This document shows positions 1 through 64,000 of a stretch of 64,000 bases of DNA, piece by piece (position 1 is the first letter of the stretch; every line of letters starts with the position of its first letter). Location: the NCBI GenBank assembly GCA_048499675.1, contig JASNZL010000008.1, positions 27-64,026 on the forward strand, written 5' to 3'. The DNA is from Candidatus Zambryskiibacteriota bacterium. Its GTDB lineage: Bacteria; Patescibacteriota; Minisyncoccia; Phycocordibacterales; WO2-35-19. Made by a program: the position numbers and the translations under genes. The notes beneath the pieces were generated by a model, which had not been told where the DNA came from, searched no databases, and saw nothing but the letters and a program-made list of their open reading frames with translations.

Positions 1-242
1 TATTTGTATGTTTTTGTCAAAGCACCTGTGGCGCTGGTGTTTTTACAAGTGGAGACCCTGTCGGAGAATTGGAACCAGCTAGAGAGCTATTTTCGGGAAC
101 TACGAGTTGATCAGGAACGCTAATTTGGGCGATTTCAGCAATGAATTAGCAACAACACAGATCACGTGATGGATATTAACTAGAGAAAAGAAAAGAGCGC
201 CTGACGGTCGAAACCGTGGGCGCCCACGTAGTCGCTGAATCG

Positions 243-887
243 TTACTTGGTGACAAGCCAAGCTCGCGACCAGATACGATAGATCTGAAAGTAGTTGTTC
301 TCGACCATGAATCCGAAGCACAATTCTTCCTGTGCGAAGTTGCCATCACCGCCGAACAAACCGTTCAGTTTGCTGCCGCCGAAGCCAGTGCCGTACTTCT
401 TACGCTCGTTCTCCATAAAGCCCCACAGTGCGTCGGACATAGAAAGCGTCTGGTTTTTGAACGCAAGGTGTTCGATCTCGGTTATACCATCGAACATGTG
501 TCGAAGGGCGAACTTCGACACAATACGCATCTGTGCTAGATAGCCGTCGCGACCTGGACTCTCCGACTCCTGATAGAACACAGCGTAATCGTACCTTTCG
601 CGCTGATGCCACCGCGGGCGAACACCGGTGATGCTCATGAGAGCATCGAAGTCTGCACGTGGCACACTGTTGCCGAAGTGTAGAAATCCACCAATTTCAT
701 CCTGCGGCGGTGCCGACTTGAACGGATCAATCATTCCTCCCTGATATCCATACACGCCGTTTCCATGCGGCGCGAACTTAGTCAGATCGGCAGGGTTGAC
801 ACCCGTCTTATTGTTTGCAAATAGGGCGGGCGACACACTGAGTGCGCCGTTGACTCCCTCAAAAACTAATTGTACTGGTTTGCTCAC
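243..887 (-). CDS. hypothetical protein in a high-GC (~55-60% by eye) islet at the window edge; no family recognised
   Basis: 214-aa ORF with strongly different base composition from the flanking AT-rich DNA; no conserved motif recognised by eye. Confidence 0.4.
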   Translation of the reverse strand: MSKPVQLVFEGVNGALSVSPALFANNKTGVNPADLTKFAPHGNGVYGYQGGMIDPFKSAPPQDEIGGFLHFGNSVPRADFDALMSITGVRPRWHQRERYDYAVFYQESESPGRDGYLAQMRIVSKFALRHMFDGITEIEHLAFKNQTLSMSDALWGFMENERKKYGTGFGGSKLNGLFGGDGNFAQEELCFGFMVENNYFQIYRIWSRAWLVTK

Positions 888-2137
888 ATCAGCCTCCTAC
901 TTGGTTGATAAACGACAAAGAACTTGTTTAGTACATTACCTTAAAAAAGTATCTTGTCAAATTATAGAGACGGGGGGAATTAACCCAGAATCGTGGATAT
1001 TTTATAACACTTTGTGTTATAAAATATACTCACGTTCTTGGTTGAAGGAATTGGTCACGAGTATTTTGTTTGTCGTCACAAACAAAATCTCTCCTTCTTA
1101 CAGAAGCTGTCCACTCATTGGAATTTTTATTTCACATAGTTCATAAAAATTCTCAATGAGTCTTGCGCTTGGGTCCCACCCCAAGCTCACCCCGCCTCGC
1201 GGTGCTCCCGTCTCCACTTAAAAAACAAAAGCGTTTTGGGTGCTGATGTTTTGATAGGGAATTGGTCACGAGTATTTTGTTTGTCGTCACAAACAAAATC
1301 TCTCGACCCCAGCTCGCCTGTTTTTGTTGCTACAAAAACATGGCTCCGCTTTTCAATTCCCACGCACACCAAACTGTTGGTGTGCTCCCGTCTCCACTTA
1401 AAAAACAAAAGCGCCTGTGGCGCTAATGTTTTTACAAGTGGAGACGGGGGGAATTGAACCCCCGTGCATAAAAGGTTTGGAAATATATCTACATAGTATA
1501 GTTTGTTTTTCCGCATACGCGGATTCGATTCAAATTCTTTAAAACAAACAAAACAAATATGAATCTAACTCTTTATTTTCAAACAAAGGGCAGAGTATTC
1601 CTTTGCTTATAGTCCGAATTTATAACAATTTCTTTCTATAACAGACTTCAAGAGGAAACCGTCCACTTAGGCGAGCTTAAGCTCTAGCGTAAGCGAAGTC
1701 AAAGTCGCTCACCGCAAAATACGGAGAAACAACTTTTGCAAGAGTGTTTTTTGCACTTATGCTTTCTAACCTTTTTAAGAGTTATTAGAGCTCTACTATG
1801 CATATTTTCAAAGGACTTAAATGTCGATGCCTATCATCCCCGCCAAATTTGCCTGCGAGCAGAGCGAGTAGTTGCAAATTTGAGCGCTCCGACCGTAAGC
1901 GTCGGAGCCACCAGCCAAACTTAGCGCGGATTTTAGTTTTTTATTTCTTTATTTTAACCCACTAATTACTAATATTCACCTGCCCGCAATCGCTACGCTT
2001 AAGGCGTTGCAGGCGGGCTAATCTTACTAATCCAAAACTACAAAATTCAAATTTCATCTCATTTTTCTTTCTCCGTATCGTTGCCCGCTTTTATTATTAG
2101 TTATGATTAGCGTACATTAGCGGATTGGTGGGTAACT

Positions 2138-2581
2138 TTATAAACTTTTTAACTCCTTCCTTATCTCCCTCTCCGAATCTCTCTTTTTAATCGTCTCTCT
2201 TTTATCATATTTTTTCTTCCCTCTAACTACAGATATATCGAGTTTAAGCTTTCTACCCTTATTATACACCGAAAGTGGTATTATTGTCAACCCTTTTTGC
2301 TTCTCAAATTCAGCCAATTCTTTTATTTCCTTCTTATTTAGCAACAATTTTCTGTTTCTTTTGGAGTCGTATTCTTTTGGGGTGTTTGCTATCTGATATG
2401 GGGGTATGTCCATATTTATTACAAATGCTTCATTGCCCCTTATAGTAATATGAGCCCCCAAAAGGGAACCTTGTCCTTTTTTTAGCGACTTTACCTCAAA
2501 ACCCAATAACTCAATACCTGCCTCTATTTTTTCTAGAATTTCGTAGTCAAAATATGCTTTTTTATTCTGGATTAATGGCAT
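2138..2581 (-). CDS. smpB: SsrA-binding protein SmpB
   Basis: 147 aa; N-terminal KKAYFDYEILEKIEAGIEL...EVKSLK and basic C-terminal RGKKKYDKRETIKKR tail typical of SmpB. Confidence 0.85.
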   Translation of the reverse strand: MPLIQNKKAYFDYEILEKIEAGIELLGFEVKSLKKGQGSLLGAHITIRGNEAFVINMDIPPYQIANTPKEYDSKRNRKLLLNKKEIKELAEFEKQKGLTIIPLSVYNKGRKLKLDISVVRGKKKYDKRETIKKRDSEREIRKELKSL

Positions 2582-2631
2582 TTTACTCCAAATAAATCAT
2601 AGTAATGATAACATTTTTGTGTTAAAATTGA

Positions 2632-2686
2632 TAAACTTTATGAACTTTATGAACTTTATGAACTTTATAAACTTTATGAACTTTTT
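2632..2686. repeat. 9-bp tandem repeat (TGAACTTTA / TAAACTTTA) x6 in the divergent smpB/ftsH intergenic region
   Basis: directly visible head-to-tail copies ataaacttta tgaacttta tgaacttta tgaacttta taaacttta tgaactttt. Confidence 0.8.
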
Positions 2687-2700
2687 AACTTAACTTATTT

Positions 2701-4614
2701 ATGTCCAAAAATAAAAAAGAAGAAAAGAAGAAAATAACTTTAAAAAAAAGTCCGAATGGTGGATTTAAAAACTCTTTTTTTGGTAACTTTTTGATAAGTG
2801 TTCTTATATTATTTTTCGTAATATCTATTTACTCTTTACTATCAGAAAATAAAACAAAAGAAAAGGTAAGCATCTCAGAAGTGGCTCAATCTGTAAGAGC
2901 GGGTGAAATCAAAGAGATAGCTGTAAGAACAAATAATATTGAAGTGACTTATCTGGACGACACAATCAAAACATCTGTCAAAGAAACCAGTTCGAGCATT
3001 GCAGAAACTCTATCTTTTTATGGAGTAACAGAGGAAGTATTGAATAAAGTAAAAATTGAAGTATCGGAAGGTGGGGGATTTTGGTACTGGGTTCTAAACC
3101 TTTCACCGTTTCTTTTCCCAATCCTCTTTATTGGAGTCTTTTTTTGGTTGATGACACGACAAGTCAAAGGTGCTGGTATGCAAGCATTTTCATTTGGGCA
3201 ATCTAGAGCTCGTATGACAGATCCTCTCGATCAAAAACAGAGAGTAACATTTAAAGATGTAGCGGGTTGCAAAGAAGCAAAAGAAGAGTTGTCAGAAATA
3301 GTAGACTTCCTAAAAAATCCTAAGAAATTTTTTGAAATCGGTGCAAGAATTCCAAAAGGCATTCTTCTTATGGGAGCACCGGGAACAGGAAAAACTCTAC
3401 TTGCAAGAGCTGTCGCGGGCGAGGCTGGTGTAGCATTTTTCTCAATATCAGGCTCTGAGTTTGTTGAAATGTTCGTTGGGGTTGGTGCAAGCAGAGTGCG
3501 CGACCTTTTCCAAATCGCAAAAAAAGCAGCACCTGCAATTATATTTATGGATGAAATAGATGCCGTGGGAAGAATAAGAGGTGGAGGTACTGGAGGAGGA
3601 AACGACGAAAGAGAACAGACTCTAAATCAGATTTTGGTTGAGATGGATGGTTTTGAACCAACAGAAAAAGTTATCGTGATGGCAGCCACAAATAGGCCCG
3701 ACGTTTTAGACCCAGCACTTCTACGACCTGGGCGATTTGATAGGAGAGTAACGATTGATCTTCCTGATCGAAATGACAGAGAAGAGATACTAAAAATCCA
3801 CTCTCGAAGCAAACCTTTTGCAGAGGATGTTGATTTAAAACTTATTGCTGAAAGAACACCGGGATTTTCCGGAGCTGATTTATACTCCTTAATGAACGAG
3901 GGTGCCATACTTGCTGCGAGAGAAAACAGAAATAAAATTTCTCAATTTGACTTAATCCGCTCAATAGAAAAAGTGATGCTGGGGCCCGAAAGAAGAAGTC
4001 ATATACTTTCCAAAAAAGAAAAGGAGATAACGGCTTACCACGAAGCAGGGCACGCGCTGGTTGCCTCTCTATTACCTAATGCAGACCCTGTACACAAAAT
4101 TTCTATAATATCTCGAGGTAGAGCTGCTGGCTATACTTTGAAGCTCCCAATAGAAGACCGAAAACTACAATCAAGAAATGAATTTCTTGATGATATAGCA
4201 ATGTCTTTGGGTGGTTATGTAACGGAAAAGATAGTTTTTGGCGATCTTACCACTGGACCATCAAACGACCTTCAAGTCTCGACAGCAATGGCCCGAGATA
4301 TGGTCACAAAATATGGAATGTCAGAAAATTTGGGACCAATTGCTCTTGAAGGTAGTGGTGGTAAAGCGCTTTTTGGCAGAGGAATAAACGACAAAGAATA
4401 TTCAGAAGAGGTTGGAGCCCTTATAGATAAAGAAGTTTCAAAAATAATGAATGATGCCCACAACAAAGCAGTAAAAATTATTACCGAGCACAAGAACCTA
4501 CTTGATATAATCGCCAAACGACTTATTGAAGTCGAGAACATAGAGCGCGATGAATTTGAACAAATACTAATATCAAACGGAGTGCAACCAAAAAAAGCTG
4601 AACAAGTATCTTAG
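2701..4614 (+). CDS. ftsH: ATP-dependent zinc metalloprotease FtsH
   Basis: 637 aa; N-terminal TM segments, Walker [12 protein letters not shown] region, zinc motif HEAGHAL. Confidence 0.95.
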
Positions 4615-4669
4615 TCTAATATATATTGTGTCTCTATGTAATTTGGGGTAATATTGTGATTACCCAAGA

Positions 4670-4745
4670 GCACGCGTAGCTCAGTTGGTAGAGCGCCGAG
4701 CTTATACCTCGGTGGCCGTAGGTTCGAGTCCTACCGCGTGCACCA
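4670..4745 (+). tRNA. tRNA-Ile, anticodon UAU (reads AUA)
   Basis: cloverleaf by hand: acceptor GCACGCG/CGCGTGC, D-arm GCTCAGTTGGTAGAGC, anticodon stem CCGAG/CTCGG with loop CTTATAC, T-arm GTAGGTTCGAGTCCTAC, encoded CCA. Confidence 0.75.
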
Positions 4746-4791
4746 CTTTGCCGAGTTCACGATGCAACAAGCACCACAATTTTTATAAATA

Positions 4792-4867
4792 GCCGCTGTA
4801 GTTAAATGGATTATAACAGTCCCGTCCTAAGGGATAGTTGAAGGTTCGATTCCTTCCGGTGGCACCA
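4792..4867 (+). tRNA. tRNA-Arg, anticodon CCU
   Basis: acceptor GCCGCTG/CGGTGGC (two G-U pairs), anticodon loop GTCCTAA, T-loop TTCGATT, encoded CCA. Confidence 0.7.
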
Positions 4868-4916
4868 ATTTAAAATTATATTTATAACACCGGCGCGCAT
4901 CCTTTTATGAAATAAA

Positions 4917-5056
4917 GGGGAGCAAGGAATCGAAGCCCGATTGAGATTTTTTAGGAACATGGTGAACTAAAAAATCCAATTGGGATACTGATTCTGCTTG
5001 CCCACTCGAAGCTTTAGCGAAGTTGGGTAAGAATCGATTCCTTCCGGTGGCACCCC
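4917..5056 (+). ncRNA. structured element with a tmRNA-like 5' motif and a copy of the tRNA-Arg 3' end; ssrA-like RNA or att-site remnant, unresolved
   Basis: 5' GGGGAGCAAGGAATCGAAGCCCG matches the tmRNA 5' consensus GGGGnnnnnnGGAUUCGAnnGGG. The 3' AATCGATTCCTTCCGGTGGCACC is 22/24 identical to the tRNA-Arg T-arm/acceptor. An internal long hairpin GATTGAGATTTTTTAG/CTAAAAAATCCAATTGGG is present. It is too short for tmRNA, no tag ORF is seen, and there is no G3-U70 pair. Confidence 0.25.
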
Positions 5057-5216
5057 GTAAAATTCGCTACGTCCCGTAAAAAGCAAAGCTTCACAGGATA
5101 AGCTCATCACGGGGCGAGCCACCTATACAAATCAAAAGCCCCGCACCGTATGGCGCAAGGCTTTTGATTAAGTGGGTCTTTTGACTAAAAGCTAGAAGCT
5201 CTTAGCTAAAAGCTAA

Positions 5217-5489
5217 TTATTTAACAGCGTCTTTCAAAGCTTTTGCTGCTCTGAATTTTGGAACATTCATAGCAGGAACATTTACCGACTCTCCAGTTCT
5301 TGGATTTCTAGCTGTTCTTGCAGCTCTTTTCTTTGTTGAGAAAATTCCAAGTCCTGCAATTGATACTTCTCCGCCTGATTTTAGAGTCTTAACGATAGAT
5401 TCTATCATTATTTCTACTACTTCTTCTGCTTGAACTTTTGTTCCTCCCAATTTTTCATGTACTGCATTTGCTAAATCTGCTTTATTCAT
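5217..5489 (-). CDS. hup: HU/IHF-family DNA-binding protein
   Basis: MNKADLANAV...GGEVSIAGLGIFSTKKRAARTARNPRTGESV is the classic HU fold signature; the start is taken at the internal ATG rather than the ORF-track start. Confidence 0.85.
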   Translation of the reverse strand: MNKADLANAVHEKLGGTKVQAEEVVEIMIESIVKTLKSGGEVSIAGLGIFSTKKRAARTARNPRTGESVNVPAMNVPKFRAAKALKDAVK

Positions 5490-5635
5490 TTTATTTTTTT
5501 TGTTAAAAAAATTTATAATTTCTCGACCCTCCACATTTTTAAACTGATGGTCTCGAGAGCCACCCGTTTTACCTCCGTAATAAGTATATATTTAATAATA
5601 TTTTTCGGCAATATCTTGACTATCTGACTGTGGAT

Positions 5636-5695
5636 ATGTAATGTAAAACAAAAAATTGCAATCTATTTGCAATTTTTTGTTTTACATTATCTAAT
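5636..5695. terminator. long near-perfect palindrome (~23-bp arms) between rplT 3' end and hup; likely bidirectional terminator
   Basis: TAATGTAAAACAAAAAATTGCAA tctat TTGCAATTTTTTGTTTTACATTA. Confidence 0.6.
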
Positions 5696-5706
5696 TGTAG
5701 GTTTAA

Positions 5707-6051
5707 TTATACAGTTTTGGACAGAATTCTTTTGAAAGATTCCTGATTGTCATTTGCTATTTCTGAAAGCATTTTTCTGTTAAGAATAATGTTCTTTTTC
5801 TTTAGTTCACCCATAAACTTGCTGTAGGATAGATTATTTTCCTCTAGCAACGCATTTATTCTTACATTCCAAAGTTTTCTCATGTCTCCCTTTTTGTCTC
5901 TTCTGTGTGCAAAAGCATAGTTACCGGCATGTGAGATTGCCTCATATGCCTGCTTTTCTTTCTTTGATCTTCCAAAACGATATCCTTTGACTTGTTTTAG
6001 GACGTTTTTTCTTGTTTTTAGAGCATTTACTCCTTTCTTTACTCTTGGCAT
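5707..6051 (-). CDS. rplT: 50S ribosomal protein L20
   Basis: MPRVKKGVNALKTRKNVLKQVKGYRFGRSK...AFAHRRDKK typical L20. Confidence 0.95.
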   Translation of the reverse strand: MPRVKKGVNALKTRKNVLKQVKGYRFGRSKKEKQAYEAISHAGNYAFAHRRDKKGDMRKLWNVRINALLEENNLSYSKFMGELKKKNIILNRKMLSEIANDNQESFKRILSKTV

Positions 6052-6091
6052 ATTAAAAATTAAAAATTAAAAAATCAAAATTAAAAATTGA

Positions 6092-6277
6092 TTATAGATT
6101 GTTTAGAAAACGTCCTCGATCTTTATTTTTCATAGTTATAGATCCAGCGCGACGCTTCTTCAATGTTGTATTTGTTCTATTTTTTGCATTAAAGTGGTTT
6201 TGACCAATTTTTCTAGTCACCAATTTACCGTTTTTAGTTACTTTAATACGCTTTGCGAATGATTTGTTCGTTTTCAT
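6092..6277 (-). CDS. rpmI: 50S ribosomal protein L35
   Basis: 61-aa basic protein MKTNKSFAKRIKVTKNGKLVTRK, positioned rpmI-rplT downstream of infC. Confidence 0.85.
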   Translation of the reverse strand: MKTNKSFAKRIKVTKNGKLVTRKIGQNHFNAKNRTNTTLKKRRAGSITMKNKDRGRFLNNL

Positions 6278-6373
6278 TTTAATGGTTATTACCTATGATT
6301 CTAGTTCTAAGAGAATAAAGGAAACAAAGGCTATTCTACACGAATTTGTTTTTATGTCAAATATAAATTGAGA

Positions 6374-6868
6374 TTATTTAGCTTTTTCTATAACAGCTGT
6401 CATTCCCTTTGGGCTCTTTTTTGGCTCTTCTGCAACCTTATATTCTATGGTTACCAACTTCAAAATTCTATCCATTCTTTCTTTTAAGAAGGTTTCGTTC
6501 ATATATTTGGTTCTTCCGGGGAGAAAGAGGTCTATCTTTACTCTATGACCCTCCTTGAGCCATTCTGAAGCTTTTTTGGCTTTAAGATTGAGGTCGTGCT
6601 CTCCTGTGCCCAATTTTACCTGAACTGACTTTACTTCAGTTGTATGAGCTTTTGCTTTAATAGCTTTTTGTTTTTTGCTTTCGGTATAAAGAAACTTTCC
6701 ATAATCTACTATTTTTGCAATAGGGGGATTAGTGTTTGGAGATATAAGTACCAAATCAAGACCAGCTCCTTCTGCTTTTGTCATCGCCTCGTTAAAACTC
6801 ATAACTCCAAAATTTTCTCCTTCTGGACCTATAATCCTCAAGGTCTCCTCTCTAATATTATTGTTTAC
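6374..6868 (-). CDS. infC: translation initiation factor IF-3; true start uncertain, probably a non-ATG codon near NNNIREETLRIIGPEG
   Basis: IREETLRIIGPEGENFGVMSFNEAMTKAEGAGLDLVLISPNTNPPIAKIVDYGKF and the C-domain; gene order infC-rpmI-rplT. Confidence 0.85.
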   Translation of the reverse strand, partial: VNNNIREETLRIIGPEGENFGVMSFNEAMTKAEGAGLDLVLISPNTNPPIAKIVDYGKFLYTESKKQKAIKAKAHTTEVKSVQVKLGTGEHDLNLKAKKASEWLKEGHRVKIDLFLPGRTKYMNETFLKERMDRILKLVTIEYKVAEEPKKSPKGMTAVIEKAK

Positions 6869-7041
6869 TCTGTATTTATACAAAAATTGTAAATTATTTC
6901 TAATAATATGATTATAGCATATTTTAGACAAAAAGTAAGGAGAGATGAAACAAGCGCAAAACACGAAGCGCTAAGCACTAAGCACTAAATTAGAAAGGAT
7001 TTTTAGCTCTAAACCAAGCGTGGTCGGGCGAAATCCTTTTG

Positions 7042-8061
7042 TTAGAAAGGATTTTTAGCCCCTCTAATCTCAAAGTGGAGGTGGGCCCCTGTAACTTTTC
7101 CTGTTTTACCAACAGTACCTATTACTTCACCTTGTTTAACGGTATCACCAGCAGAGACATAGTTTGCATTATTGTGCGAATACAAAGTCTGAGTACCATT
7201 TGAGTGTTTTATAACAATATAATTACCATAACCACCGTTCCAACCACCAGTTCTACTGATTATAACTTCACCATCAGCTGATGCCATTATAGGAGTGCCT
7301 ACCGGAGCAGCAATATCAACCGCATTATATCCATGTATTCCTTGAGATTTTCTGCCCCCAACAATCGGTCTCAAATAATATCCTACATACTCTTTCAAAC
7401 CACTTCCAGAAGAAACCGCCTTGGAACCAGAAGATACAGAAGAAGTAACTATAGGCACAACTTCACCATCAGGAATAATGACAACAGACCCTATTTCTAG
7501 TTTTTGATCACTACTTAGGTTATTGTAAGCAATTATTTCTTCTTTATCGCCTTTGTATTTCTTTGCTAAAGAATCAATCGTGTCTCCTTTTTCTACAGTA
7601 TGTCTAACTCCAGAAATTGGGAGAATGACCAACGTTTCTCCAACCTTTAGAGTATTTGATTTTAAATCATTACCCCATTTAATGGTGTTTACTGTCACAT
7701 TAAACATCTCTGCGATTTGTGACAAAGTATCTCCTTCGTGTACAACATAAACGCTAATCTGGTCACTTGTTGGTTTTGCATTTTGGGAACTTTTTGTTCC
7801 AGAAGGACCAACTTCTGCCACCAAAGCATCTCCTTCAACATTTATAGGCTCCGGCAGACCTTCAGAAAGGGGAGTTGCAACCGCAACCAAGAGTGCCATA
7901 TTTTGAATATTCTTCGCAGGGAGAACATTTTCAGCACTAACGTTTCGAGAAAACATATTGGCAATTGCACCTACCAGACCAGCAGAAACAGATATTGGCA
8001 ATACCAAAGCCAGCATAACTAGGACTGCTTTTTTAAGCGATATTCTATTTTTAGAAACCAC
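7042..8061 (-). CDS. LysM-domain M23 (LytM-like) peptidoglycan endopeptidase
   Basis: signal/TM N-terminus, two LysM-like segments (HEGDTLSQIAEMFNVTVNTIKWGNDL; VEKGDTIDSLAKKYKG...IAYNNL), C-terminal HxxxD/ HLHFEIR M23 motifs. Confidence 0.85.
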   Translation of the reverse strand: MVSKNRISLKKAVLVMLALVLPISVSAGLVGAIANMFSRNVSAENVLPAKNIQNMALLVAVATPLSEGLPEPINVEGDALVAEVGPSGTKSSQNAKPTSDQISVYVVHEGDTLSQIAEMFNVTVNTIKWGNDLKSNTLKVGETLVILPISGVRHTVEKGDTIDSLAKKYKGDKEEIIAYNNLSSDQKLEIGSVVIIPDGEVVPIVTSSVSSGSKAVSSGSGLKEYVGYYLRPIVGGRKSQGIHGYNAVDIAAPVGTPIMASADGEVIISRTGGWNGGYGNYIVIKHSNGTQTLYSHNNANYVSAGDTVKQGEVIGTVGKTGKVTGAHLHFEIRGAKNPF

Positions 8062-8355
8062 GAACCCAACAATTTTCCTTATAAAATAAGAGGTTTTGGG
8101 CAGTGGATCATTCGAGTTTGGTAAAATAGCTTTATGGTTAATTGTAATTCTGGAATTCTGTAATTAATGGCTCAACAAAGCCATTTTTTAGGATATCGGT
8201 AATAATTTCTAACAGGCTTAAGTATACCTGAAACACCCCTTTTTTCAACTTAGCGTGTGAATAAAATAATTTTGTATTTATAAAAAGTTATTGTGTTATT
8301 TTTATATTATTTTAGTAAATTAATGTTTTGAAGAATATTTTGTTAGAATGTTTTA

Positions 8356-10323
8356 ATGACAAAATTATTTGATGAATTAAATGAGGCGCAGAGAAAAGCG
8401 GTAGAGACTACCGAGGGACCACTTCTCGTACTTGCCGGAGCAGGAGCCGGCAAAACCAAAACAGTAACGTTTAGAATTTTAAATTTGATTATCTCGGGGG
8501 TAGCTCCAGAAAACATTTTAGCTGTAACTTTTACAAACAAAGCAGCAAAAGAGATGCGAGAGAGGGTGGAGAAGCTTTTGTCTGAGAATATCGAGACCAA
8601 TAGACCTATTTCTACCTCGGGCACACCATTTGTATCAACTTTCCATGGACTTGGAGCCTTCATAATAAAAGAAAATGCAAAAGAGGCAGGAGTAAAGAAG
8701 CATTTTAGTATCTATGATAGGGGAGATTCAAAAAGAGCAATAAAAGAGTCCTTGGAGAAAACTGGCTACAGCGCCAAAGAATTTGAACCAAATAAGATTC
8801 TCTCTGTTATATCGAGAGAAAAAGGAAACTTTGTGAGTGTATCAGATTATTTAGAGAGCGATAGAGGTGGCTACTTCGGCGATATTGTAGCCAAAGTTTG
8901 GCAAGAATATGAACAAATTTTAAAAAAAGAAAACGCTCTTGATTTTGACGACCTTCTTCTCGTCTCAACAAAACTTCTACAAAATGAGGAGATAAGGAAA
9001 AAATACGAGAACAAATGGAAGTATATACACATAGATGAATACCAAGATACAAACAAAGTGCAATACAAAATGATTGAAGCCATTGTAAGAAATCACAAAA
9101 ATATTTGTGCCGTGGGGGATATAGACCAAAATATATATACATGGAGGCATGCAAGTATAAAAAACATAATGAATTTTGAAAAAGATTTTCCAAACGCAAA
9201 TACAGTTGTGCTAGAAGAAAACTACAGATCAACTCAAACCATACTTGCAGTAGCCAACAAAATAATAGAAAAGAATAAATTTAGAAAAGATAAAGTACTG
9301 GTAACCAGAAACGGAGTAGGGGAAAAGGTTGGTATATTTGAAGCGATGACCGAGAATCACGAAGCCGATTTTATTGTAGAAAAAATAAAAGAACTCCAAA
9401 AAAATGGTGTCGCTCTATCTGAAATAGCCGTGCTATATAGGGCAAACTTCCAATCAAGAGTTCTGGAGGAATCATTTCTATCAAAAAATATGCCATACCA
9501 CGTACTCGGTACAAGATTTTTTGAGAGAAAAGAAATAAAAGATATTATGGCCTTTTTGCGTTATTCATTAAACCCAGAAAGTATTTCTGATTTAAAAAGA
9601 ATAATTAATGTCCCACCGAGAGGAATAGGCAAAACTACTTTACTAAAAATAGTTGAGGGTAAAGAAGAAGGTTTGCCAGCAAATATGAGAGCCAAAATTC
9701 ACAATTTTAGAGAACTTTTAAACAGAATAAAAAACTTTGTCTTACATAATAAACCCTCAAGGAGCATTATTTACATCGCAGAAGAAAGCGGTCTTTTAAA
9801 AGAGCTTGACAAGTCAGAAGAAGAAACTGAAAGAATAGAAAACATAAAAGAACTTTCAGTGCTGGCGGGTAGATACGATAATATGTTTTTAGATAATGAA
9901 TCCGGTTTAAATATTCACGAGGAAGCCATAGAAAAATTGATTGAAGATGTATCTCTTGCATCCGATCAAGATGGAGACAAAGAAAACGTAGACGCAGTAA
10001 GGCTTATGACGGTACACGCCTCAAAAGGTCTTGAGTTTTCTTATGTTTTTGTGACCGGTCTAGAAGAAGGATTATTCCCGCACGAAAAAGACGAGAATCT
10101 GAGTGAAGAAGAATCAGAAGAAGAGCGAAGGCTTTTTTATGTCGCCATAACCCGAGCAAAGAAAAAACTTTTTCTCACATATTCACAAACAAGAACAATT
10201 TTCGGAAATAGGGGAGTAAACATTCCTTCAGAATTTGTTCTAGAAATTCCAGAAGAATATAGCGAGCACGAATTTTTGGACTACACCCCCAAACGCAAAC
10301 CCCTTTTGCACATTGAGTTTTAA
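8356..10323 (+). CDS. pcrA: UvrD/PcrA/Rep-family superfamily 1 DNA helicase
   Basis: Walker A LAGAGAGKTKT, TFHGLGA, DEYQDTN (motif II), VGDIDQNIYTWRHA, late motifs TVHASKGLEF and ITRAKKKL. Confidence 0.9.
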   Translation: MTKLFDELNEAQRKAVETTEGPLLVLAGAGAGKTKTVTFRILNLIISGVAPENILAVTFTNKAAKEMRERVEKLLSENIETNRPISTSGTPFVSTFHGLGAFIIKENAKEAGVKKHFSIYDRGDSKRAIKESLEKTGYSAKEFEPNKILSVISREKGNFVSVSDYLESDRGGYFGDIVAKVWQEYEQILKKENALDFDDLLLVSTKLLQNEEIRKKYENKWKYIHIDEYQDTNKVQYKMIEAIVRNHKNICAVGDIDQNIYTWRHASIKNIMNFEKDFPNANTVVLEENYRSTQTILAVANKIIEKNKFRKDKVLVTRNGVGEKVGIFEAMTENHEADFIVEKIKELQKNGVALSEIAVLYRANFQSRVLEESFLSKNMPYHVLGTRFFERKEIKDIMAFLRYSLNPESISDLKRIINVPPRGIGKTTLLKIVEGKEEGLPANMRAKIHNFRELLNRIKNFVLHNKPSRSIIYIAEESGLLKELDKSEEETERIENIKELSVLAGRYDNMFLDNESGLNIHEEAIEKLIEDVSLASDQDGDKENVDAVRLMTVHASKGLEFSYVFVTGLEEGLFPHEKDENLSEEESEEERRLFYVAITRAKKKLFLTYSQTRTIFGNRGVNIPSEFVLEIPEEYSEHEFLDYTPKRKPLLHIEF

Positions 10324-11939
10324 ATCAAAATTAAAATAATAGAAATTAAAACAAACGAAAAGTAATTTTTGAAAATAGGTTTTTCGACGTATGGTTTTGC
10401 AATTACATATGTGTAATTTAGATAACCAAATATTAAACTAGGAAAAATTAGAACGTAATTATTCACAAAAAACGGAACAAGCAAAAAAGCCAAACTGGAA
10501 AGTATCGCAACAACTCTTGGTCCCCACATATCACCAAAAAGCACGGGTACAGTTTGTATCCCTGCTTTTTTGTCACCTTCTATATCTTTCATATCTCGGA
10601 TATTAGAAGAAAGAAAGAAAATGAGAACAACCCCAACTGCAATTTTTGTAGGAAACACCCCTATTTCTTTTATTGGTGATACCAAATAAAAACCAGCAAG
10701 GACTGCCGACAAACAACATAGTCCTATGAGAAACGAAGAGAAGAAAGGGACAATTTTGAACCTTGTGGGGTTGGCACTATACATATAATAAAGAGCGGTA
10801 AAACAAAGCAAAAAGAAAAAAGGTCCAAAACCCGAAAGATATCCTCCAATCAAAGAAAGTATTAGAAAAATTCTAGAAACTTGTTTTGAGTCAAAACTGG
10901 TCAAAGTTTTTTGCACGAGTGGTCTTTCTTGGTTTGTTACTTCATCAATCAAAACATCCTCCTCGTCGTTTACAAAAACCGCAAACATCCAAGAAAAGTA
11001 AAAAGTTAAAAACAAAATTAAAATAGAAAAAATATCAAACCAACTTAAATATATTTTTGGGAAAATAGAGAAAGCAATAATTACTCCAAGCAGAATCATA
11101 AAAATATAATGTGCCACTCTCTCTCCTCTTGAATTTTTCATTACTGCCAAAAACTTTTCTTTTTGATTTTTATAAAACAAAAATAGAGCTGACAAAACTG
11201 CGATAACAAAAAACATTTTTGCCATCATAAAATTAAAAGCAATGTCGAGAACCGTTATGTCCGAAGAGTATTCTAAATAATGAGGAACATTGTTTAAAAT
11301 GGTGCTCGACTCTATTATTGATTTTTGAATATACAGATTTGGCGAATACTTGTAATTGCCCATTTGCCCAACAAGAGAGACAAAACTTGGAAAAGAAAGT
11401 ACAAAAAATATAATGAAATACAACGCGAGAACTGATAGCAGAGATTTGATAATATTTTTTTCACTCAAATAAGATATGAGTCCTATTGAGAGAAGTATCA
11501 GGAAAACTTCAATCTTTATACCAATTGTTATCCCTTGGCTAAAACTATTACCAAAATATGTAAAAAATGATTTTAATATTCCTATTGGTGTTTCAAAAAC
11601 ATATGCAAGCTTAAACCCCGCTCCCATACTGACAACAAAATCAATTAGTGGAGCAATGAAAATAGAAACAAAAAAGACAGCTACAAACTGGAAGGCGGTT
11701 TTTTTGAATTTTTCAAGAAAAACCTGTACAAATATTACAAAAATCAAAGCAACTGCTACAAAAAAAATGTAGTAGTGCATCATAGTAGAAAAATCAGAAA
11801 CAAAAAGAGGGCCGTTTGTGGGACTTGAAAAAGCTTCAAGAAAAAATCTACCAAATATAATCGCGGAGATTCCACCAAGCCAACTTAAAGGAGTAATTTT
11901 TATACTTTCAAAATAATCTTGTAATTTTTTTATAATCAT
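10320..11939 (-). CDS. polytopic membrane protein with C-terminal UbiA-family prenyltransferase domain fused to an extra N-terminal multi-TM domain
   Basis: Asp-rich motifs NDEEDVLID and DMKDIEGDKKAGIQT in the C-terminal half; >12 predicted TM helices overall. Confidence 0.6.
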   Translation of the reverse strand: MIIKKLQDYFESIKITPLSWLGGISAIIFGRFFLEAFSSPTNGPLFVSDFSTMMHYYIFFVAVALIFVIFVQVFLEKFKKTAFQFVAVFFVSIFIAPLIDFVVSMGAGFKLAYVFETPIGILKSFFTYFGNSFSQGITIGIKIEVFLILLSIGLISYLSEKNIIKSLLSVLALYFIIFFVLSFPSFVSLVGQMGNYKYSPNLYIQKSIIESSTILNNVPHYLEYSSDITVLDIAFNFMMAKMFFVIAVLSALFLFYKNQKEKFLAVMKNSRGERVAHYIFMILLGVIIAFSIFPKIYLSWFDIFSILILFLTFYFSWMFAVFVNDEEDVLIDEVTNQERPLVQKTLTSFDSKQVSRIFLILSLIGGYLSGFGPFFFLLCFTALYYMYSANPTRFKIVPFFSSFLIGLCCLSAVLAGFYLVSPIKEIGVFPTKIAVGVVLIFFLSSNIRDMKDIEGDKKAGIQTVPVLFGDMWGPRVVAILSSLAFLLVPFFVNNYVLIFPSLIFGYLNYTYVIAKPYVEKPIFKNYFSFVLISIILILI

Positions 11940-11981
11940 ATGATTTTGTTTTATGTAAATATTATGGTTACATAATACAAT

Positions 11982-12845
11982 ATGGAAGAAAATATGACAG
12001 CCAAAAAACTAGACCATGCAAGGCACGACTTAAAGCGAAGTTTGGGTCAAAATTTCTTGAAAGACCCAAAAATACTTAAAAAGATTGCCGATTTTGCCAA
12101 AATTGACAAAAAAGACACCATAATTGAAGTCGGTCCGGGAGAAGGGACACTCACAGAATTTTTGCTACAAAGAGCGGGCAAAGTTATAGTGATAGAAAAG
12201 GACGACAGAATGGTAGAATTCTTACACCACAAATTCCAACGCCAAATTTTACTGGGCAAGTTACAAATCATTTCTGGTGATGTTTTGAAAATTGAAAATT
12301 TATTAAAAATTGCAAAATTGAAAATTGAAAATTTTATTTTAATCGGTAACATCCCTTACTATATAACCGGAGCATTGTTTAGAAAAATTTTTGAATTAGA
12401 AAATTTACCAAAATCTTTAACTTTTGTAGTCCAAAAAGAAGTTGCGGACAGAATAATGACGAGGTCTGCACACCAAGGGGGAGGGGGGAGTAAAGAAAGT
12501 ATTTTGAGTATTTCGCTCAAAGTATATGGAACACCAAAATATGGAGGAGTAATCAAAGCTGGAAGTTTCTTCCCAAAACCAAAAGTTGATTCGGCAATTA
12601 TTTCAATTGAGAATATTAGTCGGAAAAATCTAAAAAGAGGAGATGAGGAAAGATTTTTTGAAATTTTAAAAGCTGGATTTGCTCACAAAAGAAAGCTGCT
12701 CATAAAAAACCTTGAAAAAATAAGCACGAAACCAAATTTAGAAAAAGTTTTTGACACATTAAAGATACCAAAAAACACAAGGGCTGAGGACTTGAAAGTA
12801 GAGAATTGGCTTCAAATAGCAAAAAAACTTACATATACGAAGTAA
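11982..12845 (+). CDS. rsmA: 16S rRNA (adenine1518/1519-N6) dimethyltransferase KsgA/RsmA, with a short in-frame low-complexity insertion (KIENLLKIAKLKIENF)
   Basis: LGQNFLKDPKIL, EVGPGEGTLT, IGNIPYYITGALF motifs. Confidence 0.9.
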   Translation: MEENMTAKKLDHARHDLKRSLGQNFLKDPKILKKIADFAKIDKKDTIIEVGPGEGTLTEFLLQRAGKVIVIEKDDRMVEFLHHKFQRQILLGKLQIISGDVLKIENLLKIAKLKIENFILIGNIPYYITGALFRKIFELENLPKSLTFVVQKEVADRIMTRSAHQGGGGSKESILSISLKVYGTPKYGGVIKAGSFFPKPKVDSAIISIENISRKNLKRGDEERFFEILKAGFAHKRKLLIKNLEKISTKPNLEKVFDTLKIPKNTRAEDLKVENWLQIAKKLTYTK

Positions 12846-13010
12846 CGAATTGGTTACGAATAGATACGAACAAGAAACGAGGTACGAAGTAGAATTAATC
12901 TAATTACACTAATTAACCTAATTATTCTAAATAATGACTAATTCTCAGTCCTAAATTTAAAATTGGGCATTGAGATTTATTTAGATTAATTAGAAATTAG
13001 AGTAATTACT

Positions 13011-13100
13011 TGTCCCGCGTAGTTTTAACGAAGTGGGACTTGTCCCGCGTAGTTTTAACGAAGTGGGACTTGTCCCGCGCAACTTCAGTGAAGTGGGAGA
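13011..13100. repeat. 3 x 30-bp perfect/near-perfect tandem repeats, each an internal hairpin (GTCCC...GGGAC), at the head of the secretion-like locus
   Basis: tgtcccgcgtagttttaacgaagtgggact repeated twice exactly, third copy tgtcccgcgcaacttcagtgaagtgggaga; no spacers. Confidence 0.8.
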
Positions 13101-13183
13101 ATAATTATTTTTGCCCACCTGTTCCCAAATCCTCTTTCACACTTTTTCTTTCTTTTAAGCTTAGTCTTGTTATAATTATTGTA

Positions 13184-14038
13184 ATGATGGCACCGAGTAA
13201 TAAAGCAATAAGCATAATTGTGATTACTTCAGCTTTTGTAATATTTGTTATTGTTGGTTTTGGTTTTGAAAAATCTTCTAACCTTGTTGGTAGTGCCGAC
13301 AATTTAATAGCTGGTGAAAAAATATTGCCCCCAACGAATCCAAATTGGCAAGAAGATTTAGATAAATTAAACATCCAGAGCAAAGATTTGAGCGGGGCAG
13401 AAACTATCCCAAATAGAGACACAGTGACCGAAGCTCTCTCTATCACACTCGCGTCAAATATTTTGACACATAAACAAAACAATACCCTCACCGAAAGAAC
13501 CGCCTTAGAACTAATAGACAAAAGCCTTGATTTTGTTGATAGTACAGCACCAAAAACAGATTCATTCAAAGTTACTGATTTAAATGTAGTCCCAAATAAC
13601 GGCCAAATCTCAATCAAACAATATGGCGAAAATCTAGGCCTAATCCTCAAAACAAGTAGGCCAGTAAATGCCAAAAATGAGATGCAAATAGTTGGAGATG
13701 CTATAGAAGCAAACAACCCATCAAGAATGAATGAGCTTGATCCTGTAATAATGAATTACCAAAACCTAACCGAAAAATTAGTAAAAATGCCTGTACCAGA
13801 GCTTTTTGTCAAAGCACACTTAGATATGGTTAATGGTTTAAACCAAATCCCATCTTCTTTAAAAGAAGTAAAAAAGGTTTTTGCTGATCCAATGACTGGT
13901 CTGATGTCACTTGAACTCTACAATGATGGCGTTAGTTTGTTTGCTTCAGCAATAAGCGCAACTGTTGAATTTATCAAGTCAAACAAAGTTATTTATGAAC
14001 AAGGCAGTGGTGGTTACTTCTTGTTGTACGGGATATAA
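13184..14038 (+). CDS. N-terminally membrane-anchored extracytoplasmic protein (first gene of the T4SS-like locus). The ATG start at 13184 is chosen; the ORF-track TTG start at 13010 would read through the tandem repeats.
   Basis: MMAPSNKAISIIVITSAFVIFVIVGFGF hydrophobic anchor followed by hydrophilic domain; no family recognised. Confidence 0.45.
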   Translation: MMAPSNKAISIIVITSAFVIFVIVGFGFEKSSNLVGSADNLIAGEKILPPTNPNWQEDLDKLNIQSKDLSGAETIPNRDTVTEALSITLASNILTHKQNNTLTERTALELIDKSLDFVDSTAPKTDSFKVTDLNVVPNNGQISIKQYGENLGLILKTSRPVNAKNEMQIVGDAIEANNPSRMNELDPVIMNYQNLTEKLVKMPVPELFVKAHLDMVNGLNQIPSSLKEVKKVFADPMTGLMSLELYNDGVSLFASAISATVEFIKSNKVIYEQGSGGYFLLYGI

Positions 14039-14222
14039 TTAAGACACGACACCAATAGTAGAGTAAAAAGTTTATAAAGGTGCAAGTTATAAAGTAACAA
14101 GACACAAAATGAGGCAACGAGATACGAGTTACGATATTAGAAATCACAAAACACAGGAAACAAATTACAAATAAAATACAAAAACTCTCGAATTTAAAGT
14201 TTAAAGGGCTTAAAAAGAAAAA

Positions 14223-15362
14223 ATGAAAAGTTTTAATAAAAAAATAATTTCAATACTTCTTGTTCTAATTTTTGTTTTTTCTCCCGTTTTCGCAAACAAA
14301 GCAGAAGCTCAGTGGGTAACATGGGACCCAGGCAACTTCGTACCAAATTGGGGTAAATTTATAAAAGACTGGGGTCTAGATACTTTAGCGTGGTCAATGG
14401 TAAACCTAGTAATAGAAAGAATGGCGGCCCAAACTGTTAATTGGATAAACAGCGGATTTGATGGTTCCCCAGGATTTATTACAGACACTGGAGGATTTTT
14501 TAGAGAAACAGCAGATGGTGTAGCCGGTCAATACATTTTTGAAAACCCAAACTTAAATTTTCTTTGCGGACCGATTAGTGCGAGAATACGATTATCCTTG
14601 GCTCAAAACTATATACAAGACAACGTGAGATGGCAATGTACTGTTACAGACGTTGTGGGCAATGTAGAAAACTTTATGAACGATTTTAGTCAAGGTGGTT
14701 GGGATGGATTTTTTGAACTAACACAAAGACAACAAAACAATCCTGTGGGTGCTTATATGCAAGCCGAGAACGAACTTTTTTGGAGAATAGCTAACAAACA
14801 AGGAACTTTGGATAAAGAGCTCAATTGGGGTCAGGGGATAATGTCATTCAAAACTTGTGACAGAGAACCTCCAAAAGTGGAGGCGAGTGGTGGTGTTCCA
14901 AACGCAGACGGTTCAATCAATTACATAACAACTCCTGGTGAATGTATAAAAGGGACAGAGAAAATTTCAACCCCCGGCTCAGTAATTCAGAGCAAACTAA
15001 ATGAAAGTTTGGGGATGGGTACAAAGAGACTTGAAGTTGCAGACGAAATAAACGAGATAGTAAGTGCTCTTATGAACCAACTTACTCTTCAAGTTATAGG
15101 TGGAGTAGGAAAAGGTCTTAGAAGTTTGAGTAGTCCAAGTACCGGCTCTTCAAATACCCAGACATTTGCTCAAAGACTGGCTTCAAGCACCGCTTCATCA
15201 ACTACAGACTACTTTGGCAATCAACAAGACACCTCAGCACTTGATACGCCACGACCTGATTTGAACCAATCACCAACAGGAGGAACTTTGGTATATCCAC
15301 CGGCACCGGCACCAGAACCGGAGCCATGCAATCCAAACATTGATCCAAATTGTACACCTTAA
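14223..15362 (+). CDS. secreted Trp-rich protein with signal peptide and Pro/Cys-rich C-terminus
   Basis: MKSFNKKIISILLVLIFVFSPVFANKAEA signal; C-terminus PAPAPEPEPCNPNIDPNCTP. Confidence 0.55.
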   Translation: MKSFNKKIISILLVLIFVFSPVFANKAEAQWVTWDPGNFVPNWGKFIKDWGLDTLAWSMVNLVIERMAAQTVNWINSGFDGSPGFITDTGGFFRETADGVAGQYIFENPNLNFLCGPISARIRLSLAQNYIQDNVRWQCTVTDVVGNVENFMNDFSQGGWDGFFELTQRQQNNPVGAYMQAENELFWRIANKQGTLDKELNWGQGIMSFKTCDREPPKVEASGGVPNADGSINYITTPGECIKGTEKISTPGSVIQSKLNESLGMGTKRLEVADEINEIVSALMNQLTLQVIGGVGKGLRSLSSPSTGSSNTQTFAQRLASSTASSTTDYFGNQQDTSALDTPRPDLNQSPTGGTLVYPPAPAPEPEPCNPNIDPNCTP

Positions 15363-15375
15363 GAATATTCAATAA

Positions 15376-17733
15376 ATGACAAAGAGATTTTTAATACTGG
15401 GAATATTTTTTGTAGTTTTAGCGGGAACAATATTTTCTCCTTTAGTTTCTTATGGGCAAAATACCGATGGAGAATGTACTCCTGCTCAAGTAGCGGCTGG
15501 TGGAATAACTCGTCGACCTGGAGATTTTGTAGATGGACGCTTAACAGTTAGCACTTATTGTCAAGTTGCAGGAAGTGCCCCAGATCAAGGAGTTCTAACT
15601 GAAACAGCGAAACAAGCAATGCAAATAGCTGGAGACGGACTTTTCAAGCCACTTTTTTTACCAATAGGCCACTTCCTACTTGGTGTTTCCTCAATCATTC
15701 TCATAACAACTGGTTGGATTTTTGACGGAATTGTAAGTATGACAATTCTCAATGTTGCAGAATACATTGGTACAGGCAGTGAAATGGGCGGAGCTATATC
15801 AATGGCGTGGGGCACACTCCGAGATGTGGCGAATATGTTTTTTATATTTGTCTTGATATTTGCAGCCCTCAAGTCTATGTTTGATTTGGATTTTGGAAAC
15901 GCAAACAAGACTATAAGAAACGTAATCATTGTTGCTCTTCTAATCAACTTCAGTCTTTTCTTTTCAAAAGTTGTAATAGACGCATCAAACGTTGTCGCTT
16001 TGGGTTTTTATAAAGCTATTTCACAAGCAAATACAGCATCTTTTCAAGCATCTGGACAATTAAACACAGGAATAGGTGGTACTGCAAATTTTGAAGGAAT
16101 ATCTGGCGGATATATGAGACTGCTTGGGCTCCAAACATTTTATGGTGCGAGCATTTTAAACGGTTTAAATGTTCAAAGTGTGATTGTGGTATCCGTAATG
16201 GGCTCTATTTTTATGTTGGTTGCCTCAGTAATATTTTTGATTTCTGGAGTTATGTTTGTCGCCCGTTTTGTCATACTTATTTTCCTTATGATACTCTCGC
16301 CTCTGGCGTTTATTGCCATAGCCATCCCCGGAGGTTCTCAAATATTTGATAAATGGAAAAGCGCCCTCATTGACCAGTCATTTTTTGCTCCTCTATTTTT
16401 TGCTTTGACTTGGGTTTCGTTTAAACTTGGGTCTGCCTTAATAACCAAAATGCCAACAGGAGATACAACTTGGGTTGATATTTTTGTTTCAAATCCAGCG
16501 AAACAAAAAGGAATAGTTGTGATTCTCTTGAATTATGTTTTAGTAATCGGATTTTCAATCGCCGCTCTCGTCTTTGCAAAACAAATGGCGAGCAGAACCG
16601 CCGGATTTACCCAAATCTCCGGTGCTATTGGTTCTGGAGCAGTTGGTGGCGCCGCATTTATTGGTAGACAAACAATCGGACGAGGTGCCAATATGATTTC
16701 TGAAAACAAAAGAGAGGCTTGGTCTAAAACCACTCTTGGTAGAGCTGGTCTCTGGATGGCAGATAAAGGCAGGAGTGCAAGTTTCAACGTGGGAGGTCTT
16801 GCAGACACAAAGCTTGGTAAAATGACTGGTGCAAATAAAATACTAGATCCAAATATAATTGGCAAAACTACTGGTGTAGGTGGATTTGCAAAGGCGACAG
16901 AAGAAAAAGCAAAGAAAAAAGCTGAATATGCTAAGAGGGTATACGGACAAACAAGCGACGAAAATGAAGCTCTAAGAAGAATGGAGTTGGCTTACAAGGG
17001 AGGTTTTGATGAAAACGGCGAGCCAATAAAGGGGCTTGAGAATGAATTGAGTGAGATGAAGAGACAAGAAGAAGAGGTAATAAAAAAATCCAGAAAAGAA
17101 AATGTTGAATTAGCTCAAAAGGCCGAGGAAGAAGCTCAAACAAAGGTTGAAGAAAACAGGAGAGCATTAGAAAAAGCAAAAACATCGATGATGCCGGAGC
17201 AAATAAAAGTAGCAAAAATGAAGCTTGAAGAATCCGAAAGAGATTTAGAATTAAATAAGATAAAACACAAAGAAGCCATACAAAAACAAACTTCTAAAAT
17301 TGAGGATGATGAATTTTCTGAAGAATTAAAGACTTTGGAGAGAGAAGCAAACGAAGCAAAAATAAATATAGAAAAACAAAAAAATCTTGGTAAGGTAAGA
17401 CAACTTGAATACGCAAAAAGATTAGAAAAAACACCTCTCGTTGCAGAAGGATTGGGTGCAGCATCTGGAATATATGGTGGCGCTGCACTTGGTGCATTAT
17501 TTGGACCCTTAGGAATACTTATTGGAGGGGCGGCAGGCGCAGCAACAGGAGCGCATCTTGCTGGAAAATTGGGTAGCGGGGGCGTTGCTTGGGCAGGAAA
17601 TAAGAGTGCTTCGAGGAGTGTCCGCGCCCTTGCCGAAGGAAAAGAAAAAAAAGATAAAAAGAAACTGCAAGAAGATTTGGCTAAAGCGCTTGGAATAGAA
17701 GAGGATAAAAAAGAAGACCAACAACAAAATTAA
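15376..17733 (+). CDS. large polytopic membrane protein, VirB6/TrbL-like candidate, with a long C-terminal coiled-coil/Gly-rich extension
   Basis: signal peptide, >=7 hydrophobic helices in the central ~400 aa, charged coiled-coil tail (KRQEEEVIKKSRKENVELAQKAEEEAQTK) and GxxxG-rich end; architecture rather than motif identity. Confidence 0.45.
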   Translation: MTKRFLILGIFFVVLAGTIFSPLVSYGQNTDGECTPAQVAAGGITRRPGDFVDGRLTVSTYCQVAGSAPDQGVLTETAKQAMQIAGDGLFKPLFLPIGHFLLGVSSIILITTGWIFDGIVSMTILNVAEYIGTGSEMGGAISMAWGTLRDVANMFFIFVLIFAALKSMFDLDFGNANKTIRNVIIVALLINFSLFFSKVVIDASNVVALGFYKAISQANTASFQASGQLNTGIGGTANFEGISGGYMRLLGLQTFYGASILNGLNVQSVIVVSVMGSIFMLVASVIFLISGVMFVARFVILIFLMILSPLAFIAIAIPGGSQIFDKWKSALIDQSFFAPLFFALTWVSFKLGSALITKMPTGDTTWVDIFVSNPAKQKGIVVILLNYVLVIGFSIAALVFAKQMASRTAGFTQISGAIGSGAVGGAAFIGRQTIGRGANMISENKREAWSKTTLGRAGLWMADKGRSASFNVGGLADTKLGKMTGANKILDPNIIGKTTGVGGFAKATEEKAKKKAEYAKRVYGQTSDENEALRRMELAYKGGFDENGEPIKGLENELSEMKRQEEEVIKKSRKENVELAQKAEEEAQTKVEENRRALEKAKTSMMPEQIKVAKMKLEESERDLELNKIKHKEAIQKQTSKIEDDEFSEELKTLEREANEAKINIEKQKNLGKVRQLEYAKRLEKTPLVAEGLGAASGIYGGAALGALFGPLGILIGGAAGAATGAHLAGKLGSGGVAWAGNKSASRSVRALAEGKEKKDKKKLQEDLAKALGIEEDKKEDQQQN

Positions 17734-17743
17734 CCGAAACAAA

Positions 17744-18325
17744 ATGGATAATACAAAAGAATTATTGATACAAAAAATAGAATCTTTACCCAAAGCATAT
17801 AAAAGCTATATTTTGAGTAAGGAATGGGTTAAAAATTTATCTGAAACTTTTTTAGGTTTTACTTTTGATGAATGGCAAATAACTTCTATTGAAAATGAAG
17901 TATTTATTGTACTTGTTGGTTTAGAGCCATACACAAATCTATCAGAAAATATTTCAAAAGAAGCGGAAATTGACATAGAAACAGCAAACAAAATAGCGGT
18001 GGGTATAATAAATAAAATACTTGGACCAATAACAGAAAAATTTAGAAAAGATTTTGGTATCCCCGAAGAAACAAAACAGCCAGAAAAAACAAACCCGATA
18101 GGAAAATCATTTGAAGAAACAATATTAAACCAAGCGAGAGGGATGATGCCTGCCCGCCACGCTTCGCAAAGCGATGCGGGCGGGCCTGCCCGTCCTGCGA
18201 ACGAAGATACGAGTTACGAGATACGAGATGAGGCAAATAAAAAAATAGAGGAAAACAACAAACCAAATGTTCCATTACCTAATTATTCTGGAGGAAACGA
18301 TCCGTATAGAGAACCAATTCAATAA
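17744..18325 (+). CDS. acidic hypothetical protein carrying an in-frame GC-rich hairpin + heptamer-repeat insertion (MPARHASQSDAGGPARPANEDTSYEIRDE)
   Basis: ORF continuity through the insertion at 18149-18228. Confidence 0.5.
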   Translation: MDNTKELLIQKIESLPKAYKSYILSKEWVKNLSETFLGFTFDEWQITSIENEVFIVLVGLEPYTNLSENISKEAEIDIETANKIAVGIINKILGPITEKFRKDFGIPEETKQPEKTNPIGKSFEETILNQARGMMPARHASQSDAGGPARPANEDTSYEIRDEANKKIEENNKPNVPLPNYSGGNDPYREPIQ

Positions 18326-18454
18326 TTACCTAATTCCTAATTGCCCTAATTAATCTAAACAAATCCAAAGGCCTAATTTTAAAATTGGGAATTGTAGATT
18401 AGTCATTATTTAGAATAATTAGTATAATTAGATTAATTAGAATAATTTAACCCT

Positions 18455-18889
18455 ATGCGTTTTCAAATACCACAATTTATTGATGTAGAAGACCAAATAC
18501 TTGGCCCTTTTACTTTAAAACAGTTTATTTACATTGCAGGAGGCGCAAGCGTTGCTTTGATTTTTGTAACCCTACTTGGTGTTTTTTGGGGACTTTTAGT
18601 TTCTTCTCCAATTGTAATTCTCGCTCTAGCTCTGGCTTTTTACAAAATAAACAACAGACCGTTTATAAACACCCTCGAGTCAGCATTTAAATATATGATC
18701 AAAGACAAACTCTATATTTGGCACAAAAAAGAGCCTGAGGAAAAAGAAGCAGACTCTAGTACCGACAAAAAATTTAGCTCGCTTGTTGTGCCCAACTTAT
18801 CCCAAAGTAAACTCAAGGATATGAACTGGGAATTAGATGTGAAGAAGAAGGAAAACGAGTTACGAGATACGAGTAACGAGATACGATAA
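18455..18889 (+). CDS. small two-TM membrane protein, VirB3/PrgI-like candidate; C-terminus encoded by heptamer repeats (ENELRDTSNEIR)
   Basis: MRFQIPQFIDVEDQILGPFTLKQFIYIAGG followed by two hydrophobic helices; lies immediately upstream of the VirB4 gene, as VirB3 does. Confidence 0.5.
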   Translation: MRFQIPQFIDVEDQILGPFTLKQFIYIAGGASVALIFVTLLGVFWGLLVSSPIVILALALAFYKINNRPFINTLESAFKYMIKDKLYIWHKKEPEEKEADSSTDKKFSSLVVPNLSQSKLKDMNWELDVKKKENELRDTSNEIR

Positions 18890-19192
18890 AAAGATTTTGA
18901 AAATTTAAAATTTAATAAGAGTTAAAACTTAAAAGCGTTTTTGTTTATATAAAAAATTTTAACAGTTAACTCTTTTCATTCCTAGGGTTGTTTTAATCTT
19001 TAAATGATTAATTCAAAATAAAGAATGAATATAACTAATAACAAAGGATATAATACGGTGTATTTAAATTTTTTTATTTTATAAGTGGTGCAAATCAAAA
19101 AATAGGATTATAATCATTAATATAGATTTGGTTGTTTATTTTAAAAATTAATTCGTACTTCGTTACTCGTACCTCGTAACTCGTCCATTTTT

Positions 19193-19813
19193 ATGAAGAA
19201 TGCTACACAAAAATTTGTACCAATAGATGATGTCAGAGATGGCATTGTTATTTTGAAAGAAGGTGGAATGAGAGGGGTCCTTATGGCTTCTTCAATAAAC
19301 TTTTCTCTAAAATCAAACGACGAGAGACAAGCAATCCTGATGCAGTTTCAAGATTTTCTCAATTCTTTGGATTTTTCAATTCAAATACTTGTTCAGTCCA
19401 GAAGATTAGATATTAGACCTTATGTTGCACTGCTTGAGGGACGGCACAAAGAACAAACAAACGACCTTATGAAAATTCAGATAGAGCAATACATACAATT
19501 CGTAAAAAGCTTTACCGAGAGCACAAACATAATGACCAAAAACTTTTTTATTGTCATACCTTATGATGGGGCAATTATCTCTTCAAAAAAAGGAGTATTA
19601 TCTGGGTTTGGGAGTCAAAATAAATCAAAAGAATCACAAGAAGAAGATTTTGAAGAGAGGAAAAACCAACTTGAACAAAGAATGGCAGTGGTTGAACAGG
19701 GACTCGTCCGATGTGGAGTTAGAGTCGCAAAACTCGGAACAGACGAAGTGGTAGAATTATTTTATAAGATATTTAATCCAGGGGAGTCAGAGAAACCTAT
19801 TAAAATTTCGTAG
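19193..19813 (+). CDS. VirB4/TrbE/CagE-family ATPase, N-terminal domain only (5' fragment of a split gene)
   Basis: KFVPIDDVRDGIVILKEGGMRGVLMASSINFSLKSNDERQAILMQFQDFLNSLDFSIQILVQSRRLD and ...NFFIVIPYDG match the conserved N-domain of Gram-positive-type VirB4 proteins. Confidence 0.7.
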   Translation: MKNATQKFVPIDDVRDGIVILKEGGMRGVLMASSINFSLKSNDERQAILMQFQDFLNSLDFSIQILVQSRRLDIRPYVALLEGRHKEQTNDLMKIQIEQYIQFVKSFTESTNIMTKNFFIVIPYDGAIISSKKGVLSGFGSQNKSKESQEEDFEERKNQLEQRMAVVEQGLVRCGVRVAKLGTDEVVELFYKIFNPGESEKPIKIS

Positions 19814-19838
19814 AAATTTTAATTGTAAATAAAACAAA

Positions 19839-20258
19839 ATGAGTTACGAGTTACGAGTTACGAGTTACGAAACAAAAGAGAAAATAAACACTTTTCATGA
19901 TTTAAGAGTGTGGAAAGAAGCACATAATCTGGTTATATCAATTTATAAGACAACTAAAAATTTTCCAAAGGATGAGCTTTTTGGGTTAACTAACCAAATA
20001 AGGAGGTCTGCGGTCTCAATAACATCAAATTTAGCTGAAGGGTTTGGTAGAGAAACAATAAAGGATCGGGTACATTTTTATATTATATCCTTAGGATCAT
20101 TAAACGAAATCCAGAATCAGCTTCTCATTTCAAAAGATGTAGGATACCTAAGTTTAGAAAATTGGAGTAAGCTTGAAGAACAGATTATAATTGTAAACAA
20201 GATGCTTAATGGTTTAATAAAAAGATCCAGATCGTACTTCGTTACTCGTACCTCGTAA
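19839..20258 (+). CDS. four-helix-bundle protein of the 23S rRNA intervening-sequence protein family
   Basis: DLRVWKEAHNLVISIYKTTKNFPKDELFGLTNQIRRSAVSITSNLAEGFGR...SLGSLNEIQNQLLISKDVGYL matches the family consensus. Confidence 0.8.
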   Translation: MSYELRVTSYETKEKINTFHDLRVWKEAHNLVISIYKTTKNFPKDELFGLTNQIRRSAVSITSNLAEGFGRETIKDRVHFYIISLGSLNEIQNQLLISKDVGYLSLENWSKLEEQIIIVNKMLNGLIKRSRSYFVTRTS

Positions 20259-20265
20259 CTCGTTC
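19841..20265. mobile_element. inverted-repeat-flanked insertion splitting the VirB4 gene; carries a four-helix-bundle protein gene
   Basis: left arm GAGTTACGAGTTACGAGTTACGAGTTACGAA (19841-19873) and right arm TCGTACTTCGTTACTCGTACCTCGTAACTC (20231-20265) are near-perfect reverse complements; the arms encode the N- and C-termini of the cargo ORF. Confidence 0.55.
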
Positions 20266-20272
20266 TAAATAT

Positions 20273-22078
20273 ATGTTTGATTTTTTTAAGAAAAAAGAAA
20301 AAGAAAGTTTAACGGCTATTTCAATATTGCCGAAATCTATTACTGAAAGCTCGGAGCTAGAACTACAAGATATTTTGGCACCAAGTGCCTTAAAGGTTAA
20401 TGCAAAAGAGTTAAACCTTGGTGAAAAATTAGTTAGAAGTTTTTTTGTTATATCTTATCCTCGTTTTCTTAATGAAGATTGGTTTGCTCCGATTATAAAT
20501 ATGGATAAAATGTTTGATATTTCAATATTTATACATCCATTAGAAACGGCAAAAATATTAAGAAATTTCCAAAAAAAGGTCGCGGAGGTGCAGAGCCAAA
20601 TAAGAATGAGAGAGGAAAAAGGTTTGGTGAGAGACCCAATGCTTGATACGGCATACCAAGACCTAGAAAACCTGCGTGACGAGCTCCAGCAGGCCCAAGA
20701 AAAAATGTTTGAGGTTGGTTTATATATTTCAGTCTATGCAAACAACAGCGAAGAGTTGGACAAAGTTGGATCAGAAATAAAATCCATATTGGAATCAAAA
20801 CTTGTATACGTAAAACCAGCGCTTTTCCAACAAGAACAAGGTTTTGAGAGTATTCTTCCAATTGCAAAAGATGAGCTAAATGTACACTCAAAAATAAATT
20901 CTTCACCACTTTCAAGTATTTTCCCATTTATATCTTTTGACCTAACTTCTGACAAAGGAATACTCTATGGTATCAACAGGCACAATTCTTCTTTGATTTT
21001 GTTTGATAGATTTTCATTAGAAAACTATAACTCTATTACTTTTGCAAAATCTGGTTCTGGTAAATCATATGCCACAAAATTGGAAATAATAAGGACACTA
21101 ATGTTTGACACAGAAGTAATTGTTATTGACCCAGAAAACGAATATGAATATATGGCCGAAGCGATAGGGGGTAGGTATTTTAATATTTCTCTAAACTCCG
21201 ACCACCACATCAACCCATTTGAACTTCCTGTCCCTGGTGAAGACGAGTCCGGCGCTTCAGTTTTGAGAAGTAAGATTATAAATCTAGTGGGATTGTTTAG
21301 AATCATGATGGGCGGTCTTACAGCTGAAGAAGATGCGATTATAGACCGCGCAATCACAGAAACCTATGCCCTCAAAGATATTACTCCGGATTCTGATTTT
21401 GCAAATGTTGAACCCCCACTTCTTTCTGATTTTGAAATGGTATTGAGTGGTATGGAAGGAGGGGAATCATTGGCCCAAAGACTAACCAAGTACACAAAAG
21501 GAACTTGGTCCAACTTTATAAACAGACCTTCAAACATAGACATAAACAAAAAATTTGTCGTCTTTTCTATTAGAGATATGGAGGACGAACTCAAACCCGT
21601 TGCGATGTATATCGTGACCCACTATATCTGGAACGCTATCAGGAGAAATATCAAAAAGAGACTTCTTGTTATTGACGAAGCTTGGTGGATGATGAAATCA
21701 GAAGATACTGCGTCATTTTTGCTTTCGCTTGCAAAAAGAGGTAGGAAATATTACTTGGGACTTGCCACAATCACACAGGATGTTGATGACTTTTTGAAAT
21801 CACCTTACGGAACTCCCATAATTACAAACTCATCAATTCAAGTACTCTTGAAACAGTCACCAACTTCAATAGACAGACTTCAAGAAGTTTTCAATCTAAC
21901 AGACGAAGAAAAATATCTACTTATAGAATCTGGAGTAGGGGAAGGAATATTCTTTGCTGGTCTCAAACACGTAGCTATCAAAATAATTGCTTCTTATACA
22001 GAAGATCAAATAATCACATCTGACCCATCTCAAATTTTGGCTATGAAAAAAGCCAAAAGAGAAGCAGAACTTGAATAA
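20273..22078 (+). CDS. VirB4/TrbE/CagE-family ATPase, central + C-terminal ATPase domains (3' part of the split gene)
   Basis: FFVISYPRFLNEDWF...DISIFIHP (CagE_TrbE_VirB region), Walker A AKSGSGKSY, Walker B LLVIDEAWWMM, RGRKYYLGLATITQDVDD. Confidence 0.85.
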   Translation: MFDFFKKKEKESLTAISILPKSITESSELELQDILAPSALKVNAKELNLGEKLVRSFFVISYPRFLNEDWFAPIINMDKMFDISIFIHPLETAKILRNFQKKVAEVQSQIRMREEKGLVRDPMLDTAYQDLENLRDELQQAQEKMFEVGLYISVYANNSEELDKVGSEIKSILESKLVYVKPALFQQEQGFESILPIAKDELNVHSKINSSPLSSIFPFISFDLTSDKGILYGINRHNSSLILFDRFSLENYNSITFAKSGSGKSYATKLEIIRTLMFDTEVIVIDPENEYEYMAEAIGGRYFNISLNSDHHINPFELPVPGEDESGASVLRSKIINLVGLFRIMMGGLTAEEDAIIDRAITETYALKDITPDSDFANVEPPLLSDFEMVLSGMEGGESLAQRLTKYTKGTWSNFINRPSNIDINKKFVVFSIRDMEDELKPVAMYIVTHYIWNAIRRNIKKRLLVIDEAWWMMKSEDTASFLLSLAKRGRKYYLGLATITQDVDDFLKSPYGTPIITNSSIQVLLKQSPTSIDRLQEVFNLTDEEKYLLIESGVGEGIFFAGLKHVAIKIIASYTEDQIITSDPSQILAMKKAKREAELE

Positions 22079-22353
22079 AGAAGGGGTAGAAGCTCGTAAA
22101 ATTGAAAAAATTATTCTAATTTCTAATTAACCTAATTATCCTAAAAAAATCCTAAATTCTAAATTCTAAATTTGGAAGTTTTAAATTTTGGATTTTGAAT
22201 TTCTGATTTGCTTGCCCTGTAAAAGCTTGCTTTTATTCGAGTTTAGTATTTCGGATTTAGAATTTAGAATTTTATCGTATCTCGTACTTCGTAACTCGTA
22301 CTTCGTTTGCCTTCATATCGTGTTTTATTTTAAACTCTTGATATAATATCCTT

Positions 22354-23361
22354 ATGGATGAAGCTATAGAACAAAATGCTGGCATACAAAGAGAACCTCT
22401 AATAAGGCCTGTTCGTAAGTATCCAAGAGAAAAAGAAGTAAAACATAGAATTAAAATATGGATGGCTTACTGCCTTATTGTTTTTGCTGTAATGATAGAC
22501 TTCGCTGAGTTGGGCACTACTTATATTGGAGTTGTGGTTATTGGTGGGATTTTAAGCAATCTAATTGCAGCTTTTGCCACAACCGTTTTTTGGATTTGGT
22601 TTTTGATACTAGGAGTCCCTTATTCTGCTAATACCAAAAGGTTTGGTGTAATGGTGGTGACTCACGTTGCAGAGTATGTCCCCGTGGCTGATGCTTTGCC
22701 GTTTTGGTTTATGTGGACAATAGGTATGGCGGTTACTATAGGAATGGTGAGGATGGAGGATAAGGGAGAAAAACCAACAATTCTTGGTGGGATATTAGAA
22801 ATATTATCGATAACAGCACCATCTCCAGGTATTTCCATTTTAAAAAAAATTACCAGCTCTCAATTGGTTCTTAATAAAATACATAATGTAAAGTACGCTA
22901 AACAAATTAATAGTATGGATAGATTAGGGAGTGTAGAATCTGGCACAAAAGGTAATTCCAAAACATTAGATTTAAGAAATAAAAATACTCACTCTGGTTA
23001 TTCTCTAAAAAAACGGCCCCCTACGAACCAATCTGCTCAATCGCAACAAAAATTGAATAGATTACAATCTGACATTAGTAGATATCAAGCAGAGATACAA
23101 CAAAAAGAAAGAGAGTTGGCACAAAAAGAACAACACTACAAGGAAAATGAGGACGGTTTTACTCGTGGCCTCGAAATAATTCGTTCAACCAGAGATATTA
23201 ACAAAGAAGAAGAAGCCAGATACTTTAGGGAACATAGTTCAAGAATGACCTCTTTCTACCAAGACATAGACAAACTAAAATCCAGCATAGCAGGACTTAA
23301 AAAACTAATCTCTCAATTACAAAATGAAATATCGATATCCCAATCAAAAACTGTAACTTAA
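22354..23361 (+). CDS. membrane protein (3-4 TM) with long C-terminal coiled coil; unknown function, in T4SS-like locus
   Basis: hydrophobic helices in residues ~45-140, heptad-rich tail. Confidence 0.45.
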   Translation: MDEAIEQNAGIQREPLIRPVRKYPREKEVKHRIKIWMAYCLIVFAVMIDFAELGTTYIGVVVIGGILSNLIAAFATTVFWIWFLILGVPYSANTKRFGVMVVTHVAEYVPVADALPFWFMWTIGMAVTIGMVRMEDKGEKPTILGGILEILSITAPSPGISILKKITSSQLVLNKIHNVKYAKQINSMDRLGSVESGTKGNSKTLDLRNKNTHSGYSLKKRPPTNQSAQSQQKLNRLQSDISRYQAEIQQKERELAQKEQHYKENEDGFTRGLEIIRSTRDINKEEEARYFREHSSRMTSFYQDIDKLKSSIAGLKKLISQLQNEISISQSKTVT

Positions 23362-23509
23362 GACAAATGAAATCTCCTCAAACCAAACCTCAAGCAACAA
23401 ATACAAGCAATGTATTAAATCTAAAAAAGGTTGCCTAAATTGTTTTCTTATCTAATTTCGTTTCCACAAAACCAAAACAAAAAAATAACTACCGTAGTAT
23501 AATTAAACT

Positions 23510-24493
23510 ATGATAAAAAATATCGGAATTATAATAACTTTTTTACTCTTGGTACCTGTCTTTACCTTTGCTCAACAAATAAATATTCCTTTTGCACTGT
23601 CAAACGAGCTTAATGTTGATGTAAACCCAGATTATCCAAGACCAAACGAGAATACAACCATTTCACTATCACTTTATTCTGATGATTTGACTACAGCAAC
23701 CATCTCTTGGTATCAAGACGACGAACTAGTTTTGAGTGGTATAGGCAAGACTATTCACCAATTCACAATGGGCAATGTGGGCGAGGAAACAAAAATACGA
23801 ATAGTGATTAATTTGCTTAACGGAATTAGTTTTTCAAAACAACTAAGCTTTACGCCAGCAAGCGTTGATCTTGTTTGGGAAGCAGAAAGCTATGTACACC
23901 CATTTTACAAAGGCAAGGCGCTACACCCAAGACAAGGATCTATAAAGGTGGTAGCAGTGCCCGAGTTTTATAGAAATGGAAACAAAGTTCCGGCTGAAAA
24001 TTTGGTCTACACATGGACCAATGGTTTAAAGGCAGTCCAAAACCAATCAGGATACGGCAGGAATGTTGTTTTTTTGGACGGTTCTCTTTTTGGTAGAACC
24101 GAGAGAATAGAAGTGATAGTGGTCGACCCTATAAACAATCTGGTTGCTAGTCAAGTAATTAACATAGCACCAACTGCACCGGAGATACTTTTTTACGAAA
24201 ATAATCCCTATTATGGTTACTTATTTGATGTTGCGATTCCAAATCAATTCAAACTTGTTTCAGATGAGGTAGAGATAGTTGCTTCACCTTATTTCTTTAC
24301 AAAGGAAGACGTGCCTTTTTTCAATTACAACTGGCGCATCAACAACAGTTCCGTTCCTTCTATAGCTGACTCAATGAGTGCAATTTTTAGAAGACCAGAA
24401 GAGAGTGGACGTTCACAAGTTTCTTTGGAAATTGCAAATCAAAGCCGATTATTACAACAAGCACAAAAAAGTTTTTCAATAAATTTTGATTAA
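23510..24493 (+). CDS. secreted protein with signal peptide; unknown function
   Basis: MIKNIGIIITFLLLVPVFTFAQQ signal peptide. Confidence 0.5.
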   Translation: MIKNIGIIITFLLLVPVFTFAQQINIPFALSNELNVDVNPDYPRPNENTTISLSLYSDDLTTATISWYQDDELVLSGIGKTIHQFTMGNVGEETKIRIVINLLNGISFSKQLSFTPASVDLVWEAESYVHPFYKGKALHPRQGSIKVVAVPEFYRNGNKVPAENLVYTWTNGLKAVQNQSGYGRNVVFLDGSLFGRTERIEVIVVDPINNLVASQVINIAPTAPEILFYENNPYYGYLFDVAIPNQFKLVSDEVEIVASPYFFTKEDVPFFNYNWRINNSSVPSIADSMSAIFRRPEESGRSQVSLEIANQSRLLQQAQKSFSINFD

Positions 24494-24496
24494 AAT

Positions 24497-25501
24497 ATGA
24501 AAAAAACATTTATTAATACAACCTTTATCATTTTTGCATTTGCACTTCTTTTGTTCTCTCCTTTTTATATAGAGGTTGCACTTGCACAACCAACACCAAC
24601 CCCAACATCTGCCACAACAGCTGAGGATCCTTATACCCTCCTAGCACCAATTCCTTGCGTTGGCGGTAATTGCTCTGGTGATTTGGCAACAAACACAACC
24701 TTACCTCAATACGTAAAAGGCTTTATCCAATTATCAATTGGTATTTCCGCTGTTTTTGCAATAGTTATGATAGTTATCGGCGGGTTCCAATATATGACTT
24801 CAGACGCTCTGCAAGGCAAACAAGATGGTAAAACCAGAATTAAAAACTCAGCAATAGGAATATTACTTATAGCAGCTTCTTTTATAATTTTACAAACAAT
24901 AAATCCAGACTTGCTTGACATAAAACTAAAAATTGATGCGAGTCCGACCGCGCAGAGTGGTACCCAGACAGGAACACTTGTTGCCGGCGGGACTTGCACA
25001 ACCTGTGTACCACTTGATAGTTCTTTATCTTCGGTTCTTAAGCGCGGCCAAGGAACACAAATACTACCAGATACCAACACAAAGCTTGTCGCATTAAACA
25101 ACACTCTGAAAGAAGAAAATATTTCATGGTGGATTTCTGAAGCGTACCCACCAACAGTAAAGCATGCAAATGTTTGTCATTCTGCTGGCACCTGCATTGA
25201 CGCAAATTTCACAAATACTAGTAAGCCTAGGACAAGTGATTTTGAATCTCTAACTGAACCAGAAAGGACTCAGCATGCAAAGAATATAAATAGCTTTATC
25301 GACTCGGCGGAAAGTGCAAACTTAAGAGCAATATATGAGGTACCAACTAGCGCCAGGAGAGATCTTTTAATACAAGCAGGGGTTCCAGCAAATAGAATAA
25401 TTACTGTTATAAAATCAGACGGCGCACCTATAGAGCCACACTTTTCGGTATATAATTGTTCTGCCCACCCAGAAAGCTGTAGAACCTTGCCAAGACCATA
25501 A
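24497..25501 (+). CDS. signal peptide + two closely spaced TM helices (VirB2/TrbC-pilin-like core) followed by a Cys-rich extracellular domain
   Basis: after signal: QYVKGFIQLSIGISAVFAIVMIVIGGFQYM - short polar loop (SDALQGKQDGKTRIKNS) - AIGILLIAASFIILQTI; topology resembles T4SS pilins; the C-terminal 180 aa contain 9 Cys. Confidence 0.4.
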   Translation: MKKTFINTTFIIFAFALLLFSPFYIEVALAQPTPTPTSATTAEDPYTLLAPIPCVGGNCSGDLATNTTLPQYVKGFIQLSIGISAVFAIVMIVIGGFQYMTSDALQGKQDGKTRIKNSAIGILLIAASFIILQTINPDLLDIKLKIDASPTAQSGTQTGTLVAGGTCTTCVPLDSSLSSVLKRGQGTQILPDTNTKLVALNNTLKEENISWWISEAYPPTVKHANVCHSAGTCIDANFTNTSKPRTSDFESLTEPERTQHAKNINSFIDSAESANLRAIYEVPTSARRDLLIQAGVPANRIITVIKSDGAPIEPHFSVYNCSAHPESCRTLPRP

Positions 25502-25506
25502 TAAAC

Positions 25507-26766
25507 ATGAAAAAAATATTACTTATAGTTGGAATAATATTGATAATCGGAATAGTAATATTCTTTATGTTTGGTATGGGAGGATCACAACAAGAAGGGG
25601 AGAGTAGGATTGGTTTTTCTTTACAAGAATTTTTTCCTTTTGGTAGAAGCGGGGATAGTAGCACGACCGCCACCGAAAATACATTCCCAATAAATGAAAA
25701 CGAAAGTTTTGGTGGCTCTGAAACGGACGAAAACAAACCGATACCAAGACTAAGAAAACTTTCTGGGGAACCTGTAGCTGGGTCAATAATGTTTAATGTG
25801 GGGACAACAAGCGTTGTAAGGTTTATAGAAAAAGGCACAGGTAATGTATATGAGGCAAGATCGGATTCAAACAAAATAGAGCGACTAACAAACACAACCA
25901 TTCCAAAAATTATAAGGGCTTTTTGGTTGCCAAATGGCACAGGTTTTTTGGCACAAACTCTAATTCCAAACACAGAAATAATAGAGACAAGTTTTGTTAA
26001 ATTAAACCAAAGAAACGGCGAGGATTCATTAGGTGAAGTCTTGACCCCTTATGTAACATCTATCGCCAAACTACCCACAGGGATAAAAGAAATATCTATC
26101 AGACCAGATGGTGCCAAGATTTTTTATTACATACAAAATAGGAATTATACAAATTGGTATATATCAAATCCTGACGGAACAGGGAGTGAGATGGTTTATG
26201 CTCACAACCTAGCCGAGTGGTTACCTAAATGGATATCTACAAACACTATTATTATGCAGACCAAGAGTAGTTATATTGCTCCATCTTACACATACACATT
26301 TAGTCCACAAACAAAAATATTAAAAAAACAAGGTTTTGGTTATAACGGGCTTTCACTTTTACCAAAACAAGATAATTTGTTTAGTTTAATATCAATCGGT
26401 GGCATCAACACAGATTTGTATTTACTTAACAACAATACCTTTGAAACAAGTGCCTTGGTATCAAGTGCTATAGCAGAAAAATGTGTCTGGTCAAAAACGG
26501 AGGATATGTTTATTTACTGCGCTGTTCCAAACTCACTACCAAACAGCACCTATCCTGATTCTTGGTACAAAGGAATTATAAGGACTGAGGATTCAATTAG
26601 AAAGATAGATTTAAATAACAACATTTTTTACAATGTTATTGATCTAAAGAGGGAATCGGAAGAAGAAATAGATGTTGTTGATGTTTTAATTTCTTCAGAC
26701 GACACCCATCTCATATTCAGGAATAAAACCGATGGATTTTTGTGGATACTTCGAGTAGAAGACTAG
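25507..26766 (+). CDS. N-terminally anchored extracytoplasmic protein, possibly beta-propeller-like; unknown
   Basis: MKKILLIVGIILIIGIVIFFMFG anchor; repetitive beta-rich segments. Confidence 0.45.
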   Translation: MKKILLIVGIILIIGIVIFFMFGMGGSQQEGESRIGFSLQEFFPFGRSGDSSTTATENTFPINENESFGGSETDENKPIPRLRKLSGEPVAGSIMFNVGTTSVVRFIEKGTGNVYEARSDSNKIERLTNTTIPKIIRAFWLPNGTGFLAQTLIPNTEIIETSFVKLNQRNGEDSLGEVLTPYVTSIAKLPTGIKEISIRPDGAKIFYYIQNRNYTNWYISNPDGTGSEMVYAHNLAEWLPKWISTNTIIMQTKSSYIAPSYTYTFSPQTKILKKQGFGYNGLSLLPKQDNLFSLISIGGINTDLYLLNNNTFETSALVSSAIAEKCVWSKTEDMFIYCAVPNSLPNSTYPDSWYKGIIRTEDSIRKIDLNNNIFYNVIDLKRESEEEIDVVDVLISSDDTHLIFRNKTDGFLWILRVED

Positions 26767-26795
26767 GAGCGCCATCTAACAATTATTTGCCTGTT

Positions 26796-27188
26796 CTATA
26801 GCAAAACTAGATTATAGACTAAACTTACTACTAGCAAGACAATTAGTATAATTTTGAATGAGTTTTTTTGTAAAATAGTTTTTTCTTTTTGTTCTCTGTT
26901 TTCTCTTATTTCCAACCCAAACAGTTTTCTATAATAGTGAACCATGCAAGATTTTTCATATTTTGAATCAGGAAAAATCTTTCTTCTTAGATCAAATTCT
27001 ATATTTGTGAGCACACATCTGCCGAAAAGAATTTCCGAAATAAATGTAAAGGTCCACAACACCAAAAAATAAACGAAGAGTTTGGGGAAGAGCCAACTAA
27101 AAACCACAGACAAGACCAGCAAGAAGTGTATTACAAATATAATATCTGCAACAAAGGTATACAAGAATATTTTATTTTTTGTGAGCAT
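26796..27188 (-). CDS. small integral membrane protein, unknown function (start placed at internal ATG to avoid overlap with yidC)
   Basis: four hydrophobic segments. Confidence 0.45.
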   Translation of the reverse strand: MLTKNKIFLYTFVADIIFVIHFLLVLSVVFSWLFPKLFVYFLVLWTFTFISEILFGRCVLTNIEFDLRRKIFPDSKYEKSCMVHYYRKLFGLEIRENREQKEKTILQKNSFKIILIVLLVVSLVYNLVLL

Positions 27189-27195
27189 TCTGGTT

Positions 27196-27927
27196 TTATG
27201 ATACAACAACTTCTTCCTGCTCTTTTAGTTGGTTTTTTATATAGTAATCCTGAGCAGTACCCATTAGATTACTCACAAACCAATATAACGCAACCACACC
27301 AGAAATTTGCCATGATACAAAAAATACAATTATAGGAAGAGTGTATTTCATTTGCTTCATCATAATTTTTGAAAAATCTTCTTTATCTAGAGGTTTTGTA
27401 GATTTTTCTGGAGTATTCATAGATGACAAGTGCATCTGGAAATATGTACTAGCGCTCGCTAAAAGGGCGAGAATGATGCTTTTTTTGGAAACATCAACAA
27501 GACCCAAAAAATTCATAGATACGCTCGCTGGCTCTTTAACAAAAGAGTAGAGCAAGTCGGTATCTATGAGCGGTAGACCTGATTTAAAAAATATATAATA
27601 CAAAGAGTATATAATCGGTATTTGAAGTATAACAACACCAATACTAGAAAACGGATTGATCTTATTTTCTTTATAAAACTCCATTATTTTTATTGCTTGA
27701 ACCTGTTTATCTTTGTATTTTTCTTTTATTTCATTTAGCTCACCACCTTTTTCTCTCATTTTAATCTGAGTTACTATTGATTTTTTCGCTAGGGGATAGA
27801 GAATCATCTTTACAAAAACAGTAAGGAGCACCGCAGCAATCCCCGCATCTACCCAACTAAAATTCAGCATAAATACCAAAATATTATAAAGTGGTGTATA
27901 TATTATTATTTTGAAAAATTCTATCAT
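27196..27927 (-). CDS. yidC: membrane protein insertase YidC/Oxa1 (short form)
   Basis: PLYNILVF...AGIAAVLLTVFVKMILYPLAKKSIVTQIKM and GLPLID...; gene order rpmH-rnpA-yidC. Confidence 0.85.
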   Translation of the reverse strand: MIEFFKIIIYTPLYNILVFMLNFSWVDAGIAAVLLTVFVKMILYPLAKKSIVTQIKMREKGGELNEIKEKYKDKQVQAIKIMEFYKENKINPFSSIGVVILQIPIIYSLYYIFFKSGLPLIDTDLLYSFVKEPASVSMNFLGLVDVSKKSIILALLASASTYFQMHLSSMNTPEKSTKPLDKEDFSKIMMKQMKYTLPIIVFFVSWQISGVVALYWFVSNLMGTAQDYYIKNQLKEQEEVVVS

Positions 27928-28256
27928 TTGATTAGTTTAGCTTTTTTTAGGATATATTCCAAATTACTAAAAACTTCTTCTTTTTTTGTTGGGGTTTTGT
28001 TATAAGAAAAAATAGCCACTACACTCTTGTTTATTTCTGGAATAAATTTTGCTATTTCTGAATAGCCCCATCTTCTGTTTTTGTTCCTAATTACGGCCTT
28101 TTTGGCTATTTTTTTTGAAACAGAAAAACAAAACCTACTATTTGCCTCCTTGCTAGGGACAAATCTTAACAAAAAAAGGTCACTTCTAAATACATTTGCT
28201 CCCTTTTTCAACAAAGGAAACATTTCTATTGGTATTCTTTGTTTTTTATTAAGCAT
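27924..28256 (-). CDS. rnpA: RNase P protein component
   Basis: RFCFSVSKKIAKKAVIRNKNRR motif; follows rpmH. Confidence 0.85.
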   Translation of the reverse strand: MLNKKQRIPIEMFPLLKKGANVFRSDLFLLRFVPSKEANSRFCFSVSKKIAKKAVIRNKNRRWGYSEIAKFIPEINKSVVAIFSYNKTPTKKEEVFSNLEYILKKAKLIK

Positions 28257-28262
28257 TAAAAG

Positions 28263-28397
28263 CTAAACGGATAATTTTTTTCTACCTTTCCTTCTTCTGC
28301 TTTGTAAAACTTTTGTGCCAGAAGTTGACTTACTTCTTTTCAAGAAACCATGCGCTCTTGCTCTCTTTCTTTTTTTGGGTTGATATGTTGTTGACAT
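28263..28397 (-). CDS. rpmH: 50S ribosomal protein L34 (44 aa; missed by the ORF track because it is shorter than the cutoff)
   Basis: minus-strand translation [44 protein letters not shown]. Confidence 0.85.
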
Positions 28398-28479
28398 CTT
28401 GTTTTATTTTAATCTCTTTATTAATTTATTAAATATAGGAATTTGATATTATGGCTACATAGAAAGTAAAAAGTGAATT

Positions 28480-28530
28480 AAAGCGGGATTATCCACAGCT
28501 AATCATCCAAATCCTTACTATTCACAGATT
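28480..28530. promoter_or_regulatory. DnaA boxes upstream of dnaA (perfect TTATCCACA at 28489-28497; 7/9 box cTATTCACA at 28518-28526)
   Basis: consensus match read directly. Confidence 0.6.
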
Positions 28531-28650
28531 ATAAACATATTTAACTATAAAAACAAGTTCCCTAAATTTGAATAAAATATATAATGGCAGACAAGCAAGA
28601 CATGATTTACTCTGAGTTAATATTAGTAAGAATAATATCTATCTAACCAA

Positions 28651-29994
28651 ATGGACACTCAAGAACTTTGGAACAACGTTTTAGCTAAAATAGAATCATC
28701 TGTTTCTAAAGCGAACTTTGCAACTTGGTTTAAAGACACTAAAATATCAGGTTTTGACGACGGTATAGTGTATTTGAGTGTACCAAACACATTTGTTCAA
28801 GAGTGGTTAACAAAAAAATTTCACCAAATAGTCCTTAAATTTCTCAGGGAGTCATCTGATTCTATTCATGGCTTGGAGTATGTAATAAAAGAAGAAGTAA
28901 AAACAAAAAATCAATATATTCCTACAAAAGGATCTTCCCCAACTAGAGAACTACCACTTTCCGAACTATATGTGAACAAGGAAGATAATTTGAATCCAAG
29001 ATACACGTTTGAAACATTTGTTGTTGGACCTTTTAATGAACTCGCGTTTGCAGCAGCTCAAGCTGTAATAAAAAATCCTGGCGTTACATACAACCCATTT
29101 TTTATTTATGGAAATACAGGACACGGCAAAACTCACCTTATACAGGCAATAGGAAATGCAATAAAAACTAATGACCCAACAAAAAAAATATTTTACTTCA
29201 CATCAGAAAAATTTTTAAACGACTATGTAGCGTCTGTACAATCCAACAAAGTTACCCAATTCAAGGAAAAATACAGAAAGTATGATGTTTTGATTATGGA
29301 TGATGTTCAATTCTTGTCTGGTAAAGAAAAAACTCAAGAGGAATTGTTCCATTTGTTCAACATAATGAGAGAGTCTAACAAACACATAGTATTTTCTTGT
29401 GATAAACACCCTAATTTTGTTACAGGACTAGAAGACAGGCTAAAATCAAGGTTTTCTTCTGGGATGGTTTTGGATATTCCTGCACCAGACCACGAATCTC
29501 GGGTGGCAATAATAAAAGCTAAGTGCTCTAGCATAAACCTTTATCTAGGAGACGATATAATTGATTATTTGGCTGACTCCATAAAAGGTAATATTAGGGA
29601 CTTAGAAGGGGTTATAAACCTAATAGTTTGCCAAACAGAGACAAAAAACAGGACACTTACATTAAACGAAATAAAAGATTTGGTTAAAAACAGTATCAAA
29701 CAAAAAAAATTGCTTTCCTATAAAGAAGTAGTAAAAATAATATCTGATTTTTATAAAATAGAAGAAGAGTCAATCTACGAAAAAACCAGAAAGAAGGAGG
29801 TTATAAAACCAAGACAAATAATAATGTATATTTTGCGAGAAGATTTTAGTATTTCTTATCCTTCAATAGGGGAGAAATTGGGAGGAAGAGACCACACAAC
29901 GGTTATCCACTCATGCGAGAAAATAAAAAAAGAAATCAAAGTTGATAATCTTTTAATGAAAGAAATTCAAGAAATCAGAGGTATGATAGGTTAA
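28651..29994 (+). CDS. dnaA: chromosomal replication initiator DnaA
   Basis: Walker A GNTGHGKTHL, Walker B VLIMDDVQFL, C-terminal DNA-binding domain. Confidence 0.95.
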   Translation: MDTQELWNNVLAKIESSVSKANFATWFKDTKISGFDDGIVYLSVPNTFVQEWLTKKFHQIVLKFLRESSDSIHGLEYVIKEEVKTKNQYIPTKGSSPTRELPLSELYVNKEDNLNPRYTFETFVVGPFNELAFAAAQAVIKNPGVTYNPFFIYGNTGHGKTHLIQAIGNAIKTNDPTKKIFYFTSEKFLNDYVASVQSNKVTQFKEKYRKYDVLIMDDVQFLSGKEKTQEELFHLFNIMRESNKHIVFSCDKHPNFVTGLEDRLKSRFSSGMVLDIPAPDHESRVAIIKAKCSSINLYLGDDIIDYLADSIKGNIRDLEGVINLIVCQTETKNRTLTLNEIKDLVKNSIKQKKLLSYKEVVKIISDFYKIEEESIYEKTRKKEVIKPRQIIMYILREDFSISYPSIGEKLGGRDHTTVIHSCEKIKKEIKVDNLLMKEIQEIRGMIG

Positions 29995-29997
29995 TAA

Positions 29998-30198
29998 GTT
30001 GTTAACAGATTGTTTATAAGTTGTATTAATTGTGTTTAGAGTTGGTGTATAAAAAACAATATTTTTATAACAACGAAGATATTCAAGTAGTTATACACAT
30101 AAACAAAAAATACTTATTCAAAAAATCCCTTTATTTAAAACATTTTAAAACTAATCAACTAATCCACATCTTTAATAATCTTTAATTAATTTAAATAT
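29998..30198. promoter_or_regulatory. AT-rich dnaA-dnaN intergenic region with near-consensus DnaA boxes (TTATACACA 30091-30099; TAATCCACA 30160-30168); candidate oriC/DUE
   Basis: box matches 8/9; ~80% AT. Confidence 0.5.
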
Positions 30199-31299
30199 AT
30201 GAAACTAGAATGTAATAAAGAAGTGTTAGATAAAGCAATCCAAAAAACAACCAGACTTGCAGGAAAACATTTAACACTACCAGTGCTTTCTTGTGTATTT
30301 ATAGAAGCATTTGGAGACGGAAGAGTGTTGTTAAAATCTACAAACCTAGATCTTGGTCTTGAATTAGAAATAAAGGCAAAGGTTTTTGAAGCAGGAAATG
30401 TTGCTGTGCCTGCAAATATTTTTTATGGGGTCTTATCTTCGGTTAAAGACGATGTTTTGATTTTGGAAAAGAAAGATAATAATTTAAAAATCGAAACAAA
30501 AAGTAATTCAGCTTTAATAAAATGCATGCAAAGCGAAGACTTTCCAAGTATTCCAAAATTAGAAAAAATAAACCCAATCAAAATAAACTACGAGGATTTG
30601 ATGCTTGGTTTTAAGTCTGTTTGGTATAGTGCATCAAATTCTAGTATAAAACCAGAACTTGGTAGTGTTTATATATACAAAGGAGATAATGGTTTAGTTT
30701 TTGTTTCTACAGATTCGTTTAGATTGGCAGAAAAAACAATAAACACAAAAATTTCTGATGATTTTCCTACAACACTAATACCATACAAAAATGTAGCAGA
30801 AATAATGAAAATATTTGAAGATGGTAACGAGGATATAGAAATTATATTTGAAAAGAACCAAGCCGCTTTTATAAGAAAAAATGTGTATTTAGTATCACGT
30901 CTTATTGATGGTAATTTTCCTGACTACAAACAAATTGTGCCAAAATCCTATGTTTCGAGTGCGACTATTTTAAAAAATGATTTGATTAACGCCATTAAAA
31001 CCTCAAACATATTTTCTGATAATTTAAATCAAACAAAAATAAAAGTTATCAATAAAGAAAAAATCTTAGATATTGAATCAAAGAATAATGATGTGGGGGA
31101 GTATAGAGAGTCAATAAAAGCATCAATAAACGGCGATGATATAGAACTCAATTTCAATAACAGGTATATTACCGAATGTATGCAATCAATACCTTCTGAA
31201 AGCATAACCCTTAGTTTTGGTGGTATAGGCAAACCACTTATGATTACAGGCTCTTCAGATAAAAGTTTTGTTTATATTGTGATGCCGATGAATAGGTAG
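30199..31299 (+). CDS. dnaN: DNA polymerase III beta sliding clamp
   Basis: 366 aa, three-domain length, immediately downstream of dnaA; MKLECNKEVL...LLKSTNLDL pattern. Confidence 0.9.
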   Translation: MKLECNKEVLDKAIQKTTRLAGKHLTLPVLSCVFIEAFGDGRVLLKSTNLDLGLELEIKAKVFEAGNVAVPANIFYGVLSSVKDDVLILEKKDNNLKIETKSNSALIKCMQSEDFPSIPKLEKINPIKINYEDLMLGFKSVWYSASNSSIKPELGSVYIYKGDNGLVFVSTDSFRLAEKTINTKISDDFPTTLIPYKNVAEIMKIFEDGNEDIEIIFEKNQAAFIRKNVYLVSRLIDGNFPDYKQIVPKSYVSSATILKNDLINAIKTSNIFSDNLNQTKIKVINKEKILDIESKNNDVGEYRESIKASINGDDIELNFNNRYITECMQSIPSESITLSFGGIGKPLMITGSSDKSFVYIVMPMNR

Positions 31300-31498
31300 G
31301 GTAGGAAAATATAATTACTCTAATTACTAATTTCTAAACAAATTCTCAAATTCAAAATTTAAAATTTAAAATTAAGACATTTATTAAAAATTAAAAATTT
31401 TAAATTAAAAATTTAATCAGTAATATTTGTGTATATTAGTAATTAACCCTTATTTTAAACTTTAAAACTTGTAACTTTTTAACTTTACAACTAATTAT

Positions 31499-31747
31499 AT
31501 GTTTAATATTTCACAATTTTTTGAAAAGTTTAAAAATATTGAAAAAAGCAGTAGTGAAAAAACTTCTGTTGTTATAAATACAATAAAAAAAATTACCAAA
31601 ATAGAGCTTCAAAAAGAATCTCTAGAGATTAAAGAAGAAACTATAAGATTAAAATGTAGTCCTGTTTTCAAAAATGAAATATTTATGAAAAAGGAACTTA
31701 TTGAGGAGGATTTAAAGAAACAAAAAATTTATCTGAGAATTACTTGA
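31499..31747 (+). CDS. small hypothetical protein downstream of dnaN
   Basis: ORF only. Confidence 0.3.
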   Translation: MFNISQFFEKFKNIEKSSSEKTSVVINTIKKITKIELQKESLEIKEETIRLKCSPVFKNEIFMKKELIEEDLKKQKIYLRIT

Positions 31748-33879
31748 TCTAGAGGCACTGGATTATCAAAATGTAAACCCCTTTCTTGCGCCCAAACTCT
31801 TACAGGGTATTCCCATCTTTCATATTGAGGATCATTATTTGGTTCATCTACAAAATCACCTCTAGGATCATCTTTGTTTAACCAATTTAGTATTGAATGT
31901 ACTCCTCCTGTGACCATATTGCCCTCAAACCTTCCACCTTGCCAAATTCCATGCAAAACAGGTTTATCAGTCATTTCTGTAACTAAAGGATCCTCAAAAT
32001 TACTTACAGGCATTTTTGCAAGAGCTCTATCCATAAAAGCTCTCCACATTGGAGCTACTATAAAACCAGCAACCCTTTTCTCCATTGGGCTATTGTCGTT
32101 ATTTCCAGCCCACGCTCCAACAGCTATGTCTGGAGTATATCCAATTATCCATGCATCCTTGTAATCATTGGTGGTACCTGTTTTTACCGCAACGTCTCTG
32201 GTTGGGAAATTCAAAGCGGAGGATTGACCAAAGGCAGGGGTTCGAGCAACATTATCTGAGAGAATACTAGAAATTTTTAATGCTATTTCCTTTGGTAGTA
32301 CTTGTTTTGTTGTTGAGTTCATTTTTTCAAGAACTTCACCATTTTTATTTTTAATTTCTATTATTGAAACAATATTACTCTTTACTCCTTCATTTGCAAA
32401 AACTCCATAAGCACTAGTAATTTCTAGTGGGGTAACTTCTCCACCTCCAAGCACTAAAGTAAGACCATAGTCACCTCGGTTAGAAAGTGATTCCATACCC
32501 ATATCTCGCGCAAGTCTTATAGATTCGTTTAATCCTGCTAAATAAAGTACTTTTACTGAAGGAATGTTCAAAGATTGAGCCAGAGCGTTTCTCAAGGTTA
32601 CTGGGCCTCTAAAAACATTGTCGTAGTTTTCTGGAGCGTAACAACCGTTACCCATCGTTAAATTGTTTGGTGCGCAAGTTGTGGAGAACTGTGTTTTGAG
32701 GTCAAAAACAACTGTTTCTGGTGTATATCCTTTTATAAATGCTTGAGCATAAACAAACGGTTTGAAAGTAGAACCCGGCTGTCTTTTTGCCGTGGTGACA
32801 TTGAATGCCCCATCTATTTCTTCATCAAAATAATCTCTGGATCCAACCATTGTTATTATTTCTCCAGTCTTTGGGTTTAGGGCGATTATAGAAGCATTTT
32901 CTGCATTAAAATTTTCTTTATTAGACATCGCGTAGTCGTGGGCTATTTTTTCTGCAATATTTTGTAGTTCATAATCAAGGGTGGTAATTATTCTTAAACC
33001 ACCATTGTTTACAGCGTCTTCACCGTATTTTGCTTTAACTTGTTCAAGTACATAAAAAACAAAATGGGGAGCTTTTATGCTGGTGTCAGCTTTTTCATAA
33101 AAAACAACCTCTTCTTTTATGGCTTCGTCGTATTCATTTTGGGTTATAAAATTGTTTCTAAGCATCTCTCTCAGTACCAAATTTTTTCTCTCTTCTAGTT
33201 TTTCTTTGTTTTTACCATAAGGTGAATAGTATGTTGGCGCTTTTGGCAATGCTGCAAGGTACGCCGCTTCTGCCAAAGTAACATCACTTGATTTTTTACC
33301 AAAGAAAGCCTCGCTCGCTTCTTCAATACCGTAAATAACCCCACCATAAGGAATCTCATTTAAATACATAGAAAGAATCTGGTCTTTATCAATCATTTGT
33401 TCTAGTTTGATAGCGATTACCCACTCTTTTATCTTTCTTGATATTGCCTTTTCGCTAGTTAAAATAGAATTTTTTACTACTTGCTGAGTTATGGTAGAGC
33501 CACCCTGACTAAAATTTAATGAAAGAATGTTTACAATAACTGCCCTTAAAAAAGCTTTTGGTTTAACCCCAATATGGCTATAAAATTCCCTGTCCTCTAT
33601 CGCAATTGTTGCATTTTTAATATGTCTAGATATTTCTTCAAGTGGAACCATACTCCTTCTCATATTGCCACCTGTGTCGTATAGCAAAATTTCACCAGTT
33701 CTGTCATATACTTTGGTTGATTCTGTAATACGCCTTTCTCTTATTGACTCAGATGTAGGTACTTTAAATGTACTTACCCAAACCAAAACAAAAGCTCCAA
33801 CTATAAAAAAGGAAGACAAAAGAAGCATAAAAAATGCCTTGAGGAGAGTCCGGTGCTTTTTTACAAAGTGTTTAAACAT
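31729..33879 (-). CDS. class A penicillin-binding protein (glycosyltransferase GT51 + transpeptidase)
   Basis: IAIEDREFYSHIGV, GGSTITQQVVKN, transpeptidase STFKPFVY (SxxK), KTGTTND. Confidence 0.9.
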   Translation of the reverse strand: MFKHFVKKHRTLLKAFFMLLLSSFFIVGAFVLVWVSTFKVPTSESIRERRITESTKVYDRTGEILLYDTGGNMRRSMVPLEEISRHIKNATIAIEDREFYSHIGVKPKAFLRAVIVNILSLNFSQGGSTITQQVVKNSILTSEKAISRKIKEWVIAIKLEQMIDKDQILSMYLNEIPYGGVIYGIEEASEAFFGKKSSDVTLAEAAYLAALPKAPTYYSPYGKNKEKLEERKNLVLREMLRNNFITQNEYDEAIKEEVVFYEKADTSIKAPHFVFYVLEQVKAKYGEDAVNNGGLRIITTLDYELQNIAEKIAHDYAMSNKENFNAENASIIALNPKTGEIITMVGSRDYFDEEIDGAFNVTTAKRQPGSTFKPFVYAQAFIKGYTPETVVFDLKTQFSTTCAPNNLTMGNGCYAPENYDNVFRGPVTLRNALAQSLNIPSVKVLYLAGLNESIRLARDMGMESLSNRGDYGLTLVLGGGEVTPLEITSAYGVFANEGVKSNIVSIIEIKNKNGEVLEKMNSTTKQVLPKEIALKISSILSDNVARTPAFGQSSALNFPTRDVAVKTGTTNDYKDAWIIGYTPDIAVGAWAGNNDNSPMEKRVAGFIVAPMWRAFMDRALAKMPVSNFEDPLVTEMTDKPVLHGIWQGGRFEGNMVTGGVHSILNWLNKDDPRGDFVDEPNNDPQYERWEYPVRVWAQERGLHFDNPVPLDQVILR

Positions 33880-33933
33880 CTTAGGTATAATACATATTAT
33901 GCCAAAAATTCAAAATTATGATAGAGTTTTAGT

Positions 33934-35331
33934 ATGAACAATCAAAAAACAAATATTTTTTCCGATAAGGAAGTTGAAGAATTTTTTGATCCCGATGGTG
34001 TTTTTGCCAATAAAATAAAGGCAAAAAAAGAAGGAAAATATAACAAAGACATAGTAATAAAATTTGGCGTTGACCCAACAAGACCAGATATTCATCTGGG
34101 ACACGCCGTTGTATTTAGGTTTTTGAGAAAAATGCAAGACATTGGTTGCAAGGTAATATTTTTGGTTGGTGATTTTACAGCGAGAATAGGTGACCCAACA
34201 GGTAAAAGCAAAGTTAGACCAGAAATAGAACAAGCTGAAATAGAAAAGAACATGAAAACTTATCTTGAACAAGTTGGCAAAATTCTTAGAACAGACAAGG
34301 AAGTATTTTCTTGGATTAGAAATTCAGATTGGTTTTATGGAGTAGAGGATATTGTTCCCGGAATAGGGGATAAAGTCACAATGAATGTTAAAAAAGCTGG
34401 AATTGCTTTTGATGCCGAAATACCAGCAAACAGTTTTATAGGAAAGGCGGCTCTTTTTGAAAACACAAGAATGCAGTCTTCTGTGCTATCAAGAAAACAA
34501 ATAGTATCAATAACCGTAAGGGGACTTCTTTGGACCTTGAGACACATTACACATCAAAGATTGATAAGTAGAGATATGTTTCAAGATAGACTCAAAAAAG
34601 GAGAGGAATTATATATGCATGAAATGCTTTATCCAGTACTCCAAGGTATAGATTCTTTTGTTTTGGCTCAAATATATGGCTCTTGCGATTTGGAAATTGG
34701 AGGCACTGACCAAACATTTAATATGTTGATTGGTAGAGATATTATGAAAATTAATGAGACTGCTCCTCAAGCGGTGATATCGTGCAAAATACTAAAAGGG
34801 TTGGATGGTAAAGAAAAAATGAGTAAAAGTTTGGATAACTATATCGCTATCAATGAAGAACCAACGGAAATATTTGGAAAAGTTATGTCGATCCCCGATG
34901 AGCTCATAGAAGAATATTATAGTTTATGCACAAATTTAGATGAGCAAGAAATAGATAGCAAAATCCAAGAAATAAAAAATGGTAAAAATCCAAAAGATAT
35001 AAAGGTTAATCTAGCCAAGGAGATTATAAAAGTTTATTATGGCAACAAAGAAGCAGAATCGTCCGCACTCTCTTTTGAAAACGTTTTTTCAAAGGGAAAA
35101 TTTCCAGAAGACTCAAAAATTATTGAAGCCGGAAAGGAGGAAAAAATATGTGATGTTTTGGTTTCAAACAAAATAGTCGCTTCAAAATCAGAATACAGAA
35201 GGTTGGTAGAAGGGGGAGCGGTTACTGATCTTCCAGATTACAAAATAGAAAATACTGACGAACTTATTGGGAACAAAGAAAGAAAATTACGAATAGGTAA
35301 GAAAATATTTGTAGTGGTTAAACCCGTTTAA
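33934..35331 (+). CDS. tyrS: tyrosyl-tRNA synthetase (class I; HIGH-like HLGH, KMSKS, C-terminal S4-like domain)
   Basis: GVDPTRPDIHLGHAVVF...VGDFTARIGDPTGKS, KMSKSLDN, C-terminal SEYRRLVEGGAV. Confidence 0.85.
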   Translation: MNNQKTNIFSDKEVEEFFDPDGVFANKIKAKKEGKYNKDIVIKFGVDPTRPDIHLGHAVVFRFLRKMQDIGCKVIFLVGDFTARIGDPTGKSKVRPEIEQAEIEKNMKTYLEQVGKILRTDKEVFSWIRNSDWFYGVEDIVPGIGDKVTMNVKKAGIAFDAEIPANSFIGKAALFENTRMQSSVLSRKQIVSITVRGLLWTLRHITHQRLISRDMFQDRLKKGEELYMHEMLYPVLQGIDSFVLAQIYGSCDLEIGGTDQTFNMLIGRDIMKINETAPQAVISCKILKGLDGKEKMSKSLDNYIAINEEPTEIFGKVMSIPDELIEEYYSLCTNLDEQEIDSKIQEIKNGKNPKDIKVNLAKEIIKVYYGNKEAESSALSFENVFSKGKFPEDSKIIEAGKEEKICDVLVSNKIVASKSEYRRLVEGGAVTDLPDYKIENTDELIGNKERKLRIGKKIFVVVKPV

Positions 35332-35335
35332 ACAT

Positions 35336-35365
35336 AACAAAAAACGCCCGAGTGGGCGTTTTTTG
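35336..35365 (+). terminator. rho-independent terminator after tyrS
   Basis: AAAAACGCCCGAGTGGGCGTTTTTT. Confidence 0.8.
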
Positions 35366-35368
35366 TTA

Positions 35369-35533
35369 TTACATGTCTACTTCTTCCTCTTCCTCTTCGT
35401 CGTCTTCATCTTCATCACCACCTTCCTCCTCTTCTTCTATATCAGGAGCCACTTCTACATCGTCATCGTCTGCTAAAAGTTTTGGATCGATTTCTGTTGT
35501 TTCTTGATCCAATACATCATCTTCTTCTGGCAT
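35369..35533 (-). CDS. 54-aa highly acidic low-complexity peptide (MPEEDDVLDQ...EEEEEVDM); possibly spurious
   Basis: uninterrupted minus-strand reading frame from ATG to TAA. Confidence 0.25.
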   Translation of the reverse strand: MPEEDDVLDQETTEIDPKLLADDDDVEVAPDIEEEEEGGDEDEDDEEEEEEVDM

Positions 35534-35652
35534 ATTTTAAAAAATTATTTCTAATACCAACTCTTGTTGGATGAGTAATTTGTAACATACCAAAAACTTT
35601 TTGCAATAATACTGGACACTAAAATCTGTGGATAATTATTAGATGTTTTAAA

Positions 35653-36168
35653 TTAGTTAAGAGTCAACCTAATAGCCGAACAAGTAAGAGCTGTTGCTAT
35701 CGCATCATACTCATCATCCAATCTTTTTTTTGGTTCTAATTTTAGTATTTTGTGTATCATTTGAATAATCTGTTTTTTGTCGCTTTTGCCATAACCAGTA
35801 ACAGCAAGCTTTATCTCGTTTGGGTTAAACTCTCTAATCAACAAGTTTCTTCTCGCACCTTCATTTATTATTACTCCACGAGCCTCTGATACTTGCAAGG
35901 CTGTTTTTTGGTTCTTACTAAACAAAAGAGTTTCAATAGCCATTTCCTGAGGTTTAAATTTTTCGATGATATCTTGAATTTTTAAAGAAAGAGAAAGAAG
36001 TCTTTTGCTGTGAGGGAGTTTTGGGTCTGTCTCAAAACATTCAGAATAAATTAATTTATCAGTAGTGTTATTCTTTTCTATTATTGCTATACCGATTCTT
36101 CCATACCCAGGGTCAATACCCAAAATACGGCTTCTAGGCAATAACTGAGAGCTTAGAGTTTTTTTCAT
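35653..36168 (-). CDS. ruvC: Holliday junction resolvase RuvC
   Basis: RILGIDPGYGRIGIAIIE...; catalytic Asp-containing motifs. Confidence 0.9.
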   Translation of the reverse strand: MKKTLSSQLLPRSRILGIDPGYGRIGIAIIEKNNTTDKLIYSECFETDPKLPHSKRLLSLSLKIQDIIEKFKPQEMAIETLLFSKNQKTALQVSEARGVIINEGARRNLLIREFNPNEIKLAVTGYGKSDKKQIIQMIHKILKLEPKKRLDDEYDAIATALTCSAIRLTLN

Positions 36169-36197
36169 TTTTTTATTTTACTTAAAGCTTCAAGCTT

Positions 36198-36731
36198 TTA
36201 TGTTGCATTACAAAAAACTTCTTGAACTTCTTCATTTTCTTCTAATTCTTCTATAAGGGCGTTTAGTTTCTCACCATCTTCGGTGCTTATGTTTACGTAT
36301 GTGTTTGGAATCCAACCCTCTCCTATTTTTTTGGTAAATGCCCACGAAGCAGAACCCGGGGTAGCTAACTCAAAACCATTTTTAGAAAGTATATGTTTTA
36401 TTTCTTGAGCCGCTTTATTTCTGTTTCCTGTTAACGCGTCTATTATTATTGCACAACCACCGGGCCCATAACTTTCGTATGTGATTTGTTCCATTTCTAA
36501 CGAGTCGGTGCCCACGCCTTTTTTTACTGCTCTCTCTATGTTGTCATTGGGAACATTTTCGGATTTAGCTTTTAAAATTGCGTTTCTTAGTCCAGGTGAG
36601 TTTGTATCACCTTTTGCTAGTCTAGATTCTACAGTGATTAGCTTAACCATCTTGCTAAAGATTTTACTTTTTTGTGCATCGGTAACCGCTTTTTTATTTT
36701 TTATTTTTGACCATTTATTATGTCCAGACAT
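36198..36731 (-). CDS. YebC/PmpR-family transcriptional regulator (short)
   Basis: MSGHNKWSKIKNKKAVTDAQKSKIFSKMVKLI. Confidence 0.75.
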   Translation of the reverse strand: MSGHNKWSKIKNKKAVTDAQKSKIFSKMVKLITVESRLAKGDTNSPGLRNAILKAKSENVPNDNIERAVKKGVGTDSLEMEQITYESYGPGGCAIIIDALTGNRNKAAQEIKHILSKNGFELATPGSASWAFTKKIGEGWIPNTYVNISTEDGEKLNALIEELEENEEVQEVFCNAT

Positions 36732-36744
36732 TTTTTTATTTTAA

Positions 36745-37755
36745 TTATAATAATTTGTCTTGGTGTGGGTAATCTATGCCTAAGTGTAGATACCCATGCT
36801 TAGTTAAAATTCGGCCTCTTGGTGTTCTTTCAATAAATCCAATCTGTAAGAGATAGGGTTCGTTAAATTCTTCAATTGTAGACTCTTCCTCTGAGAGAGA
36901 GGCGGCCAAAGTGTTCAGACCAACTGGGCCCCCATTAAATTTTTTTGCTAGTGTTTCAAGAAGGATTCTGTCTGAATAATTAAGTCCCATATTATCAACA
37001 CCCAACAAATCAAAAGCTTCGTTTACCATCCTTTCGCTCAATTCTTCTTTTTTCATTTGGGCGTAATCTCTCACTCTTTTTAGAAGATAATTAGCGGTTC
37101 TTGGTGTAAAACGACTGCTTTTTGAAATTAATTCTATGGCGTTTTTATCTGTCTTTACTCCTAAAATTTTGGAAGACCTTTCAATTATTTTTGCTATTTC
37201 TTCATTTTTGTAAAATTCTAATCGGAATACACCACCAGAAAATCTGCTTCGTAGTGGTGAAGATAACATAGCGAGTCTTGTTGTGGCCCCAATCAAAGTA
37301 AAAGAGGGGAGATCAAGCTGTATTGTACGAGCACTTGGTCCTTTGCCGATTATTATATCGAGTGAACGAGATTCCATCGCGGGGTACAAAACTTCCTCAA
37401 TTGATTTATTTAGTCGGTGTATCTCGTCTATAAAAAGAATATCCCCAGGCGATAGGTTTGTAAGTATAGAAGCAAGGTCACCAACTTTTTCAATTGCTGG
37501 ACCTGAAGTAGAACGCATTTGACTGCTCGTTTCTTTGGCTATTAGATGGGCTAGCGTTGTTTTACCAAGTCCGGGTGGACCATAAAAAAGTATGTGTTCT
37601 GGCGGATGTTCTCTTTCTTTGGCTGCACCAAGTAGAATTTGTAAGTTTTTTTTAATTGTTTCTTGACCAATATACTCTTCCCACCTATTTGGTCTTAGGG
37701 TTTGATCAAGAAAATCATAGTCTTTTTCGGAGTTGTTTATTTGTTTCTTATCCAT
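36745..37755 (-). CDS. ruvB: Holliday junction branch-migration ATPase RuvB
   Basis: Walker A GPPGLGKTTLA, Walker B DILFIDEIHRL, sensor motifs. Confidence 0.95.
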   Translation of the reverse strand: MDKKQINNSEKDYDFLDQTLRPNRWEEYIGQETIKKNLQILLGAAKEREHPPEHILFYGPPGLGKTTLAHLIAKETSSQMRSTSGPAIEKVGDLASILTNLSPGDILFIDEIHRLNKSIEEVLYPAMESRSLDIIIGKGPSARTIQLDLPSFTLIGATTRLAMLSSPLRSRFSGGVFRLEFYKNEEIAKIIERSSKILGVKTDKNAIELISKSSRFTPRTANYLLKRVRDYAQMKKEELSERMVNEAFDLLGVDNMGLNYSDRILLETLAKKFNGGPVGLNTLAASLSEEESTIEEFNEPYLLQIGFIERTPRGRILTKHGYLHLGIDYPHQDKLL

Positions 37756-37881
37756 AACTATATTATGCCCTTTTTAGTATAATATAAAAGGCATTGACAT
37801 ATTTTATGGTATATGCTATACTTAAAAAGTTATTGTATATTGAAATGATAGGATGTATAATATCCTTTTGTAAGAAGTTTG

Positions 37882-38045
37882 GGGCTACAAATCTCTAAGC
37901 GGCGGTTCACTTTAGTGGATTTTGACGTTAAATCAAGGAAACATCGGTACCATTTTGTTAAAGGGTGGATCGCTGATGTTCCCCTCAGAGTAATGTTTTG
38001 CTTTCGGTACAAATATTGAAAGTGCCGCTTAGAGATTTGTGTCCC
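37882..38045. ncRNA. ~165-nt element closed by a 19-bp near-perfect stem, between ruvB and pilB; candidate structured RNA (6S-like?) - strand unknown
   Basis: GGGCTACAAATCTCTAAGCGGC (37882-) pairs with GCCGCTTAGAGATTTGTGTCCC (-38045); inner complementary segments CACTTT/AAAGTG. Confidence 0.3.
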
Positions 38046-38137
38046 TAATTTTGAAAATTTAATATCCTATTTCCATTATTCACAAAAGTTGCGCATCGGC
38101 AATTTTTTTTGTGTATAACCAATAATTTCTTATACAA

Positions 38138-39817
38138 TTATTCTTCTAAGTCAATAACTCTCTCTAATTCATCGAGTGAGGTTATGCCTTTTAGTATTTT
38201 GATTATTCCATCTTGCTTCATATCAAGTAGACCTTGATCTTCTGAAGCTTTTCTTATTTCTCTTTCGCTAGGGTTCTCTTGTACAATAGCTTCAATTTTT
38301 TCATCAGTTAGGATTGCTTCATAAATTCCTGTTCTGCCTTTAAATCCAGTAAAATTACATTTTTCACACCCAACCGGTCCAAAAATATTATCCATAGATG
38401 TTCCCACAAGTTCTTCTTTGTCTTTTATTTTATCTACTATATTTGAAATAATTAATTTTTCTTGTTCAGTGGGGGAATATTTCTTTTTGCAATTTTGACA
38501 CAATGTTCTAATAAGTCTTTGAGCCATCGCAATATTTATTGCCGAAGTAATAACTTTTGGGTTTACTCCTAAATCAATCAATCTTGGAAAAGTGCCCGCA
38601 GCATTGTTAGTATGAAGGGTTGAGAACACCAAGTGGCCCGTCAAAGCAGAATTAACAGCGATTTCTGCTGTTTCGCTATCTCTAATTTCTCCAACCATTA
38701 TTATGTCTGGGTCTTGACGCAGAGCACTACGCAAACCTTCCAAAAATGTATATCCCTTGTCTTCCTCGGTTTGGGTTTGGACGATTCCTTTTAGGTGGTA
38801 TTCAATCGGATTTTCAATGGTAATAATTTTAATGCCCGCGTTGTGTACATGTTTTAGAAAAGCATAAAGAGTGGTTGTCTTACCGCTTCCGGTTGGACCA
38901 GTGTTTAAAATCATCCCGTTTGGTTTTTTTAGTTCATGTATCAAAATACCAAGCAATTTTTTATTTATACCTAAGTTTTCCAATGACACAGAAATTGCAT
39001 CAGGATTTAAAACCCTAAGTACAACTGATTCACCATATCCTCCTGGCAAGAGGGAAGTTCTGATTTCTATTTCTGTTTCCTCTATTTTGATGCTAAACCT
39101 TCCGTCTTGAGCTTTGTTTTTTATATTTAGTTTTAAATTGGAAATAAGTTTTATTCTTGAAAGCAGGAGATTATATATATTGTGGTCCATTTCTAGTATG
39201 TCGTTTAAAACGCCATCCAGACGATACCTGAGTCGTACAGAAGAGTCTTCTGGTTCTATATGGACGTCAGATGCCTTAAGCGAGATTGCTCCAGCTAAGA
39301 TGATTTCCAAAATTCTAGTGATACGGTAGCTCTTTTTTTGAGCTATAACATGTTCGATTGATGTTTTTATATCTTTTGCTGTTTTAACATCTTTTACCAA
39401 GTCTTGTATTTCTTCGTTGGCAATGTCAAGCGCACCTCCTTTTGTTTCCATAGAATACGAGAGATCTTTGTATCTCTCCCAAACTTTTTGAAGACTTTGG
39501 TGTGAGGCCAGAAAAATATTTACTGTGTATCCTTTGTTTTTAAGCTCATCAATCAAAGCCATTGTTTTTGGATTGTTTGGAGAAACAACTGCAAGTGATA
39601 TTTTTTTGTTAAGCAAATTAAATGGCGCTACTTCTGCCATTCTAGCGTCATTTTCGTGAATCATTCTCAATGAATCAATGTTGATTGGGCTGACCGAAAG
39701 ATCTACATAAGAAAGACCGTATTTTTTTGACATCATTTGTGCCAAACCTTCTTCTTCAAGTTCCCTTAATTCTTCCAATTTTCTTTTTTGTTTTCCTTCT
39801 TCAAAATTTATTGTCAT
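38138..39817 (-). CDS. pilB: GspE/PilB-family type IV pilus / type II secretion assembly ATPase
   Basis: Walker A GPTGSGKTTTLYA, Asp box, Walker B, His box, C-terminal CxxC...CxxC. Confidence 0.9.
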   Translation of the reverse strand: MTINFEEGKQKRKLEELRELEEEGLAQMMSKKYGLSYVDLSVSPINIDSLRMIHENDARMAEVAPFNLLNKKISLAVVSPNNPKTMALIDELKNKGYTVNIFLASHQSLQKVWERYKDLSYSMETKGGALDIANEEIQDLVKDVKTAKDIKTSIEHVIAQKKSYRITRILEIILAGAISLKASDVHIEPEDSSVRLRYRLDGVLNDILEMDHNIYNLLLSRIKLISNLKLNIKNKAQDGRFSIKIEETEIEIRTSLLPGGYGESVVLRVLNPDAISVSLENLGINKKLLGILIHELKKPNGMILNTGPTGSGKTTTLYAFLKHVHNAGIKIITIENPIEYHLKGIVQTQTEEDKGYTFLEGLRSALRQDPDIIMVGEIRDSETAEIAVNSALTGHLVFSTLHTNNAAGTFPRLIDLGVNPKVITSAINIAMAQRLIRTLCQNCKKKYSPTEQEKLIISNIVDKIKDKEELVGTSMDNIFGPVGCEKCNFTGFKGRTGIYEAILTDEKIEAIVQENPSEREIRKASEDQGLLDMKQDGIIKILKGITSLDELERVIDLEE

Positions 39818-40261
39818 ATAAATATTATAGCACGCTGTTTGGGATAGAATAAGTTAAAACAACACGAATTAGGGAAACGAGGTACGAGATACGAAGTACA
39901 ATAAAATATTAAATTCTAAATACTAAATCCGAAATATTAAACAAAACTTTAAATTCTAAATTCAAATGTTCAAAACAAAAATTTTATTTTACAATTTAAA
40001 ATTTATAATTCCAGTAACTTGAAAATTAAATTAGTAAGATTGGTCCGCCCGCAACGCCTTAAGTGAAGCAATTGCGGGCAGCAGGTTTCCAAGGACTGTC
40101 CTTGGAAGTGAAAAAACAAATTTTCCAAGGGCTACCCTTGGAAGTGTTTTTAGGATTGTTTTTCAATGTATTTGGTTGGTGTATTGGAACAAAAAAGGCC
40201 TGAAGCCATTGACAAAAGGTTTCAAATTTGCTATAATTAGGGTAGAGAAGGAGAAAGTACA

Positions 40262-40918
40262 ATGAAAAAAGGGTTATTTCTGTCTGTTTTTTTGGCGCTT
40301 GTCCTCTTGGGCGGATGCCGGAAGACCCTCATTGTTCATGTCCCGGTTAGCCCGGGTATGAGCAAGACGGAGGTTGTGAAGGCCGAAAAAGAGGCGACCC
40401 GCCAGGCGGTCGCCGAGAAAAAGATGGAGGAACATGCCTCCAAAGCGGTGAGACAAATTGTCCGCCGTGCCACTCAACAAAACGAGTGGAAGCAAGAGTT
40501 CGCCCTCTCATGTCCCTACGGGGGCTACGAGAGGGTAATCATCCACCCCCACCTAGGAGACCAGTTCACTTATTGGAGGGGTGGGGGAGCCCAAAAAATC
40601 CTCATGCGCAGGGTGGTTATGGTGCATAGGGCGATGAACCCTTACACCAATCTCCCCTGCACCCTCCTCGAGGGTGGCCAGTTGGCGGTGAGCAATATGT
40701 GTCCGGGGGGGAGCATAACACTTGTCTCCTCCATTCCTCCCGTCGTTGGTGGCAGGGCACGGCAGGTAATCTGGACCGCCGAGGCCATGATTGAGGGCAG
40801 GCTCGCTCATAGCGAGTCGTCGCCAGGGATGATCTGGCAGGGGGACATGTGGTGGGAGGTTCAAATGAACCGCCCATCATGGATAATCGAATTCACTCGG
40901 GTGGATAAGGAATTCTGA
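40262..40918 (+). CDS. lipoprotein (lipobox LLGGC) encoded by a high-GC islet; unknown function
   Basis: MKKGLFLSVFLALVLLGGC; GC content visibly much higher than neighbours. Confidence 0.6.
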   Translation: MKKGLFLSVFLALVLLGGCRKTLIVHVPVSPGMSKTEVVKAEKEATRQAVAEKKMEEHASKAVRQIVRRATQQNEWKQEFALSCPYGGYERVIIHPHLGDQFTYWRGGGAQKILMRRVVMVHRAMNPYTNLPCTLLEGGQLAVSNMCPGGSITLVSSIPPVVGGRARQVIWTAEAMIEGRLAHSESSPGMIWQGDMWWEVQMNRPSWIIEFTRVDKEF

Positions 40919-40940
40919 TTCCACGATTCCACCCAAAATC

Positions 40941-40980
40941 AAGGGCGGGGAGCGCAAGCTTCCCGCCCTTTCTACTTTTT
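40941..40980 (+). terminator. rho-independent terminator after the lipoprotein gene
   Basis: AAGGGCGGGgagcgcaagcttCCCGCCCTTtctacTTTTT. Confidence 0.8.
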
Positions 40981-40999
40981 ATGATAGGATAAATGCAAG

Positions 41000-41129
41000 G
41001 TCCCGTAGTAGAAAATGGCATTAAAAGTGTGGTTTGTAAGTATGGATTAAATTGATTATGTTTAAATTACCAACAATAAAAACAAAAATGAGCACCTGCT
41101 TTTAAAGCAATGCCTTTTTTCACTACGGG
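41000..41129. repeat. 130-bp element with 21-bp terminal inverted repeats, copy A, abutting the tsaE start codon
   Basis: GTCCCGTAGTAGAAAATGGCATT ... AATGCCTTTTTTCACTACGGG; second copy at 48931-49059. Confidence 0.75.
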
Positions 41130-41627
41130 ATGCAATATACATCTAAATCAGTCGAAGAGACAGAAGAAATAGCAAAGGATTTTATAAACGATTTTATTTT
41201 ACAGGAGAAAAATAGAGACAAAGCTTTTGTGGTGGGTCTCTATGGCGACTTGGGGGCAGGCAAAACAACTTTTATGAAATGTTTCGCAAAAAATTTGGGT
41301 GTAAAAGAAACTATTCAAAGCCCAACATTTGTCATAATGAAGAAATACGAGTTACGAAGTACGAGTAACGAAGAACGAGAAAAAAAGGAATCTGATTTAT
41401 CGTACCTCGTACCTCGTACTTCGTATGCCTGTTTATATCACATTGATGCTTATAGAATAGAAAAAGACGAGGAAATGTTAAAATTAGGATGGGATGAAAT
41501 AATACACAACCCGAATAATTTAGTTTTTGTAGAATGGCCGGAAATTATAAAAGATATAATGCCACCACATACTAAAATATTTTTTGAACATATAAAAGAA
41601 AACGAGAGGGAAATAAAAATAATTTAA
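41130..41627 (+). CDS. tsaE: tRNA threonylcarbamoyladenosine biosynthesis ATPase TsaE, carrying an in-frame ~80-bp palindromic insertion
   Basis: P-loop GLYGDLGAGKTTF, SPTFVIMKKY, YHIDAYRI. The segment ELRSTSNEEREKKESDLSYLVPRTSYACL is encoded by inverted TACGAG-type arms (41346-41426). Confidence 0.8.
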   Translation: MQYTSKSVEETEEIAKDFINDFILQEKNRDKAFVVGLYGDLGAGKTTFMKCFAKNLGVKETIQSPTFVIMKKYELRSTSNEEREKKESDLSYLVPRTSYACLYHIDAYRIEKDEEMLKLGWDEIIHNPNNLVFVEWPEIIKDIMPPHTKIFFEHIKENEREIKII

Positions 41628-44023
41628 TGAAAGAGAATAAATCAAATAAAAAATTAGTTTTACTTGATGCGCACGCGATTATTCATCGCGCGTACCACGC
41701 CCTGCCAGATTTTGCTACAAGCAAAGGAGAACCAACTGGGGCGTTATATGGTCTTGTGGCAATGATTTTAAAAATAGTTACCGACCTAAAACCAGATTAC
41801 ATAGTTGCTTGTTACGATTTACCAAAACCAACTTACAGACACGAAGTTTATGATGGATATAAATTAGGCAGAGCAAAGACAGATGAAAATTTGGTGATGC
41901 AACTAGAAAAATCAAAACAGATTTGTGAAATTTTAAACATACCAATTTATTCCAAAGAGGGTTTTGAGGCTGATGATATGCTTGGAACAATAGTAGAGAA
42001 ATTGAAAATTCCTGTGGATATAATTATTGCATCTGGTGACATGGATACAATGCAACTTGTAAAAGATGGAACAGGAAAAACTGGAAGTGTTAAGGTCTAT
42101 ACTCTAAAAAAAGGCATAAACGACACCATTCTGTATGATGAGAGTAAGGTAATAGAAAGATTTGGTTTTCACCCAAAATATTTAGCAGATTTCAAAGGGT
42201 TAAGGGGCGACCCGTCGGATAACATCATTGGTATTGTTGGAATTGGAGAAAAGAGTGCAACAGAACTTATAAAGAATTTTGGAACAATTGAAGAAATATA
42301 TAAACAAATCCGAAATCCAAAATCCGAAATCCGAAACAAAATAAAAGAAAGGGTTATAAAATTGTTAGAAGATGGAGAAGAGGAGGCAAAATTTAGCAAA
42401 ATGCTCGCAACAATTAGAAGAGACGCTCCGATAGATTTTGTTTTGCCAGAAACCGAATGGAAAAACGGCGTTGATTTGAATAAGGCAAAAGCGCTTTTTG
42501 CGGAATTGGAATTTAGAAATATGGGCAGTAGGCTTGAAAGTGTTTTGGGTAACGCTTCGGACGAAAGTCGCAAGGACACACAAAAACAAAACGATGATAG
42601 AGATTTGCTTGAGAAATCGCGAAGTGTCGAGGTGGAAGAGGCAAAGGTGGCGCTCTGGGTTCTTGATTCAAACAAAACGGATCCAAGTTTGGAAGATGTT
42701 TTATTTGCAGGTAAATCAGAAAACTTTGATACGGCAAAGAAAAATATCATGGATGAAATAAAAAACAGAGAAAGTGAATTTGTTTTTGAGGAAATAGAGA
42801 AACCGCTAATTCCTATAATAAAGAAAATAGGGGAACACGGAGTTTTGATAGACAAAATTTTCCTAAAAGATTTGGGAAAAAAATATTCAAAAGAGTTAGA
42901 AAAAATAGAGAAGGAAGTCTGGCAAGAAGCAGGCACTGAATTTAATGTTGCTTCACCAAAACAACTAGGAGAGATTCTTTTTGATAAACTCAATCTTTCT
43001 GTTAAAAATCAAAAAAAGACAGCCGGAGGAGCAAAATCGACAAAAGAATCAGAACTAGAAAAAATGAAGGATATGCACCCGATAATTCCACTTGTTTTGG
43101 AATACAGAGAACTTCGCAAACTCTTATCTACCTATATAGACCCAATTCCAAAGATGCTTGATAAAGACGATAGATTGCATGCAAGATTTATACAAGCTGG
43201 CACCACAACGGGCAGAATGTCCTCGGAGAACCCAAATTTACAAAACATACCGATTGGTAGTGATAGAGGGAAAGTAATAAGAAATGCTTTTATCTCACCC
43301 AAAAAAAGAAAACTGGTTGCGATGGACTATTCTCAAATAGAGCTCCGTATATCCGCCTTTCTTTCAAAAGATAAAAAACTAATTGATATTTTTAGAAATG
43401 GTAAAGATGTGCACTCTGCAGTCGCTTCTGAGGTCTTTAGGGTAAATGAATATGAAGTAACAAAAGAGATGAGAAGGCAGGCCAAAGTAATAAATTTTGG
43501 GATTTTATATGGAATGGGAGTTACTGCTCTGCAAGCAAATTTGGGAACAGATAGGAAAACAGCTCAAGAATTTTTGAACGCATATTTTGAGAAATTTGAT
43601 GGTTTAGCAAACTATCTTCATAGGTCAAAACAAGAAGCGAGTGAGCTGGGATACACAAAAACTTTTTTTGGAAGAAGGAGGTATTTTGAGGGTATAAAAT
43701 CAAAAATCCCATTTATCAGAGCAAGTGCCGAAAGGATGGCCATCAACGCTCCTATCCAAGGAACGTCAGCCGATATAATAAAAATTGCAATGAAAAAAAT
43801 TGATGATTATTTGACTCAAAATGAGAGTTCAAAAAAGGCAAATTTGATTATGCAAATTCACGACGAATTAATATATGAGGTAGACGAATCTTTTGTTTCT
43901 GACTTTTCCAAGAATGCCAAAAATATAATGGAAAATACAATAGACAAAAAAGATATATCAGATGTGCCGATAGTTGTGAATGTTTCAGTGGGTGATAATT
44001 GGGGGGAGATGGAAGGATTATAA
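41627..44023 (+). CDS. polA: DNA polymerase I (5'-3' exonuclease + polymerase domains)
   Basis: N-terminal FEN-like LVLLDAHAIIHRAYHAL; polymerase motifs DYSQIELR (A), KVINFGILYGM (B), HDEL (C). Confidence 0.9.
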   Translation: MKENKSNKKLVLLDAHAIIHRAYHALPDFATSKGEPTGALYGLVAMILKIVTDLKPDYIVACYDLPKPTYRHEVYDGYKLGRAKTDENLVMQLEKSKQICEILNIPIYSKEGFEADDMLGTIVEKLKIPVDIIIASGDMDTMQLVKDGTGKTGSVKVYTLKKGINDTILYDESKVIERFGFHPKYLADFKGLRGDPSDNIIGIVGIGEKSATELIKNFGTIEEIYKQIRNPKSEIRNKIKERVIKLLEDGEEEAKFSKMLATIRRDAPIDFVLPETEWKNGVDLNKAKALFAELEFRNMGSRLESVLGNASDESRKDTQKQNDDRDLLEKSRSVEVEEAKVALWVLDSNKTDPSLEDVLFAGKSENFDTAKKNIMDEIKNRESEFVFEEIEKPLIPIIKKIGEHGVLIDKIFLKDLGKKYSKELEKIEKEVWQEAGTEFNVASPKQLGEILFDKLNLSVKNQKKTAGGAKSTKESELEKMKDMHPIIPLVLEYRELRKLLSTYIDPIPKMLDKDDRLHARFIQAGTTTGRMSSENPNLQNIPIGSDRGKVIRNAFISPKKRKLVAMDYSQIELRISAFLSKDKKLIDIFRNGKDVHSAVASEVFRVNEYEVTKEMRRQAKVINFGILYGMGVTALQANLGTDRKTAQEFLNAYFEKFDGLANYLHRSKQEASELGYTKTFFGRRRYFEGIKSKIPFIRASAERMAINAPIQGTSADIIKIAMKKIDDYLTQNESSKKANLIMQIHDELIYEVDESFVSDFSKNAKNIMENTIDKKDISDVPIVVNVSVGDNWGEMEGL

Positions 44024-44238
44024 TTACCTAATTTCTAATTATTCTAATTAATCTAAACAATTACTAATATGGTAAAAAATACAAAATACAGTAAACAAAT
44101 TACATATAAAATACAGGAAGTAGAATAAAACCTAAAACATTTAATTTTGTATTTTATAATTTGTGATTTGTTTATAATTTTAACTTTTGATATTTTTTAG
44201 AAATTATAATAATTAGAGTACTTAGAAAAATTATACTT

Positions 44239-44667
44239 ATGGATTCTTTATTTAAACAATACGAAGGGGTTTTTGATGAAAAAGCTGAAGAACCAAAAAA
44301 GAAAAATGGCGACTTTACTTTTGCCTATAGTCCGTTTGCTCTACAAGATGCAATAGGGGAAAGGAATATAAAAAATATTTGGATTGAATATCAAAAAATA
44401 ATACTTCAAGGTATTGATCCTGAAGAAATAATTTATAAAGTGATTTCAAAAGTTAGGGATATGCTAGCTGTCCAAAAAGGAGCCACCGCAAATGATTTGG
44501 GTATAAAAGATTATCCATACAACAAATCAAAAAAAGATTTGAAGAATTGGAAAGTGGACGAGCTCCTAGATTTTTATGAAAAATTAGTGACCATTTTCCA
44601 CGAATCTAGAATGGGTAAGGACGGCATTGGTCTTGCGCTAGAAAAATTATTTCTATCATTAAGATAA
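44239..44667 (+). CDS. hypothetical protein (142 aa)
   Basis: ORF only. Confidence 0.35.
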   Translation: MDSLFKQYEGVFDEKAEEPKKKNGDFTFAYSPFALQDAIGERNIKNIWIEYQKIILQGIDPEEIIYKVISKVRDMLAVQKGATANDLGIKDYPYNKSKKDLKNWKVDELLDFYEKLVTIFHESRMGKDGIGLALEKLFLSLR

Positions 44668-44700
44668 ATGGCCCACATCGAAGTGTGGACCACAAGAAAC

Positions 44701-45072
44701 CTACCTAATCTTGTCAAAAAAATCAGCTGGTAGTTTGAAGCCGATAAATTTGGATATCTCACCAAACATTATGGGGTCGATAACTGCCTCTTGGGAAATT
44801 ATATCCACGACCGCAAACTTCAAACCTCTTTTTGTAAGAATCCCACCCTTAGCATACTCGCTCAATCTCCAGCTTTCTACGATCGAGGAGACGTCATCAG
44901 AGTAGAAACCATTCGGGGTCACTCTCAAATCAATCCCAGTTTCTATATTCATTTTGGTTACTAAATCATTGTGTTTAGAGGAAATTTCCTCAACCGTTAC
45001 TGGTTTTCCATTAAGCGAAGCCATAACCCAAATCATAAGAGTTACAGCATCACCATTGAATTCATAAGGCAT
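44701..45072 (-). CDS. hypothetical protein (123 aa)
   Basis: ORF only. Confidence 0.35.
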   Translation of the reverse strand: MPYEFNGDAVTLMIWVMASLNGKPVTVEEISSKHNDLVTKMNIETGIDLRVTPNGFYSDDVSSIVESWRLSEYAKGGILTKRGLKFAVVDIISQEAVIDPIMFGEISKFIGFKLPADFFDKIR

Positions 45073-45124
45073 AACACACCTGAAAATTCTTGTTTGAAAT
45101 GCAACTGGCGGTAATATAATTTGT

Positions 45125-46100
45125 ATGGGAAAAACAAGAATTTTCGTCCAGTTGGACGAGCATAAAAGAGACAGGATTGAAGCTCTTTTGACTCAAGGAG
45201 TGGAGAAAAAATTAATAGCTAAAATCATCGGAGTACACAAAAGCACCGTCACAAGAGAGGTACAAAAAAGAAGCAGATTGAATGGAGAATATAGAGCCAG
45301 CTCTGCGGAACACAGCTCAAATTTTGCGGAGCAACTCTAAATATCAAGGCATGAAAATCGAGAGGCATCCGAACTCCGAGGTTCATAATTTCAGAATTAA
45401 AAATATCAATCGATGGCATCGCCGGAAGAATGAGAGAAGAAAAATGGTCAGTCAGAGTTTCGAGATGCTATATACCGATGGCTTCGATCTGTTCACGGAG
45501 TAAGATATTGCAAGTATCTTTGTACCAAAAGATATCGCAAGAAACCGCATACTGATACTCCAAAGAGGCAGATCATCCCAAATATGGTCATATTCACGAT
45601 ATGCCAGGCTAATCCGGGATTTGTGACCGAAGGAGATTATCTCTTTCACCAAAGAAAATATCCAAACGGCGCTGGTATTTGTCGGTTGGAGAGAGAAACC
45701 AAACTAAAGGAATTTGGTTAAAGTTCCCTGACCGATACATACTGCGAGAGTTGGTGAGAAAATTACAATGAAAACATCATTCATGTTATGATTTGACCAA
45801 GGTGGAGAAAACCTCTGAGAGCATGAAAATTCAGCATGAAGACATATTTTTGCATCCTGGCATCTCCGAGGCAGAAACCCTTCATTGAGTCCAGCATCGG
45901 ATTATGTGAAGATATTTTGGCCCAAGGGAACTAATTTGAAAAAAGTATCAAAAGAAGAATTCCAAGAAAAATTGGAAATCTTAAACAACAACAGAAAAAC
46001 GCTTCGTTACCGAAGCGCCAATGAAGCAGCGAGAGAGTGTGGTATCATTCATGGCAATTAGCAACTCCAGTTGCATTTCACCCCAGAATTTACAACCTCC
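45125..46100 (+). pseudogene. IS30-family transposase remnant, frameshifted/degraded, higher GC than surroundings
   Basis: N-terminal HTH QGVEKKLIAKIIGVHKSTVTREVQKRS characteristic of IS30 transposases; downstream reading frame broken into several short ORFs. Confidence 0.5.
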
Positions 46101-46197
46101 TTTCTGGGATATTTATAGCATGATCTAATAACAAATCAAATTAGTAATTTGATTTTATATGGTTTTTATAGTATATTTTGTTGTTGAAGTTATTTAT

Positions 46198-46271
46198 CCG
46201 CCCGTAGCTCAGTCGGTAGAGCAGCTCCCTTTTAAGGAGATGGTCGTAGGTTCGATTCCTACCGGGCGGAC
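46198..46271 (+). tRNA. tRNA-Lys, anticodon UUU
   Basis: acceptor CCGCCCG/CGGGCGG, D-arm GCTCAGTCGGTAGAGC, anticodon loop CTTTTAA, T-arm GTAGGTTCGATTCCTAC. Confidence 0.8.
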
Positions 46272-46272
46272 A

Positions 46273-46540
46273 AGCGTTAAAAAAATCAGAACTGCTTCTG
46301 ATTTTTAGCTTGTCCGAGGCGGAGCGATTTTTTTGTTTTGCGAAGCAAAGGCAAAAACCGCGAGCCGGGTGAGAAGCGAATATTTGGAGCTTCGCAAGAC
46401 CTTTGATAATTTTTATGAGTGTTGCGAGTAAAAATAGAAAAGGTGTACAGGTTCTGTAAGAACCGCGAGATTTTTCCGTCAGGAAAAATACTTGTGACGA
46501 CAAAAGCGTTAAAAAAATCAGAACTACTTCTGATTTTTAA
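46273..46540. repeat. two 36-40-bp direct repeats (terminator-like hairpin AATCAGAACTNCTTCTGATT) bracketing a ~190-bp segment that contains a conserved element shared with 56955-57050
   Basis: AGCGTTAAAAAAATCAGAACTGCTTCTGATTTTTA at 46273 and 46505; inner segment 46369-46464 is ~90% identical (reverse complement) to 56955-57050. Confidence 0.6.
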
Positions 46541-46557
46541 ATTTATACACTTTCTAA

Positions 46558-46962
46558 CTAAAGTGGTAAATCAATTGCAAAAGCGCCAGCTCCGGAGAAG
46601 AGGAGGGATAGTGTGATCGCTAAAATTAAAACATAGAAAACAAAATTTCTTTTTAGAATTGTTGGGTCTTTGTACTCAACGTAAGCTTCGGCAAAAGTAA
46701 GAAGTGCCAAAACAAGAGCGGCTATCTGAGTATAATAACCCAAGAGAAACATAACACCGCCAACAAATTCAATTGCCCCAAAAATTTTTACAGCAATTTT
46801 TGGATTTGGGATGTTTAATGTCGCAAGAGAAACTATCCATCTTTCTTTTTCTCCTTTAAAAGCAAGAAGCCCGAGGTTTACAAATATAAAACCAACAACT
46901 ACTCTTAGTATAAAAGGGGAGAGTAGTCCGTATGTAAGTAATTCTGGGAAAGGATTGAGCAT
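46558..46962 (-). CDS. DoxX-family membrane protein
   Basis: four TM helices; LLSPFILRVVVGFIFVNLGLLAF pattern. Confidence 0.65.
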   Translation of the reverse strand: MLNPFPELLTYGLLSPFILRVVVGFIFVNLGLLAFKGEKERWIVSLATLNIPNPKIAVKIFGAIEFVGGVMFLLGYYTQIAALVLALLTFAEAYVEYKDPTILKRNFVFYVLILAITLSLLFSGAGAFAIDLPL

Positions 46963-47062
46963 ATGATTTAAATTATTCTAATTAACCTAATTTCTAATTA
47001 ATCTAATAGGTACTTGTAAATTGGGATTTTTTTAGAATAATTAGAGTAATTATACACAATAA

Positions 47063-47590
47063 ATGAAAGTTTCAAAAGGAAAAAAGGATGTTGTTGTAAT
47101 TCTGAACAACATAAGGAGTAATGAGAATGTTGGCTCTATATTTAGGACGGCAGACGCTTTTTGTGTTTCAAAAATATATCTATGTGGTTATACACCTGCT
47201 CCGCTGGATAGGTTTGGAAGAGAGAACAAAGGTCTAACTAAAGCATCGCTTGGCGCGGAGAAGATGGTTGTTTGGGAAAAGGTTGAAGATATGAAGGAGT
47301 TGATTAAACAATTAAAAATTGAAGGATATAAAATTGTCGGGATAGAACAAGATACCAATTCGTTAAATATAGAATCTTTTAATTCTAAAATCGTAACTCA
47401 TTACTCGTTACTCGGTTTAATATTTGGCAACGAAGTAGATGGTCTTAATGAAGAGGAACTAAAACTCTGCGACTATATAGTAGAAATACCAATGAGAGGA
47501 AAATTAAAAAGAGATAGGGGAGCAAGTAAAATAAACAAAGAATCCCTAAATGTTGCCGTAACAGCAGGGATAGTATTGTCTAGTATATAA
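47063..47590 (+). CDS. SpoU/TrmH-family RNA 2'-O-methyltransferase, with a short in-frame heptamer-repeat insertion (IVTHYSLL)
   Basis: NVGSIFRTADAFCV, LIFGNEVDGL motifs; insertion at 47390-47415. Confidence 0.75.
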   Translation: MKVSKGKKDVVVILNNIRSNENVGSIFRTADAFCVSKIYLCGYTPAPLDRFGRENKGLTKASLGAEKMVVWEKVEDMKELIKQLKIEGYKIVGIEQDTNSLNIESFNSKIVTHYSLLGLIFGNEVDGLNEEELKLCDYIVEIPMRGKLKRDRGASKINKESLNVAVTAGIVLSSI

Positions 47591-47967
47591 AAGAGATTAA
47601 TTTCTTAGCATAAAATAGAAAGACATAATATTTATTTCGAAAATTTTAAATTTTAAATTCTAAACATAATTTTAAAAATACCAAATTACAGTATCCAAAT
47701 TACAAACAATACACAAATAACAAAATCTAAAATTTAAAGATTTAGGATTTAAGAGTTTGTTTCCCCCTTCGCTAAAGCTTCGGCGGGACAAGTCGGATTT
47801 CGGATTTAGGATTTAGAATTTTAGTTAAGCTTTTATACGATTTGTGAGTAGCTTTATAAACTTTTTACCTTCAAACTTTCTAACTAATATATTCGTGTTA
47901 TTCGTGTGCATTCGCCCGCCTGCAACGTGTATGCGATAGCATTGCGGGCAGGTATATTGGTGTCGCG

Positions 47968-48930
47968 TTAGTATTTTATAGTCGCTACTACGAGCCCATT
48001 TTCGTCATGTAAATTTATGACATCATTTTTGGTTCTCCATAACGTACCAAATCTACCTAGATAAACCCTATAAATATTTCCCGGGAAATCGGTGTCCCCA
48101 AAATGGGTAGCTACGCACATATTGTAGTTAATCTGAGTGGTTAAGTATGTTTTGCATGAAGTTGTAACAGTGTCAGGCAAATCTCTAATGAACTCATTAT
48201 CTATTGTTCTACATCTACCTATTCTTTCAATAATCTTTACACACTCATCGTGTCTATCTGGAATGGATGAAAATAATGGGAGATTTTCGTCTTTCGCACG
48301 TGGGCACTGTAGAGGTAATCTTGGGTAAAAAGTGCGGTTTTCTTCAAAATAACCAGTACACTTGTTTGTTCTAAAAGAGATACCGATTGGAGAAAATCCT
48401 TTGGTTACGATGGCCTTATCTCCTTTTTGCAAAACAATGTCACTTTCTGTTTTTGTATTTGGAAAAGGTAAAAGTGATGCTCTACCAATCATTGCGTAAT
48501 TTCCTGTAACTTCACTCCTAAAATACCAGCCAGTAATATTTATCGTTTCAGTTATTTTGAGATTTGTAGACAATGTTAAATATTCTTTGCTTGGGTCACT
48601 TTGCCTAACCCCAGAAATATTGGACATTCTTATTTTGCCATAATATGGCGACCTCTCTTTGGGTACTACTTGCTTCGATATGTTTCTTTCCAGTTTTTGA
48701 AGATCTCTTTCTATTTTTTTTATCTCGTCTGCAAGTACTTTATTTGAAGTTTCTCCAAGATTTGTTCCGGAACTTGTATTGCTTCGTCCGACAGAGGAAG
48801 ACCCTTCTGTAGAAGCAGTTTTGCCCGAGCTTGTCTGTCTGTCACTCGAGCTATTTTTGATTGGTCCATAAGCAAGACCAACTACGATTATTAAAACTAA
48901 TATTACAAATATAGGTGTTTTGTCTTCCAT
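47968..48930 (-). CDS. N-terminally anchored Ser/Thr-rich and Cys-containing extracytoplasmic protein; unknown
   Basis: MEDKTPIFVILVLIIVVGLAYGP anchor; no family recognised. Confidence 0.45.
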   Translation of the reverse strand: MEDKTPIFVILVLIIVVGLAYGPIKNSSSDRQTSSGKTASTEGSSSVGRSNTSSGTNLGETSNKVLADEIKKIERDLQKLERNISKQVVPKERSPYYGKIRMSNISGVRQSDPSKEYLTLSTNLKITETINITGWYFRSEVTGNYAMIGRASLLPFPNTKTESDIVLQKGDKAIVTKGFSPIGISFRTNKCTGYFEENRTFYPRLPLQCPRAKDENLPLFSSIPDRHDECVKIIERIGRCRTIDNEFIRDLPDTVTTSCKTYLTTQINYNMCVATHFGDTDFPGNIYRVYLGRFGTLWRTKNDVINLHDENGLVVATIKY

Positions 48931-49059
48931 CCCGTAGTGAAAAATGGCATTGCTTTAAAAGCAGGTGCTCATTTTTGTTTTTATTGTTGGTAATTTAAAC
49001 ATAATCAATTTAATCCATACTTACATACTACACTTTTGATGCCATTTTCTACTACGGGA
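48931..49059. repeat. 130-bp TIR element copy B (reverse orientation on + strand), abutting the start codon of the 47968..48930 gene
   Basis: CCCGTAGTGAAAAATGGCATTGC ... GATGCCATTTTCTACTACGGG; ~90% identical to copy A. Confidence 0.75.
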
Positions 49060-49106
49060 CCATCCCGTTAGAAGTATAAAATTATACAATTGAAAATAAA
49101 TTTTCT

Positions 49107-49973
49107 CTAACTATACTTTATTTGGTGTATGGGACAGAAGTGAGAACTACGTCCTTTTATCACCATTCTCTCTATTATACCCGAGCATCCGTTTTTTGGA
49201 CACTCTGCCCCTTTTTTGCCATAAACCTTGTGAAAATTTTGAAAACCACCTTTTTTGCCAAAAGCATTGCGATAATCTGATTTAGAATCGCCTCCATGCT
49301 TAATTGAAAGTTTTAATATTGTTAGCATAGCTTTAAATATTTCTATAAATTTATTTTCTGGAATTTTTTCACTCTTTGACGCGGGGTGTATACTAGTTTG
49401 CCAAAGTATTTCATCTGAATAAATATTACCAATTCCAGCAATGGTGTTTTGGTCAAGTAGACTTGATTTAATTGGCCAATTTTTCTTTCTATGAATCAGC
49501 TCAAAAAGTTTTTTTGAATTTAATTTTGGATGGAAAGGGTCAATACCGAGTTTTCCGAGTGTTTCGTGCAAATGATTTTGATCCGTTTTTGAAATAATGA
49601 CAGAAGCAAATTTTCTCAAATCTGAAAGTAGTAAATAGTGATTATTTGAAAGTGTGAAAATGAGGTGAATATATTTTTCATCAGAGAAATCTTTTTTATA
49701 CATAAGGCACCCTGTCATTTTCATATGCACCACGATTGTATGGTCAGTGCTTAAATTTATTAAAATATTTTTACCTCTTCTTTCTACACTTTTAATTTTT
49801 GAACCCTTAGTAATTTTTCGGAACTTATCAAAATATTTTTTGTTCTTTATGTTTTGTCGATTGTTATATTTTGAACCAATATAAAAATCCGACCAGACAT
49901 CCTTAATTGTCTTGCCAATAACGACACTTTTCAAACCTTCTACGGTTGTATGTACTTCGGGTAATTCAGGCAT
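49107..49973 (-). CDS. mutM: formamidopyrimidine-DNA glycosylase (Fpg/MutM/Nei family)
   Basis: N-terminal MPELPEVHTTV (catalytic Pro2/Glu3), H2TH, C-terminal zinc finger CPKNGC...CPIHQ. Confidence 0.9.
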   Translation of the reverse strand: MPELPEVHTTVEGLKSVVIGKTIKDVWSDFYIGSKYNNRQNIKNKKYFDKFRKITKGSKIKSVERRGKNILINLSTDHTIVVHMKMTGCLMYKKDFSDEKYIHLIFTLSNNHYLLLSDLRKFASVIISKTDQNHLHETLGKLGIDPFHPKLNSKKLFELIHRKKNWPIKSSLLDQNTIAGIGNIYSDEILWQTSIHPASKSEKIPENKFIEIFKAMLTILKLSIKHGGDSKSDYRNAFGKKGGFQNFHKVYGKKGAECPKNGCSGIIERMVIKGRSSHFCPIHQIKYS

Positions 49974-50038
49974 GGAATAGTTTAGAGCTTACAGCTTTTA
50001 GCTTAGAGTGTAAACAAACCAAAAATTTCTCAAAACTT

Positions 50039-51337
50039 TTAGCTATTACCTAAAACCTTCTTTAGTTCTTCACGAGCAACATACGCATCGTCCCAAGGAG
50101 TTTTTTTACCGTTGGCTTCCATAATATAAGGGTCAGTGCCTTTACCTGTAATCAAAACAGCAACTCTGTTTTGGTTATCCCGCGAAGCTCCATTTTTTGG
50201 AGCGAAGCGAAACGCCTTCAGAATCGCGGTCCGAATCGCAGTTCGTCTATCCATTATAATTTCTGTCGGTTTGTTTTTTATACCTTTTTTTATATCATCC
50301 ACGATTTTTACAGGGTCTTCATCATACGGGTCTTCATTGGTTAAAATAATTTGTTCACAATATTTGTCTGCAAGTCGTCCCATCTCAGGTCTTTTCCATG
50401 TGTCTCTACCGCCCCCAGTATTTCCCAAAATACAAATTGTTTTGTGTGTTTTATAGGTTTCGTATACTGCTTTGAGTGAGTCGGGTGTGTGAGCATAATC
50501 AACAACAACATCAAAATTTTGTCCTATATCTACTTTTTCCATTCTGCCTCTTATAAACTGCATATTTTCCAAACCTTTCTTAATTATCTCGTCCTGTATT
50601 CCAAAAAATCTTGCACAAGCTATTGCGCCAAGCATATTTGAAACGTTAAATATTCCTGGGAGTTTGGAATGAATCACAACTTTGCCTATCTGAAAAACAG
50701 AACCTTTTTCATCTGCTTTGACAGCGGTTGCGTCTTTGAGAGAGTAGGGGATTTTGTGGTCTGCAGAAACCTCTAAAAACTTTTCTCCTTCTTTATCGTC
50801 TATGTTTGCAATTATGCAAGTATCCCCTTTGACTTTTTTTGTTAACTCGCGTGCAATATTTAATTTGGCTTCTCTATAATTTTCGTAAGAACCATGAGAT
50901 TCGATGTGTTCCTTTGCAAGATTTGTAAATATAAGAGCGTTTGGGTATATAAATCTGTGCCTGAATTGTTTTGATCCTTCACTTGTCATTTCCATAACAA
51001 CATGAGTACAACCCGCATCTAAACTTCTCTTTAGAAAATTTTGTAAGAAAAATCTCCCCGGCATTGTCATTTTAAAAAGGTTTCTTTCTTCTTTTTCGCC
51101 AATTTTAAAACGAAGTGTGCTTGCGAGAGCGGTTTTGTATCCAGCTTCCTCAAAAATCGCATTTACTATTTCTGTTGTTGTTGTTTTGCCTTTTGTACCG
51201 GTTATACCAATTACAACCATTTTTTTAGAAGGGAAACCAAATTTAATTGCTCCAAGAAGTGCAAGTAAAAAGTGGTAGCTAGGCTGAAAAAAACTAAATA
51301 TCTTTTTTGGTATTATTTTTTTTAAAATGTTAAGCAT
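50039..51337 (-). CDS. Mur ligase family enzyme (MurE-like UDP-MurNAc-tripeptide synthetase)
   Basis: P-loop GITGTKGKTTTTEIV, DYAHTPDSL. Confidence 0.7.
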   Translation of the reverse strand: MLNILKKIIPKKIFSFFQPSYHFLLALLGAIKFGFPSKKMVVIGITGTKGKTTTTEIVNAIFEEAGYKTALASTLRFKIGEKEERNLFKMTMPGRFFLQNFLKRSLDAGCTHVVMEMTSEGSKQFRHRFIYPNALIFTNLAKEHIESHGSYENYREAKLNIARELTKKVKGDTCIIANIDDKEGEKFLEVSADHKIPYSLKDATAVKADEKGSVFQIGKVVIHSKLPGIFNVSNMLGAIACARFFGIQDEIIKKGLENMQFIRGRMEKVDIGQNFDVVVDYAHTPDSLKAVYETYKTHKTICILGNTGGGRDTWKRPEMGRLADKYCEQIILTNEDPYDEDPVKIVDDIKKGIKNKPTEIIMDRRTAIRTAILKAFRFAPKNGASRDNQNRVAVLITGKGTDPYIMEANGKKTPWDDAYVAREELKKVLGNS

Positions 51338-51539
51338 ATTTAAATTTAAAATGTAAATATAAAAATTAAAAATGACAATTTAAAATGGAAAATATTTAAA
51401 CCCTAAATTATACTTTTTTGCTATTTTATATTCTTGCCTGTGACTTTTCATTTTGACTTTTAAATTTATAATTTAATCGTACCTCGTACCTCGCCTTCTC
51501 AATTAGTGTCATTCGTTTTCATTTGTAATTTGTGTCGTG

Positions 51540-52106
51540 TTATTGACCTAAATTTTTTAAAATATATTTTATTTTTTCGTTTGTACCTTCCAAATCTTTT
51601 GGTAATTGTTTGATTGTTTCTTGAATATCTCTTTCACGATAACCTAATGATTTAAGAGCTTCAAATACATCCACATCTTCGCTAGTCCTGCTTTCACCTT
51701 TTCTGGTTGTAATTAGTTTTCCATTCAGTTCCAAAACAATTTTCTCCGCTGTTTTTCTGCCAATACCTGAAATTTTGGTAAGTGATGAGGTGTCGCCAGT
51801 ACCAACCGCCTCTTCAATTGATTTTACTCCTGCAACAGAAAGTATGGCTAAACCAGATTTCGGCCCAACTCCAGAAACAGTAATCAAAAGCTCAAAAATC
51901 CTTAGTTCCTCTTCAGTTTCAAAACCATATAAATCAATTGAATTTTCTCTGACCGCCGTGTGGGTCCAAAAGTTTGCTTCCTCTCCTGTTCTTAATTTTG
52001 CCAAATAAGAAGGTGTGCTATATATAATAAAACCAATATTGCCAGCCTTTACAATAGCTTTTGCACCCTTTAAATCAAAAATTTTACCTGTTATGTGTCC
52101 AAACAT
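51540..52106 (-). CDS. ruvA: Holliday junction DNA helicase RuvA
   Basis: MFGHITGKI..., HhH motifs LLITVSGVGPKSGLAIL, C-terminal domain. Confidence 0.9.
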   Translation of the reverse strand: MFGHITGKIFDLKGAKAIVKAGNIGFIIYSTPSYLAKLRTGEEANFWTHTAVRENSIDLYGFETEEELRIFELLITVSGVGPKSGLAILSVAGVKSIEEAVGTGDTSSLTKISGIGRKTAEKIVLELNGKLITTRKGESRTSEDVDVFEALKSLGYRERDIQETIKQLPKDLEGTNEKIKYILKNLGQ

Positions 52107-52259
52107 AAAAGCTTAGAGCTAAAAGCTTAGAGCTTGAAGCTGTATATAATATAGCAAAACTGAGGTTATTTTCATCTTATTGCTATTTTTTTATATTTAT
52201 GTTAGATTTTACACGTCATTAATTTTAAATTTTGATTTTTTAATTTTGATTTTTATAAC

Positions 52260-52517
52260 ATGCCAATAATCAAATCAGCAAAAAAGGCCCTAAGATCTTC
52301 AAAAAAGAAGAGAATTTTCAATTTGAAAAGAAAAAACGAAATGAACAAGATTGTTAAGGAATACAAAAAGCTTGTAATTTCAAAATCAGAAAAAGAAGCT
52401 AAAGATTTGTTACCAAAACTTCAGAAAGCAATAGATAAAGCCTCAAAGAGGGGAGTAATAAAGAAAAACACAGCATCTCGCAAAAAATCCCGCCTAATGA
52501 AGAAACTTTCAAAATAA
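52260..52517 (+). CDS. rpsT: 30S ribosomal protein S20
   Basis: MPIIKSAKKALRSSKKKRIFNLKRK. Confidence 0.9.
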   Translation: MPIIKSAKKALRSSKKKRIFNLKRKNEMNKIVKEYKKLVISKSEKEAKDLLPKLQKAIDKASKRGVIKKNTASRKKSRLMKKLSK

Positions 52518-52529
52518 TTCAAATCAACA

Positions 52530-52558
52530 AAAAAACAGCAGATGCTGTTTTTTTGTTG
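52530..52558 (+). terminator. rho-independent terminator after rpsT
   Basis: AAAAAACAGCAGATGCTGTTTTTTTG; the identical sequence recurs at 54028-54056. Confidence 0.8.
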
Positions 52559-52655
52559 TCCACATTTCTATAGGATTTATTTTAGTTAATTAAATACAAT
52601 ATAAGCATTAATAATATTATAAATCTAACTATGAATTTTTTTAAAGTATTGATTT

Positions 52656-54005
52656 TTGCAGGTATTGCAACATCAATTTTTTTTTGGTGTGTTTAATACA
52701 TCGTCTGCAAATACGGTTCCGCCCCCATTTATTAGTGGTACAGAAGTTAAGGGCGGGCCAAGTATGACAAGTTATATAGGAGAAGAGCTTATTATAAATG
52801 GTACAAATTTATTTACTTTTTGTTGTAAATATGACACTGGAATTTACATAAATAGCAAAGGTCCATTGTCATTAAACGAAAAAATTATTTCTGAGAATAG
52901 AATATCATTTATTGTACCGAATAATTTAGAAGAAGGTAATTCATTTAGTTTGTACATAACAACAAACTCAGGAATAAGTAATATTGTAAACGTTAAAGTG
53001 ATACCAAAATTAGTAAGTAATCAGCTACCAAAACCTTATATATCAAGCATAGAGCCAAAATCAGCAAAAGTGGGCGAATTAGTAACTGTGCGAGGTTCTA
53101 ATTTGTTTGGCAACTCGGTATATCTAAATGATTATTCTGTAAGTTCTGATCCTGTAAACTATAGTTATGACGCTTCTGGCAACAGTCTTGTTTTTACAGT
53201 TCCTAAAGGTTATGACGTAGGAAGATATAATCTGAAAGTTGAGCAAAGAGTTGTTGGTGGGTTTAGCAACTCACTCCCTTTTGAAATTATTGCACAAACA
53301 ATAAATAAACAGCCCGTCATCTCTAGTGTAGAATCAAAAGTAATTGGTGCTGGTAATGTAGTGTCAGGAGAAAAAGCTTATATTCACGGTTCTGGTCTAT
53401 TGGGGCCTTTAACAATACAACTTGGTACGATTGAACCAAAGTATGTATACACTAGAGGAACATCTGATACTTATGCGGAGTTTGTTGTTCCGTATTATAC
53501 TCAAGGAATAAATCTAGACATAAAGGTTACTAATTCAACCAATCTATCTAGTAGTCCTTACCCAGTAAGAGTGTCTACAACATATAGTTCTGCTGGTACT
53601 ACATCAGTTGCGCCAGTTATGGTTGACGCAAGCAACTCTGATTTGAATCAGGTCATTAAATCACTCTTAGAGCAAATTCAGGCATTACAAGCTCAATTAA
53701 ATGAGAGAAACAAACAGACAACTAACGCAACAAATCAATTTAATAATACAAACATAAATGCATCTTGTTTGATTATTAACCGCGATTTAGCCTACAGAGA
53801 AAAGGATGGGTGGAACACGTCAAATATCACTGGTTTGCAAGATTTTCTTCAATCATCAGGTTACCTAAATTCAGAACCAACTGGTTATTTTGGTCTGATG
53901 ACATTAGACGCAGTTAAGAGATTCCAGAGTGCCCACTCTATAAATTCTACTGGATTAGTTGGTCCAATGACTAGAGCCAAAATACAAGAGTTAAGTTGTA
54001 GATAG
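52656..54005 (+). CDS. surface protein with three IPT/TIG-like repeats, a coiled-coil linker and a C-terminal peptidoglycan-binding domain. The apparent signal peptide lies in another frame upstream (ATG 52631), separated by a T9 tract.
   Basis: repeated segments YISSIEPKSAKVGELVTVRGSNLFG / VISSVESKVIGAGNVVSGEKAYIHGSGLLG; C-terminal DFLQSSGYL...GYFGLMTLDAVKRFQ (PG_binding_1-like). Confidence 0.65.
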   Translation: MQVLQHQFFFGVFNTSSANTVPPPFISGTEVKGGPSMTSYIGEELIINGTNLFTFCCKYDTGIYINSKGPLSLNEKIISENRISFIVPNNLEEGNSFSLYITTNSGISNIVNVKVIPKLVSNQLPKPYISSIEPKSAKVGELVTVRGSNLFGNSVYLNDYSVSSDPVNYSYDASGNSLVFTVPKGYDVGRYNLKVEQRVVGGFSNSLPFEIIAQTINKQPVISSVESKVIGAGNVVSGEKAYIHGSGLLGPLTIQLGTIEPKYVYTRGTSDTYAEFVVPYYTQGINLDIKVTNSTNLSSSPYPVRVSTTYSSAGTTSVAPVMVDASNSDLNQVIKSLLEQIQALQAQLNERNKQTTNATNQFNNTNINASCLIINRDLAYREKDGWNTSNITGLQDFLQSSGYLNSEPTGYFGLMTLDAVKRFQSAHSINSTGLVGPMTRAKIQELSCR

Positions 54006-54027
54006 TTTATTCATTAGATTATCAAAC

Positions 54028-54056
54028 CAAAAAACAGCAGATGCTGTTTTTTTGGT
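54028..54056 (+). terminator. rho-independent terminator (second copy of the rpsT terminator sequence)
   Basis: AAAAAACAGCAGATGCTGTTTTTTTG. Confidence 0.8.
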
Positions 54057-54070
54057 TGTAATTAATTATC

Positions 54071-55822
54071 CTATCGGCCACCACCACCGCCACCACCGCC
54101 ACCCCCTCCGGAAAAACCACCCCCTCCAGAGCCACCAGAGCTTGAACCATAACTCGAGTTTGCATTAACTGTATTTGAGAAACTACTCATCATTGATGCA
54201 AAAGTGACCGTGTTTATCGTTTGATTATGACTTGAGTACCAACTAGGTCTTGAATGGGTAATTTCGTAATAATGCCCAAGTTCTTTGTTCCATTCTTTTT
54301 CTTTGTTGAACAATACAGCATAGGGAAGTACTTTTTCGTATAATTTTATTAGTTTTGCAGTATCTCTTGTGTCTATAACAACTTTTTCTGCACCAGTTGG
54401 ACTTTGTAAAACTCGCATTCTTTCTGTCTCAGCCATACTTATGTAGTGCTTAAATCCTTTGAGATAGCGACGCAACTCCAAACCTTTGTCTGTGAGTGGT
54501 TTAAGATGCTTTGATGCTCCGTATAGAGTAACAGCCATAATCAAAAATACGAAATTTAGTGATAAGGCGCCACACACAACTAAACCCAAAGCCCCGTATT
54601 TTAATTTTTTTGTTTTGGATTCATCCACTCTTCTTAATTCATATCTCAGGACAAGTAATTCATCCAATTTCTTTTTATTATCACTGATTCTTTTTCGAAA
54701 ACTTGTGTTATTGCGCAAAGATTTTAGAGCCAGTCTCTGTCCTGTTTGTGGAATTCCATCAAAAAGATCACTAAGCATCTCTTTTTCTTCTTCAAAGAGA
54801 TTATTTAAATCATTTTTTATTTCTATTTCATATTCGGCTTTCTTCCAAAAAGTTTTCTCTTTTAACTCAATTATCTTAATATAATCGCGCACTGCCAAAT
54901 CCAAAAGAAAAGCTGTAAGAACAGAATGAGCACTATTTAGTAAACTGGCAGATGTTATTACACTGACCCCGTCTGGAGGGAAATATTCAGTAACGATTGT
55001 CCCTAATTCCTTGTTTCTATTATGAGACTTGTAATAGAAGTATAAAGACCAAAAAATGATTAATACTCCAGTCATTTGAGCAGTAAGTTGGATTAAAGGT
55101 GAAGCAAAAATAGCGAGTATTTTTTCTATTAAAGTAGGTTTGTAACCGGCAAAAGTTTCGGGATTGAAACCAACTGCAATAGTTAAATTTTCATACGGTA
55201 AAAGATTGGTTGTGCTTGCGGTCAAACCATGAAAAATGGGCGATAGTGTACAGGTTTCAGTTCCGCCACTTGCTCCACGATAACAAGCTACAGATCCAGT
55301 GAGTGATGGTATTAATGATTCTGCTATGTTTATTTGAACATTTAGATTTTCTATAGGAACCCTCCAACCCGTGCCGTTTGTGTCCCAGTAAAATTCATCT
55401 TGGTTTGTATTAGGAAAATATTTTGTAACATCTCGTAAGGTGTAGGTGATTGTATATGTTTGTGGGCCAAGGAGATATTCATCTGTCCCTGTTTCAATAA
55501 CATAATGGTCGCCTTTTGAATATTCGGCATATATTGGTTCTGGTTGGCCGTTGCGTTCTAGAGATATTAATGAAAAGGAGAGCGAATGCCCATCATATTG
55601 ATCTGGGATTTCCCGCACTAAACCCTTGTTTTGGGGAAAAGTGGGGAAGTCTGCAGTGATACGCTCTACCACTCGTAGAGTAGAGTGTCCTTCATTGTCT
55701 TTATCCAAAAAATACTCAATTTCAAATTGACTGATTGAAAAATTATTTACATCAGCCATCACCAAAGAAGCCTCACTAAATAGAGAGAAGATTAGTAGAC
55801 AAATAATCAAAAATTTTTTCAT
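54071..55822 (-). CDS. DUF2207-like membrane protein with Gly-rich C-terminal tail
   Basis: signal peptide, large extracytoplasmic N-domain, TM cluster, C-terminal SSSGGSGGGGFSGGGGGGGGGGGR. Confidence 0.6.
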   Translation of the reverse strand: MKKFLIICLLIFSLFSEASLVMADVNNFSISQFEIEYFLDKDNEGHSTLRVVERITADFPTFPQNKGLVREIPDQYDGHSLSFSLISLERNGQPEPIYAEYSKGDHYVIETGTDEYLLGPQTYTITYTLRDVTKYFPNTNQDEFYWDTNGTGWRVPIENLNVQINIAESLIPSLTGSVACYRGASGGTETCTLSPIFHGLTASTTNLLPYENLTIAVGFNPETFAGYKPTLIEKILAIFASPLIQLTAQMTGVLIIFWSLYFYYKSHNRNKELGTIVTEYFPPDGVSVITSASLLNSAHSVLTAFLLDLAVRDYIKIIELKEKTFWKKAEYEIEIKNDLNNLFEEEKEMLSDLFDGIPQTGQRLALKSLRNNTSFRKRISDNKKKLDELLVLRYELRRVDESKTKKLKYGALGLVVCGALSLNFVFLIMAVTLYGASKHLKPLTDKGLELRRYLKGFKHYISMAETERMRVLQSPTGAEKVVIDTRDTAKLIKLYEKVLPYAVLFNKEKEWNKELGHYYEITHSRPSWYSSHNQTINTVTFASMMSSFSNTVNANSSYGSSSGGSGGGGFSGGGGGGGGGGGR

Positions 55823-56040
55823 AATTCTATTGTACAGGAACTAAGAAATGAGAGAAAGGTTTGTTGGTGTAATTTACTAAAATTGGTATTAACAAAATCT
55901 TACTATTGAAACATTTTTATAATATTTGGGTGAACAAAAAACTTTTATAAATTAGCATCCTGACAATAAATTCTGTTTCAATATATAAAAAAAGAGGGGG
56001 GGCGAGTTTCAAACACAACGCCCCCGCTCTGGGTGTACTA

Positions 56041-56553
56041 CTATTGAAGCATGAAATCCCTTTTTATGCTCCCCCTGGGAATGAAGAACTCGTACTTTTT
56101 TGTCGGATAGTCCAGACCAACCAGTAGTAAGTTTGGATTCACAAACTGGTAGGTGTAAGTCTTGAGTTCTCCCACCTTTCTTTCTTCATCTTCAAAAACC
56201 GTGACATTACCCTCAATTTCAATTTTCCTCGGCCGATAGCCCAACCCGACCGCTTCATAGAAGAAGTAGTGCTGGGTTGTGTCAATACTGCCGGTACCGA
56301 GGTAGAATTGCCCACTGAGACCATCGCTCCCACGTAGGCTCACTAGCCCTGTTGTTTCGGGTCCAGTCCAGTGTTTGGGCACCGCAAGACCAATGACTGA
56401 CGCGAAGCCGATGCCAAAAAAGAACACAATCGACGCGAAGATCCCAAAGAAAAATGTTGCAGCGCAACGGTCAAGGAAACCGTCTGCCTGTCCGTACATG
56501 TCCTTCCATGCAAAGACGACAAAAATCAAAACAAAAAGAAGTGGCCAAAGCAT
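56041..56553 (-). CDS. membrane protein, unknown; lies at the AT-rich to GC-rich transition
   Basis: two N-terminal TM helices. Confidence 0.45.
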   Translation of the reverse strand: MLWPLLFVLIFVVFAWKDMYGQADGFLDRCAATFFFGIFASIVFFFGIGFASVIGLAVPKHWTGPETTGLVSLRGSDGLSGQFYLGTGSIDTTQHYFFYEAVGLGYRPRKIEIEGNVTVFEDEERKVGELKTYTYQFVNPNLLLVGLDYPTKKYEFFIPRGSIKRDFMLQ

Positions 56554-56811
56554 ACTTTATCTCCTGTTTGGAAAGTTTTATATCGAGTTACGAGCGCTCG
56601 ATATTGGTCCTTAACCATAATAGCATACTACATATTAAAAGTCAATGTTTTATAAAATCATTAAATAGTGTCTTTTGGGCCACTATTTCTTCTTGGCTAA
56701 ATAATTTAGATACTTTTTACTCAGAAGAATCTAACTTATTTGTTATTGAGTCTTGGTATTAATTAATTATTACAACGCCGTGCCTCTCTGCTAGTAAAGC
56801 ACCTTGCTTGC

Positions 56812-57113
56812 TCGAGGGCACAAAATATTTTGTTTTTTGTGCCCTCGGTAGGAGTATTTCCCTCGACTCAAAATTTTTTCAGTCAAAAAATTTCGGTCTG
56901 GGCACCGGCTCATGGAAATTTATTTCTAAAAATTTCACATTCCGCCGTTCGATTTCTTACAGAAACTGTACACCTTTTCTATTTTTATTTCGCAAAACTC
57001 ATAAAAATTATCAAAGGTCTTGCGAAGCTTCAAACATTTGCTTCTCACCTACACGCAAGCAAAGCAGTTTGCTTGCTCGAGAGCACAAAATATTTTGTTT
57101 TTTGTGCCCCACT
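56812..57113. repeat. two 10-13-bp-stem hairpins (CGAGGGCACAAAA..TTTTGTGCCCTCG) bracketing a ~230-bp segment that contains the conserved element 56955-57050
   Basis: hairpins at 56812-56848 and 57077-57113; inner conserved block matches 46369-46464 (reverse complement). Confidence 0.6.
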
Positions 57114-57663
57114 CGGGTCTCGGACGTTGGTATACCAAGCAGTATAAGGGTTTTCGGGAGGATTCCCAAGAGTTGAGATGATGCCTCCGCATAGGGGTCA
57201 GTTTTCACCAAACAGGCGCTTGTGCCTTCAAAAACAGAATGAGACAAATGGGACACTCCTTCACGGGTATTTGGCAGTATCTCAAATGCCAACAAATGCC
57301 AATTTTCTGACACCAAAAAGTGACAAAAGTGACACTCTTTGGACACTTTTTCCGTGTCACTTTTTGCTAAAATCTGATGCGAGACAGAGACAGACGAGAC
57401 ACAGGTTAGAGGTATGCCACGAATGTCTCATCTGGAACCCAAATGGCTAAAAAAAAGGATATTTTACCGCCAATGTTACACCATGTGACACCAAAACAGA
57501 TGTGCATGTGTGTCACTTTTTCGTATTTGGTGGCTTTACAGCCACTTTTCCCGGCACTGCGTCGCTCTTGTGCTAAGTATGAAATTATTGTATTTTACGA
57601 CCTAGAGAGTGACGCCTGTCACAAAACCACAAACAGCACATTCACAAACGAAAGGAGACAGAG

Positions 57664-58809
57664 ATGGAAAAGCTCTTAAATCTTGAAGAACTCAGTAGCC
57701 GTCTCGCGACTGTCGACACGATGATCATGCAGCTCATCATGCGTCGCATGGAGCTCGCTGAGCAGGTTGGAAAATACAAACGCCAAAAGGGCGAGCGGAT
57801 TTTCCGGGCAGATATCGAAGATAGGCGTATCGATGCGATCAGGAAATGGGCTGCGACACACCACCTGAATCCGCATTTCGCCGAATCGGTCTTGTACGCA
57901 CTCATCAACGAGTCATGCAAGCTGCAAATGATCCGACTCCAAGAAGAGTCGCTGGAATCAAGTGAGCCTCAGACCGAAGACCAGTGGTATGAGAAGCTCA
58001 AGCGAAACCTTCTTATCCTCACCGAACGATGGTGCAGTACCTACGACTCAAGCTACGAAAACAGCTACTTCGCGACAAAGGCGTACCTGCGGTACGAGCA
58101 TGAACTGCTCACTCGAGAAATCCAACAATTGACTGATACAGAGCTCATGCTCGACCTTGGGTGCGCGACTGGCAGGATGACGTTCCAATGCCACGATGTG
58201 TTCAGGCGCGTCATGGGGTACGACATCAGCCAGCACATGCGGATGATGGCAAACCAGCTTGCTGAAAGCAAGAACTTACACTCGAAGGTCGCTTTCGAGT
58301 GCACGGACATTGAGGATGGCATCCCAATGCTCGATACTTCCGCATCGTTCGTCGTGATGAACCTTGGCACGGCCAGCGACATTCGGGGCATCGGTAAGGT
58401 GATAGATGAAACGCTTCGGGTGCTCAAGCCCGGAGGTCGATTCTTCTTCTCTTTCTACAATCGAGATGCTCTCGTTTATCGCTGGGAGTTCCTGCCGTGG
58501 GAAGCGGGGTTGGCCGCATCAATCAACATCCACCGCGACTCGCTCGACGTTCACTCGAAAAATGACGACCAGGTGGAGGAAGTCATTCCGGTCTACGCGC
58601 GAGCGTATACGTGGGACGAGGTAATGTCGCTATTCTCCGCTCGAGGAGTGGAGGTGTCGCTCACGACATATCCTACCATCAGCGCCATTCTCCCTCACGA
58701 GTTGTTTACCAAACAGCTCGACGTGCAAGAATCGGTCATCGCGATTGATAATGCGCTTGCTGATACTTCAATGGGTGCCTACATCATTGCGACAGGCGCA
58801 AAGCCTTGA
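57664..58809 (+). CDS. fusion protein: N-terminal AroQ-type chorismate mutase-like domain + C-terminal class I SAM-dependent methyltransferase domain
   Basis: N-terminus LEELSSRLATVDTMIMQLIMRRMELAEQVGKYKRQKGERIFRADIEDRRIDAI fits the AroQ pattern L..LR..ID.ID..L..LL..R..L...IG..K; later LDLGCATGRMT (motif I) and VLKPGGRFFF (post II). Confidence 0.6.
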   Translation: MEKLLNLEELSSRLATVDTMIMQLIMRRMELAEQVGKYKRQKGERIFRADIEDRRIDAIRKWAATHHLNPHFAESVLYALINESCKLQMIRLQEESLESSEPQTEDQWYEKLKRNLLILTERWCSTYDSSYENSYFATKAYLRYEHELLTREIQQLTDTELMLDLGCATGRMTFQCHDVFRRVMGYDISQHMRMMANQLAESKNLHSKVAFECTDIEDGIPMLDTSASFVVMNLGTASDIRGIGKVIDETLRVLKPGGRFFFSFYNRDALVYRWEFLPWEAGLAASINIHRDSLDVHSKNDDQVEEVIPVYARAYTWDEVMSLFSARGVEVSLTTYPTISAILPHELFTKQLDVQESVIAIDNALADTSMGAYIIATGAKP

Positions 58810-58831
58810 TGTCACGTTGGATAACACCTAC

Positions 58832-58862
58832 AACGCGCGAGCTTACCACTCGCGCGTTTTTC
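58832..58862 (+). terminator. rho-independent terminator
   Basis: AACGCGCGAGcttaccaCTCGCGCGTTTTT. Confidence 0.8.
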
Positions 58863-58989
58863 TATCGAATCAATTACATACAATTGACAAAGATAACCCC
58901 ACTGTGATAAATTACAGGTGTTGTTCATTTCAGTATATAAAACCCATATCCGATTCCCTTGAGTAATCAAGGGGTTGGGGTCGGATAGT

Positions 58990-59243
58990 TTTGCGGAGTA
59001 ATTCGCGAAACAGGGTGGTCTCTGCATAAGTGGAGACCCGGCTTCCTCCGTAACCATAGGAAAACCGAAATCGGTCGAAAGACCAGAGCCGGTATAAGTC
59101 CCGAGAGACATCAAGGGAAAAGTAAGGTGGCACCGCGGAAACCCGCCCTTACGATATGAGCAGTTTTGCTTGTATCGTGAGGGCGGTTTTTCATTGGGAA
59201 AAATCGCATAGTTCTTTCACATCAACCAAAGGAGAAATATCTC
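58990..59243 (+). promoter_or_regulatory. ~250-nt structured 5' leader with mutually exclusive antiterminator/terminator helices (riboswitch- or attenuator-like) upstream of the GNAT-like gene
   Basis: terminator ACCCGCCCTTACGATA...TATCGTGAGGGCGGTTTTT (59142-59191) overlaps alternative helix GTAAGG...CCCTTAC (59122-59152); several further local helices (GGTCTC..GAGACC; CCCGGCT..AGCCGG). Confidence 0.4.
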
Positions 59244-59936
59244 ATGAAGCTCTCTGAATACGCAACTAAGAATCAACTTGTCACAAAGGCGGGCGTGTAT
59301 AGCGCCTACCACTTAATGCCTGAGCTACTTTCTAATGAGGTTAAAGACTATCTCTTTAACCTTGTCTATCCAGTTGCTCAAAACGCCTTCGGGCAACAGC
59401 ATTCTGAGGAGTTTGCTCACGATGTCAGAACGCATGTTCTTGACCATTCAAATATTTTGATTGTTCAAGACCATACTGGTGCGGTTATCGCATTTCGAGT
59501 CTGGGATATTCTCCACGGCATCGAAAGAGACATCGTCTATCTTGCTGGTATGTGTGTTACTTATGAATACCAGAAGATCGGTCTAGGAAAGGCGTTGATA
59601 CAGGCTGCAATCGATATTGCGCAAGTATCTCACCCGAATTTGGGCTATGTTGTACTACGTACCCAAAATTGGGCAATGCAGAAGAGTTTGTCTGCTATTG
59701 CTGCAGAATCTGGTGTGTACAAGAAGTTTGGCGACACCAACATTGATGAAGACATGCAAGCCGCCGTTAAGATAGTAGCGGATAAAATCAATGATTCCTG
59801 CATCGTGCCTTCTGAGCTTGTGTCGCGAAAAGTCTATGGCAGTAGCTTATATGGCTCGGCGCATAACTATCAGAACGGCTTCGTTGGGCTAGATGTCTCT
59901 AATGGTGATGCAGCTTACTGCGTTTGGCGACGATGA
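59244..59936 (+). CDS. GNAT-family acetyltransferase-like protein
   Basis: motif A-like YQKIGLGKALIQAAI; beta-strand HTGAVIAFRVWDI. Confidence 0.5.
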   Translation: MKLSEYATKNQLVTKAGVYSAYHLMPELLSNEVKDYLFNLVYPVAQNAFGQQHSEEFAHDVRTHVLDHSNILIVQDHTGAVIAFRVWDILHGIERDIVYLAGMCVTYEYQKIGLGKALIQAAIDIAQVSHPNLGYVVLRTQNWAMQKSLSAIAAESGVYKKFGDTNIDEDMQAAVKIVADKINDSCIVPSELVSRKVYGSSLYGSAHNYQNGFVGLDVSNGDAAYCVWRR

Positions 59937-60013
59937 GTCGATCACAAACTAGAGCCATTCTAAGAAACTCGGGTGGCTCTATTTTTTTACAGGGAAATAT
60001 ATATAATTTTACT

Positions 60014-60823
60014 ATGTTACAGAGCATTAAAAAAATACTTATTGTTGGCAGTACGCATGGACACGAAAGGATAGGTCTTGCTGTTATCGAAGAGTTAAAA
60101 AAACTAAATATACCGAACGATCAACTCCGTTTTGAAATTGGCAACCCGAGAGCTTCAGAGAAAAATATTCCCTTTATCGACTCAGATCTCAATCGCATCT
60201 TTCCTGGTAATCCGAATGGTACATACGAAGAACGGCTGGCATTTGAACTATTACCAAAGATCAGGGATGTTGATTTGGTGATAGACATTCACTCAACCAA
60301 TACCACTGATTTATCTGAAAACTCAATGCTTATCGTCACAAAATATGATACCGTCACCAGAGATATTGTTGGCACTATCAATCCTCCGAAAGTTTTGGTG
60401 ATGAAATATAAAAGTGATAGCGCCCTCATTTCGCAAGCACGAATTGGTGTGGCATTTGAGTATGGGAAAGACACGAGCGAATCCGTATTACAAGCTACCC
60501 TGTTCGACATTGCTGAAGTTTTGATTGCCTGCGGATTCATTTCTAGAAATCCATATACAACCACAAAACATAATGAACGTACTGACGCTTTTGAGGTATA
60601 CGATTCATATAAAAAAGACTTTCTCGGGAAGTTTACACTTGCACCCGAAATAAAAAATTTCCAATTAGTCACACAAGGTTCTTTTTTGGGCGTAACCGAT
60701 TCTGGCGTAGAAGTACTTGCAGATGAAAGTTTTGTCCCGATTCTGTTTGGAGAAAACAGATATACGGAAATATTGGGTTTTAAGGCAAAGAAAATAGCGC
60801 CACCCACGAAGGAATGGCGCTAG
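60014..60823 (+). CDS. succinylglutamate desuccinylase / aspartoacylase (AstE/AspA) family zinc hydrolase (start moved to internal ATG)
   Basis: ILIVGSTHGHERIG...DSDLNRIFPG...DLVIDIHS matches the family zinc-binding/catalytic motifs. Confidence 0.7.
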   Translation: MLQSIKKILIVGSTHGHERIGLAVIEELKKLNIPNDQLRFEIGNPRASEKNIPFIDSDLNRIFPGNPNGTYEERLAFELLPKIRDVDLVIDIHSTNTTDLSENSMLIVTKYDTVTRDIVGTINPPKVLVMKYKSDSALISQARIGVAFEYGKDTSESVLQATLFDIAEVLIACGFISRNPYTTTKHNERTDAFEVYDSYKKDFLGKFTLAPEIKNFQLVTQGSFLGVTDSGVEVLADESFVPILFGENRYTEILGFKAKKIAPPTKEWR

Positions 60824-60836
60824 GTTGTTTGCGTGA

Positions 60837-61799
60837 TCAAGAGACAATTCCCTTGATCGCTTGGAGCGTTTGGTGCTGGCTCTGTGGAAGCACATTGCCA
60901 ATCACGTTGTTGAGGACGGTCACTACGCCTTGCGGCTTGGAACCAATCGGATTCACGATGAGAACCATACCTTTGGCAAAGTGCCTGGTGCTGATGCTAA
61001 ACGCATTAGACCGAAACACACTGCCGACGAGCTTGTGGATACCGTCCGGCGTATACCAGTGAGACAGGAAGAAGCCGCTTCTCCCTTCAGTCTGCCCAAC
61101 AATCTGGAGCGCCGCGATGGACGGTATTGCGCCGGAAGAGATTTCTCGCTGCATTGCGGCAAGCGAGTCTCTCACTGCGATCTTCCTGATCTCCTCGCCC
61201 GAAGTTGAGATTTTGGCGCGGATGCCTGTCGATGTGGGCTCATTCGTTTCCGAAAGTTCTACCCAATCGAACAGGAATTCTTCGCCAAGGACCCTCTCGT
61301 TCCGAAGGTACTCATCGTACCCGCAGAAAGGATATCCGACTTGCGGATCGGCCTTGAAGAAAGCCTCGCAGTTGTAGACCCCGATAATGAGTCGTCTGGG
61401 CTTGCGCTCGATTTCTCTGCAAACGTGAGCGATCTCACCCGAAAGGAACACCATCTCCACACCGTCGTCTATGAACGACTTCAGTATGGAAGACTTGGCT
61501 CGATTGACTTGCTGTGGTGCCAGATCATTGAAGACTACTCGAGGAACGTATCCCCCTGTTCGAGAAAATGTATCCTCGAGAAGCATCTTTGGATCACGAC
61601 TCCCAACAGCGCCGCCGAGAGTGACTATATCCTCGCAATCGACTTCTCGATATGCATCAAGGACAGCGTCCATTTCTCCCTGGTTGTCTGTCGTCATTTC
61701 TTCGTTTTCGTACGTGGCTGCCTGGGCGTCCCAGAAGGCCTTTTGGCCTTCAACGGTAAGAGTTGGCTTGCGCCAACCATCTTCTCCTGACTTACTCAT
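60837..61799 (-). CDS. hypothetical protein, weak resemblance to a SAM-dependent methyltransferase fold
   Basis: IVTLGGAVGS...FNDL pattern only. Confidence 0.3.
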   Translation of the reverse strand: MSKSGEDGWRKPTLTVEGQKAFWDAQAATYENEEMTTDNQGEMDAVLDAYREVDCEDIVTLGGAVGSRDPKMLLEDTFSRTGGYVPRVVFNDLAPQQVNRAKSSILKSFIDDGVEMVFLSGEIAHVCREIERKPRRLIIGVYNCEAFFKADPQVGYPFCGYDEYLRNERVLGEEFLFDWVELSETNEPTSTGIRAKISTSGEEIRKIAVRDSLAAMQREISSGAIPSIAALQIVGQTEGRSGFFLSHWYTPDGIHKLVGSVFRSNAFSISTRHFAKGMVLIVNPIGSKPQGVVTVLNNVIGNVLPQSQHQTLQAIKGIVS

Positions 61800-61823
61800 C
61801 TGAACCTCCTGTGGTTTGAGTGT

Positions 61824-62300
61824 TTACTGATGTGTTTGAGAGATGTCCGCAATCGTTGCTCCGATGGCGTTCACCATTTCTTTAGAGCCGATCGCGATTG
61901 TCTTTCGCGGATCACCTGACCCGCAATAGATCAACTGCCGAGCCAAGAGAGCGTTATCCACGATATGTCGCTGGAAGAAGTCATGGAACGGACTCGCGTC
62001 TCCCGGGTTCAGCCCGATTTCTCGGGTGATTTCTGGGCCAGCAAACTTTACCGTTTTCCTTGATACGCCGAGGATGGCAGCGACTTTTGAGAAGTCGACC
62101 CGATTCATACCCGGTAGAATAGCGGCAATGAGGCCAATATTCTTCTGATCAAGGATCACAGTCTTAGCCATTGCGTCCCTCGGAATGTCCAAAGTTTGAA
62201 CGACATCGTCCATTGTGATCACAGGATCATGCTCCATCACCCTCGGAGAATACCCTGAATCTTTGAGTCTCCGTATGATTTTTTCTGTTGACGTTTCCAT
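61824..62300 (-). CDS. YbaK/ProX-type aminoacyl-tRNA trans-editing deacylase domain protein
   Basis: KTVILD, GLIAAILPGMNRVDFSKVAAILG, GLNPGDASPF match the YbaK/EbsC family. Confidence 0.7.
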   Translation of the reverse strand: METSTEKIIRRLKDSGYSPRVMEHDPVITMDDVVQTLDIPRDAMAKTVILDQKNIGLIAAILPGMNRVDFSKVAAILGVSRKTVKFAGPEITREIGLNPGDASPFHDFFQRHIVDNALLARQLIYCGSGDPRKTIAIGSKEMVNAIGATIADISQTHQ

Positions 62301-62400
62301 AGTGCCTCTTTTGGTTTGTGAAGGTGCGTTTTAAGAAAACCCACAATGGATTCCTCGCCGACGATACCATAGCACAATTTTCCGCTTGACACAAGAGACA
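62301..62400 (-). promoter_or_regulatory. promoter/5' leader of the ybaK-like gene; paralogous copy of the trpS leader
   Basis: ~80% identity over ~100 nt with 63458-63570; candidate -35 TTGTGT / -10 TATGGT and a GAGGAA...TTTCTT dyad. Confidence 0.5.
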
Positions 62401-62464
62401 CTACAAAAGAAAACAGGCATTCGGAACCTTGCGATTTCGAATGCCTGTGAGTAAGTAGCTTGTT

Positions 62465-63457
62465 CTAGTAGAGGACGATACCCATCTTCTCCCGAACAAG
62501 CTCGGTGGTTGCCTTGATTCTGGCGCGAGCCTTTTTGCCGCCTTCGTGAAGCACGTTTTTGACGTAATCGTTTTGGCTGGCGAGCTTGACGCGCTTTTCC
62601 TGAAAGGGCTCCAAGATTTTGGCAATGCCGTCAACCAAAAGATGCTTGCAGGCGGCACAGCCGATTTGCGCCGAGATGCACAGTTTCGCGATCTCTCGAC
62701 TCTCGACCTCGCCTTCCGTCACTAGCTCGTGGACAGGATAGACGGATTGACACCGATTGTACGGATCGCCGGGGTCGGAGACGCGAAGACGTTGCGGATC
62801 AGTAATGCCTTTCTTCAGATAGCGATCGCGAATTTCTTCGATGCCGGCATTGATGTCGATGGCATTGTCCGCTTCCGACTTGCCCATCTTCGCGCCGTCA
62901 AGACCGGGTACCTTGATCATCTGCGCCATCATCTCGGGAACGACGAACGTGTCCCCAAAACGCTTGTTGAAACGATTCGCAAGATTGCGAGCCATCTCAA
63001 CGTTCGGCACCTGATCCTCACCAACTGGCACCAGTGTTGCCTTGGGACCAAGAATGTCGGCTGCCATGAGGACAGGGTACGTCACGAGCCCGAGGTTCAC
63101 GTTGTCCGGATTCTTGCGAACCAGATCCTTGAACGTTGGGACCCGTTCGAGCTCACCGAGTGACTGGATCATCGAAAGATACAGGCACAGTTCAGAGATT
63201 TCCGGTACGCTTGATTGAGCGTAAATGATCGATTGCTCCGGGTCGAGACCCGCGGCAATGTAATCCTTCACGATTTCAATCAAATTGCCCCGAAGCTCTT
63301 CTGGATTCTCGAGCGTCGTCAGTGTATGCCAGTCGGCGATGAAGTAAAGGCAGGTATTGCCTGGTTGCTGGAACTTCACGAAGTTTTGTACCGCTCCGAG
63401 AAAGTTTCCGAAGTGGAGGCGCCCTGTAGCGCGGATTCCTGATAGGACTGTTTCCAT
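62465..63457 (-). CDS. trpS: tryptophanyl-tRNA synthetase (class I). The start is placed at the ATG preceded by AAGGAG; the ORF-track start lies further upstream.
   Basis: GRLHFGNFLGAV (HIGH-type), KMGKS (KMSKS), GEDQVPNVE, overall length 331 aa typical of bacterial TrpRS. Confidence 0.9.
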   Translation of the reverse strand: METVLSGIRATGRLHFGNFLGAVQNFVKFQQPGNTCLYFIADWHTLTTLENPEELRGNLIEIVKDYIAAGLDPEQSIIYAQSSVPEISELCLYLSMIQSLGELERVPTFKDLVRKNPDNVNLGLVTYPVLMAADILGPKATLVPVGEDQVPNVEMARNLANRFNKRFGDTFVVPEMMAQMIKVPGLDGAKMGKSEADNAIDINAGIEEIRDRYLKKGITDPQRLRVSDPGDPYNRCQSVYPVHELVTEGEVESREIAKLCISAQIGCAACKHLLVDGIAKILEPFQEKRVKLASQNDYVKNVLHEGGKKARARIKATTELVREKMGIVLY

Positions 63458-63570
63458 CTTTGTCTCCTTTGGTTTGTGAATGAACTGTTTTGAGAAAGCC
63501 ACCATGGATTTCTCGCCGATGTTACCATAACACGATTTTCCGCTTAATACAAGGGTTTCGTCACGCAACC
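63458..63570 (-). promoter_or_regulatory. promoter/5' leader of trpS (copy 2 of the duplicated leader)
   Basis: candidate -35 TTGTAT, 17-nt spacer, -10 TATGGT; dyad CGAGAAATCCATGGTGGCTTTCTC; SD AAGGAG 8 nt before ATG. Confidence 0.5.
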
Positions 63571-64000
63571 ACACCACTCCGTAGAGTGGTGTGGTGTTTC
63601 GGCGGATAGGACTTCTGCCTCTCCTTGGAGATCGGAGCCTCTCGTCGCGTACGACGTTCCCGCCGGCCGGTTAGCCGGACTTTGCCCAATCATCTCACTC
63701 ATCTCCTGTGGCGTACCGCAGACGGGGTAAGTCAGAGGGCTCGCCGGCCGTCTGTACTTAATGATTAGTATTTAAGATTTGTGTAGTCGAGTTACCAACA
63801 GCTTGCCAACTACCCCTCCTGGACTCCTCGGAGGGGTAGCGTCATCAATGTAGCTGCATGACACACACAACAACAGCGCCGTCTGGGGCTACGGCAAACA
63901 TTGCAAGCTCCGCAAGCGTGAAATATTGTCTCTACGCCAGAAAAAGTACCGAACAGGAGGACAAGCAGGTGCTTTCCATCGACTCCCAGATCAAGGAAAT

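Follow-up and report, generated by a model that had tools for sequence, protein, structure and literature searches.

Intervening sequences (IVSs) carrying a gene for an IVS protein (S23p/IVP) are known from the 23S rRNA of Coxiella burnetii, Leptospira and Brucella (PMC4990558). In Coxiella, the S23p ORF lies inside a 28-bp terminal inverted-repeat stem that RNase III cuts mid-stem, and three to four tandem heptamers (GACAGAT) stand directly before the ATG in a copy number that varies among strains; the ORF itself is decaying and apparently untranslated (PMC4990558). Heptamers are also known as simple repeats: many bacteria have an excess of heptameric SSRs in their genomes (Mrazek 2007, as cited in PMC4692102). 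Convergent inverted pairs account for 70-75 of the ~185 (GGGAATC) arrays of Xanthomonas, and the heptameric SSRs of Xanthomonas and Nostoc, like the STRR heptamers of cyanobacteria, have been read as G-quadruplex or slippage features (PMC4692102).

We analysed a 64,000-nt stretch of DNA (the window) from a Paceibacteria-like host genome of the candidate phyla radiation (CPR). The initial annotation had described in it a dispersed family of (TACGAGN)n arrays tolerated in frame within genes, and had likened the family to Rickettsia palindromic elements (RPEs). RPEs have a consensus of about 100-150 bp, are not known to contain an ORF and are not tandem arrays. The family is indeed dispersed and far above chance: TACGAGNTACGAGNTACGAG with up to three mismatches matched 25 times in the window, versus 0.02 times expected from 100 dinucleotide-preserving shuffles. 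Arrays were placed as chains of ACGA/TCGT at period 7 combined with direct inspection of the sequence, which gave 13 (TACGAGN)n arrays. When tandem periods of 4 to 12 were compared, only period 7 was strongly enriched, with 13 arrays against 0.1 in composition-matched shuffles; there were three arrays of period 9, one of period 6 and none of the remaining periods. These are over-represented tandem 7-nt units, mainly intergenic and often in inverted pairs, as described for heptameric SSRs and STRRs.

Every site in the earlier list exists, the one at 51477 having only 2.4 units, that at 12836-12889 being irregular and that at 47390 weak. Both orientations and facing pairs were also confirmed. 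Three pairs are 83-91% complementary: 18855/19153 (32 nt, 91%), 19838/20232 (33 nt, 85%; 19838-19870 versus 20232-20264) and 41353/41396 (30 nt, 83%). Together the arrays make up one complete cassette, one ORF-less two-arm cassette and one minimal hairpin, the rest being solo arms. Because an independent Logan contig carries an identical tsaE, hairpin included, and most window arrays also occur in two JGI contigs (L122 and L123) of a sister genome, the arrays are no assembly artefact. Those at 12836, 39874 and 51477 are missing from the sister contigs.

The complete cassette (19838-20266) is flanked by a TraC/TrsD-like and a VirB4-like gene. Its left arm (19838-19873, + strand) holds the start codon of an IVP gene at 19839, with the run (GAGTTAC)x4.3 beginning 2 nt past the ATG, and is the same letter for letter in L122. 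The cargo gene (19839-20258, + strand) encodes a four-helix bundle of 139 aa, of which the first 11 and last 10 codons lie in the arms. It matched PF05635 (23S_rRNA_IVP; E 2.3e-38, 131 bits, cut-off 33.8) and NCBIfam TIGR02436 (E 4e-36, 123 bits, cut-off 24), a profile built from it matched the PDB pentamers 2gsc and 2rld, and many of its 670 homologues end in YELR... at the N terminus and ...SYFVTRTS at the C terminus. The right arm (20229-20266, - strand, five units) holds the stop codon and finishes 7 nt short of the VirB4-like ATG at 20273. Its 32-nt core is identical to 19153-19184, so that two - arms 1 kb apart share exactly 32 nt between unlike flanks. Left and right arms pair as a terminal stem in both MFE and centroid RNA folds. 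Three marks of S23p-type IVSs are present here, namely the PF05635/TIGR02436 four-helix-bundle protein, its ORF inside a long terminal stem, and tandem heptamers in the 5' arm at the start codon. A location in helix 25 or 45 of 23S rRNA is not shared, as Rfam found no rRNA in the window. The four-helix-bundle ORF had been listed as one more host gene; it is instead the characteristic cargo. Likewise, the facing pairs said to surround genes enclose only this IVP gene and an ORF-less spacer, apart from the TsaE hairpin described below, and no host gene.

The ORF-less spacer belongs to a second cassette 1 kb upstream. Its left arm (18852-18889, + strand, five units) provides the final nine codons and the stop of a PrgI-like ORF (18455-18889), and PrgI orthologues without the arm have other C-terminal ends. 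The AT-rich interior of 260 nt (18890-19149) contains no ORF, and the right arm (19150-19187, - strand, five units) terminates 5 nt before the TraC/TrsD-like ATG at 19193. The predicted RNA fold has a structured inner loop shut by a 33-bp terminal stem (z = -7.8). Solo copies show several degrees of reduction. Three units (14114-14137, + strand) precede the opening gene (14223) of a type IV secretion (T4SS)-like operon by 86 nt and are kept in L122. A right arm of five units (22272-22309, - strand) lies downstream of the VirB4-like gene, and the matching spacer of L122 retains both a + arm and a - arm around a variable interior of ~260 nt. The degenerate array at 12836-12889 (+ strand) overlaps the stop codon of rsmA/ksgA (11982-12845) and corresponds to a 47-nt indel missing in L122. 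Three units at 39874-39897 (+ strand), in the divergent spacer between a PilB-like ATPase gene and ORF 40262, are missing in L123, where the spacer is unrelated. A short array of 2.4 units (51477-51495, - strand) between ruvA and a Mur-ligase gene is also missing in L123.

Sister repeat families with the same layout occur alongside the TACGAG arrays. One, with 9-mer arms, forms a hairpin at 12893-13008 (arms AATTANNCT and AGNNTAATT; z = -7.0 for the fold of 12890-13010), with additional copies at 18323-18447, 44033-44233 and 46971-47052 and a solo arm at 22109-22144. Another has AAATTCT/AAATCCG heptamer arms and forms a hairpin at 22146-22273 (z = -4.3), with related arrays at 39904-40010 and 47641-47821 and an in-frame array in polA (42306-42336).

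The claim of in-frame copies held for tsaE, ORF 17744, ORF 18455 (at its C terminus) and ORF 19839 (at either end); the trmH array is not an insertion, as described below. In tsaE, the minimal hairpin (41344-41427, some 90 nt) consists of a five-unit + arm (41344-41381), a 15-nt loop and a four-unit - arm (41397-41427), folds as RNA at -32.4 kcal/mol (z = -5.7) and reads in frame as TsaE residues about 75-100. The initial annotation proposed checking whether such insertions map to surface loops, and for TsaE this was the case. The 26-residue insert occupies a loop between strands 70-74 and 101-106 that has three to four residues in solved structures (PDB 9zw5 and 5np9), and it is here that confidence in the AlphaFold model is lowest (pLDDT 52-72 across the insert, 85-96 elsewhere). 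As in RPEs, this is an in-frame insertion into a conserved gene at the protein surface. Depending on lineage, the same loop holds TACGAG, AATCCAG, GCGCAAG-type or two-unit hairpins, or nothing. In ORF 17744-18325, a solo array of three units (18206-18229, + strand) encodes the peptide DTSYEIRD and is found at the same codons in orthologues at 28-32% identity. Retention of its position at ~30% protein identity suggests function or continual homogenisation over neutral decay.

We quantified the association between IVP genes and heptamers in a metagenomic sample of 80 IVP loci, 78 of which were evaluated for inverted flanks. Inverted repeats were called where the 5'/3' score exceeded that of every 3'-flank shuffle by more than 3 score units. 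They were present at 60 of the 78 loci, usually with four to five units per arm, and mean arm length was 31 nt (69 pairs scoring at least 14). Lag-7 self-identity was 0.41 in IVP flanks, versus 0.28 in background and 0.30 for control genes, and of 93 flanks in which a tandem period could be detected, 85 had period 7 (median 4.1-4.4 units). On finished plasmids, seven of eight IVP genes examined had tandem heptamers in a flank and six had an inverted heptamer pair (Trichormus, Nostoc punctiforme, Azospirillum, Riemerella, Picosynechococcus and Geminocystis), as did the IVP gene of a viral contig (L208). At two IVP loci, in L207 and Pseudanabaena, the flanking arrays are non-complementary. Across phyla, IVP genes generally have heptamer arms. 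Furthermore, IVP identity was correlated with arm similarity (Spearman -0.44, 0 of 300 permutations as extreme), a relationship partly confounded by host relatedness and base composition. Heptamers differed by 0.56 nt between IVPs at least 70% identical and by 4.2 nt between those below 40%, and the arm family of a given IVP gene occurred 7 times as often in the rest of the gene's own locus as at other loci. Judged from these comparisons, IVP protein and arm sequence are inherited together, arm sequence tracking IVP phylogeny. Mismatches between arms on the sense strand were 46 of G-U type, 70 of A-C type and 229 other. Because there was no G-U excess, arm pairing is not visibly selected at the level of sense RNA.

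We think it probable that the (TACGAGN)n arrays represent terminal arms of selfish cassettes of the IVS type, here residing in protein operons of a CPR bacterium. A complete cassette would comprise four to five tandem heptamers on the left, an IVP gene, and four to five inverted heptamers on the right, with arms overlapping the IVP start and stop codons. Once both arms were transcribed, they would form an imperfect dsRNA stem of ~33 bp that, by analogy with the IVSs of Coxiella, Leptospira and Salmonella, could be cut by RNase III. Within an operon such a cut would release the cassette RNA and part the cistrons on either side; within tsaE the mRNA would be cleaved or made less stable unless translation held the stem open. 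Bare hairpins and solo arms would be decay products in a cycle of gain, decay and loss, copies persisting only where harmless, at gene junctions, gene ends and surface loops. Both the route of mobility and the role of the IVP are inferred: spread may require that the heptamer array be recognised, the pentameric IVP protein being the most plausible candidate. Set against this reading are the missing G-U excess, the lack of a target-site duplication or mobility enzyme in the junctions and ORFs covered below, the non-complementary flanks at two IVP loci, the equal-length trmH and polA arrays, the array position kept in ORF 17744, and the TACGAG arrays of other phyla with no IVP gene within 8 kb.

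Comparison of close relatives bears on this reading and on the idea that the arrays are instead host cis-regulatory sites, either operators or RNA-processing signals and possibly bound by the IVP, which selection maintains to control a few genes besides the T4SS-like operon. At the junction of the TraC and VirB4 genes, contig L204 is empty (TAA CT ATG), the window, L122 and L205 have the cassette, and L206 has a TAGCAGC hairpin. Between ORF 17744 and PrgI, L204 and L206 carry the cassette and the window carries a 9-mer hairpin. Between PrgI and TraC, the window has TACGAG arms and 260 nt; L122 has a second, divergent IVP gene of 117 aa between arms of the 9-mer family seen at 12893-13008; L204 has a GAATAAN hairpin; and L206 has a short TAGCAGC-type array only. 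On these alignments turnover among close relatives is fast, with three neighbouring junctions being empty or holding an ORF-less hairpin or an IVP cassette. The empty-site comparison proposed for the family has therefore turned up both occupied and empty sites, and because relatives show both, the array peptides are not ancestral low-complexity coding sequence. Comparing the empty L204 junction with occupied ones revealed no target-site duplication. No recombinase, transposase or reverse transcriptase was found at the junctions inspected or among the window ORFs scanned, and no HUH domain among those ORFs; the sole cargo in the window is the IVP four-helix bundle rather than the cognate transposase of a MITE or transposon.

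Several observations fit a regulatory role. Of the 13 TACGAG arrays, eight fall inside the T4SS-like locus, which covers 10 kb. In 4 of 4 related contigs examined (L122, L204, L205 and L206), IVPs of the clade sharing at least 65% identity with the window IVP are encoded inside the same operon, and the operon arms directly adjoin stop and start codons of neighbouring genes. The conserved array position in ORF 17744 and the recurrence of a hairpin in one TsaE loop across many lineages point the same way. Against these stands the turnover itself: in close relatives the occupied junction, the arm family and the cargo all vary and one junction is empty, and because a conserved regulatory site would not change in these respects, this explanation is disfavored. 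IVP cassettes of the same anatomy also occur in unrelated contexts, namely in cas operons, among plasmid genes and in rRNA (PMC3936711), and the Coxiella ORF is decaying (PMC4990558). We therefore regard maintenance as host sites as unlikely.

Even less probable, in our estimate, is that the arrays are ordinary SSRs produced in situ by slippage, which has been proposed to favor 7-nt units, and that they are immobile and unrelated to the IVP, their inverted pairing and their positions in coding sequence being incidental. Slippage agrees with the heptamer excess reported for many bacteria (Mrazek 2007, as cited in PMC4692102), with the spread of TACGAGN arrays, including long perfect runs, over very many phyla, and with the variation of unit number and sequence at fixed sites between sister contigs. 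No IVP gene lay within 8 kb of 120 TACGAG arrays checked in other phyla, so most such arrays are not physically linked to one. In addition, two coding arrays replace sequence of equal length. The trmH array (47390-47414, - strand, 3.4 units), inside a SpoU/TrmH gene and more regular in L123 than in the window, is not an insertion, because the protein aligns gap-free to PDB 1zjr and 2ha8 across it; the polA array likewise takes the place of coding sequence with length unchanged. Both look like products of in-situ slippage or conversion. However, slippage does not account for the inverted arrays of a single family on both sides of 60 of 78 IVP genes, for the agreement of arm sequence with IVP phylogeny, for the exactly 32 nt that two - arms share between differing flanks, or for whole arrays that are present, absent or replaced by another family at one junction among close relatives. 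It is very improbable that the arrays form an autonomous, RPE-like palindromic family that spreads by itself and inserts in frame, the four-helix-bundle gene being one more host gene that it happens to flank: translated copies in the TsaE surface loop, the PrgI C terminus and ORF 17744 and the use of both orientations would suit it, but the flanked gene is the defining IVS cargo with heptamer arms across phyla, no facing pair surrounds any other window gene, the arms consist of tandem heptamers rather than a 100-150-bp consensus, and the trmH array, one of the supposed coding insertions, is no insertion.

Returning to IVS-type cassettes, we compared them with other described systems. The window IVP weakly matched the Avd models PF22296 and NF033474 and belongs to the same fold superfamily as Avd, a pentamer of diversity-generating retroelements that binds nucleic acid. 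Such a retroelement was rejected, as the scores are far below the Avd cut-offs (24.9 bits versus 80 for NF033474) and no reverse transcriptase or TR/VR pair was found among the ORFs scanned. To our knowledge, the IVP four-helix bundle is not a known nuclease or transposase fold. As with MITEs and REP/BIME-RAYT systems, many short non-coding inverted-repeat copies accompany rarer ones that bracket a protein gene (REPs around RAYT); unlike in those systems, no target-site duplication was seen and the arms are tandem arrays rather than unique terminal sequence. With RPEs, the window elements share short palindromic DNA that conserved genes tolerate in frame and that yields a surface insert on translation. 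By their description RPEs are set apart, since they are known only from Rickettsia, whereas here the arms are heptamer arrays and one copy has an ORF. The resemblance is functional only, by analogy: the in-frame tolerance first noted stands, and the nearest relative lies elsewhere.

The SSRs of Xanthomonas and Nostoc and the STRRs of cyanobacteria likewise have 7-nt units, most often about four and mostly intergenic, and those of Xanthomonas and Nostoc keep their positions between related genomes while lengths vary. Unlike those repeats as described, the window arrays are tied to an IVP, a link that on the Nostoc side comes from a few Nostocales plasmid genes. To what is known of heptamer repeats, the window arrays add the connection with IVP cassettes and the insertions in coding sequence, and they offer a testable tie to the unexplained heptamer excess of bacteria. 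Because the cargo is PF05635 and inverted heptamer arms are general for such genes, the closest known relative is the rRNA IVS. In contrast to 23S rRNA IVSs, the window elements lie between or inside protein genes of a CPR genome, outside helix 25 or 45, include minimal hairpins translated in frame, and combine several arm families (7-mer and 9-mer) in one genome, and RNase III may cut them at predicted 33-bp stems. Shared with 23S rRNA IVSs are a PF05635 ORF inside terminal inverted repeats that pair over about 28-33 bp, tandem heptamers of variable copy number in the 5' arm just before the ATG, versions with and without the ORF, and the patchy distribution expected of a selfish element.

The dispersed TACGAGN repeat family described in the initial annotation is real: TACGAGNTACGAGNTACGAG with at most three mismatches matched 25 times in the window, against 0.02 matches expected from dinucleotide-preserving shuffles. 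Chaining ACGA/TCGT cores at period 7, combined with direct reading of the sequence, resolved 13 arrays. As had been claimed, both orientations are represented, with seven arrays on the + strand (12836-12889, which is degenerate, 14114, 18206, 18852, 19838, 39874, and 41344) and six on the - strand (19150, 20229, 22272, 41397, 47390, and 51477). When tandem periods of 4 to 12 were counted, period 7 yielded 13 arrays versus 0.1 in composition-matched shuffles, period 9 yielded three, period 6 one, and the remaining periods none. An Rfam scan of the window at the gathering threshold returned tmRNA and three tRNAs alone, without any match at the arrays. The genome belongs to a low-GC CPR/Patescibacteria lineage, with TsaE homologues bearing the names Zambryskibacteria, Paceibacterota, and Patescibacteria, and tsaE with its hairpin was identical in an independent Logan assembly.

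Facing pairs of arrays were said to surround genes. Three such pairs exist, but only one encloses a separate gene, while another encloses DNA lacking an ORF and the third lies within tsaE. [quoted passage not shown] The first 11 and last 10 IVP residues are arm-encoded and fall outside the Pfam domain (residues 21-125), and the predicted fold of this 443-nt region is closed by the arms as a terminal stem. The ORF-less cassette has arms at 18852-18889 (+) and 19150-19187 (-), the former supplying the final codons and stop codon of the PrgI-like gene, and a predicted 33-bp terminal stem (z = -7.8). Its AT-rich 260-nt interior resembled neither the IVP gene of L122, a contig from a sister genome, nor any fetched locus. 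The minimal hairpin (90 nt; arms 41344-41381 (+) and 41397-41427 (-)) is translated within TsaE and has a predicted folding energy of -32.4 kcal/mol (z = -5.7). Two - arms share exactly 32 identical nucleotides (19153-19184 and 20232-20263) within unlike flanks, and stem mismatches recur about every seventh position, corresponding to the heptamer's variable base.

Translated copies were examined for evidence of in-frame insertion. This was borne out in TsaE, where residues ~75-100 constitute a 26-residue insert at a point occupied by 3-4 residues in solved structures. In the AlphaFold model (mean pLDDT 86), the insert is placed between strands 70-74 and 101-106, and 10-residue blocks spanning residues 61-100 have mean pLDDT of 74, 72, 52, and 67 versus 85-96 elsewhere. 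Other TsaE orthologues have a different insert or none at that site, with orthologue hairpins built from (AATCCAG)5/(ATTCCAG)3, 2+2 units of GAATCCA, or GCGCAAG-type heptamers. In L123, the second sister contig, an extra 21-nt mini-hairpin at 7260-7280 (CTTGTCTGTCGAAAAGACAGG) sits in frame just before the + arm and looks like a nested insertion. The C-terminal extension of the PrgI-like ORF (18455-18889) is likewise arm-encoded, and orthologues lacking the arm lack the extension. The ORF 17744 array occupies an identical codon position in orthologues that are only 28-32% identical, one of which (in L206, from a more distant relative) contains a perfect (GTACGAG)x4. These copies would give annotators an explanation for unusual Tyr/Glu/Leu/Arg/Thr/Ser peptides found in CPR proteins, both in loops and where genes end.

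The trmH array, also proposed as an in-frame insertion, instead aligned without gaps to solved TrmH structures. In polA, (AAATCCG)x4.4 at 42306-42336 encodes KQIRNPKSEIRNK where L123 has non-repetitive coding DNA of equal length encoding KKLRTSNSELREK, and therefore this array appeared in place without a change in length. Taken together, trmH and polA imply that some arrays form or are overwritten where they stand, without an insertion event.

Several other features of the window were recorded. A perfect 30-nt x 2.4 tandem repeat at 13008-13079 (ACTTGTCCCGCGTAGTTTTAACGAAGTGGG) forms the N-terminus of ORF 13010 (MSRVVLTKWDLSRVVLTKWDLSR) and is a single diverged copy in L122. A GC-rich hairpin family (CCCGC...GCGGG) occurs at 18150-18195, 40046-40085, and 47914-47950, as well as at 16806-16853 of L123, where the 47914 copy is elsewhere in genomic position; its translated copy in ORF 17744 (HASQSDAGGPARP) is in frame and is present in L122 but not in the L204 or L206 orthologues. 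Near-identical, self-palindromic, terminator-like hairpin pairs (e.g., CAAAAAAACAGCAGATGCTGTTTTTTTG) bracket single genes or short regions at 52528-52557/54025-54054, 46281/46513, 1063/1274, and 56816/57078. The dnaA-dnaN region at 28651-31416, assigned through synteny with L122, is followed by (AAATTTA)x10 at 31348-31416 and has rnpA and yidC upstream, and the replication origin is probably inside the window. GC content rises from ~0.33 to 0.44-0.52 at 56000-64000 and 1-2000, and these ends may be a foreign island or the product of a join made in assembly. Within the final 8 kb are genes for a chorismate mutase-methyltransferase fusion, a GNAT acetyltransferase, an AstE/AspA-like protein, and a second class-I W/Y tRNA synthetase (62465-63577, besides 33934-35331).

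To establish which sites are occupied among relatives, we compared the window with syntenic contigs from the sister genome (JGI contigs L122 and L123, with 82-93% nucleotide identity in genes) and from more distant relatives (L204-L206). This empty-site test, which the initial annotation had proposed, uncovered occupied, empty, and swapped sites. The 12836 array is a 47-nt indel missing from L122, and the L123 spacers corresponding to the 39874 and 51477 arrays are unrelated. Common to the window and sister contigs, with differing units, are the arrays at 14114, 18206, and 47390, the tsaE hairpin, and the IVP cassette. At the TraC-VirB4 junction, L204 is empty (TAA CT ATG), L206 has a TAGCAGC-type hairpin, and the window, L122, and L205 have an IVP cassette. 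The junction between ORF 17744 and PrgI is taken up by a 9-mer hairpin in the window; L204 and L206 have an IVP cassette there. Between PrgI and TraC, the window has TACGAG arms with 260 nt, L122 a 9-mer-armed IVP, L204 a GAATAAN hairpin, and L206 only a short TAGCAGC-type array. Cassettes directly adjoin their neighbors' stop and start codons, and no target-site duplication was seen at the junctions inspected. These junctions belong to a T4SS-like or conjugation-like operon (14223-26766; DUF4141, a large membrane protein, PrgI, TrsD/TraC-like, VirB4/TraG P-loop, and T4SS pilin), and all four related contigs examined (L122 and L204-L206) have an IVP of one clade inside it at one of three junctions. 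Thus, CPR genomes, though small and streamlined, tolerate selfish hairpins that come and go rapidly between the genes of an operon.

Heptamer arms are a general feature of IVP genes. Protein homologues of the window's IVP frequently begin with MSYELRVTSYE, MNYELR, or MNYES and end with SRSYFVTRTS, IIHNS, or VIRNS, paired peptides implying that their terminal codons are mutual reverse complements. An alignment-based scan of metagenome contigs provided 80 IVP loci, of which 78 were evaluated, and 60 of these had 5' and 3' flanks that form an inverted repeat (best ungapped repeat outscoring each of 20 3'-flank shuffles by >3 score units). Arms averaged 31 nt (69 pairs scoring ≥ 14) and consisted of tandem heptamers of diverse sequence, including GAATTAT, GTATTAT, GATTAAG, GAGTTAA, GTAGCTA, and CAGCCGT. 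Self-identity of IVP flanks was 0.41 at lag 7 and 0.36 at lag 14, versus a background of 0.28 and a lag-7 value of 0.30 for the flanks of control genes from those loci. Among 93 IVP flanks with any tandem periodicity, 85 had period 7 (median 4.1-4.4 units).

The same anatomy extends to finished plasmids of cultured bacteria, where seven of eight IVP genes examined had flanking tandem heptamers and six had an inverted pair (Trichormus variabilis, Nostoc punctiforme, Azospirillum lipoferum, Riemerella anatipestifer, Picosynechococcus, and Geminocystis). The Picosynechococcus gene sits between cmr2 and cmr3. Nostocales, from which STRR heptamers were originally described, predominate among plasmid matches. 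On A. lipoferum plasmid AZO_p2, an unannotated IVP ORF (14380-14745) has GGACAGA/GGACGGA inverted repeats, near the Coxiella GACAGAT unit, and may be part of a 23S rRNA gene carried by the plasmid, as RNA genes are absent from that collection's listings. Only two IVP loci were found on viral contigs, one of which (L208) has a heptamer inverted pair. Flanking arrays are present but non-complementary at the other viral locus (L207; (TTAGCTN)5 upstream, (AACTCAT)5 downstream) and on a Pseudanabaena plasmid (L215), where the IVP lies between cas6 and cas4 with (TAAAAGC)n upstream and (CCAAAAG)n downstream in like orientation.

Arms and IVP genes are inherited together. IVP protein identity was correlated with heptamer similarity (Spearman -0.44; 0/300 permutations as extreme), with 0.56 nt difference per heptamer for pairs at least 70% identical versus 4.2 for pairs below 40%, and an IVP's arm family was sevenfold commoner in the rest of its own locus than at other loci (14/199 kb vs. 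112/11.1 Mb), both measures being partly confounded by host relatedness and base composition. A second IVP in L122 (8928-9281), with 27% identity over 52 residues to the window's IVP, is flanked by 9-mer arms whose family also includes the ORF-less 9-mer hairpins of the window. These hairpins (AATTANNCT) occur at 12893-13008, 18323-18447, 44033-44233, 46971-47052, and 22109-22144. Physical linkage is not obligatory: a scan of one genome per species returned at least 120 TACGAGN loci, and none of the 120 matches listed had an IVP gene within 8 kb. The matches listed include Chloroflexota, Bacteroidota, Gemmatimonadota, Planctomycetota, Acidobacteriota, Omnitrophota, Patescibacteria, and Gammaproteobacteria, and 21 of 87 evaluable arrays had an inverted partner within 700 nt, mainly as short ORF-less hairpins.

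The best-supported reading is that TACGAG arrays are arms of intervening sequence (IVS)-type cassettes together with their ORF-less or solo remnants. Cassettes would decay to hairpins and then to solo arms, persisting at low-harm sites such as operon junctions, gene ends, and surface loops. By analogy to homologous rRNA elements, we infer that paired arms are processed by RNase III, and the pentameric IVP may recognize the array. Arrays replacing sequence of equal length and the absence of target-site duplications at the junctions inspected fit this reading poorly, and no mobility enzyme was found among the window ORFs scanned. We kept alive the rival explanation that the arrays serve host regulation because of the deeply conserved position of the ORF 17744 array, the constant tie between the window's IVP clade and the T4SS-like operon in four related contigs, and the two IVP loci with non-complementary arrays. 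Selection on the stem as sense-strand RNA is unsupported, as arm mismatches had no G-U excess (46 G-U type vs. 70 A-C type). A cassette splitting VirB4 was rejected given that the 206-aa upstream ORF aligns from end to end with a free-standing TrsD/TraC-like family and the VirB4 N-terminal region is present in the 601-aa ORF. CRISPR and DGR were dismissed for want of Cas proteins, a reverse transcriptase, or a TR/VR pair among the window ORFs scanned.

If the arrays come from IVP cassettes, as their arms and debris, the very large "four helix bundle" family becomes open to a direct test of function, through binding of a pentamer to its own array. This reading unites rRNA IVSs and the orphan S23p/IVP gene with heptamer-repeat excess and palindromic insertions in essential genes, subjects treated separately until now. 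It also has testable implications for where bacterial heptamer repeats come from and for what S23p/IVP proteins do. A bolder and rather unlikely extension is that IVP is the putative specific partner of heptamer arrays, with cassettes, and the hairpins without ORFs and solo arms descended from them, forming a protein-repeat system like RAYT-REP that is the source of much of the bacterial heptamer excess and able to overwrite coding DNA in frame. One pentameric ring would then read four to five tandem 7-nt units, or about one arm. If true, this would cover STRR in Nostocales, GGGAATC in Xanthomonas, and arrays in CPR genomes.

Known systems provide points of comparison. Heptameric SSRs are over-represented in bacteria without a settled explanation, and Xanthomonas has ~185 GGGAATC arrays, mostly of four units, with 70-75 convergent inverted pairs (PMC4692102). 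Other studies have described IVP genes within CPR 16S and 23S rRNA insertions (10.1101/2024.02.27.582315) and within cas operons (PMC3936711). In the open-access literature, we found no paper tying IVP genes generally to heptamer inverted arms and no description of IVS-like heptamer-armed cassettes in CPR genomes. A profile of the window's IVP and relatives matched Xanthomonas S23p (2gsc, 5 chains) and 2rld (5 chains), and the Xanthomonas crystal structure is a homopentamer, as cited in PMC4990558. The 428-nt Coxiella burnetii 23S IVS contains an S23p ORF, a 28-bp terminal inverted-repeat stem cleaved mid-stem by RNase III, and three to four GACAGAT heptamers directly before the ATG in strain-variable copy number (PMC4990558). 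The likeness to Rickettsia palindromic elements drawn in the initial annotation was off target, as the flanked ORF is a PF05635 IVS protein; the elements are best described as IVS-like cassettes that lie outside rRNA, some of whose hairpin derivatives are translated.

Follow-up and report, generated by a model that had tools for sequence, protein, structure and literature searches.

A type IV secretion locus of the Patescibacteria clade with a putative peptidase-like extension on its pilin

Introduction

What does a type IV secretion system (T4SS) do when the genes for conjugation are missing from its locus? The question is raised by a co-directional T4SS-like cluster of a Candidatus Zambryskiibacteriota bacterium, located at positions 13184-26766 of a 64-kb stretch of DNA (64,000 nucleotides, hereafter the window) between ksgA on one side and yidC/rnpA/dnaA/dnaN on the other. 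dnaA itself lies 1.9 kb downstream of the cluster, outside the locus. T4SSs of Patescibacteria have already been published, and the descriptions cover the missing relaxase, the pilin, TrsD and a location close to dnaA (Quiñonero-Coronel 2025, PMC12102498; Wang 2023, PMC10633639). In Southlakia epibionticum, which belongs to a different class (Saccharimonadia), T4SS genes and pilins were essential for epibiotic growth according to Tn-seq (PMC10633639), and comEC, unlike the T4SS, is not required for viability (PMC10633639; PMC12857230). An initial annotation of the locus had suggested a non-conjugative, host-interaction T4SS of episymbiotic bacteria with reduced genomes, which agrees with these published systems (PMC12102498, PMC10633639).

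Results

All eleven + strand ORFs of the initial annotation were found where it had placed them, but its list was not complete, as a twelfth + strand gene (19839-20258) coding for a PF05635 four-helix-bundle protein lies between the two parts of VirB4. In addition, ORF1 had been listed from a spurious TTG start at 13010, from which translation would pass through a tandem repeat of 30 bp (13011-13100); the ATG at 13184 is the likely start. Roles could be given to five of the twelve genes, namely VirB3, TrsD-like, VirB4, VirB6-like and pilin. Profile and fold tests support the assignments to VirB3/PrgI, VirB4, a VirB2-like pilin and a VirB6-like protein, and no membrane ORF fell into an unrelated family; the VirB3, VirB6 and VirB2 relationships proposed initially therefore stand. 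The genes described below are all located on the + strand, and presence counts per gene were taken over 85 loci.

The VirB3/PrgI-like protein (18455-18889) has the two TM helices described before and matched Pfam PrgI (1.9e-9; 38.4 bits, cutoff 27); it was found at 81 loci. VirB4 had been described as split. There are indeed two parts, of 206 and 601 aa, but no disruption: the pair represents the normal TrsD-like and VirB4 genes of the lineage. The TrsD-like protein (19193-19813, 206 aa) is a homologue of the N-terminal domain of monoderm-type VirB4, with NCBIfam matches to VirB4_plasma (7.5e-11, profile positions 101-233 of 894), CD1110 (8.9e-8, positions 2-118 of 752) and TrsD (1.3e-7), and its homologues contain the PF26593 TraC-like domain. 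It forms an ORF of its own (205-222 aa) in 78 species loci, and its gene adjoins virB4 in 82 of the 85 loci; its median identity is 64%. The VirB4 ATPase (20273-22078, 601 aa) comprises the end of the N-domain and the P-loop C-domain. It matched NCBIfam conju_CD1110 with 4e-115 (385.8 bits, cutoff 325) over positions 180-733 of 752, and the two proteins thus jointly span this profile. Pfam TraG P-loop (2.6e-27) and CagE_TrbE_VirB were matched as well. Among PDB profiles, the Firmicute VirB4 4AG5, the best solved relative, far outscored TrwK (8.4e-42 versus 5.7e-7), which argues for a monoderm affinity of VirB4. The two-gene layout is ancestral and the PF05635 gene in between is a secondary cassette.

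ORF3 (15376-17733) is 785 aa long and polytopic, as had been described. Its membrane part covers residues 1-470; the coiled-coil tail that follows is cytoplasmic and rich in Lys and Glu, and a glycine zipper lies at the C-terminus. The natural proteins nearest to its AF2 model are VirB6/TrwI and DotA and, judged by this model, ORF3 is a VirB6-like polytopic protein encoded near virB4.

The remaining envelope and soluble proteins largely bore out their initial descriptions. ORF1 (13184-14038, approximately 284 aa) has an N-terminal membrane anchor and evolves fast; homologues at the same position occur in 41 loci, some of them with bacterial TSP3 repeats, and no match was obtained among Pfam or PDB profiles. 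ORF2 (14223-15362) has a signal peptide and 10 Trp residues and is mostly helical. At its N-terminus it carries a DUF4141/TrbJ-like motif, for which the Pfam DUF4141 score of 24 bits is under the cutoff of 30 and the NCBIfam TrbJ match (E 0.006) covers residues 6-42 only; DUF4141 is precomputed in approximately half of its homologues. Searches against PDB and plasmids gave no matches, and a fold search with the poor AF2 model (pLDDT 61) returned nothing meaningful. From the N-terminal motif, ORF2, which is present in 62 loci, is a possible VirB5/TrbJ analogue. ORF4 (17744-18325, 193 aa) is acidic, soluble and poorly conserved. ORF8 (22354-23361) has 3-4 TM helices and a coiled-coil tail, and its relatives (ORFs of 136-146 aa) share the TM part only. 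The secreted ORF9 (23510-24493) has a signal peptide and is a beta-rich core component, present in 82 loci. It probably consists of tandem Ig-like domains, to which weak signals point (PDB Hoc 0.003; a few homologues with BiPBP_C, Ig_3 or PKD_3). ORF11 (25507-26766, 69 loci) is anchored by an N-terminal TM segment (residues 4-22), with an extracytoplasmic beta-rich part that is possibly a TolB/PD40-like beta-propeller, as suggested by a weak TolB match (0.014) and by DUF5050 and PD40, each in a single homologue. No profile matches to VirB8/PrgL (NTF2-like fold) or VirB1/PrgK (lytic transglycosylase or CHAP) were detected in ORF1, ORF4, ORF8, ORF9 and ORF11.

The pilin (24497-25501) is a VirB2-like T4SS pilin with a signal peptide, two TM helices and a fused C-domain. 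It matched PF18895 (8.8e-8; 32.6 bits, cutoff 26.6) and the NCBIfam Mbov_0395 pilin-like family (1.4e-7), and was found at 69 of the 85 loci, many of the remaining ones being truncated. The C-domain (residues 167-334) is extracytoplasmic and Cys-rich; the 8 Cys of the pilin had been pointed out before. A profile of the C-domain matched the N-domains of Sonic and Indian hedgehog (6.6e-5 to 1e-3) with the H/D/H/E residues aligned, and a profile of 131 sequences still scored 22.3 bits compared with a maximum of 8.8 among 2000 shuffles. Residues H223, H228, D235, E281 and H315 are invariant or almost so in the 131 sequences, and in the profile alignment they face what we take to be H135, H141, D148, E177 and H183 of Shh. 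The predicted hedgehog-N-like domain thus carries the features of LAS enzymes, with H-x6-D and a distal His as putative zinc ligands and candidate catalytic Glu and His residues. Most probably, the C-domain is a hedgehog/LAS-type zinc-peptidase-like domain, a putative cell-wall peptidase. T4SS pilins account for 124 of the 131 proteins bearing it.

The gene order between ksgA and yidC/rnpA/dnaA/dnaN recurs in approximately 80 Paceibacteria species. VirB4 is 78-92% identical to its counterparts in these species and to thousands of MAG proteins. Its median identity of 81% exceeds that of any other protein in the region, DnaA (62%) and DnaN (46%) included, which indicates strong purifying selection. 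The initial expectation that most components would be new, low-similarity members was not confirmed: their families are conserved in the approximately 80 species of Paceibacteria, and descriptions of the system date from 2023-2025.

In scans with Pfam and NCBIfam the locus was free of genes for a T4CP, a relaxase, an integrase or replication, in line with the initial annotation, and no T4CP, relaxase or integrase appeared among the ORFs of at least 165 aa in the whole window. Attachment repeats were not found in the window either. The GC content of the cluster resembles that of the adjoining genes. Together with the fixed gene order, this means that the cluster is chromosomal and not mobile. 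Assignment to the conjugative T4SSs or integrative conjugative elements (ICEs) was rejected, since neither the locus nor the window contains a linked relaxase, T4CP, integrase or replication module. The absence of a coupling protein holds for the locus and the window only, because most genomes of Patescibacteria reportedly have VirD4-like genes at other sites (PMC12102498).

The locus had also been called the main hotspot of (TACGAGN)n repeats, with 8 of 12 copies. This is about right: by a loose heptamer pattern, 12 arrays were counted in the window, seven inside 13011-26766 and one just upstream at 12876. The stricter pattern TACGAGNTACGAG, with one mismatch tolerated, gave 25 matches where chance would yield 0.09. 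One array (18208-18228) lies within the 3′ part of ORF4. Two cassettes were recognized. In the ORF-less one (18854-19185), inverted (TACGAGN)n arms surround approximately 260 nt of AT-rich sequence and pair in the RNA fold as a stem of approximately 35 bp (z = −7.8); the final 11 codons of the PrgI-like gene lie in its left arm. The other (19839-20264, + strand) contains the PF05635 gene, coding for a 23S rRNA IVS protein/four-helix-bundle (Avd-like) protein (Pfam 2.3e-38; TIGR02436 4.2e-36), with inverted arms at 19845-19872 and 20230-20264 and a terminal stem in the RNA fold (z = −3.1). It is a secondary insertion in the trsD-virB4 spacer and no part of the T4SS. In other species, PF05635 cassettes occupy other operon spacers, and the heptamer unit of the arms is species-specific. 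A TACGAGN palindrome was also observed in frame within tsaE.

Discussion

Except for the probable fusion of its pilin to a peptidase, the locus, though real, is an ordinary case of a known system, the chromosomal, non-conjugative T4SS that ultrasmall Patescibacteria have beside their replication origin. Like the published systems of this clade (PMC12102498; Southlakia SEML1_0006-0019, PMC10633639), it combines VirB4 and an adjacent TrsD-like protein with PrgI/VirB3, VirB6 and a PF18895 pilin, and has neither a relaxase nor a nearby T4CP. The chromosomal position near dnaA, dnaN, rnpA, ksgA and rpmH is that reported for Paceibacteria, whereas the T4SSs of Saccharimonadia and Microgenomatia have pilin arrays instead of the single pilin gene found here. 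What distinguishes the locus from the published ones is the putative LAS-type peptidase-like C-domain of the pilin and the PF05635 cassettes in the operon, neither of which is mentioned by Quiñonero-Coronel et al. 2025 (PMC12102498).

Among the conjugative MPF_FATA systems of monoderms (Clostridioides CTn CD1110, pGO1 Trs, pCF10 Prg/Pcf, Mycoplasma ICE), VirB4 reaches the CD1110 cutoff, models of this group match the TrsD-like protein, PrgI and the Mbov_0395-like pilin, and outer-membrane core genes are absent likewise. In contrast to them, the locus has no relaxase, T4CP (PcfC/TcpA), oriT or integrase and is not on a mobile element; PrgK/VirB1 and PrgL/VirB8 are not recognizable, and it possesses a VirB2-like pilin, which is generally missing from Gram-positive systems. 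Bordetella Ptl, Brucella VirB, Helicobacter ComB and archaeal Ced likewise function with VirB4 as main motor and need neither a relaxase nor a coupling protein of their own, but they are diderm (VirB7, VirB9, VirB10) or archaeal (Ced-specific parts), while the sequences of the present locus resemble conjugation systems of monoderms.

Membership of the Patescibacteria clade is supported by VirB4, the TrsD-like protein, VirB3/PrgI, the VirB6-like protein, the pilin, the lack of a relaxase and of an adjacent T4CP, and the dnaA context. We consider it likely that the locus encodes a T4SS of this clade, with a VirB4 from the monophyletic clade derived from monoderm MPF_FATA conjugation machines and the Paceibacteria/Zambryskibacteria layout, which serves contact-dependent transfer at the host interface. 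Encoded are an inner-membrane translocon, consisting of PrgI/VirB3, the two-gene VirB4 ATPase and the VirB6-like channel with its long cytoplasmic tail, as well as a single VirB2-like pilin and a set of conserved envelope proteins that are either secreted or anchored. VirB4 would supply the energy for building a surface filament or conduit from the pilin and would drive transfer where the cell touches its host bacterium. The LAS-type peptidase-like domain on the pilin, possibly with other envelope parts, may open peptidoglycan for the apparatus or attack the host wall. The substrate would most likely be protein, exported as effector, and not conjugative DNA.

The apparatus might instead work inwards, in the manner of H. 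pylori ComB or archaeal Ced, and bring in what the cell cannot make, be it DNA of the host, nucleotides or further macromolecules; an import role is also considered in reviews (PMC11665869). ComB and Ced likewise have no relaxase and T4CP, and nucleotide synthesis is missing in Patescibacteria. Southlakia can do without comEC but not without the T4SS, and reviewers propose the T4SS as the alternative route (PMC11665869). VirB4 is weakly similar to CedB (3e-8 over 70 residues), but the match is restricted to the generic P-loop region and the best matches are conjugative exporters, CD1110 and Mycoplasma ICE. The locus contains neither a DNA-binding nor a ComEC-like partner and its sequence carries no sign of the transport direction, so that we regard uptake as unlikely. 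Alternatively, VirB4, VirB3 and VirB6 might build a VirB2-type filament for host attachment only, without any passage. The pilin is conserved, several secreted Ig-like or propeller-like proteins are possible adhesins and no substrate-recruiting T4CP is close by. However, adhesion and motility are already served by type IV pili here (PMC12857230; pilB at 38138-39817 of the window), the T4CP-less Ptl and Brucella VirB systems do secrete (PMC12102498), and an ATPase so extremely conserved points to a role in core physiology; a pure adhesion organelle is thus quite improbable. Finally, a remnant or domesticated ICE, which would still mobilize DNA by means of a relaxase and a T4CP encoded elsewhere, would fit the monoderm conjugative origin of the CD1110-type VirB4, TrsD and PrgI and the distant VirD4-like genes, but is very hard to reconcile with the constant chromosomal site among identical housekeeping neighbours in approximately 80 species, with 64 kb devoid of integrase, attachment repeats, relaxase and T4CP, with the rarity of relaxases in Patescibacteria (103 of 3,035 genomes; PMC12102498) and with a VirB4 that, unlike a decaying element, evolves more slowly than DnaA.

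Three findings may be new: the Cys-rich, hedgehog/LAS-type peptidase-like extension with its near confinement to T4SS pilins, the PF05635 cassettes with species-specific arms and the tsaE palindrome. PF05635 genes are known from 23S rRNA intervening sequences, where the ORF likewise lies between long stem-forming inverted arms (as at 19839-20264), and the in-frame TACGAGN palindrome in tsaE resembles Rickettsia palindromic elements. Intervening sequences are found in 23S rRNA, from which RNase III excises them, whereas the cassettes lie in mRNA spacers of the T4SS operon, and unlike both known elements their arms are arrays of a 7-nt repeat whose unit varies by species. These IVS-like cassettes may be mobile modules for RNase III processing, with the spacers of a highly conserved operon as their recurrent target. 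Separately, the pilin C-domain may actively cut peptidoglycan. We put forward both readings only tentatively and hold them to be doubtful. If the second is true, each filament subunit, or the membrane pool of pilin, would be a cell-wall-cutting enzyme, and the pilin peptidase would fill the missing VirB1 role or bore the pilus through the host wall.

The locus is a clean Paceibacteria example and adds no new kind of system. Few machines have been shown to be indispensable for epibiotic life, the Patescibacteria T4SS being one of them, and the probable pilin-peptidase fusion provides a concrete lead on how the apparatus may cross cell walls.

T4SS components and gene content

Profile searches identified several components of a type IV secretion system (T4SS) in the + strand gene cluster between ksgA and yidC. 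ORF5 (18455..18889) belongs to the PrgI/VirB3 family (38.4 bits, cutoff 27), and ORF10 (24497..25501) contains a PF18895 T4SS pilin domain that scored over threshold and also matched a Mycoplasma ICE pilin-like family. The VirB4 protein of 601 aa (20273..22078) was matched by the Pfam models TraG P-loop and CagE_TrbE_VirB and by the NCBIfam CD1110 family with 385.8 bits (cutoff 325; profile positions 180–733 of 752). Among solved structures the Firmicute VirB4 4AG5 is closest (8e-42), whereas TrwK reached only 6e-7. The 206-aa TrsD-like ORF (19193..19813) matched TrsD and, in monoderm VirB4 models, the first 120–230 residues (positions 2–118 in CD1110), and PF26593 TraC-like was found in its homologues; its profile had no match in the PDB. 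Since the matches of the two proteins cover the N-terminal and the remaining parts of the VirB4 models, the TrsD-like protein and VirB4 together correspond to one full-length VirB4. For the VirB6/TrbL-like ORF3 (15376..17733), the window protein had no match in Pfam or NCBIfam, its TM domain had no sequence match in the PDB and no plasmid match was obtained, so that a fold search was the sole informative approach. Profile and fold searches placed none of the membrane ORFs in unrelated families, in keeping with the T4SS assignment made in the initial annotation.

The ORF listing bore out the eleven co-directional + strand ORFs described from 13010 to 26766 and added a twelfth (19839–20258) that had been missed. 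Simple hydropathy and composition checks agreed with the earlier descriptors: ORF1 (13184..14038) and ORF11 (25507..26766) are anchored, ORF2 (14223..15362) has a signal peptide and 10 Trp, ORF3 is polytopic with 785 aa, ORF4 (17744..18325) is acidic, ORF5 has two TM helices, ORF8 (22354..23361) a TM part plus a coiled coil, ORF9 (23510..24493) a signal peptide, and ORF10 a signal peptide, two TM helices and 8 Cys. From the TTG listed as its start (13010), ORF1 would run across a 30-bp tandem repeat (13011–13100); the ATG at 13184 is likely to be the true start. This repeat, immediately upstream of ORF1, comprises 2.5 copies of the unit TTGTCCCGCGTAGTTTTAACGAAGTGGGAC, each with a short hairpin, and gives the listed ORF1 its spurious extension at the N-terminus (SRVVLTKWDL).

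The remaining ORFs gave weak signals or none. ORF2 showed a DUF4141/TrbJ-like motif in its N-terminal part only; its AF2 model was poor, Foldseek returned only meaningless helical matches, and both a PDB profile search and a plasmid tblastn were empty. A VirB5-like role of ORF2 is possible. Weak Ig-like signals were obtained for ORF9 and a weak TolB/PD40 propeller signal for ORF11, while profile searches assigned no family to ORF1, ORF4 and ORF8. None of the ORFs in the locus could be recognised as VirB8- or VirB1-like, and the searches with ORF1 gave nothing for or against a VirB8-like identity.

Gene order and constraint among relatives

We compared 80 species-level loci of relatives together with five from exact look-ups (L001–L085). 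The gene order ksgA-ORF1-ORF2-ORF3-(ORF4)-prgI-trsD-like-virB4-(ORF8)-ORF9-pilin-ORF11-yidC/rnpA-dnaA-dnaN was identical throughout. Across these loci, representing about 80 species, conservation in the region is highest for VirB4, with a median identity of 81%, followed by the TrsD-like protein (64%), DnaA (28651–29994; 62%), UvrD (54%), PrgI (49%), DnaN (46%), YidC (45%) and the envelope parts (25–35%). The motor is thus more strongly constrained than the replication initiator, which favours a core function over a mobile element in decay. Thousands of VirB4 homologues with 88–92% identity, all of about 600 aa, come from Paceibacterota, Parcubacteria and Zambryskibacteria MAGs.

VirB4 had been described as split. 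Two separate genes are indeed present, but there is no disruption, as the TrsD-like gene stands alone across the relatives: it forms a separate ORF of 205–222 aa in every one of the 78 loci in which its limits could be defined. Insertion of the PF05635 gene, which lies between the two genes in the window, can be rejected as the cause, because most of these 78 loci are free of a cassette at this place and the gap between trsD-like and virB4 is just 33–95 bp in L001 and L004. In relatives, a PF05635-type gene precedes prgI or occupies either the prgI–trsD or the trsD–virB4 spacer.

The window is ordinary chromosomal DNA (GC content about 34%). The locus is preceded by ftsH, tmRNA, infC, a LysM-M23 peptidase gene, uvrD, ubiA and ksgA and followed by yidC, a probable rnpA (assigned by position and tblastn matches in relatives), dnaA, dnaN, a class A PBP gene, tyrS, ruvB, pilB, tsaE, polA and others. 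No coupling ATPase, relaxase or integrase was found among the window ORFs scanned, that is, every ORF of at least 430 aa and most of the larger ORFs between that length and 165 aa. A promoter/terminator scan returned fewer sites than shuffled sequences and hence was uninformative. At 56000–64000 and 1–2000 the GC content climbs to 0.44–0.52, compared with about 0.34 elsewhere; at the high-GC end lie genes for a chorismate mutase-methyltransferase fusion, a GNAT, an AstE/AspA-like protein and a second W/Y-type tRNA synthetase of class I. These stretches may represent a foreign island or reflect an assembly join.

PF05635 cassettes and heptamer repeats

The strict TACGAGNTACGAG pattern, with one mismatch allowed, gave 25 matches compared with 0.09 expected. 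A looser scan detected 12 heptamer arrays, seven of them within the locus and one directly upstream. Two inverted pairs are formed, one enclosing no ORF (18854–18888/19151–19185) and one enclosing the PF05635 gene (19845–19872/20230–20264). In RNA folds, the arms pair as terminal stems of 30–35 bp with z values of −7.8 (18854–19185) and −3.1 (PF05635 cassette); by analogy, such stems would be similar to those of 23S rRNA intervening sequences and RNase III substrates. Some array sequence is translated: it supplies the C-terminal 11 residues of PrgI, the N-terminal residues of the PF05635 protein and a portion of the ORF4 tail. A third palindrome of TACGAGN units (41346–41425), reminiscent of Rickettsia palindromic elements, lies in frame inside the housekeeping gene tsaE (41130–41627), where it adds about 28 residues; the TsaE model is matched on either side of the insertion, in two stretches.

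The spacer of the T4SS operon that holds a gene for a PF05635 protein (23S rRNA IVS protein/Avd-like four-helix bundle) varies by species, as observed in L001, L004, L011, L025, L027, L031, L036, L043, L045, L073, L075 and L077. Cassettes of other species likewise lie between inverted arrays, built of repeats of about 7 nt with units of their own: TACGAGN in the window, GTATTAT, TGAATWA and TAGGAAN elsewhere. Additionally, an AT-rich intergenic motif (CTAATTAACCTAATTATYCTAAA...TCCTAAATT) is common to 12895–12960, upstream of ORF1, and 22115–22180, downstream of virB4. Both copies are near a TACGA[GA]N array and may be relics of further cassettes.

The C-terminal domain of the pilin

The pilin has a Cys-rich C-terminal domain of 168 aa (residues 167–334; 24995–25498), which occurs in some Paceibacteria pilins: in 19 of the 85 fetched loci, representing about 16 distinct species. 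A set of 1.84 billion representative proteins contained 471 relatives, and PF18895 was N-terminal in 124 of the 131 examined. Pfam holds no model for this domain and a comparison with phages gave no match. The only significant matches of a profile of 15 sequences were to Sonic and Indian hedgehog, in their N-terminal signalling domains (6.6e-5 to 1e-3). With a trimmed profile of 131 sequences the hedgehog fragment scored 22.3 bits, compared with at most 8.8 in 2000 shuffles; the full-length pilin plus C-domain alignment of the same number of sequences found no match in the PDB, probably due to poor alignment. H223, H228, D235, E281 and H315 are invariant or nearly so and, in the alignment with Shh, correspond to zinc-binding/catalytic residues of hedgehog/LAS peptidases. 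The domain thus quite probably has a hedgehog/LAS-type zinc-peptidase-like fold, as predicted from sequence, which suggests that the pilin carries a putative cell-wall peptidase. By analogy with VirB2 topology it would be extracytoplasmic, and its many Cys would fit.

Relation to known systems and possible function

In a survey of 3,035 Patescibacteria genomes (Quiñonero-Coronel et al., 2025; PMC12102498), VirB4 forms a monophyletic clade nested in MPF_FATA; TrsD is the commonest associated component, accompanied by PrgI/VirB3, VirB6 and PF18895/VirB2-like pilins. Relaxases occur in just 103 of the 3,035 genomes, VirD4-like genes are mostly distant from virB4, and the Paceibacteria system lies near dnaA, dnaN, rnpA, ksgA and rpmH. 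The locus agrees point by point, and the finding is therefore a correct recognition of a system already described, counted among the newest T4SS members in a 2025 review (PMC12857230). The observation in the initial annotation is confirmed, and its interpretation as a non-conjugative T4SS is supported. VirB1 homologues in the survey include LysM/Peptidase_M23-domain proteins associated with virB4 in Paceibacteria. A LysM-LysM-Peptidase_M23 protein is encoded roughly 5 kb before the T4SS (7042–8061, − strand) and is conserved in relatives too (L001); a general role as a cell-division hydrolase is equally possible.

The locus has the parts list of a T4SS, is fixed in the chromosome and is under strong constraint. 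Judging from the protein families, a membrane translocon would consist of VirB3, VirB6 and VirB4 together with the TrsD-like protein; VirB4 would pull the pilin out of the membrane, so that a filament or conduit is built, and the secreted and anchored proteins would span or decorate the wall. The most likely use would be contact-dependent transfer at the host interface, because no relaxase or T4CP was found among the window ORFs scanned and the T4SS of the saccharimonadial Southlakia epibionticum, which has pilins and no recognisable coupling protein or relaxase, is essential (Wang et al., 2023; PMC10633639). Another review calls the role of these systems "completely unknown" and considers effector delivery or uptake (PMC11665869). 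We give protein export about an even chance; import is unlikely, and a purely adhesive use still less probable. Conjugation is highly improbable, and a mobile element or ICE is rejected by synteny and by the gene content of the window ORFs scanned.

The system itself is thus known. The pilin fusion and the PF05635 cassettes are not mentioned in PMC12102498, and only two leads merit pursuit: the fusion of a pilin to a predicted LAS-type domain, and the PF05635 cassettes with heptamer arms.

Follow-up and report, generated by a model that had tools for sequence, protein, structure and literature searches.

A four-helix-bundle gene with inverted heptamer arms in the spacer of an apparently two-gene VirB4 operon of a CPR bacterium

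Why do the two parts of a VirB4 ATPase lie apart in this genome, with a gene for a four-helix-bundle (FHB) protein, framed by inverted heptamer repeats, between them? A preliminary description of the locus held that the insertion had broken a VirB4 gene, and named as possible outcomes a disabled gene, a naturally split two-piece ATPase, or an element like the intervening sequences (IVSs) of rRNA genes, its stem processed at the RNA level. Here, we report an analysis of the locus and of the whole 64,000-nt stretch of DNA around it (the window). The locus is, in our judgment, likely to be an ancestral two-gene VirB4 operon whose spacer was colonized by an IVS-type FHB cassette, putatively RNA-processed and belonging to a fast-turnover family. 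The three open reading frames (ORFs) at the center of the question were confirmed at 19193-19813 (N), 19839-20258 (FHB), and 20273-22078 (the ATPase, C), as was the 459-nt gap between N and C (19814-20272). The features of this part of the operon are as follows.

18455..18889, + strand: PrgI-family (VirB3-like) type IV secretion system (T4SS) gene (PF12666 PrgI, E = 1.9e-9)
19193..19813, + strand: N, stand-alone VirB4 N-domain protein (TraC-like/TrsD-like), 206 aa (NCBIfam matches, homologues)
about 19838..19871, + strand: left arm of the FHB cassette, (GAGTTAC)x4.3, holding the FHB start codon (TRF, fold)
19839..20258, + strand: FHB protein gene (S23p/23S_rRNA_IVP family), 139 aa (PF05635, TIGR02436)
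20232..20264, + strand: right arm of the FHB cassette, holding the FHB stop codon (repeat search, TRF, fold)
20273..22078, + strand: C, VirB4-type ATPase piece (TrsE/PrgJ/CD1110-like), 601 aa (NF045971, PF19044, PF12846)

Profile searches agreed with the earlier assignment of N as a VirB4 N-terminal domain and of C as the ATPase with Walker motifs. C matched NF045971 conju_CD1110 (positions 180-733 of 752, E = 4e-115, 385.8 bits; cut-off, 325), PF19044 (96 bits; cut-off, 25.8), and PF12846, and its translation holds Walker A (GSGKS) and Walker B (LLVIDEAW). N gave weak NCBIfam matches to VirB4 N-terminal regions, at positions 2-118 of the CD1110 model (E = 9e-8) and, weakly, at positions 101-233 of the VirB4_plasma model; its orthologues carry PF26593 TraC-like in precomputed annotation. 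In a fused 797-aa relative (P0212), residues 8-214 align to N (41% identity) and residues 230-791 to C, so the two are contiguous halves of one VirB4, as had been proposed. The PrgI-family gene lies directly upstream and T4SS_pilin downstream, with synteny kept in 11 related loci mapped, and the operon sits on the chromosome of a CPR bacterium, about 6.6 kb from dnaA on its upstream side. VirB4-family membership is thereby indicated on three counts (a curated ATPase model matched above its cut-off, a contiguous N domain, and a T4SS neighborhood), and N and C are predicted to be a two-gene VirB4 that jointly makes an active ATPase. The order of a PrgI-like gene, an N-domain of ~200 aa, and an ATPase of ~600 aa is that of TrsD/TraD plus TrsE/TraE (pGO1/pSK41-type) and of PrgI-PrgJ (pCF10), although the likeness of N to TrsD is remote (NF041427 TrsD/TraD, positions 24-200 of 201, 31.7 bits; cut-off, 200) and the operon is not plasmid-borne, unlike the pGO1/pSK41-type systems.

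N and C were separate adjacent genes in all 77 related Paceibacteria genome loci (median spacer, 5 nt; N, 205-239 aa), 72 of which have no FHB gene between the two; as a rule, the two genes there have their own stop and start codons and a spacer of 1-15 nt. An intact single-ORF VirB4 in the closest relatives, split only beside a cassette, was looked for in the related loci and not found. The best 120 of 6289 N homologues are all 204-218 aa long, and short proteins make up 149 of the best 150 50%-identity cluster representatives, with one fused form (797 aa). Since, in addition, N matches the stand-alone TrsD/TraD family, the split appears ancestral, with VirB4 encoded as two genes and the FHB cassette occupying the intercistronic spacer. 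Both halves are intact and conserved relative to orthologues (C, 80-92% identity; N, 55-86%), which lends no support to a disabled gene; the naturally split two-piece ATPase was the correct option, and while the sequence facts of the preliminary description stand, its headline of a VirB4 broken by an insertion falls. The reading of a once-intact VirB4 broken in two or disabled by an inverted-repeat element in its interdomain linker can draw on the contiguous match to the fused relative and on the position of the cassette exactly at that N/C junction (about residues 215-230), but it is scarcely credible and is refuted by the comparative data, in which the two-gene state is universal, the spacer mostly lacks an FHB gene, the wider family is short too, and closely spaced halves with their own stop and start are normal, conserved, and intact. 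These CPR bacteria have a conserved VirB4 enzyme made from two genes, and annotators should not label it a pseudogene.

The gene in the spacer proved to be of PF05635 type, as described. Its product matched PF05635 (positions 2-106 of 106, E = 2.3e-38, 131.1 bits; cut-off, 33.8) and TIGR02436 (E = 4.2e-36, 123.5 bits; cut-off, 24) and resembled PDB 2gsc, a solved pentamer (E = 9e-19), the pentamer state here being a matter of sequence likeness only. It holds RSAVSITSNLAE, which fits RxxxSxxxNxxE, with Q replacing the leading G of the conserved IVP motif GxxRxxxSxxxNxxE (PMC3936711). A dN/dS of about 0.15-0.23 or lower versus relatives argues for a functional protein under purifying selection, and no recombinase or nuclease domain was detectable in Pfam and NCBIfam profile searches. 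FHB shares a fold superfamily with the DGR accessory protein Avd, with weak matches (PF22296 bAvd, E = 7e-5; NF033474, 24.9 bits) that do not come near the curated cut-offs of 40 and 80 bits, and the ORFs scanned in this operon include no reverse transcriptase or template/variable repeat pair near FHB; an identification as DGR Avd was rejected because the matches fall below the Avd cut-off and no DGR reverse transcriptase adjoins.

The cassette arms are 33 nt long and 85% complementary at the DNA level, with an array of period 7 and 100% matches in the left arm (TRF, 19841-19870). They fold into 30 bp with three 1x1 mismatches and are paired in the minimum-energy and centroid structures (minimum free energy, -97.5 kcal/mol; z = -3.0 versus shuffles); arms of ~30 nt do exist as first described, although “near-perfect” overstates them a little. 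The arms contain both the start codon (19839) and the stop codon (20256-20258) of FHB, so the repeats encode both ends of the protein, as had been noted; the ATPase start codon follows 14 nt after the stop and 9 nt after the end of the right arm. When a longer stretch (18840-20290) was folded, 18855 instead paired with 20232, and 19153 with 19846, in the minimum-energy structure, which makes the pairing partners ambiguous. Arm mismatches showed no excess of sense-strand G.U over A.C (42 versus 36), so RNA-level selection is not demonstrated. Promoter-like and terminator-like sites were not above shuffle expectation. For the cassette, neither an enzyme for mobility nor a target-site duplication nor a defined mechanism of insertion came to light.

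The same heptamers recur through the window, where (TACGAGN)x3, with up to 2 mismatches allowed, is present 18 times versus 0 expected and at least 10 TACGAGN-family arrays are scattered. The elements that matter here are as follows.

18855..18886, + strand: left arm of an ORF-less TACGAGN hairpin element, about 4.6 heptamers (TRF period 7/14)
18887..19152, no strand: AT-rich non-coding loop of the ORF-less element, 266 nt (stops in all three forward frames)
19153..19184, + strand: right arm of the ORF-less element (32/32 identical to the FHB-cassette right arm, 20232-20263)
22146..22273, no strand: ORF-less hairpin of another heptamer family (AAATTCT/TTTAGAA), downstream of the ATPase gene (inverted arms)
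22275..22306, + strand: solo TACGAGN array of right-arm polarity (84% complementary to the FHB-cassette left arm)
41347..41424, + strand: ORF-less TACGAGN hairpin, in frame inside tsaE (split Pfam TsaE match)

The array at 18855-18886 encodes the last ~11 codons (NELRDTSNEIR) of the PrgI-family gene and pairs with 19153-19184 (91% complementary, 266 nt apart); the loop between them has no homologue in any related locus compared and no FHB remnant. The hairpin downstream of C has 26-nt arms at 22146-22171 and 22248-22273 (88% complementary, 76 nt apart; TRF period 7). Two outer repeat copies, at 19153-19184 and, less similar, at 22275-22306, had been thought to bracket the split gene. The copies exist and belong to neighboring elements, members of a genome-wide family, and there is no bracket, because both are of right-arm polarity, 19153 partners with 18855, and such arrays are scattered throughout. 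In tsaE, the Pfam match is broken into two stretches at residue 75 by the hairpin. Arrays also lie in frame inside the spoU methylase gene and polA.

Sister genomes with an about 90% identical ATPase differ at the N-C spacer, which is empty in two (L008 and L063) and in others is occupied by ORF-less hairpins that represent at least five unit families. One such hairpin (L002) is homologous to the arms of the window's cassette plus the first ~20 nt of its loop, the right arm (20232-20264) corresponding to the right arm of that hairpin in the same spacer. Two more genomes (L169 and L170) carry the same FHB gene at this site as the window, and the cassette, recovered in three independent data sets, is therefore no assembly artifact. 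The L170 flanks are 99.1-99.4% identical to the window, yet its PrgI-N spacer holds a different cassette, the stretch 18853-19195 being swapped for a 9-mer-armed one with an FHB of 117 aa; in both L169 and L170, which are near-identical strains, the PrgI protein ends without the array-encoded tail. From these comparisons, the FHB cassette family appears to be widespread and to turn over quickly, and the ORF-less hairpins look like internally deleted derivatives of FHB cassettes.

Known rRNA IVSs sit in 23S helix 25 or 45 and, in CPR, also in 16S. In the 23S IVS of Coxiella, the loop of a 28-bp stem carries an S23p ORF, directly preceded by tandem GACAGAT heptamers whose copy number varies; processing of this IVS was shown experimentally, with a 5' RNase III cut at the start of the first repeat, and cleavage removes the ribosome-binding site (PMC4990558). 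Two marks of an IVS, a long terminal-repeat stem and a sense S23p loop ORF with heptamers at its start, are found in our cassette. It resembles 23S IVSs with an S23p ORF (Coxiella burnetii, Leptospira, Brucella; PMC4990558) in size (roughly 430-460 nt), in the sense PF05635-family ORF within terminal inverted repeats (stem, about 28-30 bp), and in that no mobility enzyme is known for either, and it shares with Coxiella the variable copy number of the tandem heptamers at the ORF start. Unlike 23S IVSs, our cassette occupies the space between two cistrons of a protein-coding operon (an Rfam search found no rRNA gene within the window). Its ORF is under purifying selection, whereas the Coxiella ORF is decaying and apparently untranslated, and RNase III cleavage, shown there, is here a prediction.

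On the reading that we prefer, a colonized spacer in an ancestral two-gene operon, the host locus would be a Gram-positive-type T4SS operon of Paceibacteria (CPR), with PrgI/VirB3-like, VirB4-N, VirB4-ATPase, and, later, T4SS pilin genes. Its usual spacer of ~5 nt would have been colonized by a PF05635 gene in the loop of a 30-bp stem, with inverted arrays of 4-5 heptamers (TACGAGN) as arms. Since the cassette is co-oriented with the operon and has no recognizable promoter or terminator, it would most likely be expressed by operon read-through. The arms would pair within the polycistronic RNA and, by analogy with the homologous Coxiella heptamer stem, form an RNase III substrate, and a cut would separate the two VirB4 cistrons on the transcript. 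Host function would survive cleavage, since N and C are each furnished with a start and a stop codon. As the FHB ORF runs from the foot of the left arm into the right arm, its translation would melt the stem and keep the ATPase start accessible. If RNase III were to cut within the stem, the start codon of FHB would be lost, and stem processing and FHB expression may conflict. The proposal of an IVS-like element with RNA-level stem processing is plausible.

FHB elements elsewhere share this build. Inverted flanking arms accompany 18/21 FHB genes in genome loci and 57/69 in metagenome loci (versus 1.75% of 400 control ORFs), and internal periodicity is strongest at a lag of 7 nt in 53 of 57 arms. 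The best flank arrays have a period of 7, 14, 21, or 28 in 160 of 175 cases (median, 4.3 copies; versus 12% of control flanks), and 53/56 elements are co-oriented with both neighbors (median gaps, 39 and 50 nt). The cassettes have settled in many operons that are unrelated to one another (79 flank clusters), and the same build is found on plasmids of Nostoc, Trichormus, Geminocystis, Picosynechococcus, Azospirillum, and Riemerella. FHB genes of four phyla follow one rule, namely, inverted arms of ~4-5 units with a 7-nt period, an element-specific unit, co-orientation, and tight spacers.

The family had been said to be known only from rRNA IVSs. This does not hold, as many plasmids carry genes annotated “four helix bundle protein” and Zhang, Doak & Ye (2013) reported 23S_rRNA_IVP genes inside cas operons, read as candidate Cas-associated functions and with flanking arrays not described (PMC3936711). 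We also saw a PF05635 gene between cas6 and cas4 and between cas10 and cmr3. The FHB gene is like the cas-operon genes in being wedged between two co-oriented operon genes and in its RxxxSxxxNxxE motif; unlike the reading in PMC3936711, the flanks mark hairpin cassettes of many unrelated operons, and cassettes that ride operons would explain why FHB genes recur in cas, secretion, and other operons without belonging to them. The “rRNA intervening sequence protein” cassette is not tied to rRNA and rides operons in at least four phyla, with a fixed build (about 4-5 heptamers per arm, inverted, sense ORF) and turnover between 99% identical strains.

We tentatively raise the possibility that PF05635 genes with inverted arrays form one undescribed operon-riding class across bacterial phyla, with rRNA IVSs as a special case. 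If so, a homopentameric FHB would read a five-heptamer arm, one subunit per unit, and would drive cassette processing, homogenization, or movement, and ORF-less heptamer hairpins, including cyanobacterial STRR-type arrays and the tsaE, spoU, and polA insertions, would be MITE-like derivatives.

Alternatively, the heptamer hairpins could be host-selected intercistronic RNA elements (for processing, stability, or translational coupling) and FHB a trans-acting binder, together a regulatory module and not a selfish cassette. Hairpins of several unit families punctuate most spacers of this operon and recur in many intergenic regions elsewhere in the window. Purifying selection acts on FHB genes, which are almost always co-oriented with their neighbors, and the arm length of 4-5 x 7 nt would suit a homopentamer. 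We nonetheless consider this account unlikely, since presence, unit family, and cargo vary at one spacer between ~90% and even 99.4% identical genomes, which is the behavior of dispensable, mobile sequence; L008 and L063 have no hairpin at the spacer, and in-frame arrays in tsaE, the spoU methylase gene, and polA fit invasion better than regulation.

The element might instead act at the DNA level, by hairpin/cruciform extrusion or as homology patches, with cassettes swapped by recombination, FHB a mobility or homogenizing factor, and RNA processing irrelevant. This fits the right arms at 19153-19184 and 20232-20263, identical while the left arms differ, and the whole-cassette replacement with sharp breakpoints at arm edges between 99.4% identical strains. 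Units change in concert within and between arms, unit similarity decays with FHB divergence, and the symmetric G.U and A.C counts are what DNA-level pairing predicts. A pure DNA palindrome, however, does not require the co-orientation with host genes, FHB has no detectable recombinase or nuclease domain, and the one experimentally studied relative is RNA-processed (PMC4990558), all of which leaves a purely DNA-level element quite improbable. It is compatible with the preferred reading of a colonized two-gene operon, the two not being mutually exclusive.

Taken alone, the locus is moderately interesting; the pattern at large merits follow-up as a handle on two old questions, the role of S23p/IVP proteins and the nature of dispersed heptamer repeats. 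Mazel et al. (1990) reportedly described short tandem heptamer repeats (STRR) in cyanobacteria, and the RPE palindromic elements of Rickettsia are said to insert in frame into genes (Ogata et al., 2000). The elements here resemble STRR, by description only, in being heptamer arrays dispersed between genes, with units that differ from family to family; a connection of STRR with PF05635 genes did not turn up in the searchable literature. RPEs are not built of heptamers, and the likeness to them, again by description only, lies in ORF-less copies that stand in frame in housekeeping genes (tsaE, spoU, and polA).

The window is low in G+C (36.8%), and the closest genome loci, with a protein identity of ~90%, are labelled Zambryskibacteria or Paceibacterota, from which we infer that its source is a Paceibacteria/CPR bacterium. 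The three ORFs of the preliminary description are present, and their domain assignments are supported by NCBIfam and PF05635/TIGR02436:

19193-19813, N, 206 aa, VirB4-family N-terminal parts (NCBIfam)
19839-20258, FHB, 139 aa, four-helix-bundle gene (PF05635/TIGR02436, E = 2e-38, unambiguous)
20273-22078, C, 601 aa, VirB4-like ATPase (CD1110 model)

NCBIfam matches of N to VirB4-family N-terminal parts were weak yet consistent, and N covered nearly the whole length of a stand-alone TrsD/TraD family model (NCBIfam). C aligned with positions 180-733 of 752 of the CD1110 model, above the curated cut-off. N and C are contiguous VirB4 halves, as had been proposed, because, in a rare fused relative (P0212, 797 aa), residues 8-214 align with N and residues 230-791 with C. 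The FHB protein shows kinship to the solved pentamer 2gsc.

Related genome loci were examined (n = 80), and both VirB4 halves were present in 77, all of which had a separate N stop (N, 205-239 aa) and a separate C start. The median spacer between N and C was 5 nt, and only 5 of the 77 carried an FHB gene inside it (L022, L038, L068, L072, and the window type). N homologues numbered 6289, of which the best 120 were all 204-218 aa long; when cluster representatives at 50% identity were searched exhaustively, the 150 best N matches comprised 149 short proteins and 1 fused form (797 aa). VirB4 is not disabled by the insertion. The headline claim that an insertion had newly split VirB4 is refuted by the same 77/77 two-gene loci, and its stated alternative, a natural two-piece ATPase with an IVS (intervening sequence)-like element between the pieces, is supported by the comparative data. 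Judged by this comparison, the cassette (FHB plus its inverted TACGAGN arms) arrived in an already existing intercistronic spacer, since N and C are separate in all 77 loci and N homologues are mostly short. The gene order (PrgI-like [VirB3-like], N, C, and farther on a T4SS pilin) is conserved and resembles that of Gram-positive conjugation systems, in which VirB4 is likewise encoded by two genes. The T4SS-like operon lies on the chromosome, close to the replication origin, rather than on a plasmid, because dnaA and dnaN (28651-31299, ~6.6 kb downstream) and further housekeeping genes (ftsH, uvrD, ksgA, tyrS, polA, and tmRNA) share the window.

The insert in the 459-nt gap between N and C is bounded by arms at 19838-19870 and 20232-20264 (33 nt, 85% complementary), both runs of TACGAGN heptamers (TRF period 7), which confirms the inverted arms first noted around FHB; across the window, this pattern was counted 18 times, with 0 expected. 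Folded alone, the 459 nt enclosed the whole FHB ORF in a stem of 30 bp, interrupted by three single mismatches (−97.5 kcal/mol; z = −3.0); the centroid structure retained this stem. The anatomy is that of the classical 23S rRNA IVS, an ORF for a PF05635-family protein (S23p) within a long stem: the Coxiella burnetii IVS is 428 nt long and has a 28-bp stem whose loop carries the S23p ORF; GACAGAT heptamers of strain-variable copy number lie just upstream of the ORF, and RNase III cuts the stem at the first of them (PMC4990558). In contrast to the 23S rRNA IVS, the window cassette belongs to an mRNA operon, and the window contains no rRNA; Rfam at gathering thresholds returned nothing in or near the region and, elsewhere in the window, only tmRNA and three tRNAs. 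Unlike the Coxiella IVS, the window FHB ORF is clearly under purifying selection (pN, 0.18-0.30; pS, 0.67-0.84, saturated; dN/dS, ~0.15-0.23). The locus is an rRNA-IVS-type cassette within an mRNA operon.

Inverted flanking arms (score of at least 12.5) were found at 18 of the 21 FHB genes in the 80 genome loci, compared with 1.75% of 400 control ORFs, and at 57 of the 69 evaluable genes from 80 metagenome loci retrieved with the FHB protein; in 53 of these 57, the strongest internal periodicity was exactly 7 nt. The best TRF flank arrays had a period of 7, 14, 21, or 28 in 160/175 cases (control flanks, 12%), with a median copy number of 4.3 (interquartile range, 3.6-4.7). Cassettes were co-oriented with both neighbours in 53/56 cases, lay ~39 nt and ~50 nt from them, and occupied at least 79 gene contexts. 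The unit sequence is element specific (TACGAGT, TGAATTA, GTAGTAG, GATTTAA, CAACAAC, AGCTTTC, and others), and unit similarity falls with FHB protein divergence, a co-variation that co-inheritance would explain as well as specific recognition. In cultured bacteria, plasmid genes annotated "four helix bundle protein" are surrounded by an equal build:

Nostoc punctiforme plasmid pNPUN01, cassette 1617-1982, FHB gene arms, unit CAGGAGT
Geminocystis plasmid, FHB gene arms, unit GGGAAAA
Azospirillum plasmid, FHB gene arms, unit GACGGAG
Riemerella anatipestifer plasmid, FHB gene arms, unit GGTTCAA
Trichormus variabilis plasmid C, cassette 60378-60743, and Picosynechococcus plasmid, FHB gene arms, build as in the window cassette

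Heptamer arms are not peculiar to the window copy. Several of the plasmid FHB genes are flanked by cas genes. PF05635-type genes have been reported in CPR rRNA insertions (PMC11270868) and in cas loci (PMC3936711); the array rule appears nowhere in the literature searched on these genes. The TAACTGA system of Beggiatoaceae (PMC4679880) was rejected as the same thing, being made of direct repeats upstream of start codons, whereas window-type elements have inverted arms around an ORF. One exception, L082 (Pseudanabaena galeata pPg_01), has an FHB gene between cas6 and cas4 with long arrays that are direct, not inverted (AAAAGCT, at least 12 copies upstream; AAAAGCC, at least 10 copies downstream).

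Most worth pursuing, together with this family-wide rule, is the swapping of cassettes at strain level. The N-C spacer turns over rapidly, being hypervariable among genomes whose ATPase is ~90% identical: in L008 and L063 it is 5-7 nt without a hairpin, and among the spacers of L001-L009 there are ORF-less hairpins (lacking an FHB gene) of at least five unit families. The L002 hairpin is homologous to both window arms and the first ~20 nt of the loop, which suggests that it arose from a full cassette by internal deletion. Other genomes carry FHB cassettes in different spacers of the same T4SS operon. The most telling case is L170, which matches the window at 99.1-99.4% identity on either flank and over the N-C cassette. 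In the window spacer between PrgI and N (18853-19195), TACGAGN arms enclose a non-coding loop of 266 nt; in L170 (711-1242) and in L169 (3479-4006; flanks ~88-92% identical to the window), a 117-aa FHB gene with arms of 9-nt period (TAATTAGNN) takes the place of this element, and the PrgI C terminus differs along with the swap. In the window, the right arms of the two elements (19153-19184 and 20232-20263) are identical at 32/32 positions, a sign of recent copying or conversion. A decayed FHB gene in the 266-nt loop (18887-19152) was rejected, as all frames are closed; tblastn of the loop gave repeat-derived matches only (E > 0.2), and blastn gave no homologue among the fetched loci.

The cassette would be transcribed by read-through from the operon, since promoter and terminator consensus scans of 18300-22500 gave counts at or below shuffle expectation, with no site within the N-FHB spacer. 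Its arms would pair within the polycistronic RNA, and RNase III would cut the stem as in rRNA IVSs, parting the N and C cistrons; such a cut would be tolerated because each is a complete ORF. As the FHB ORF runs from the left-arm foot into the right arm, stopping 14 nt ahead of the ATPase start codon, translating it should open the stem and keep the ATPase start site accessible. Several points count against this mechanism. The FHB start codon would be lost if RNase III cut within the stem. Nested minimum-energy pairing was also predicted for 18840-20290 (18855 with 20232, 19153 with 19846) and, since this fold nests four neighbouring arms, pairing partners are not fixed by thermodynamics alone. 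In a strand test for selection at the RNA level, arm mismatches in 24 elements (n = 163) had no strand bias (G.U type, 42; A.C type, 36). One idea is that five heptamers per arm match the pentameric FHB protein.

ORF-less arrays of these families also lie in frame within tsaE, a SpoU methylase gene, and polA. In tsaE (ORF 41130-41627), a 78-nt ORF-less TACGAGN hairpin (41347-41424) sets the SPTF and HxDxYR motifs ~26 residues (YELRSTSNEEREKKESDLSYLVPRTS) further apart, and the Pfam TsaE match is broken into two stretches at that site. The SpoU-family methylase gene (ORF 47063-47590; 163 residues over 140 profile positions) has a solo TCGTTAC array (3.4 copies, 47391-47414), and polA (ORF 41627-44023) has a solo AAATCCG array (4.4 copies, 42306-42336) encoding KSEIRNPKSEIRN, both with the frame intact. 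Additional heptamer families in the window are AAATTCT, AAATCCG, and CTAAAAG, and ~34/119 TRF rows in the window have period 7. A second dispersed hairpin family, with 9-nt units (AATTAATCT / TTAGAATAA), is intergenic:

12893-13008, 9-nt-unit hairpin
18323-18447, 9-nt-unit hairpin
22109-22144, 9-nt-unit hairpin
44033-44233, 9-nt-unit hairpin
46971-47052, 9-nt-unit hairpin

A perfect tandem repeat (13008-13079; 30-nt unit ACTTGTCCCGCGTAGTTTTAACGAAGTGGG, 2.4 copies), followed by a diverged third copy, sits where ORF 13010-14038 begins; immediately upstream of it are a degenerate TACGA array (12850-12892) and one 9-mer hairpin. A GC-rich island at 40200-40950 (up to 59% G+C; window mean, 37%), which may be horizontally acquired, contains ORF 40262-40918, whose 218-aa product carries a lipoprotein-like signal peptide and matches no Pfam family.
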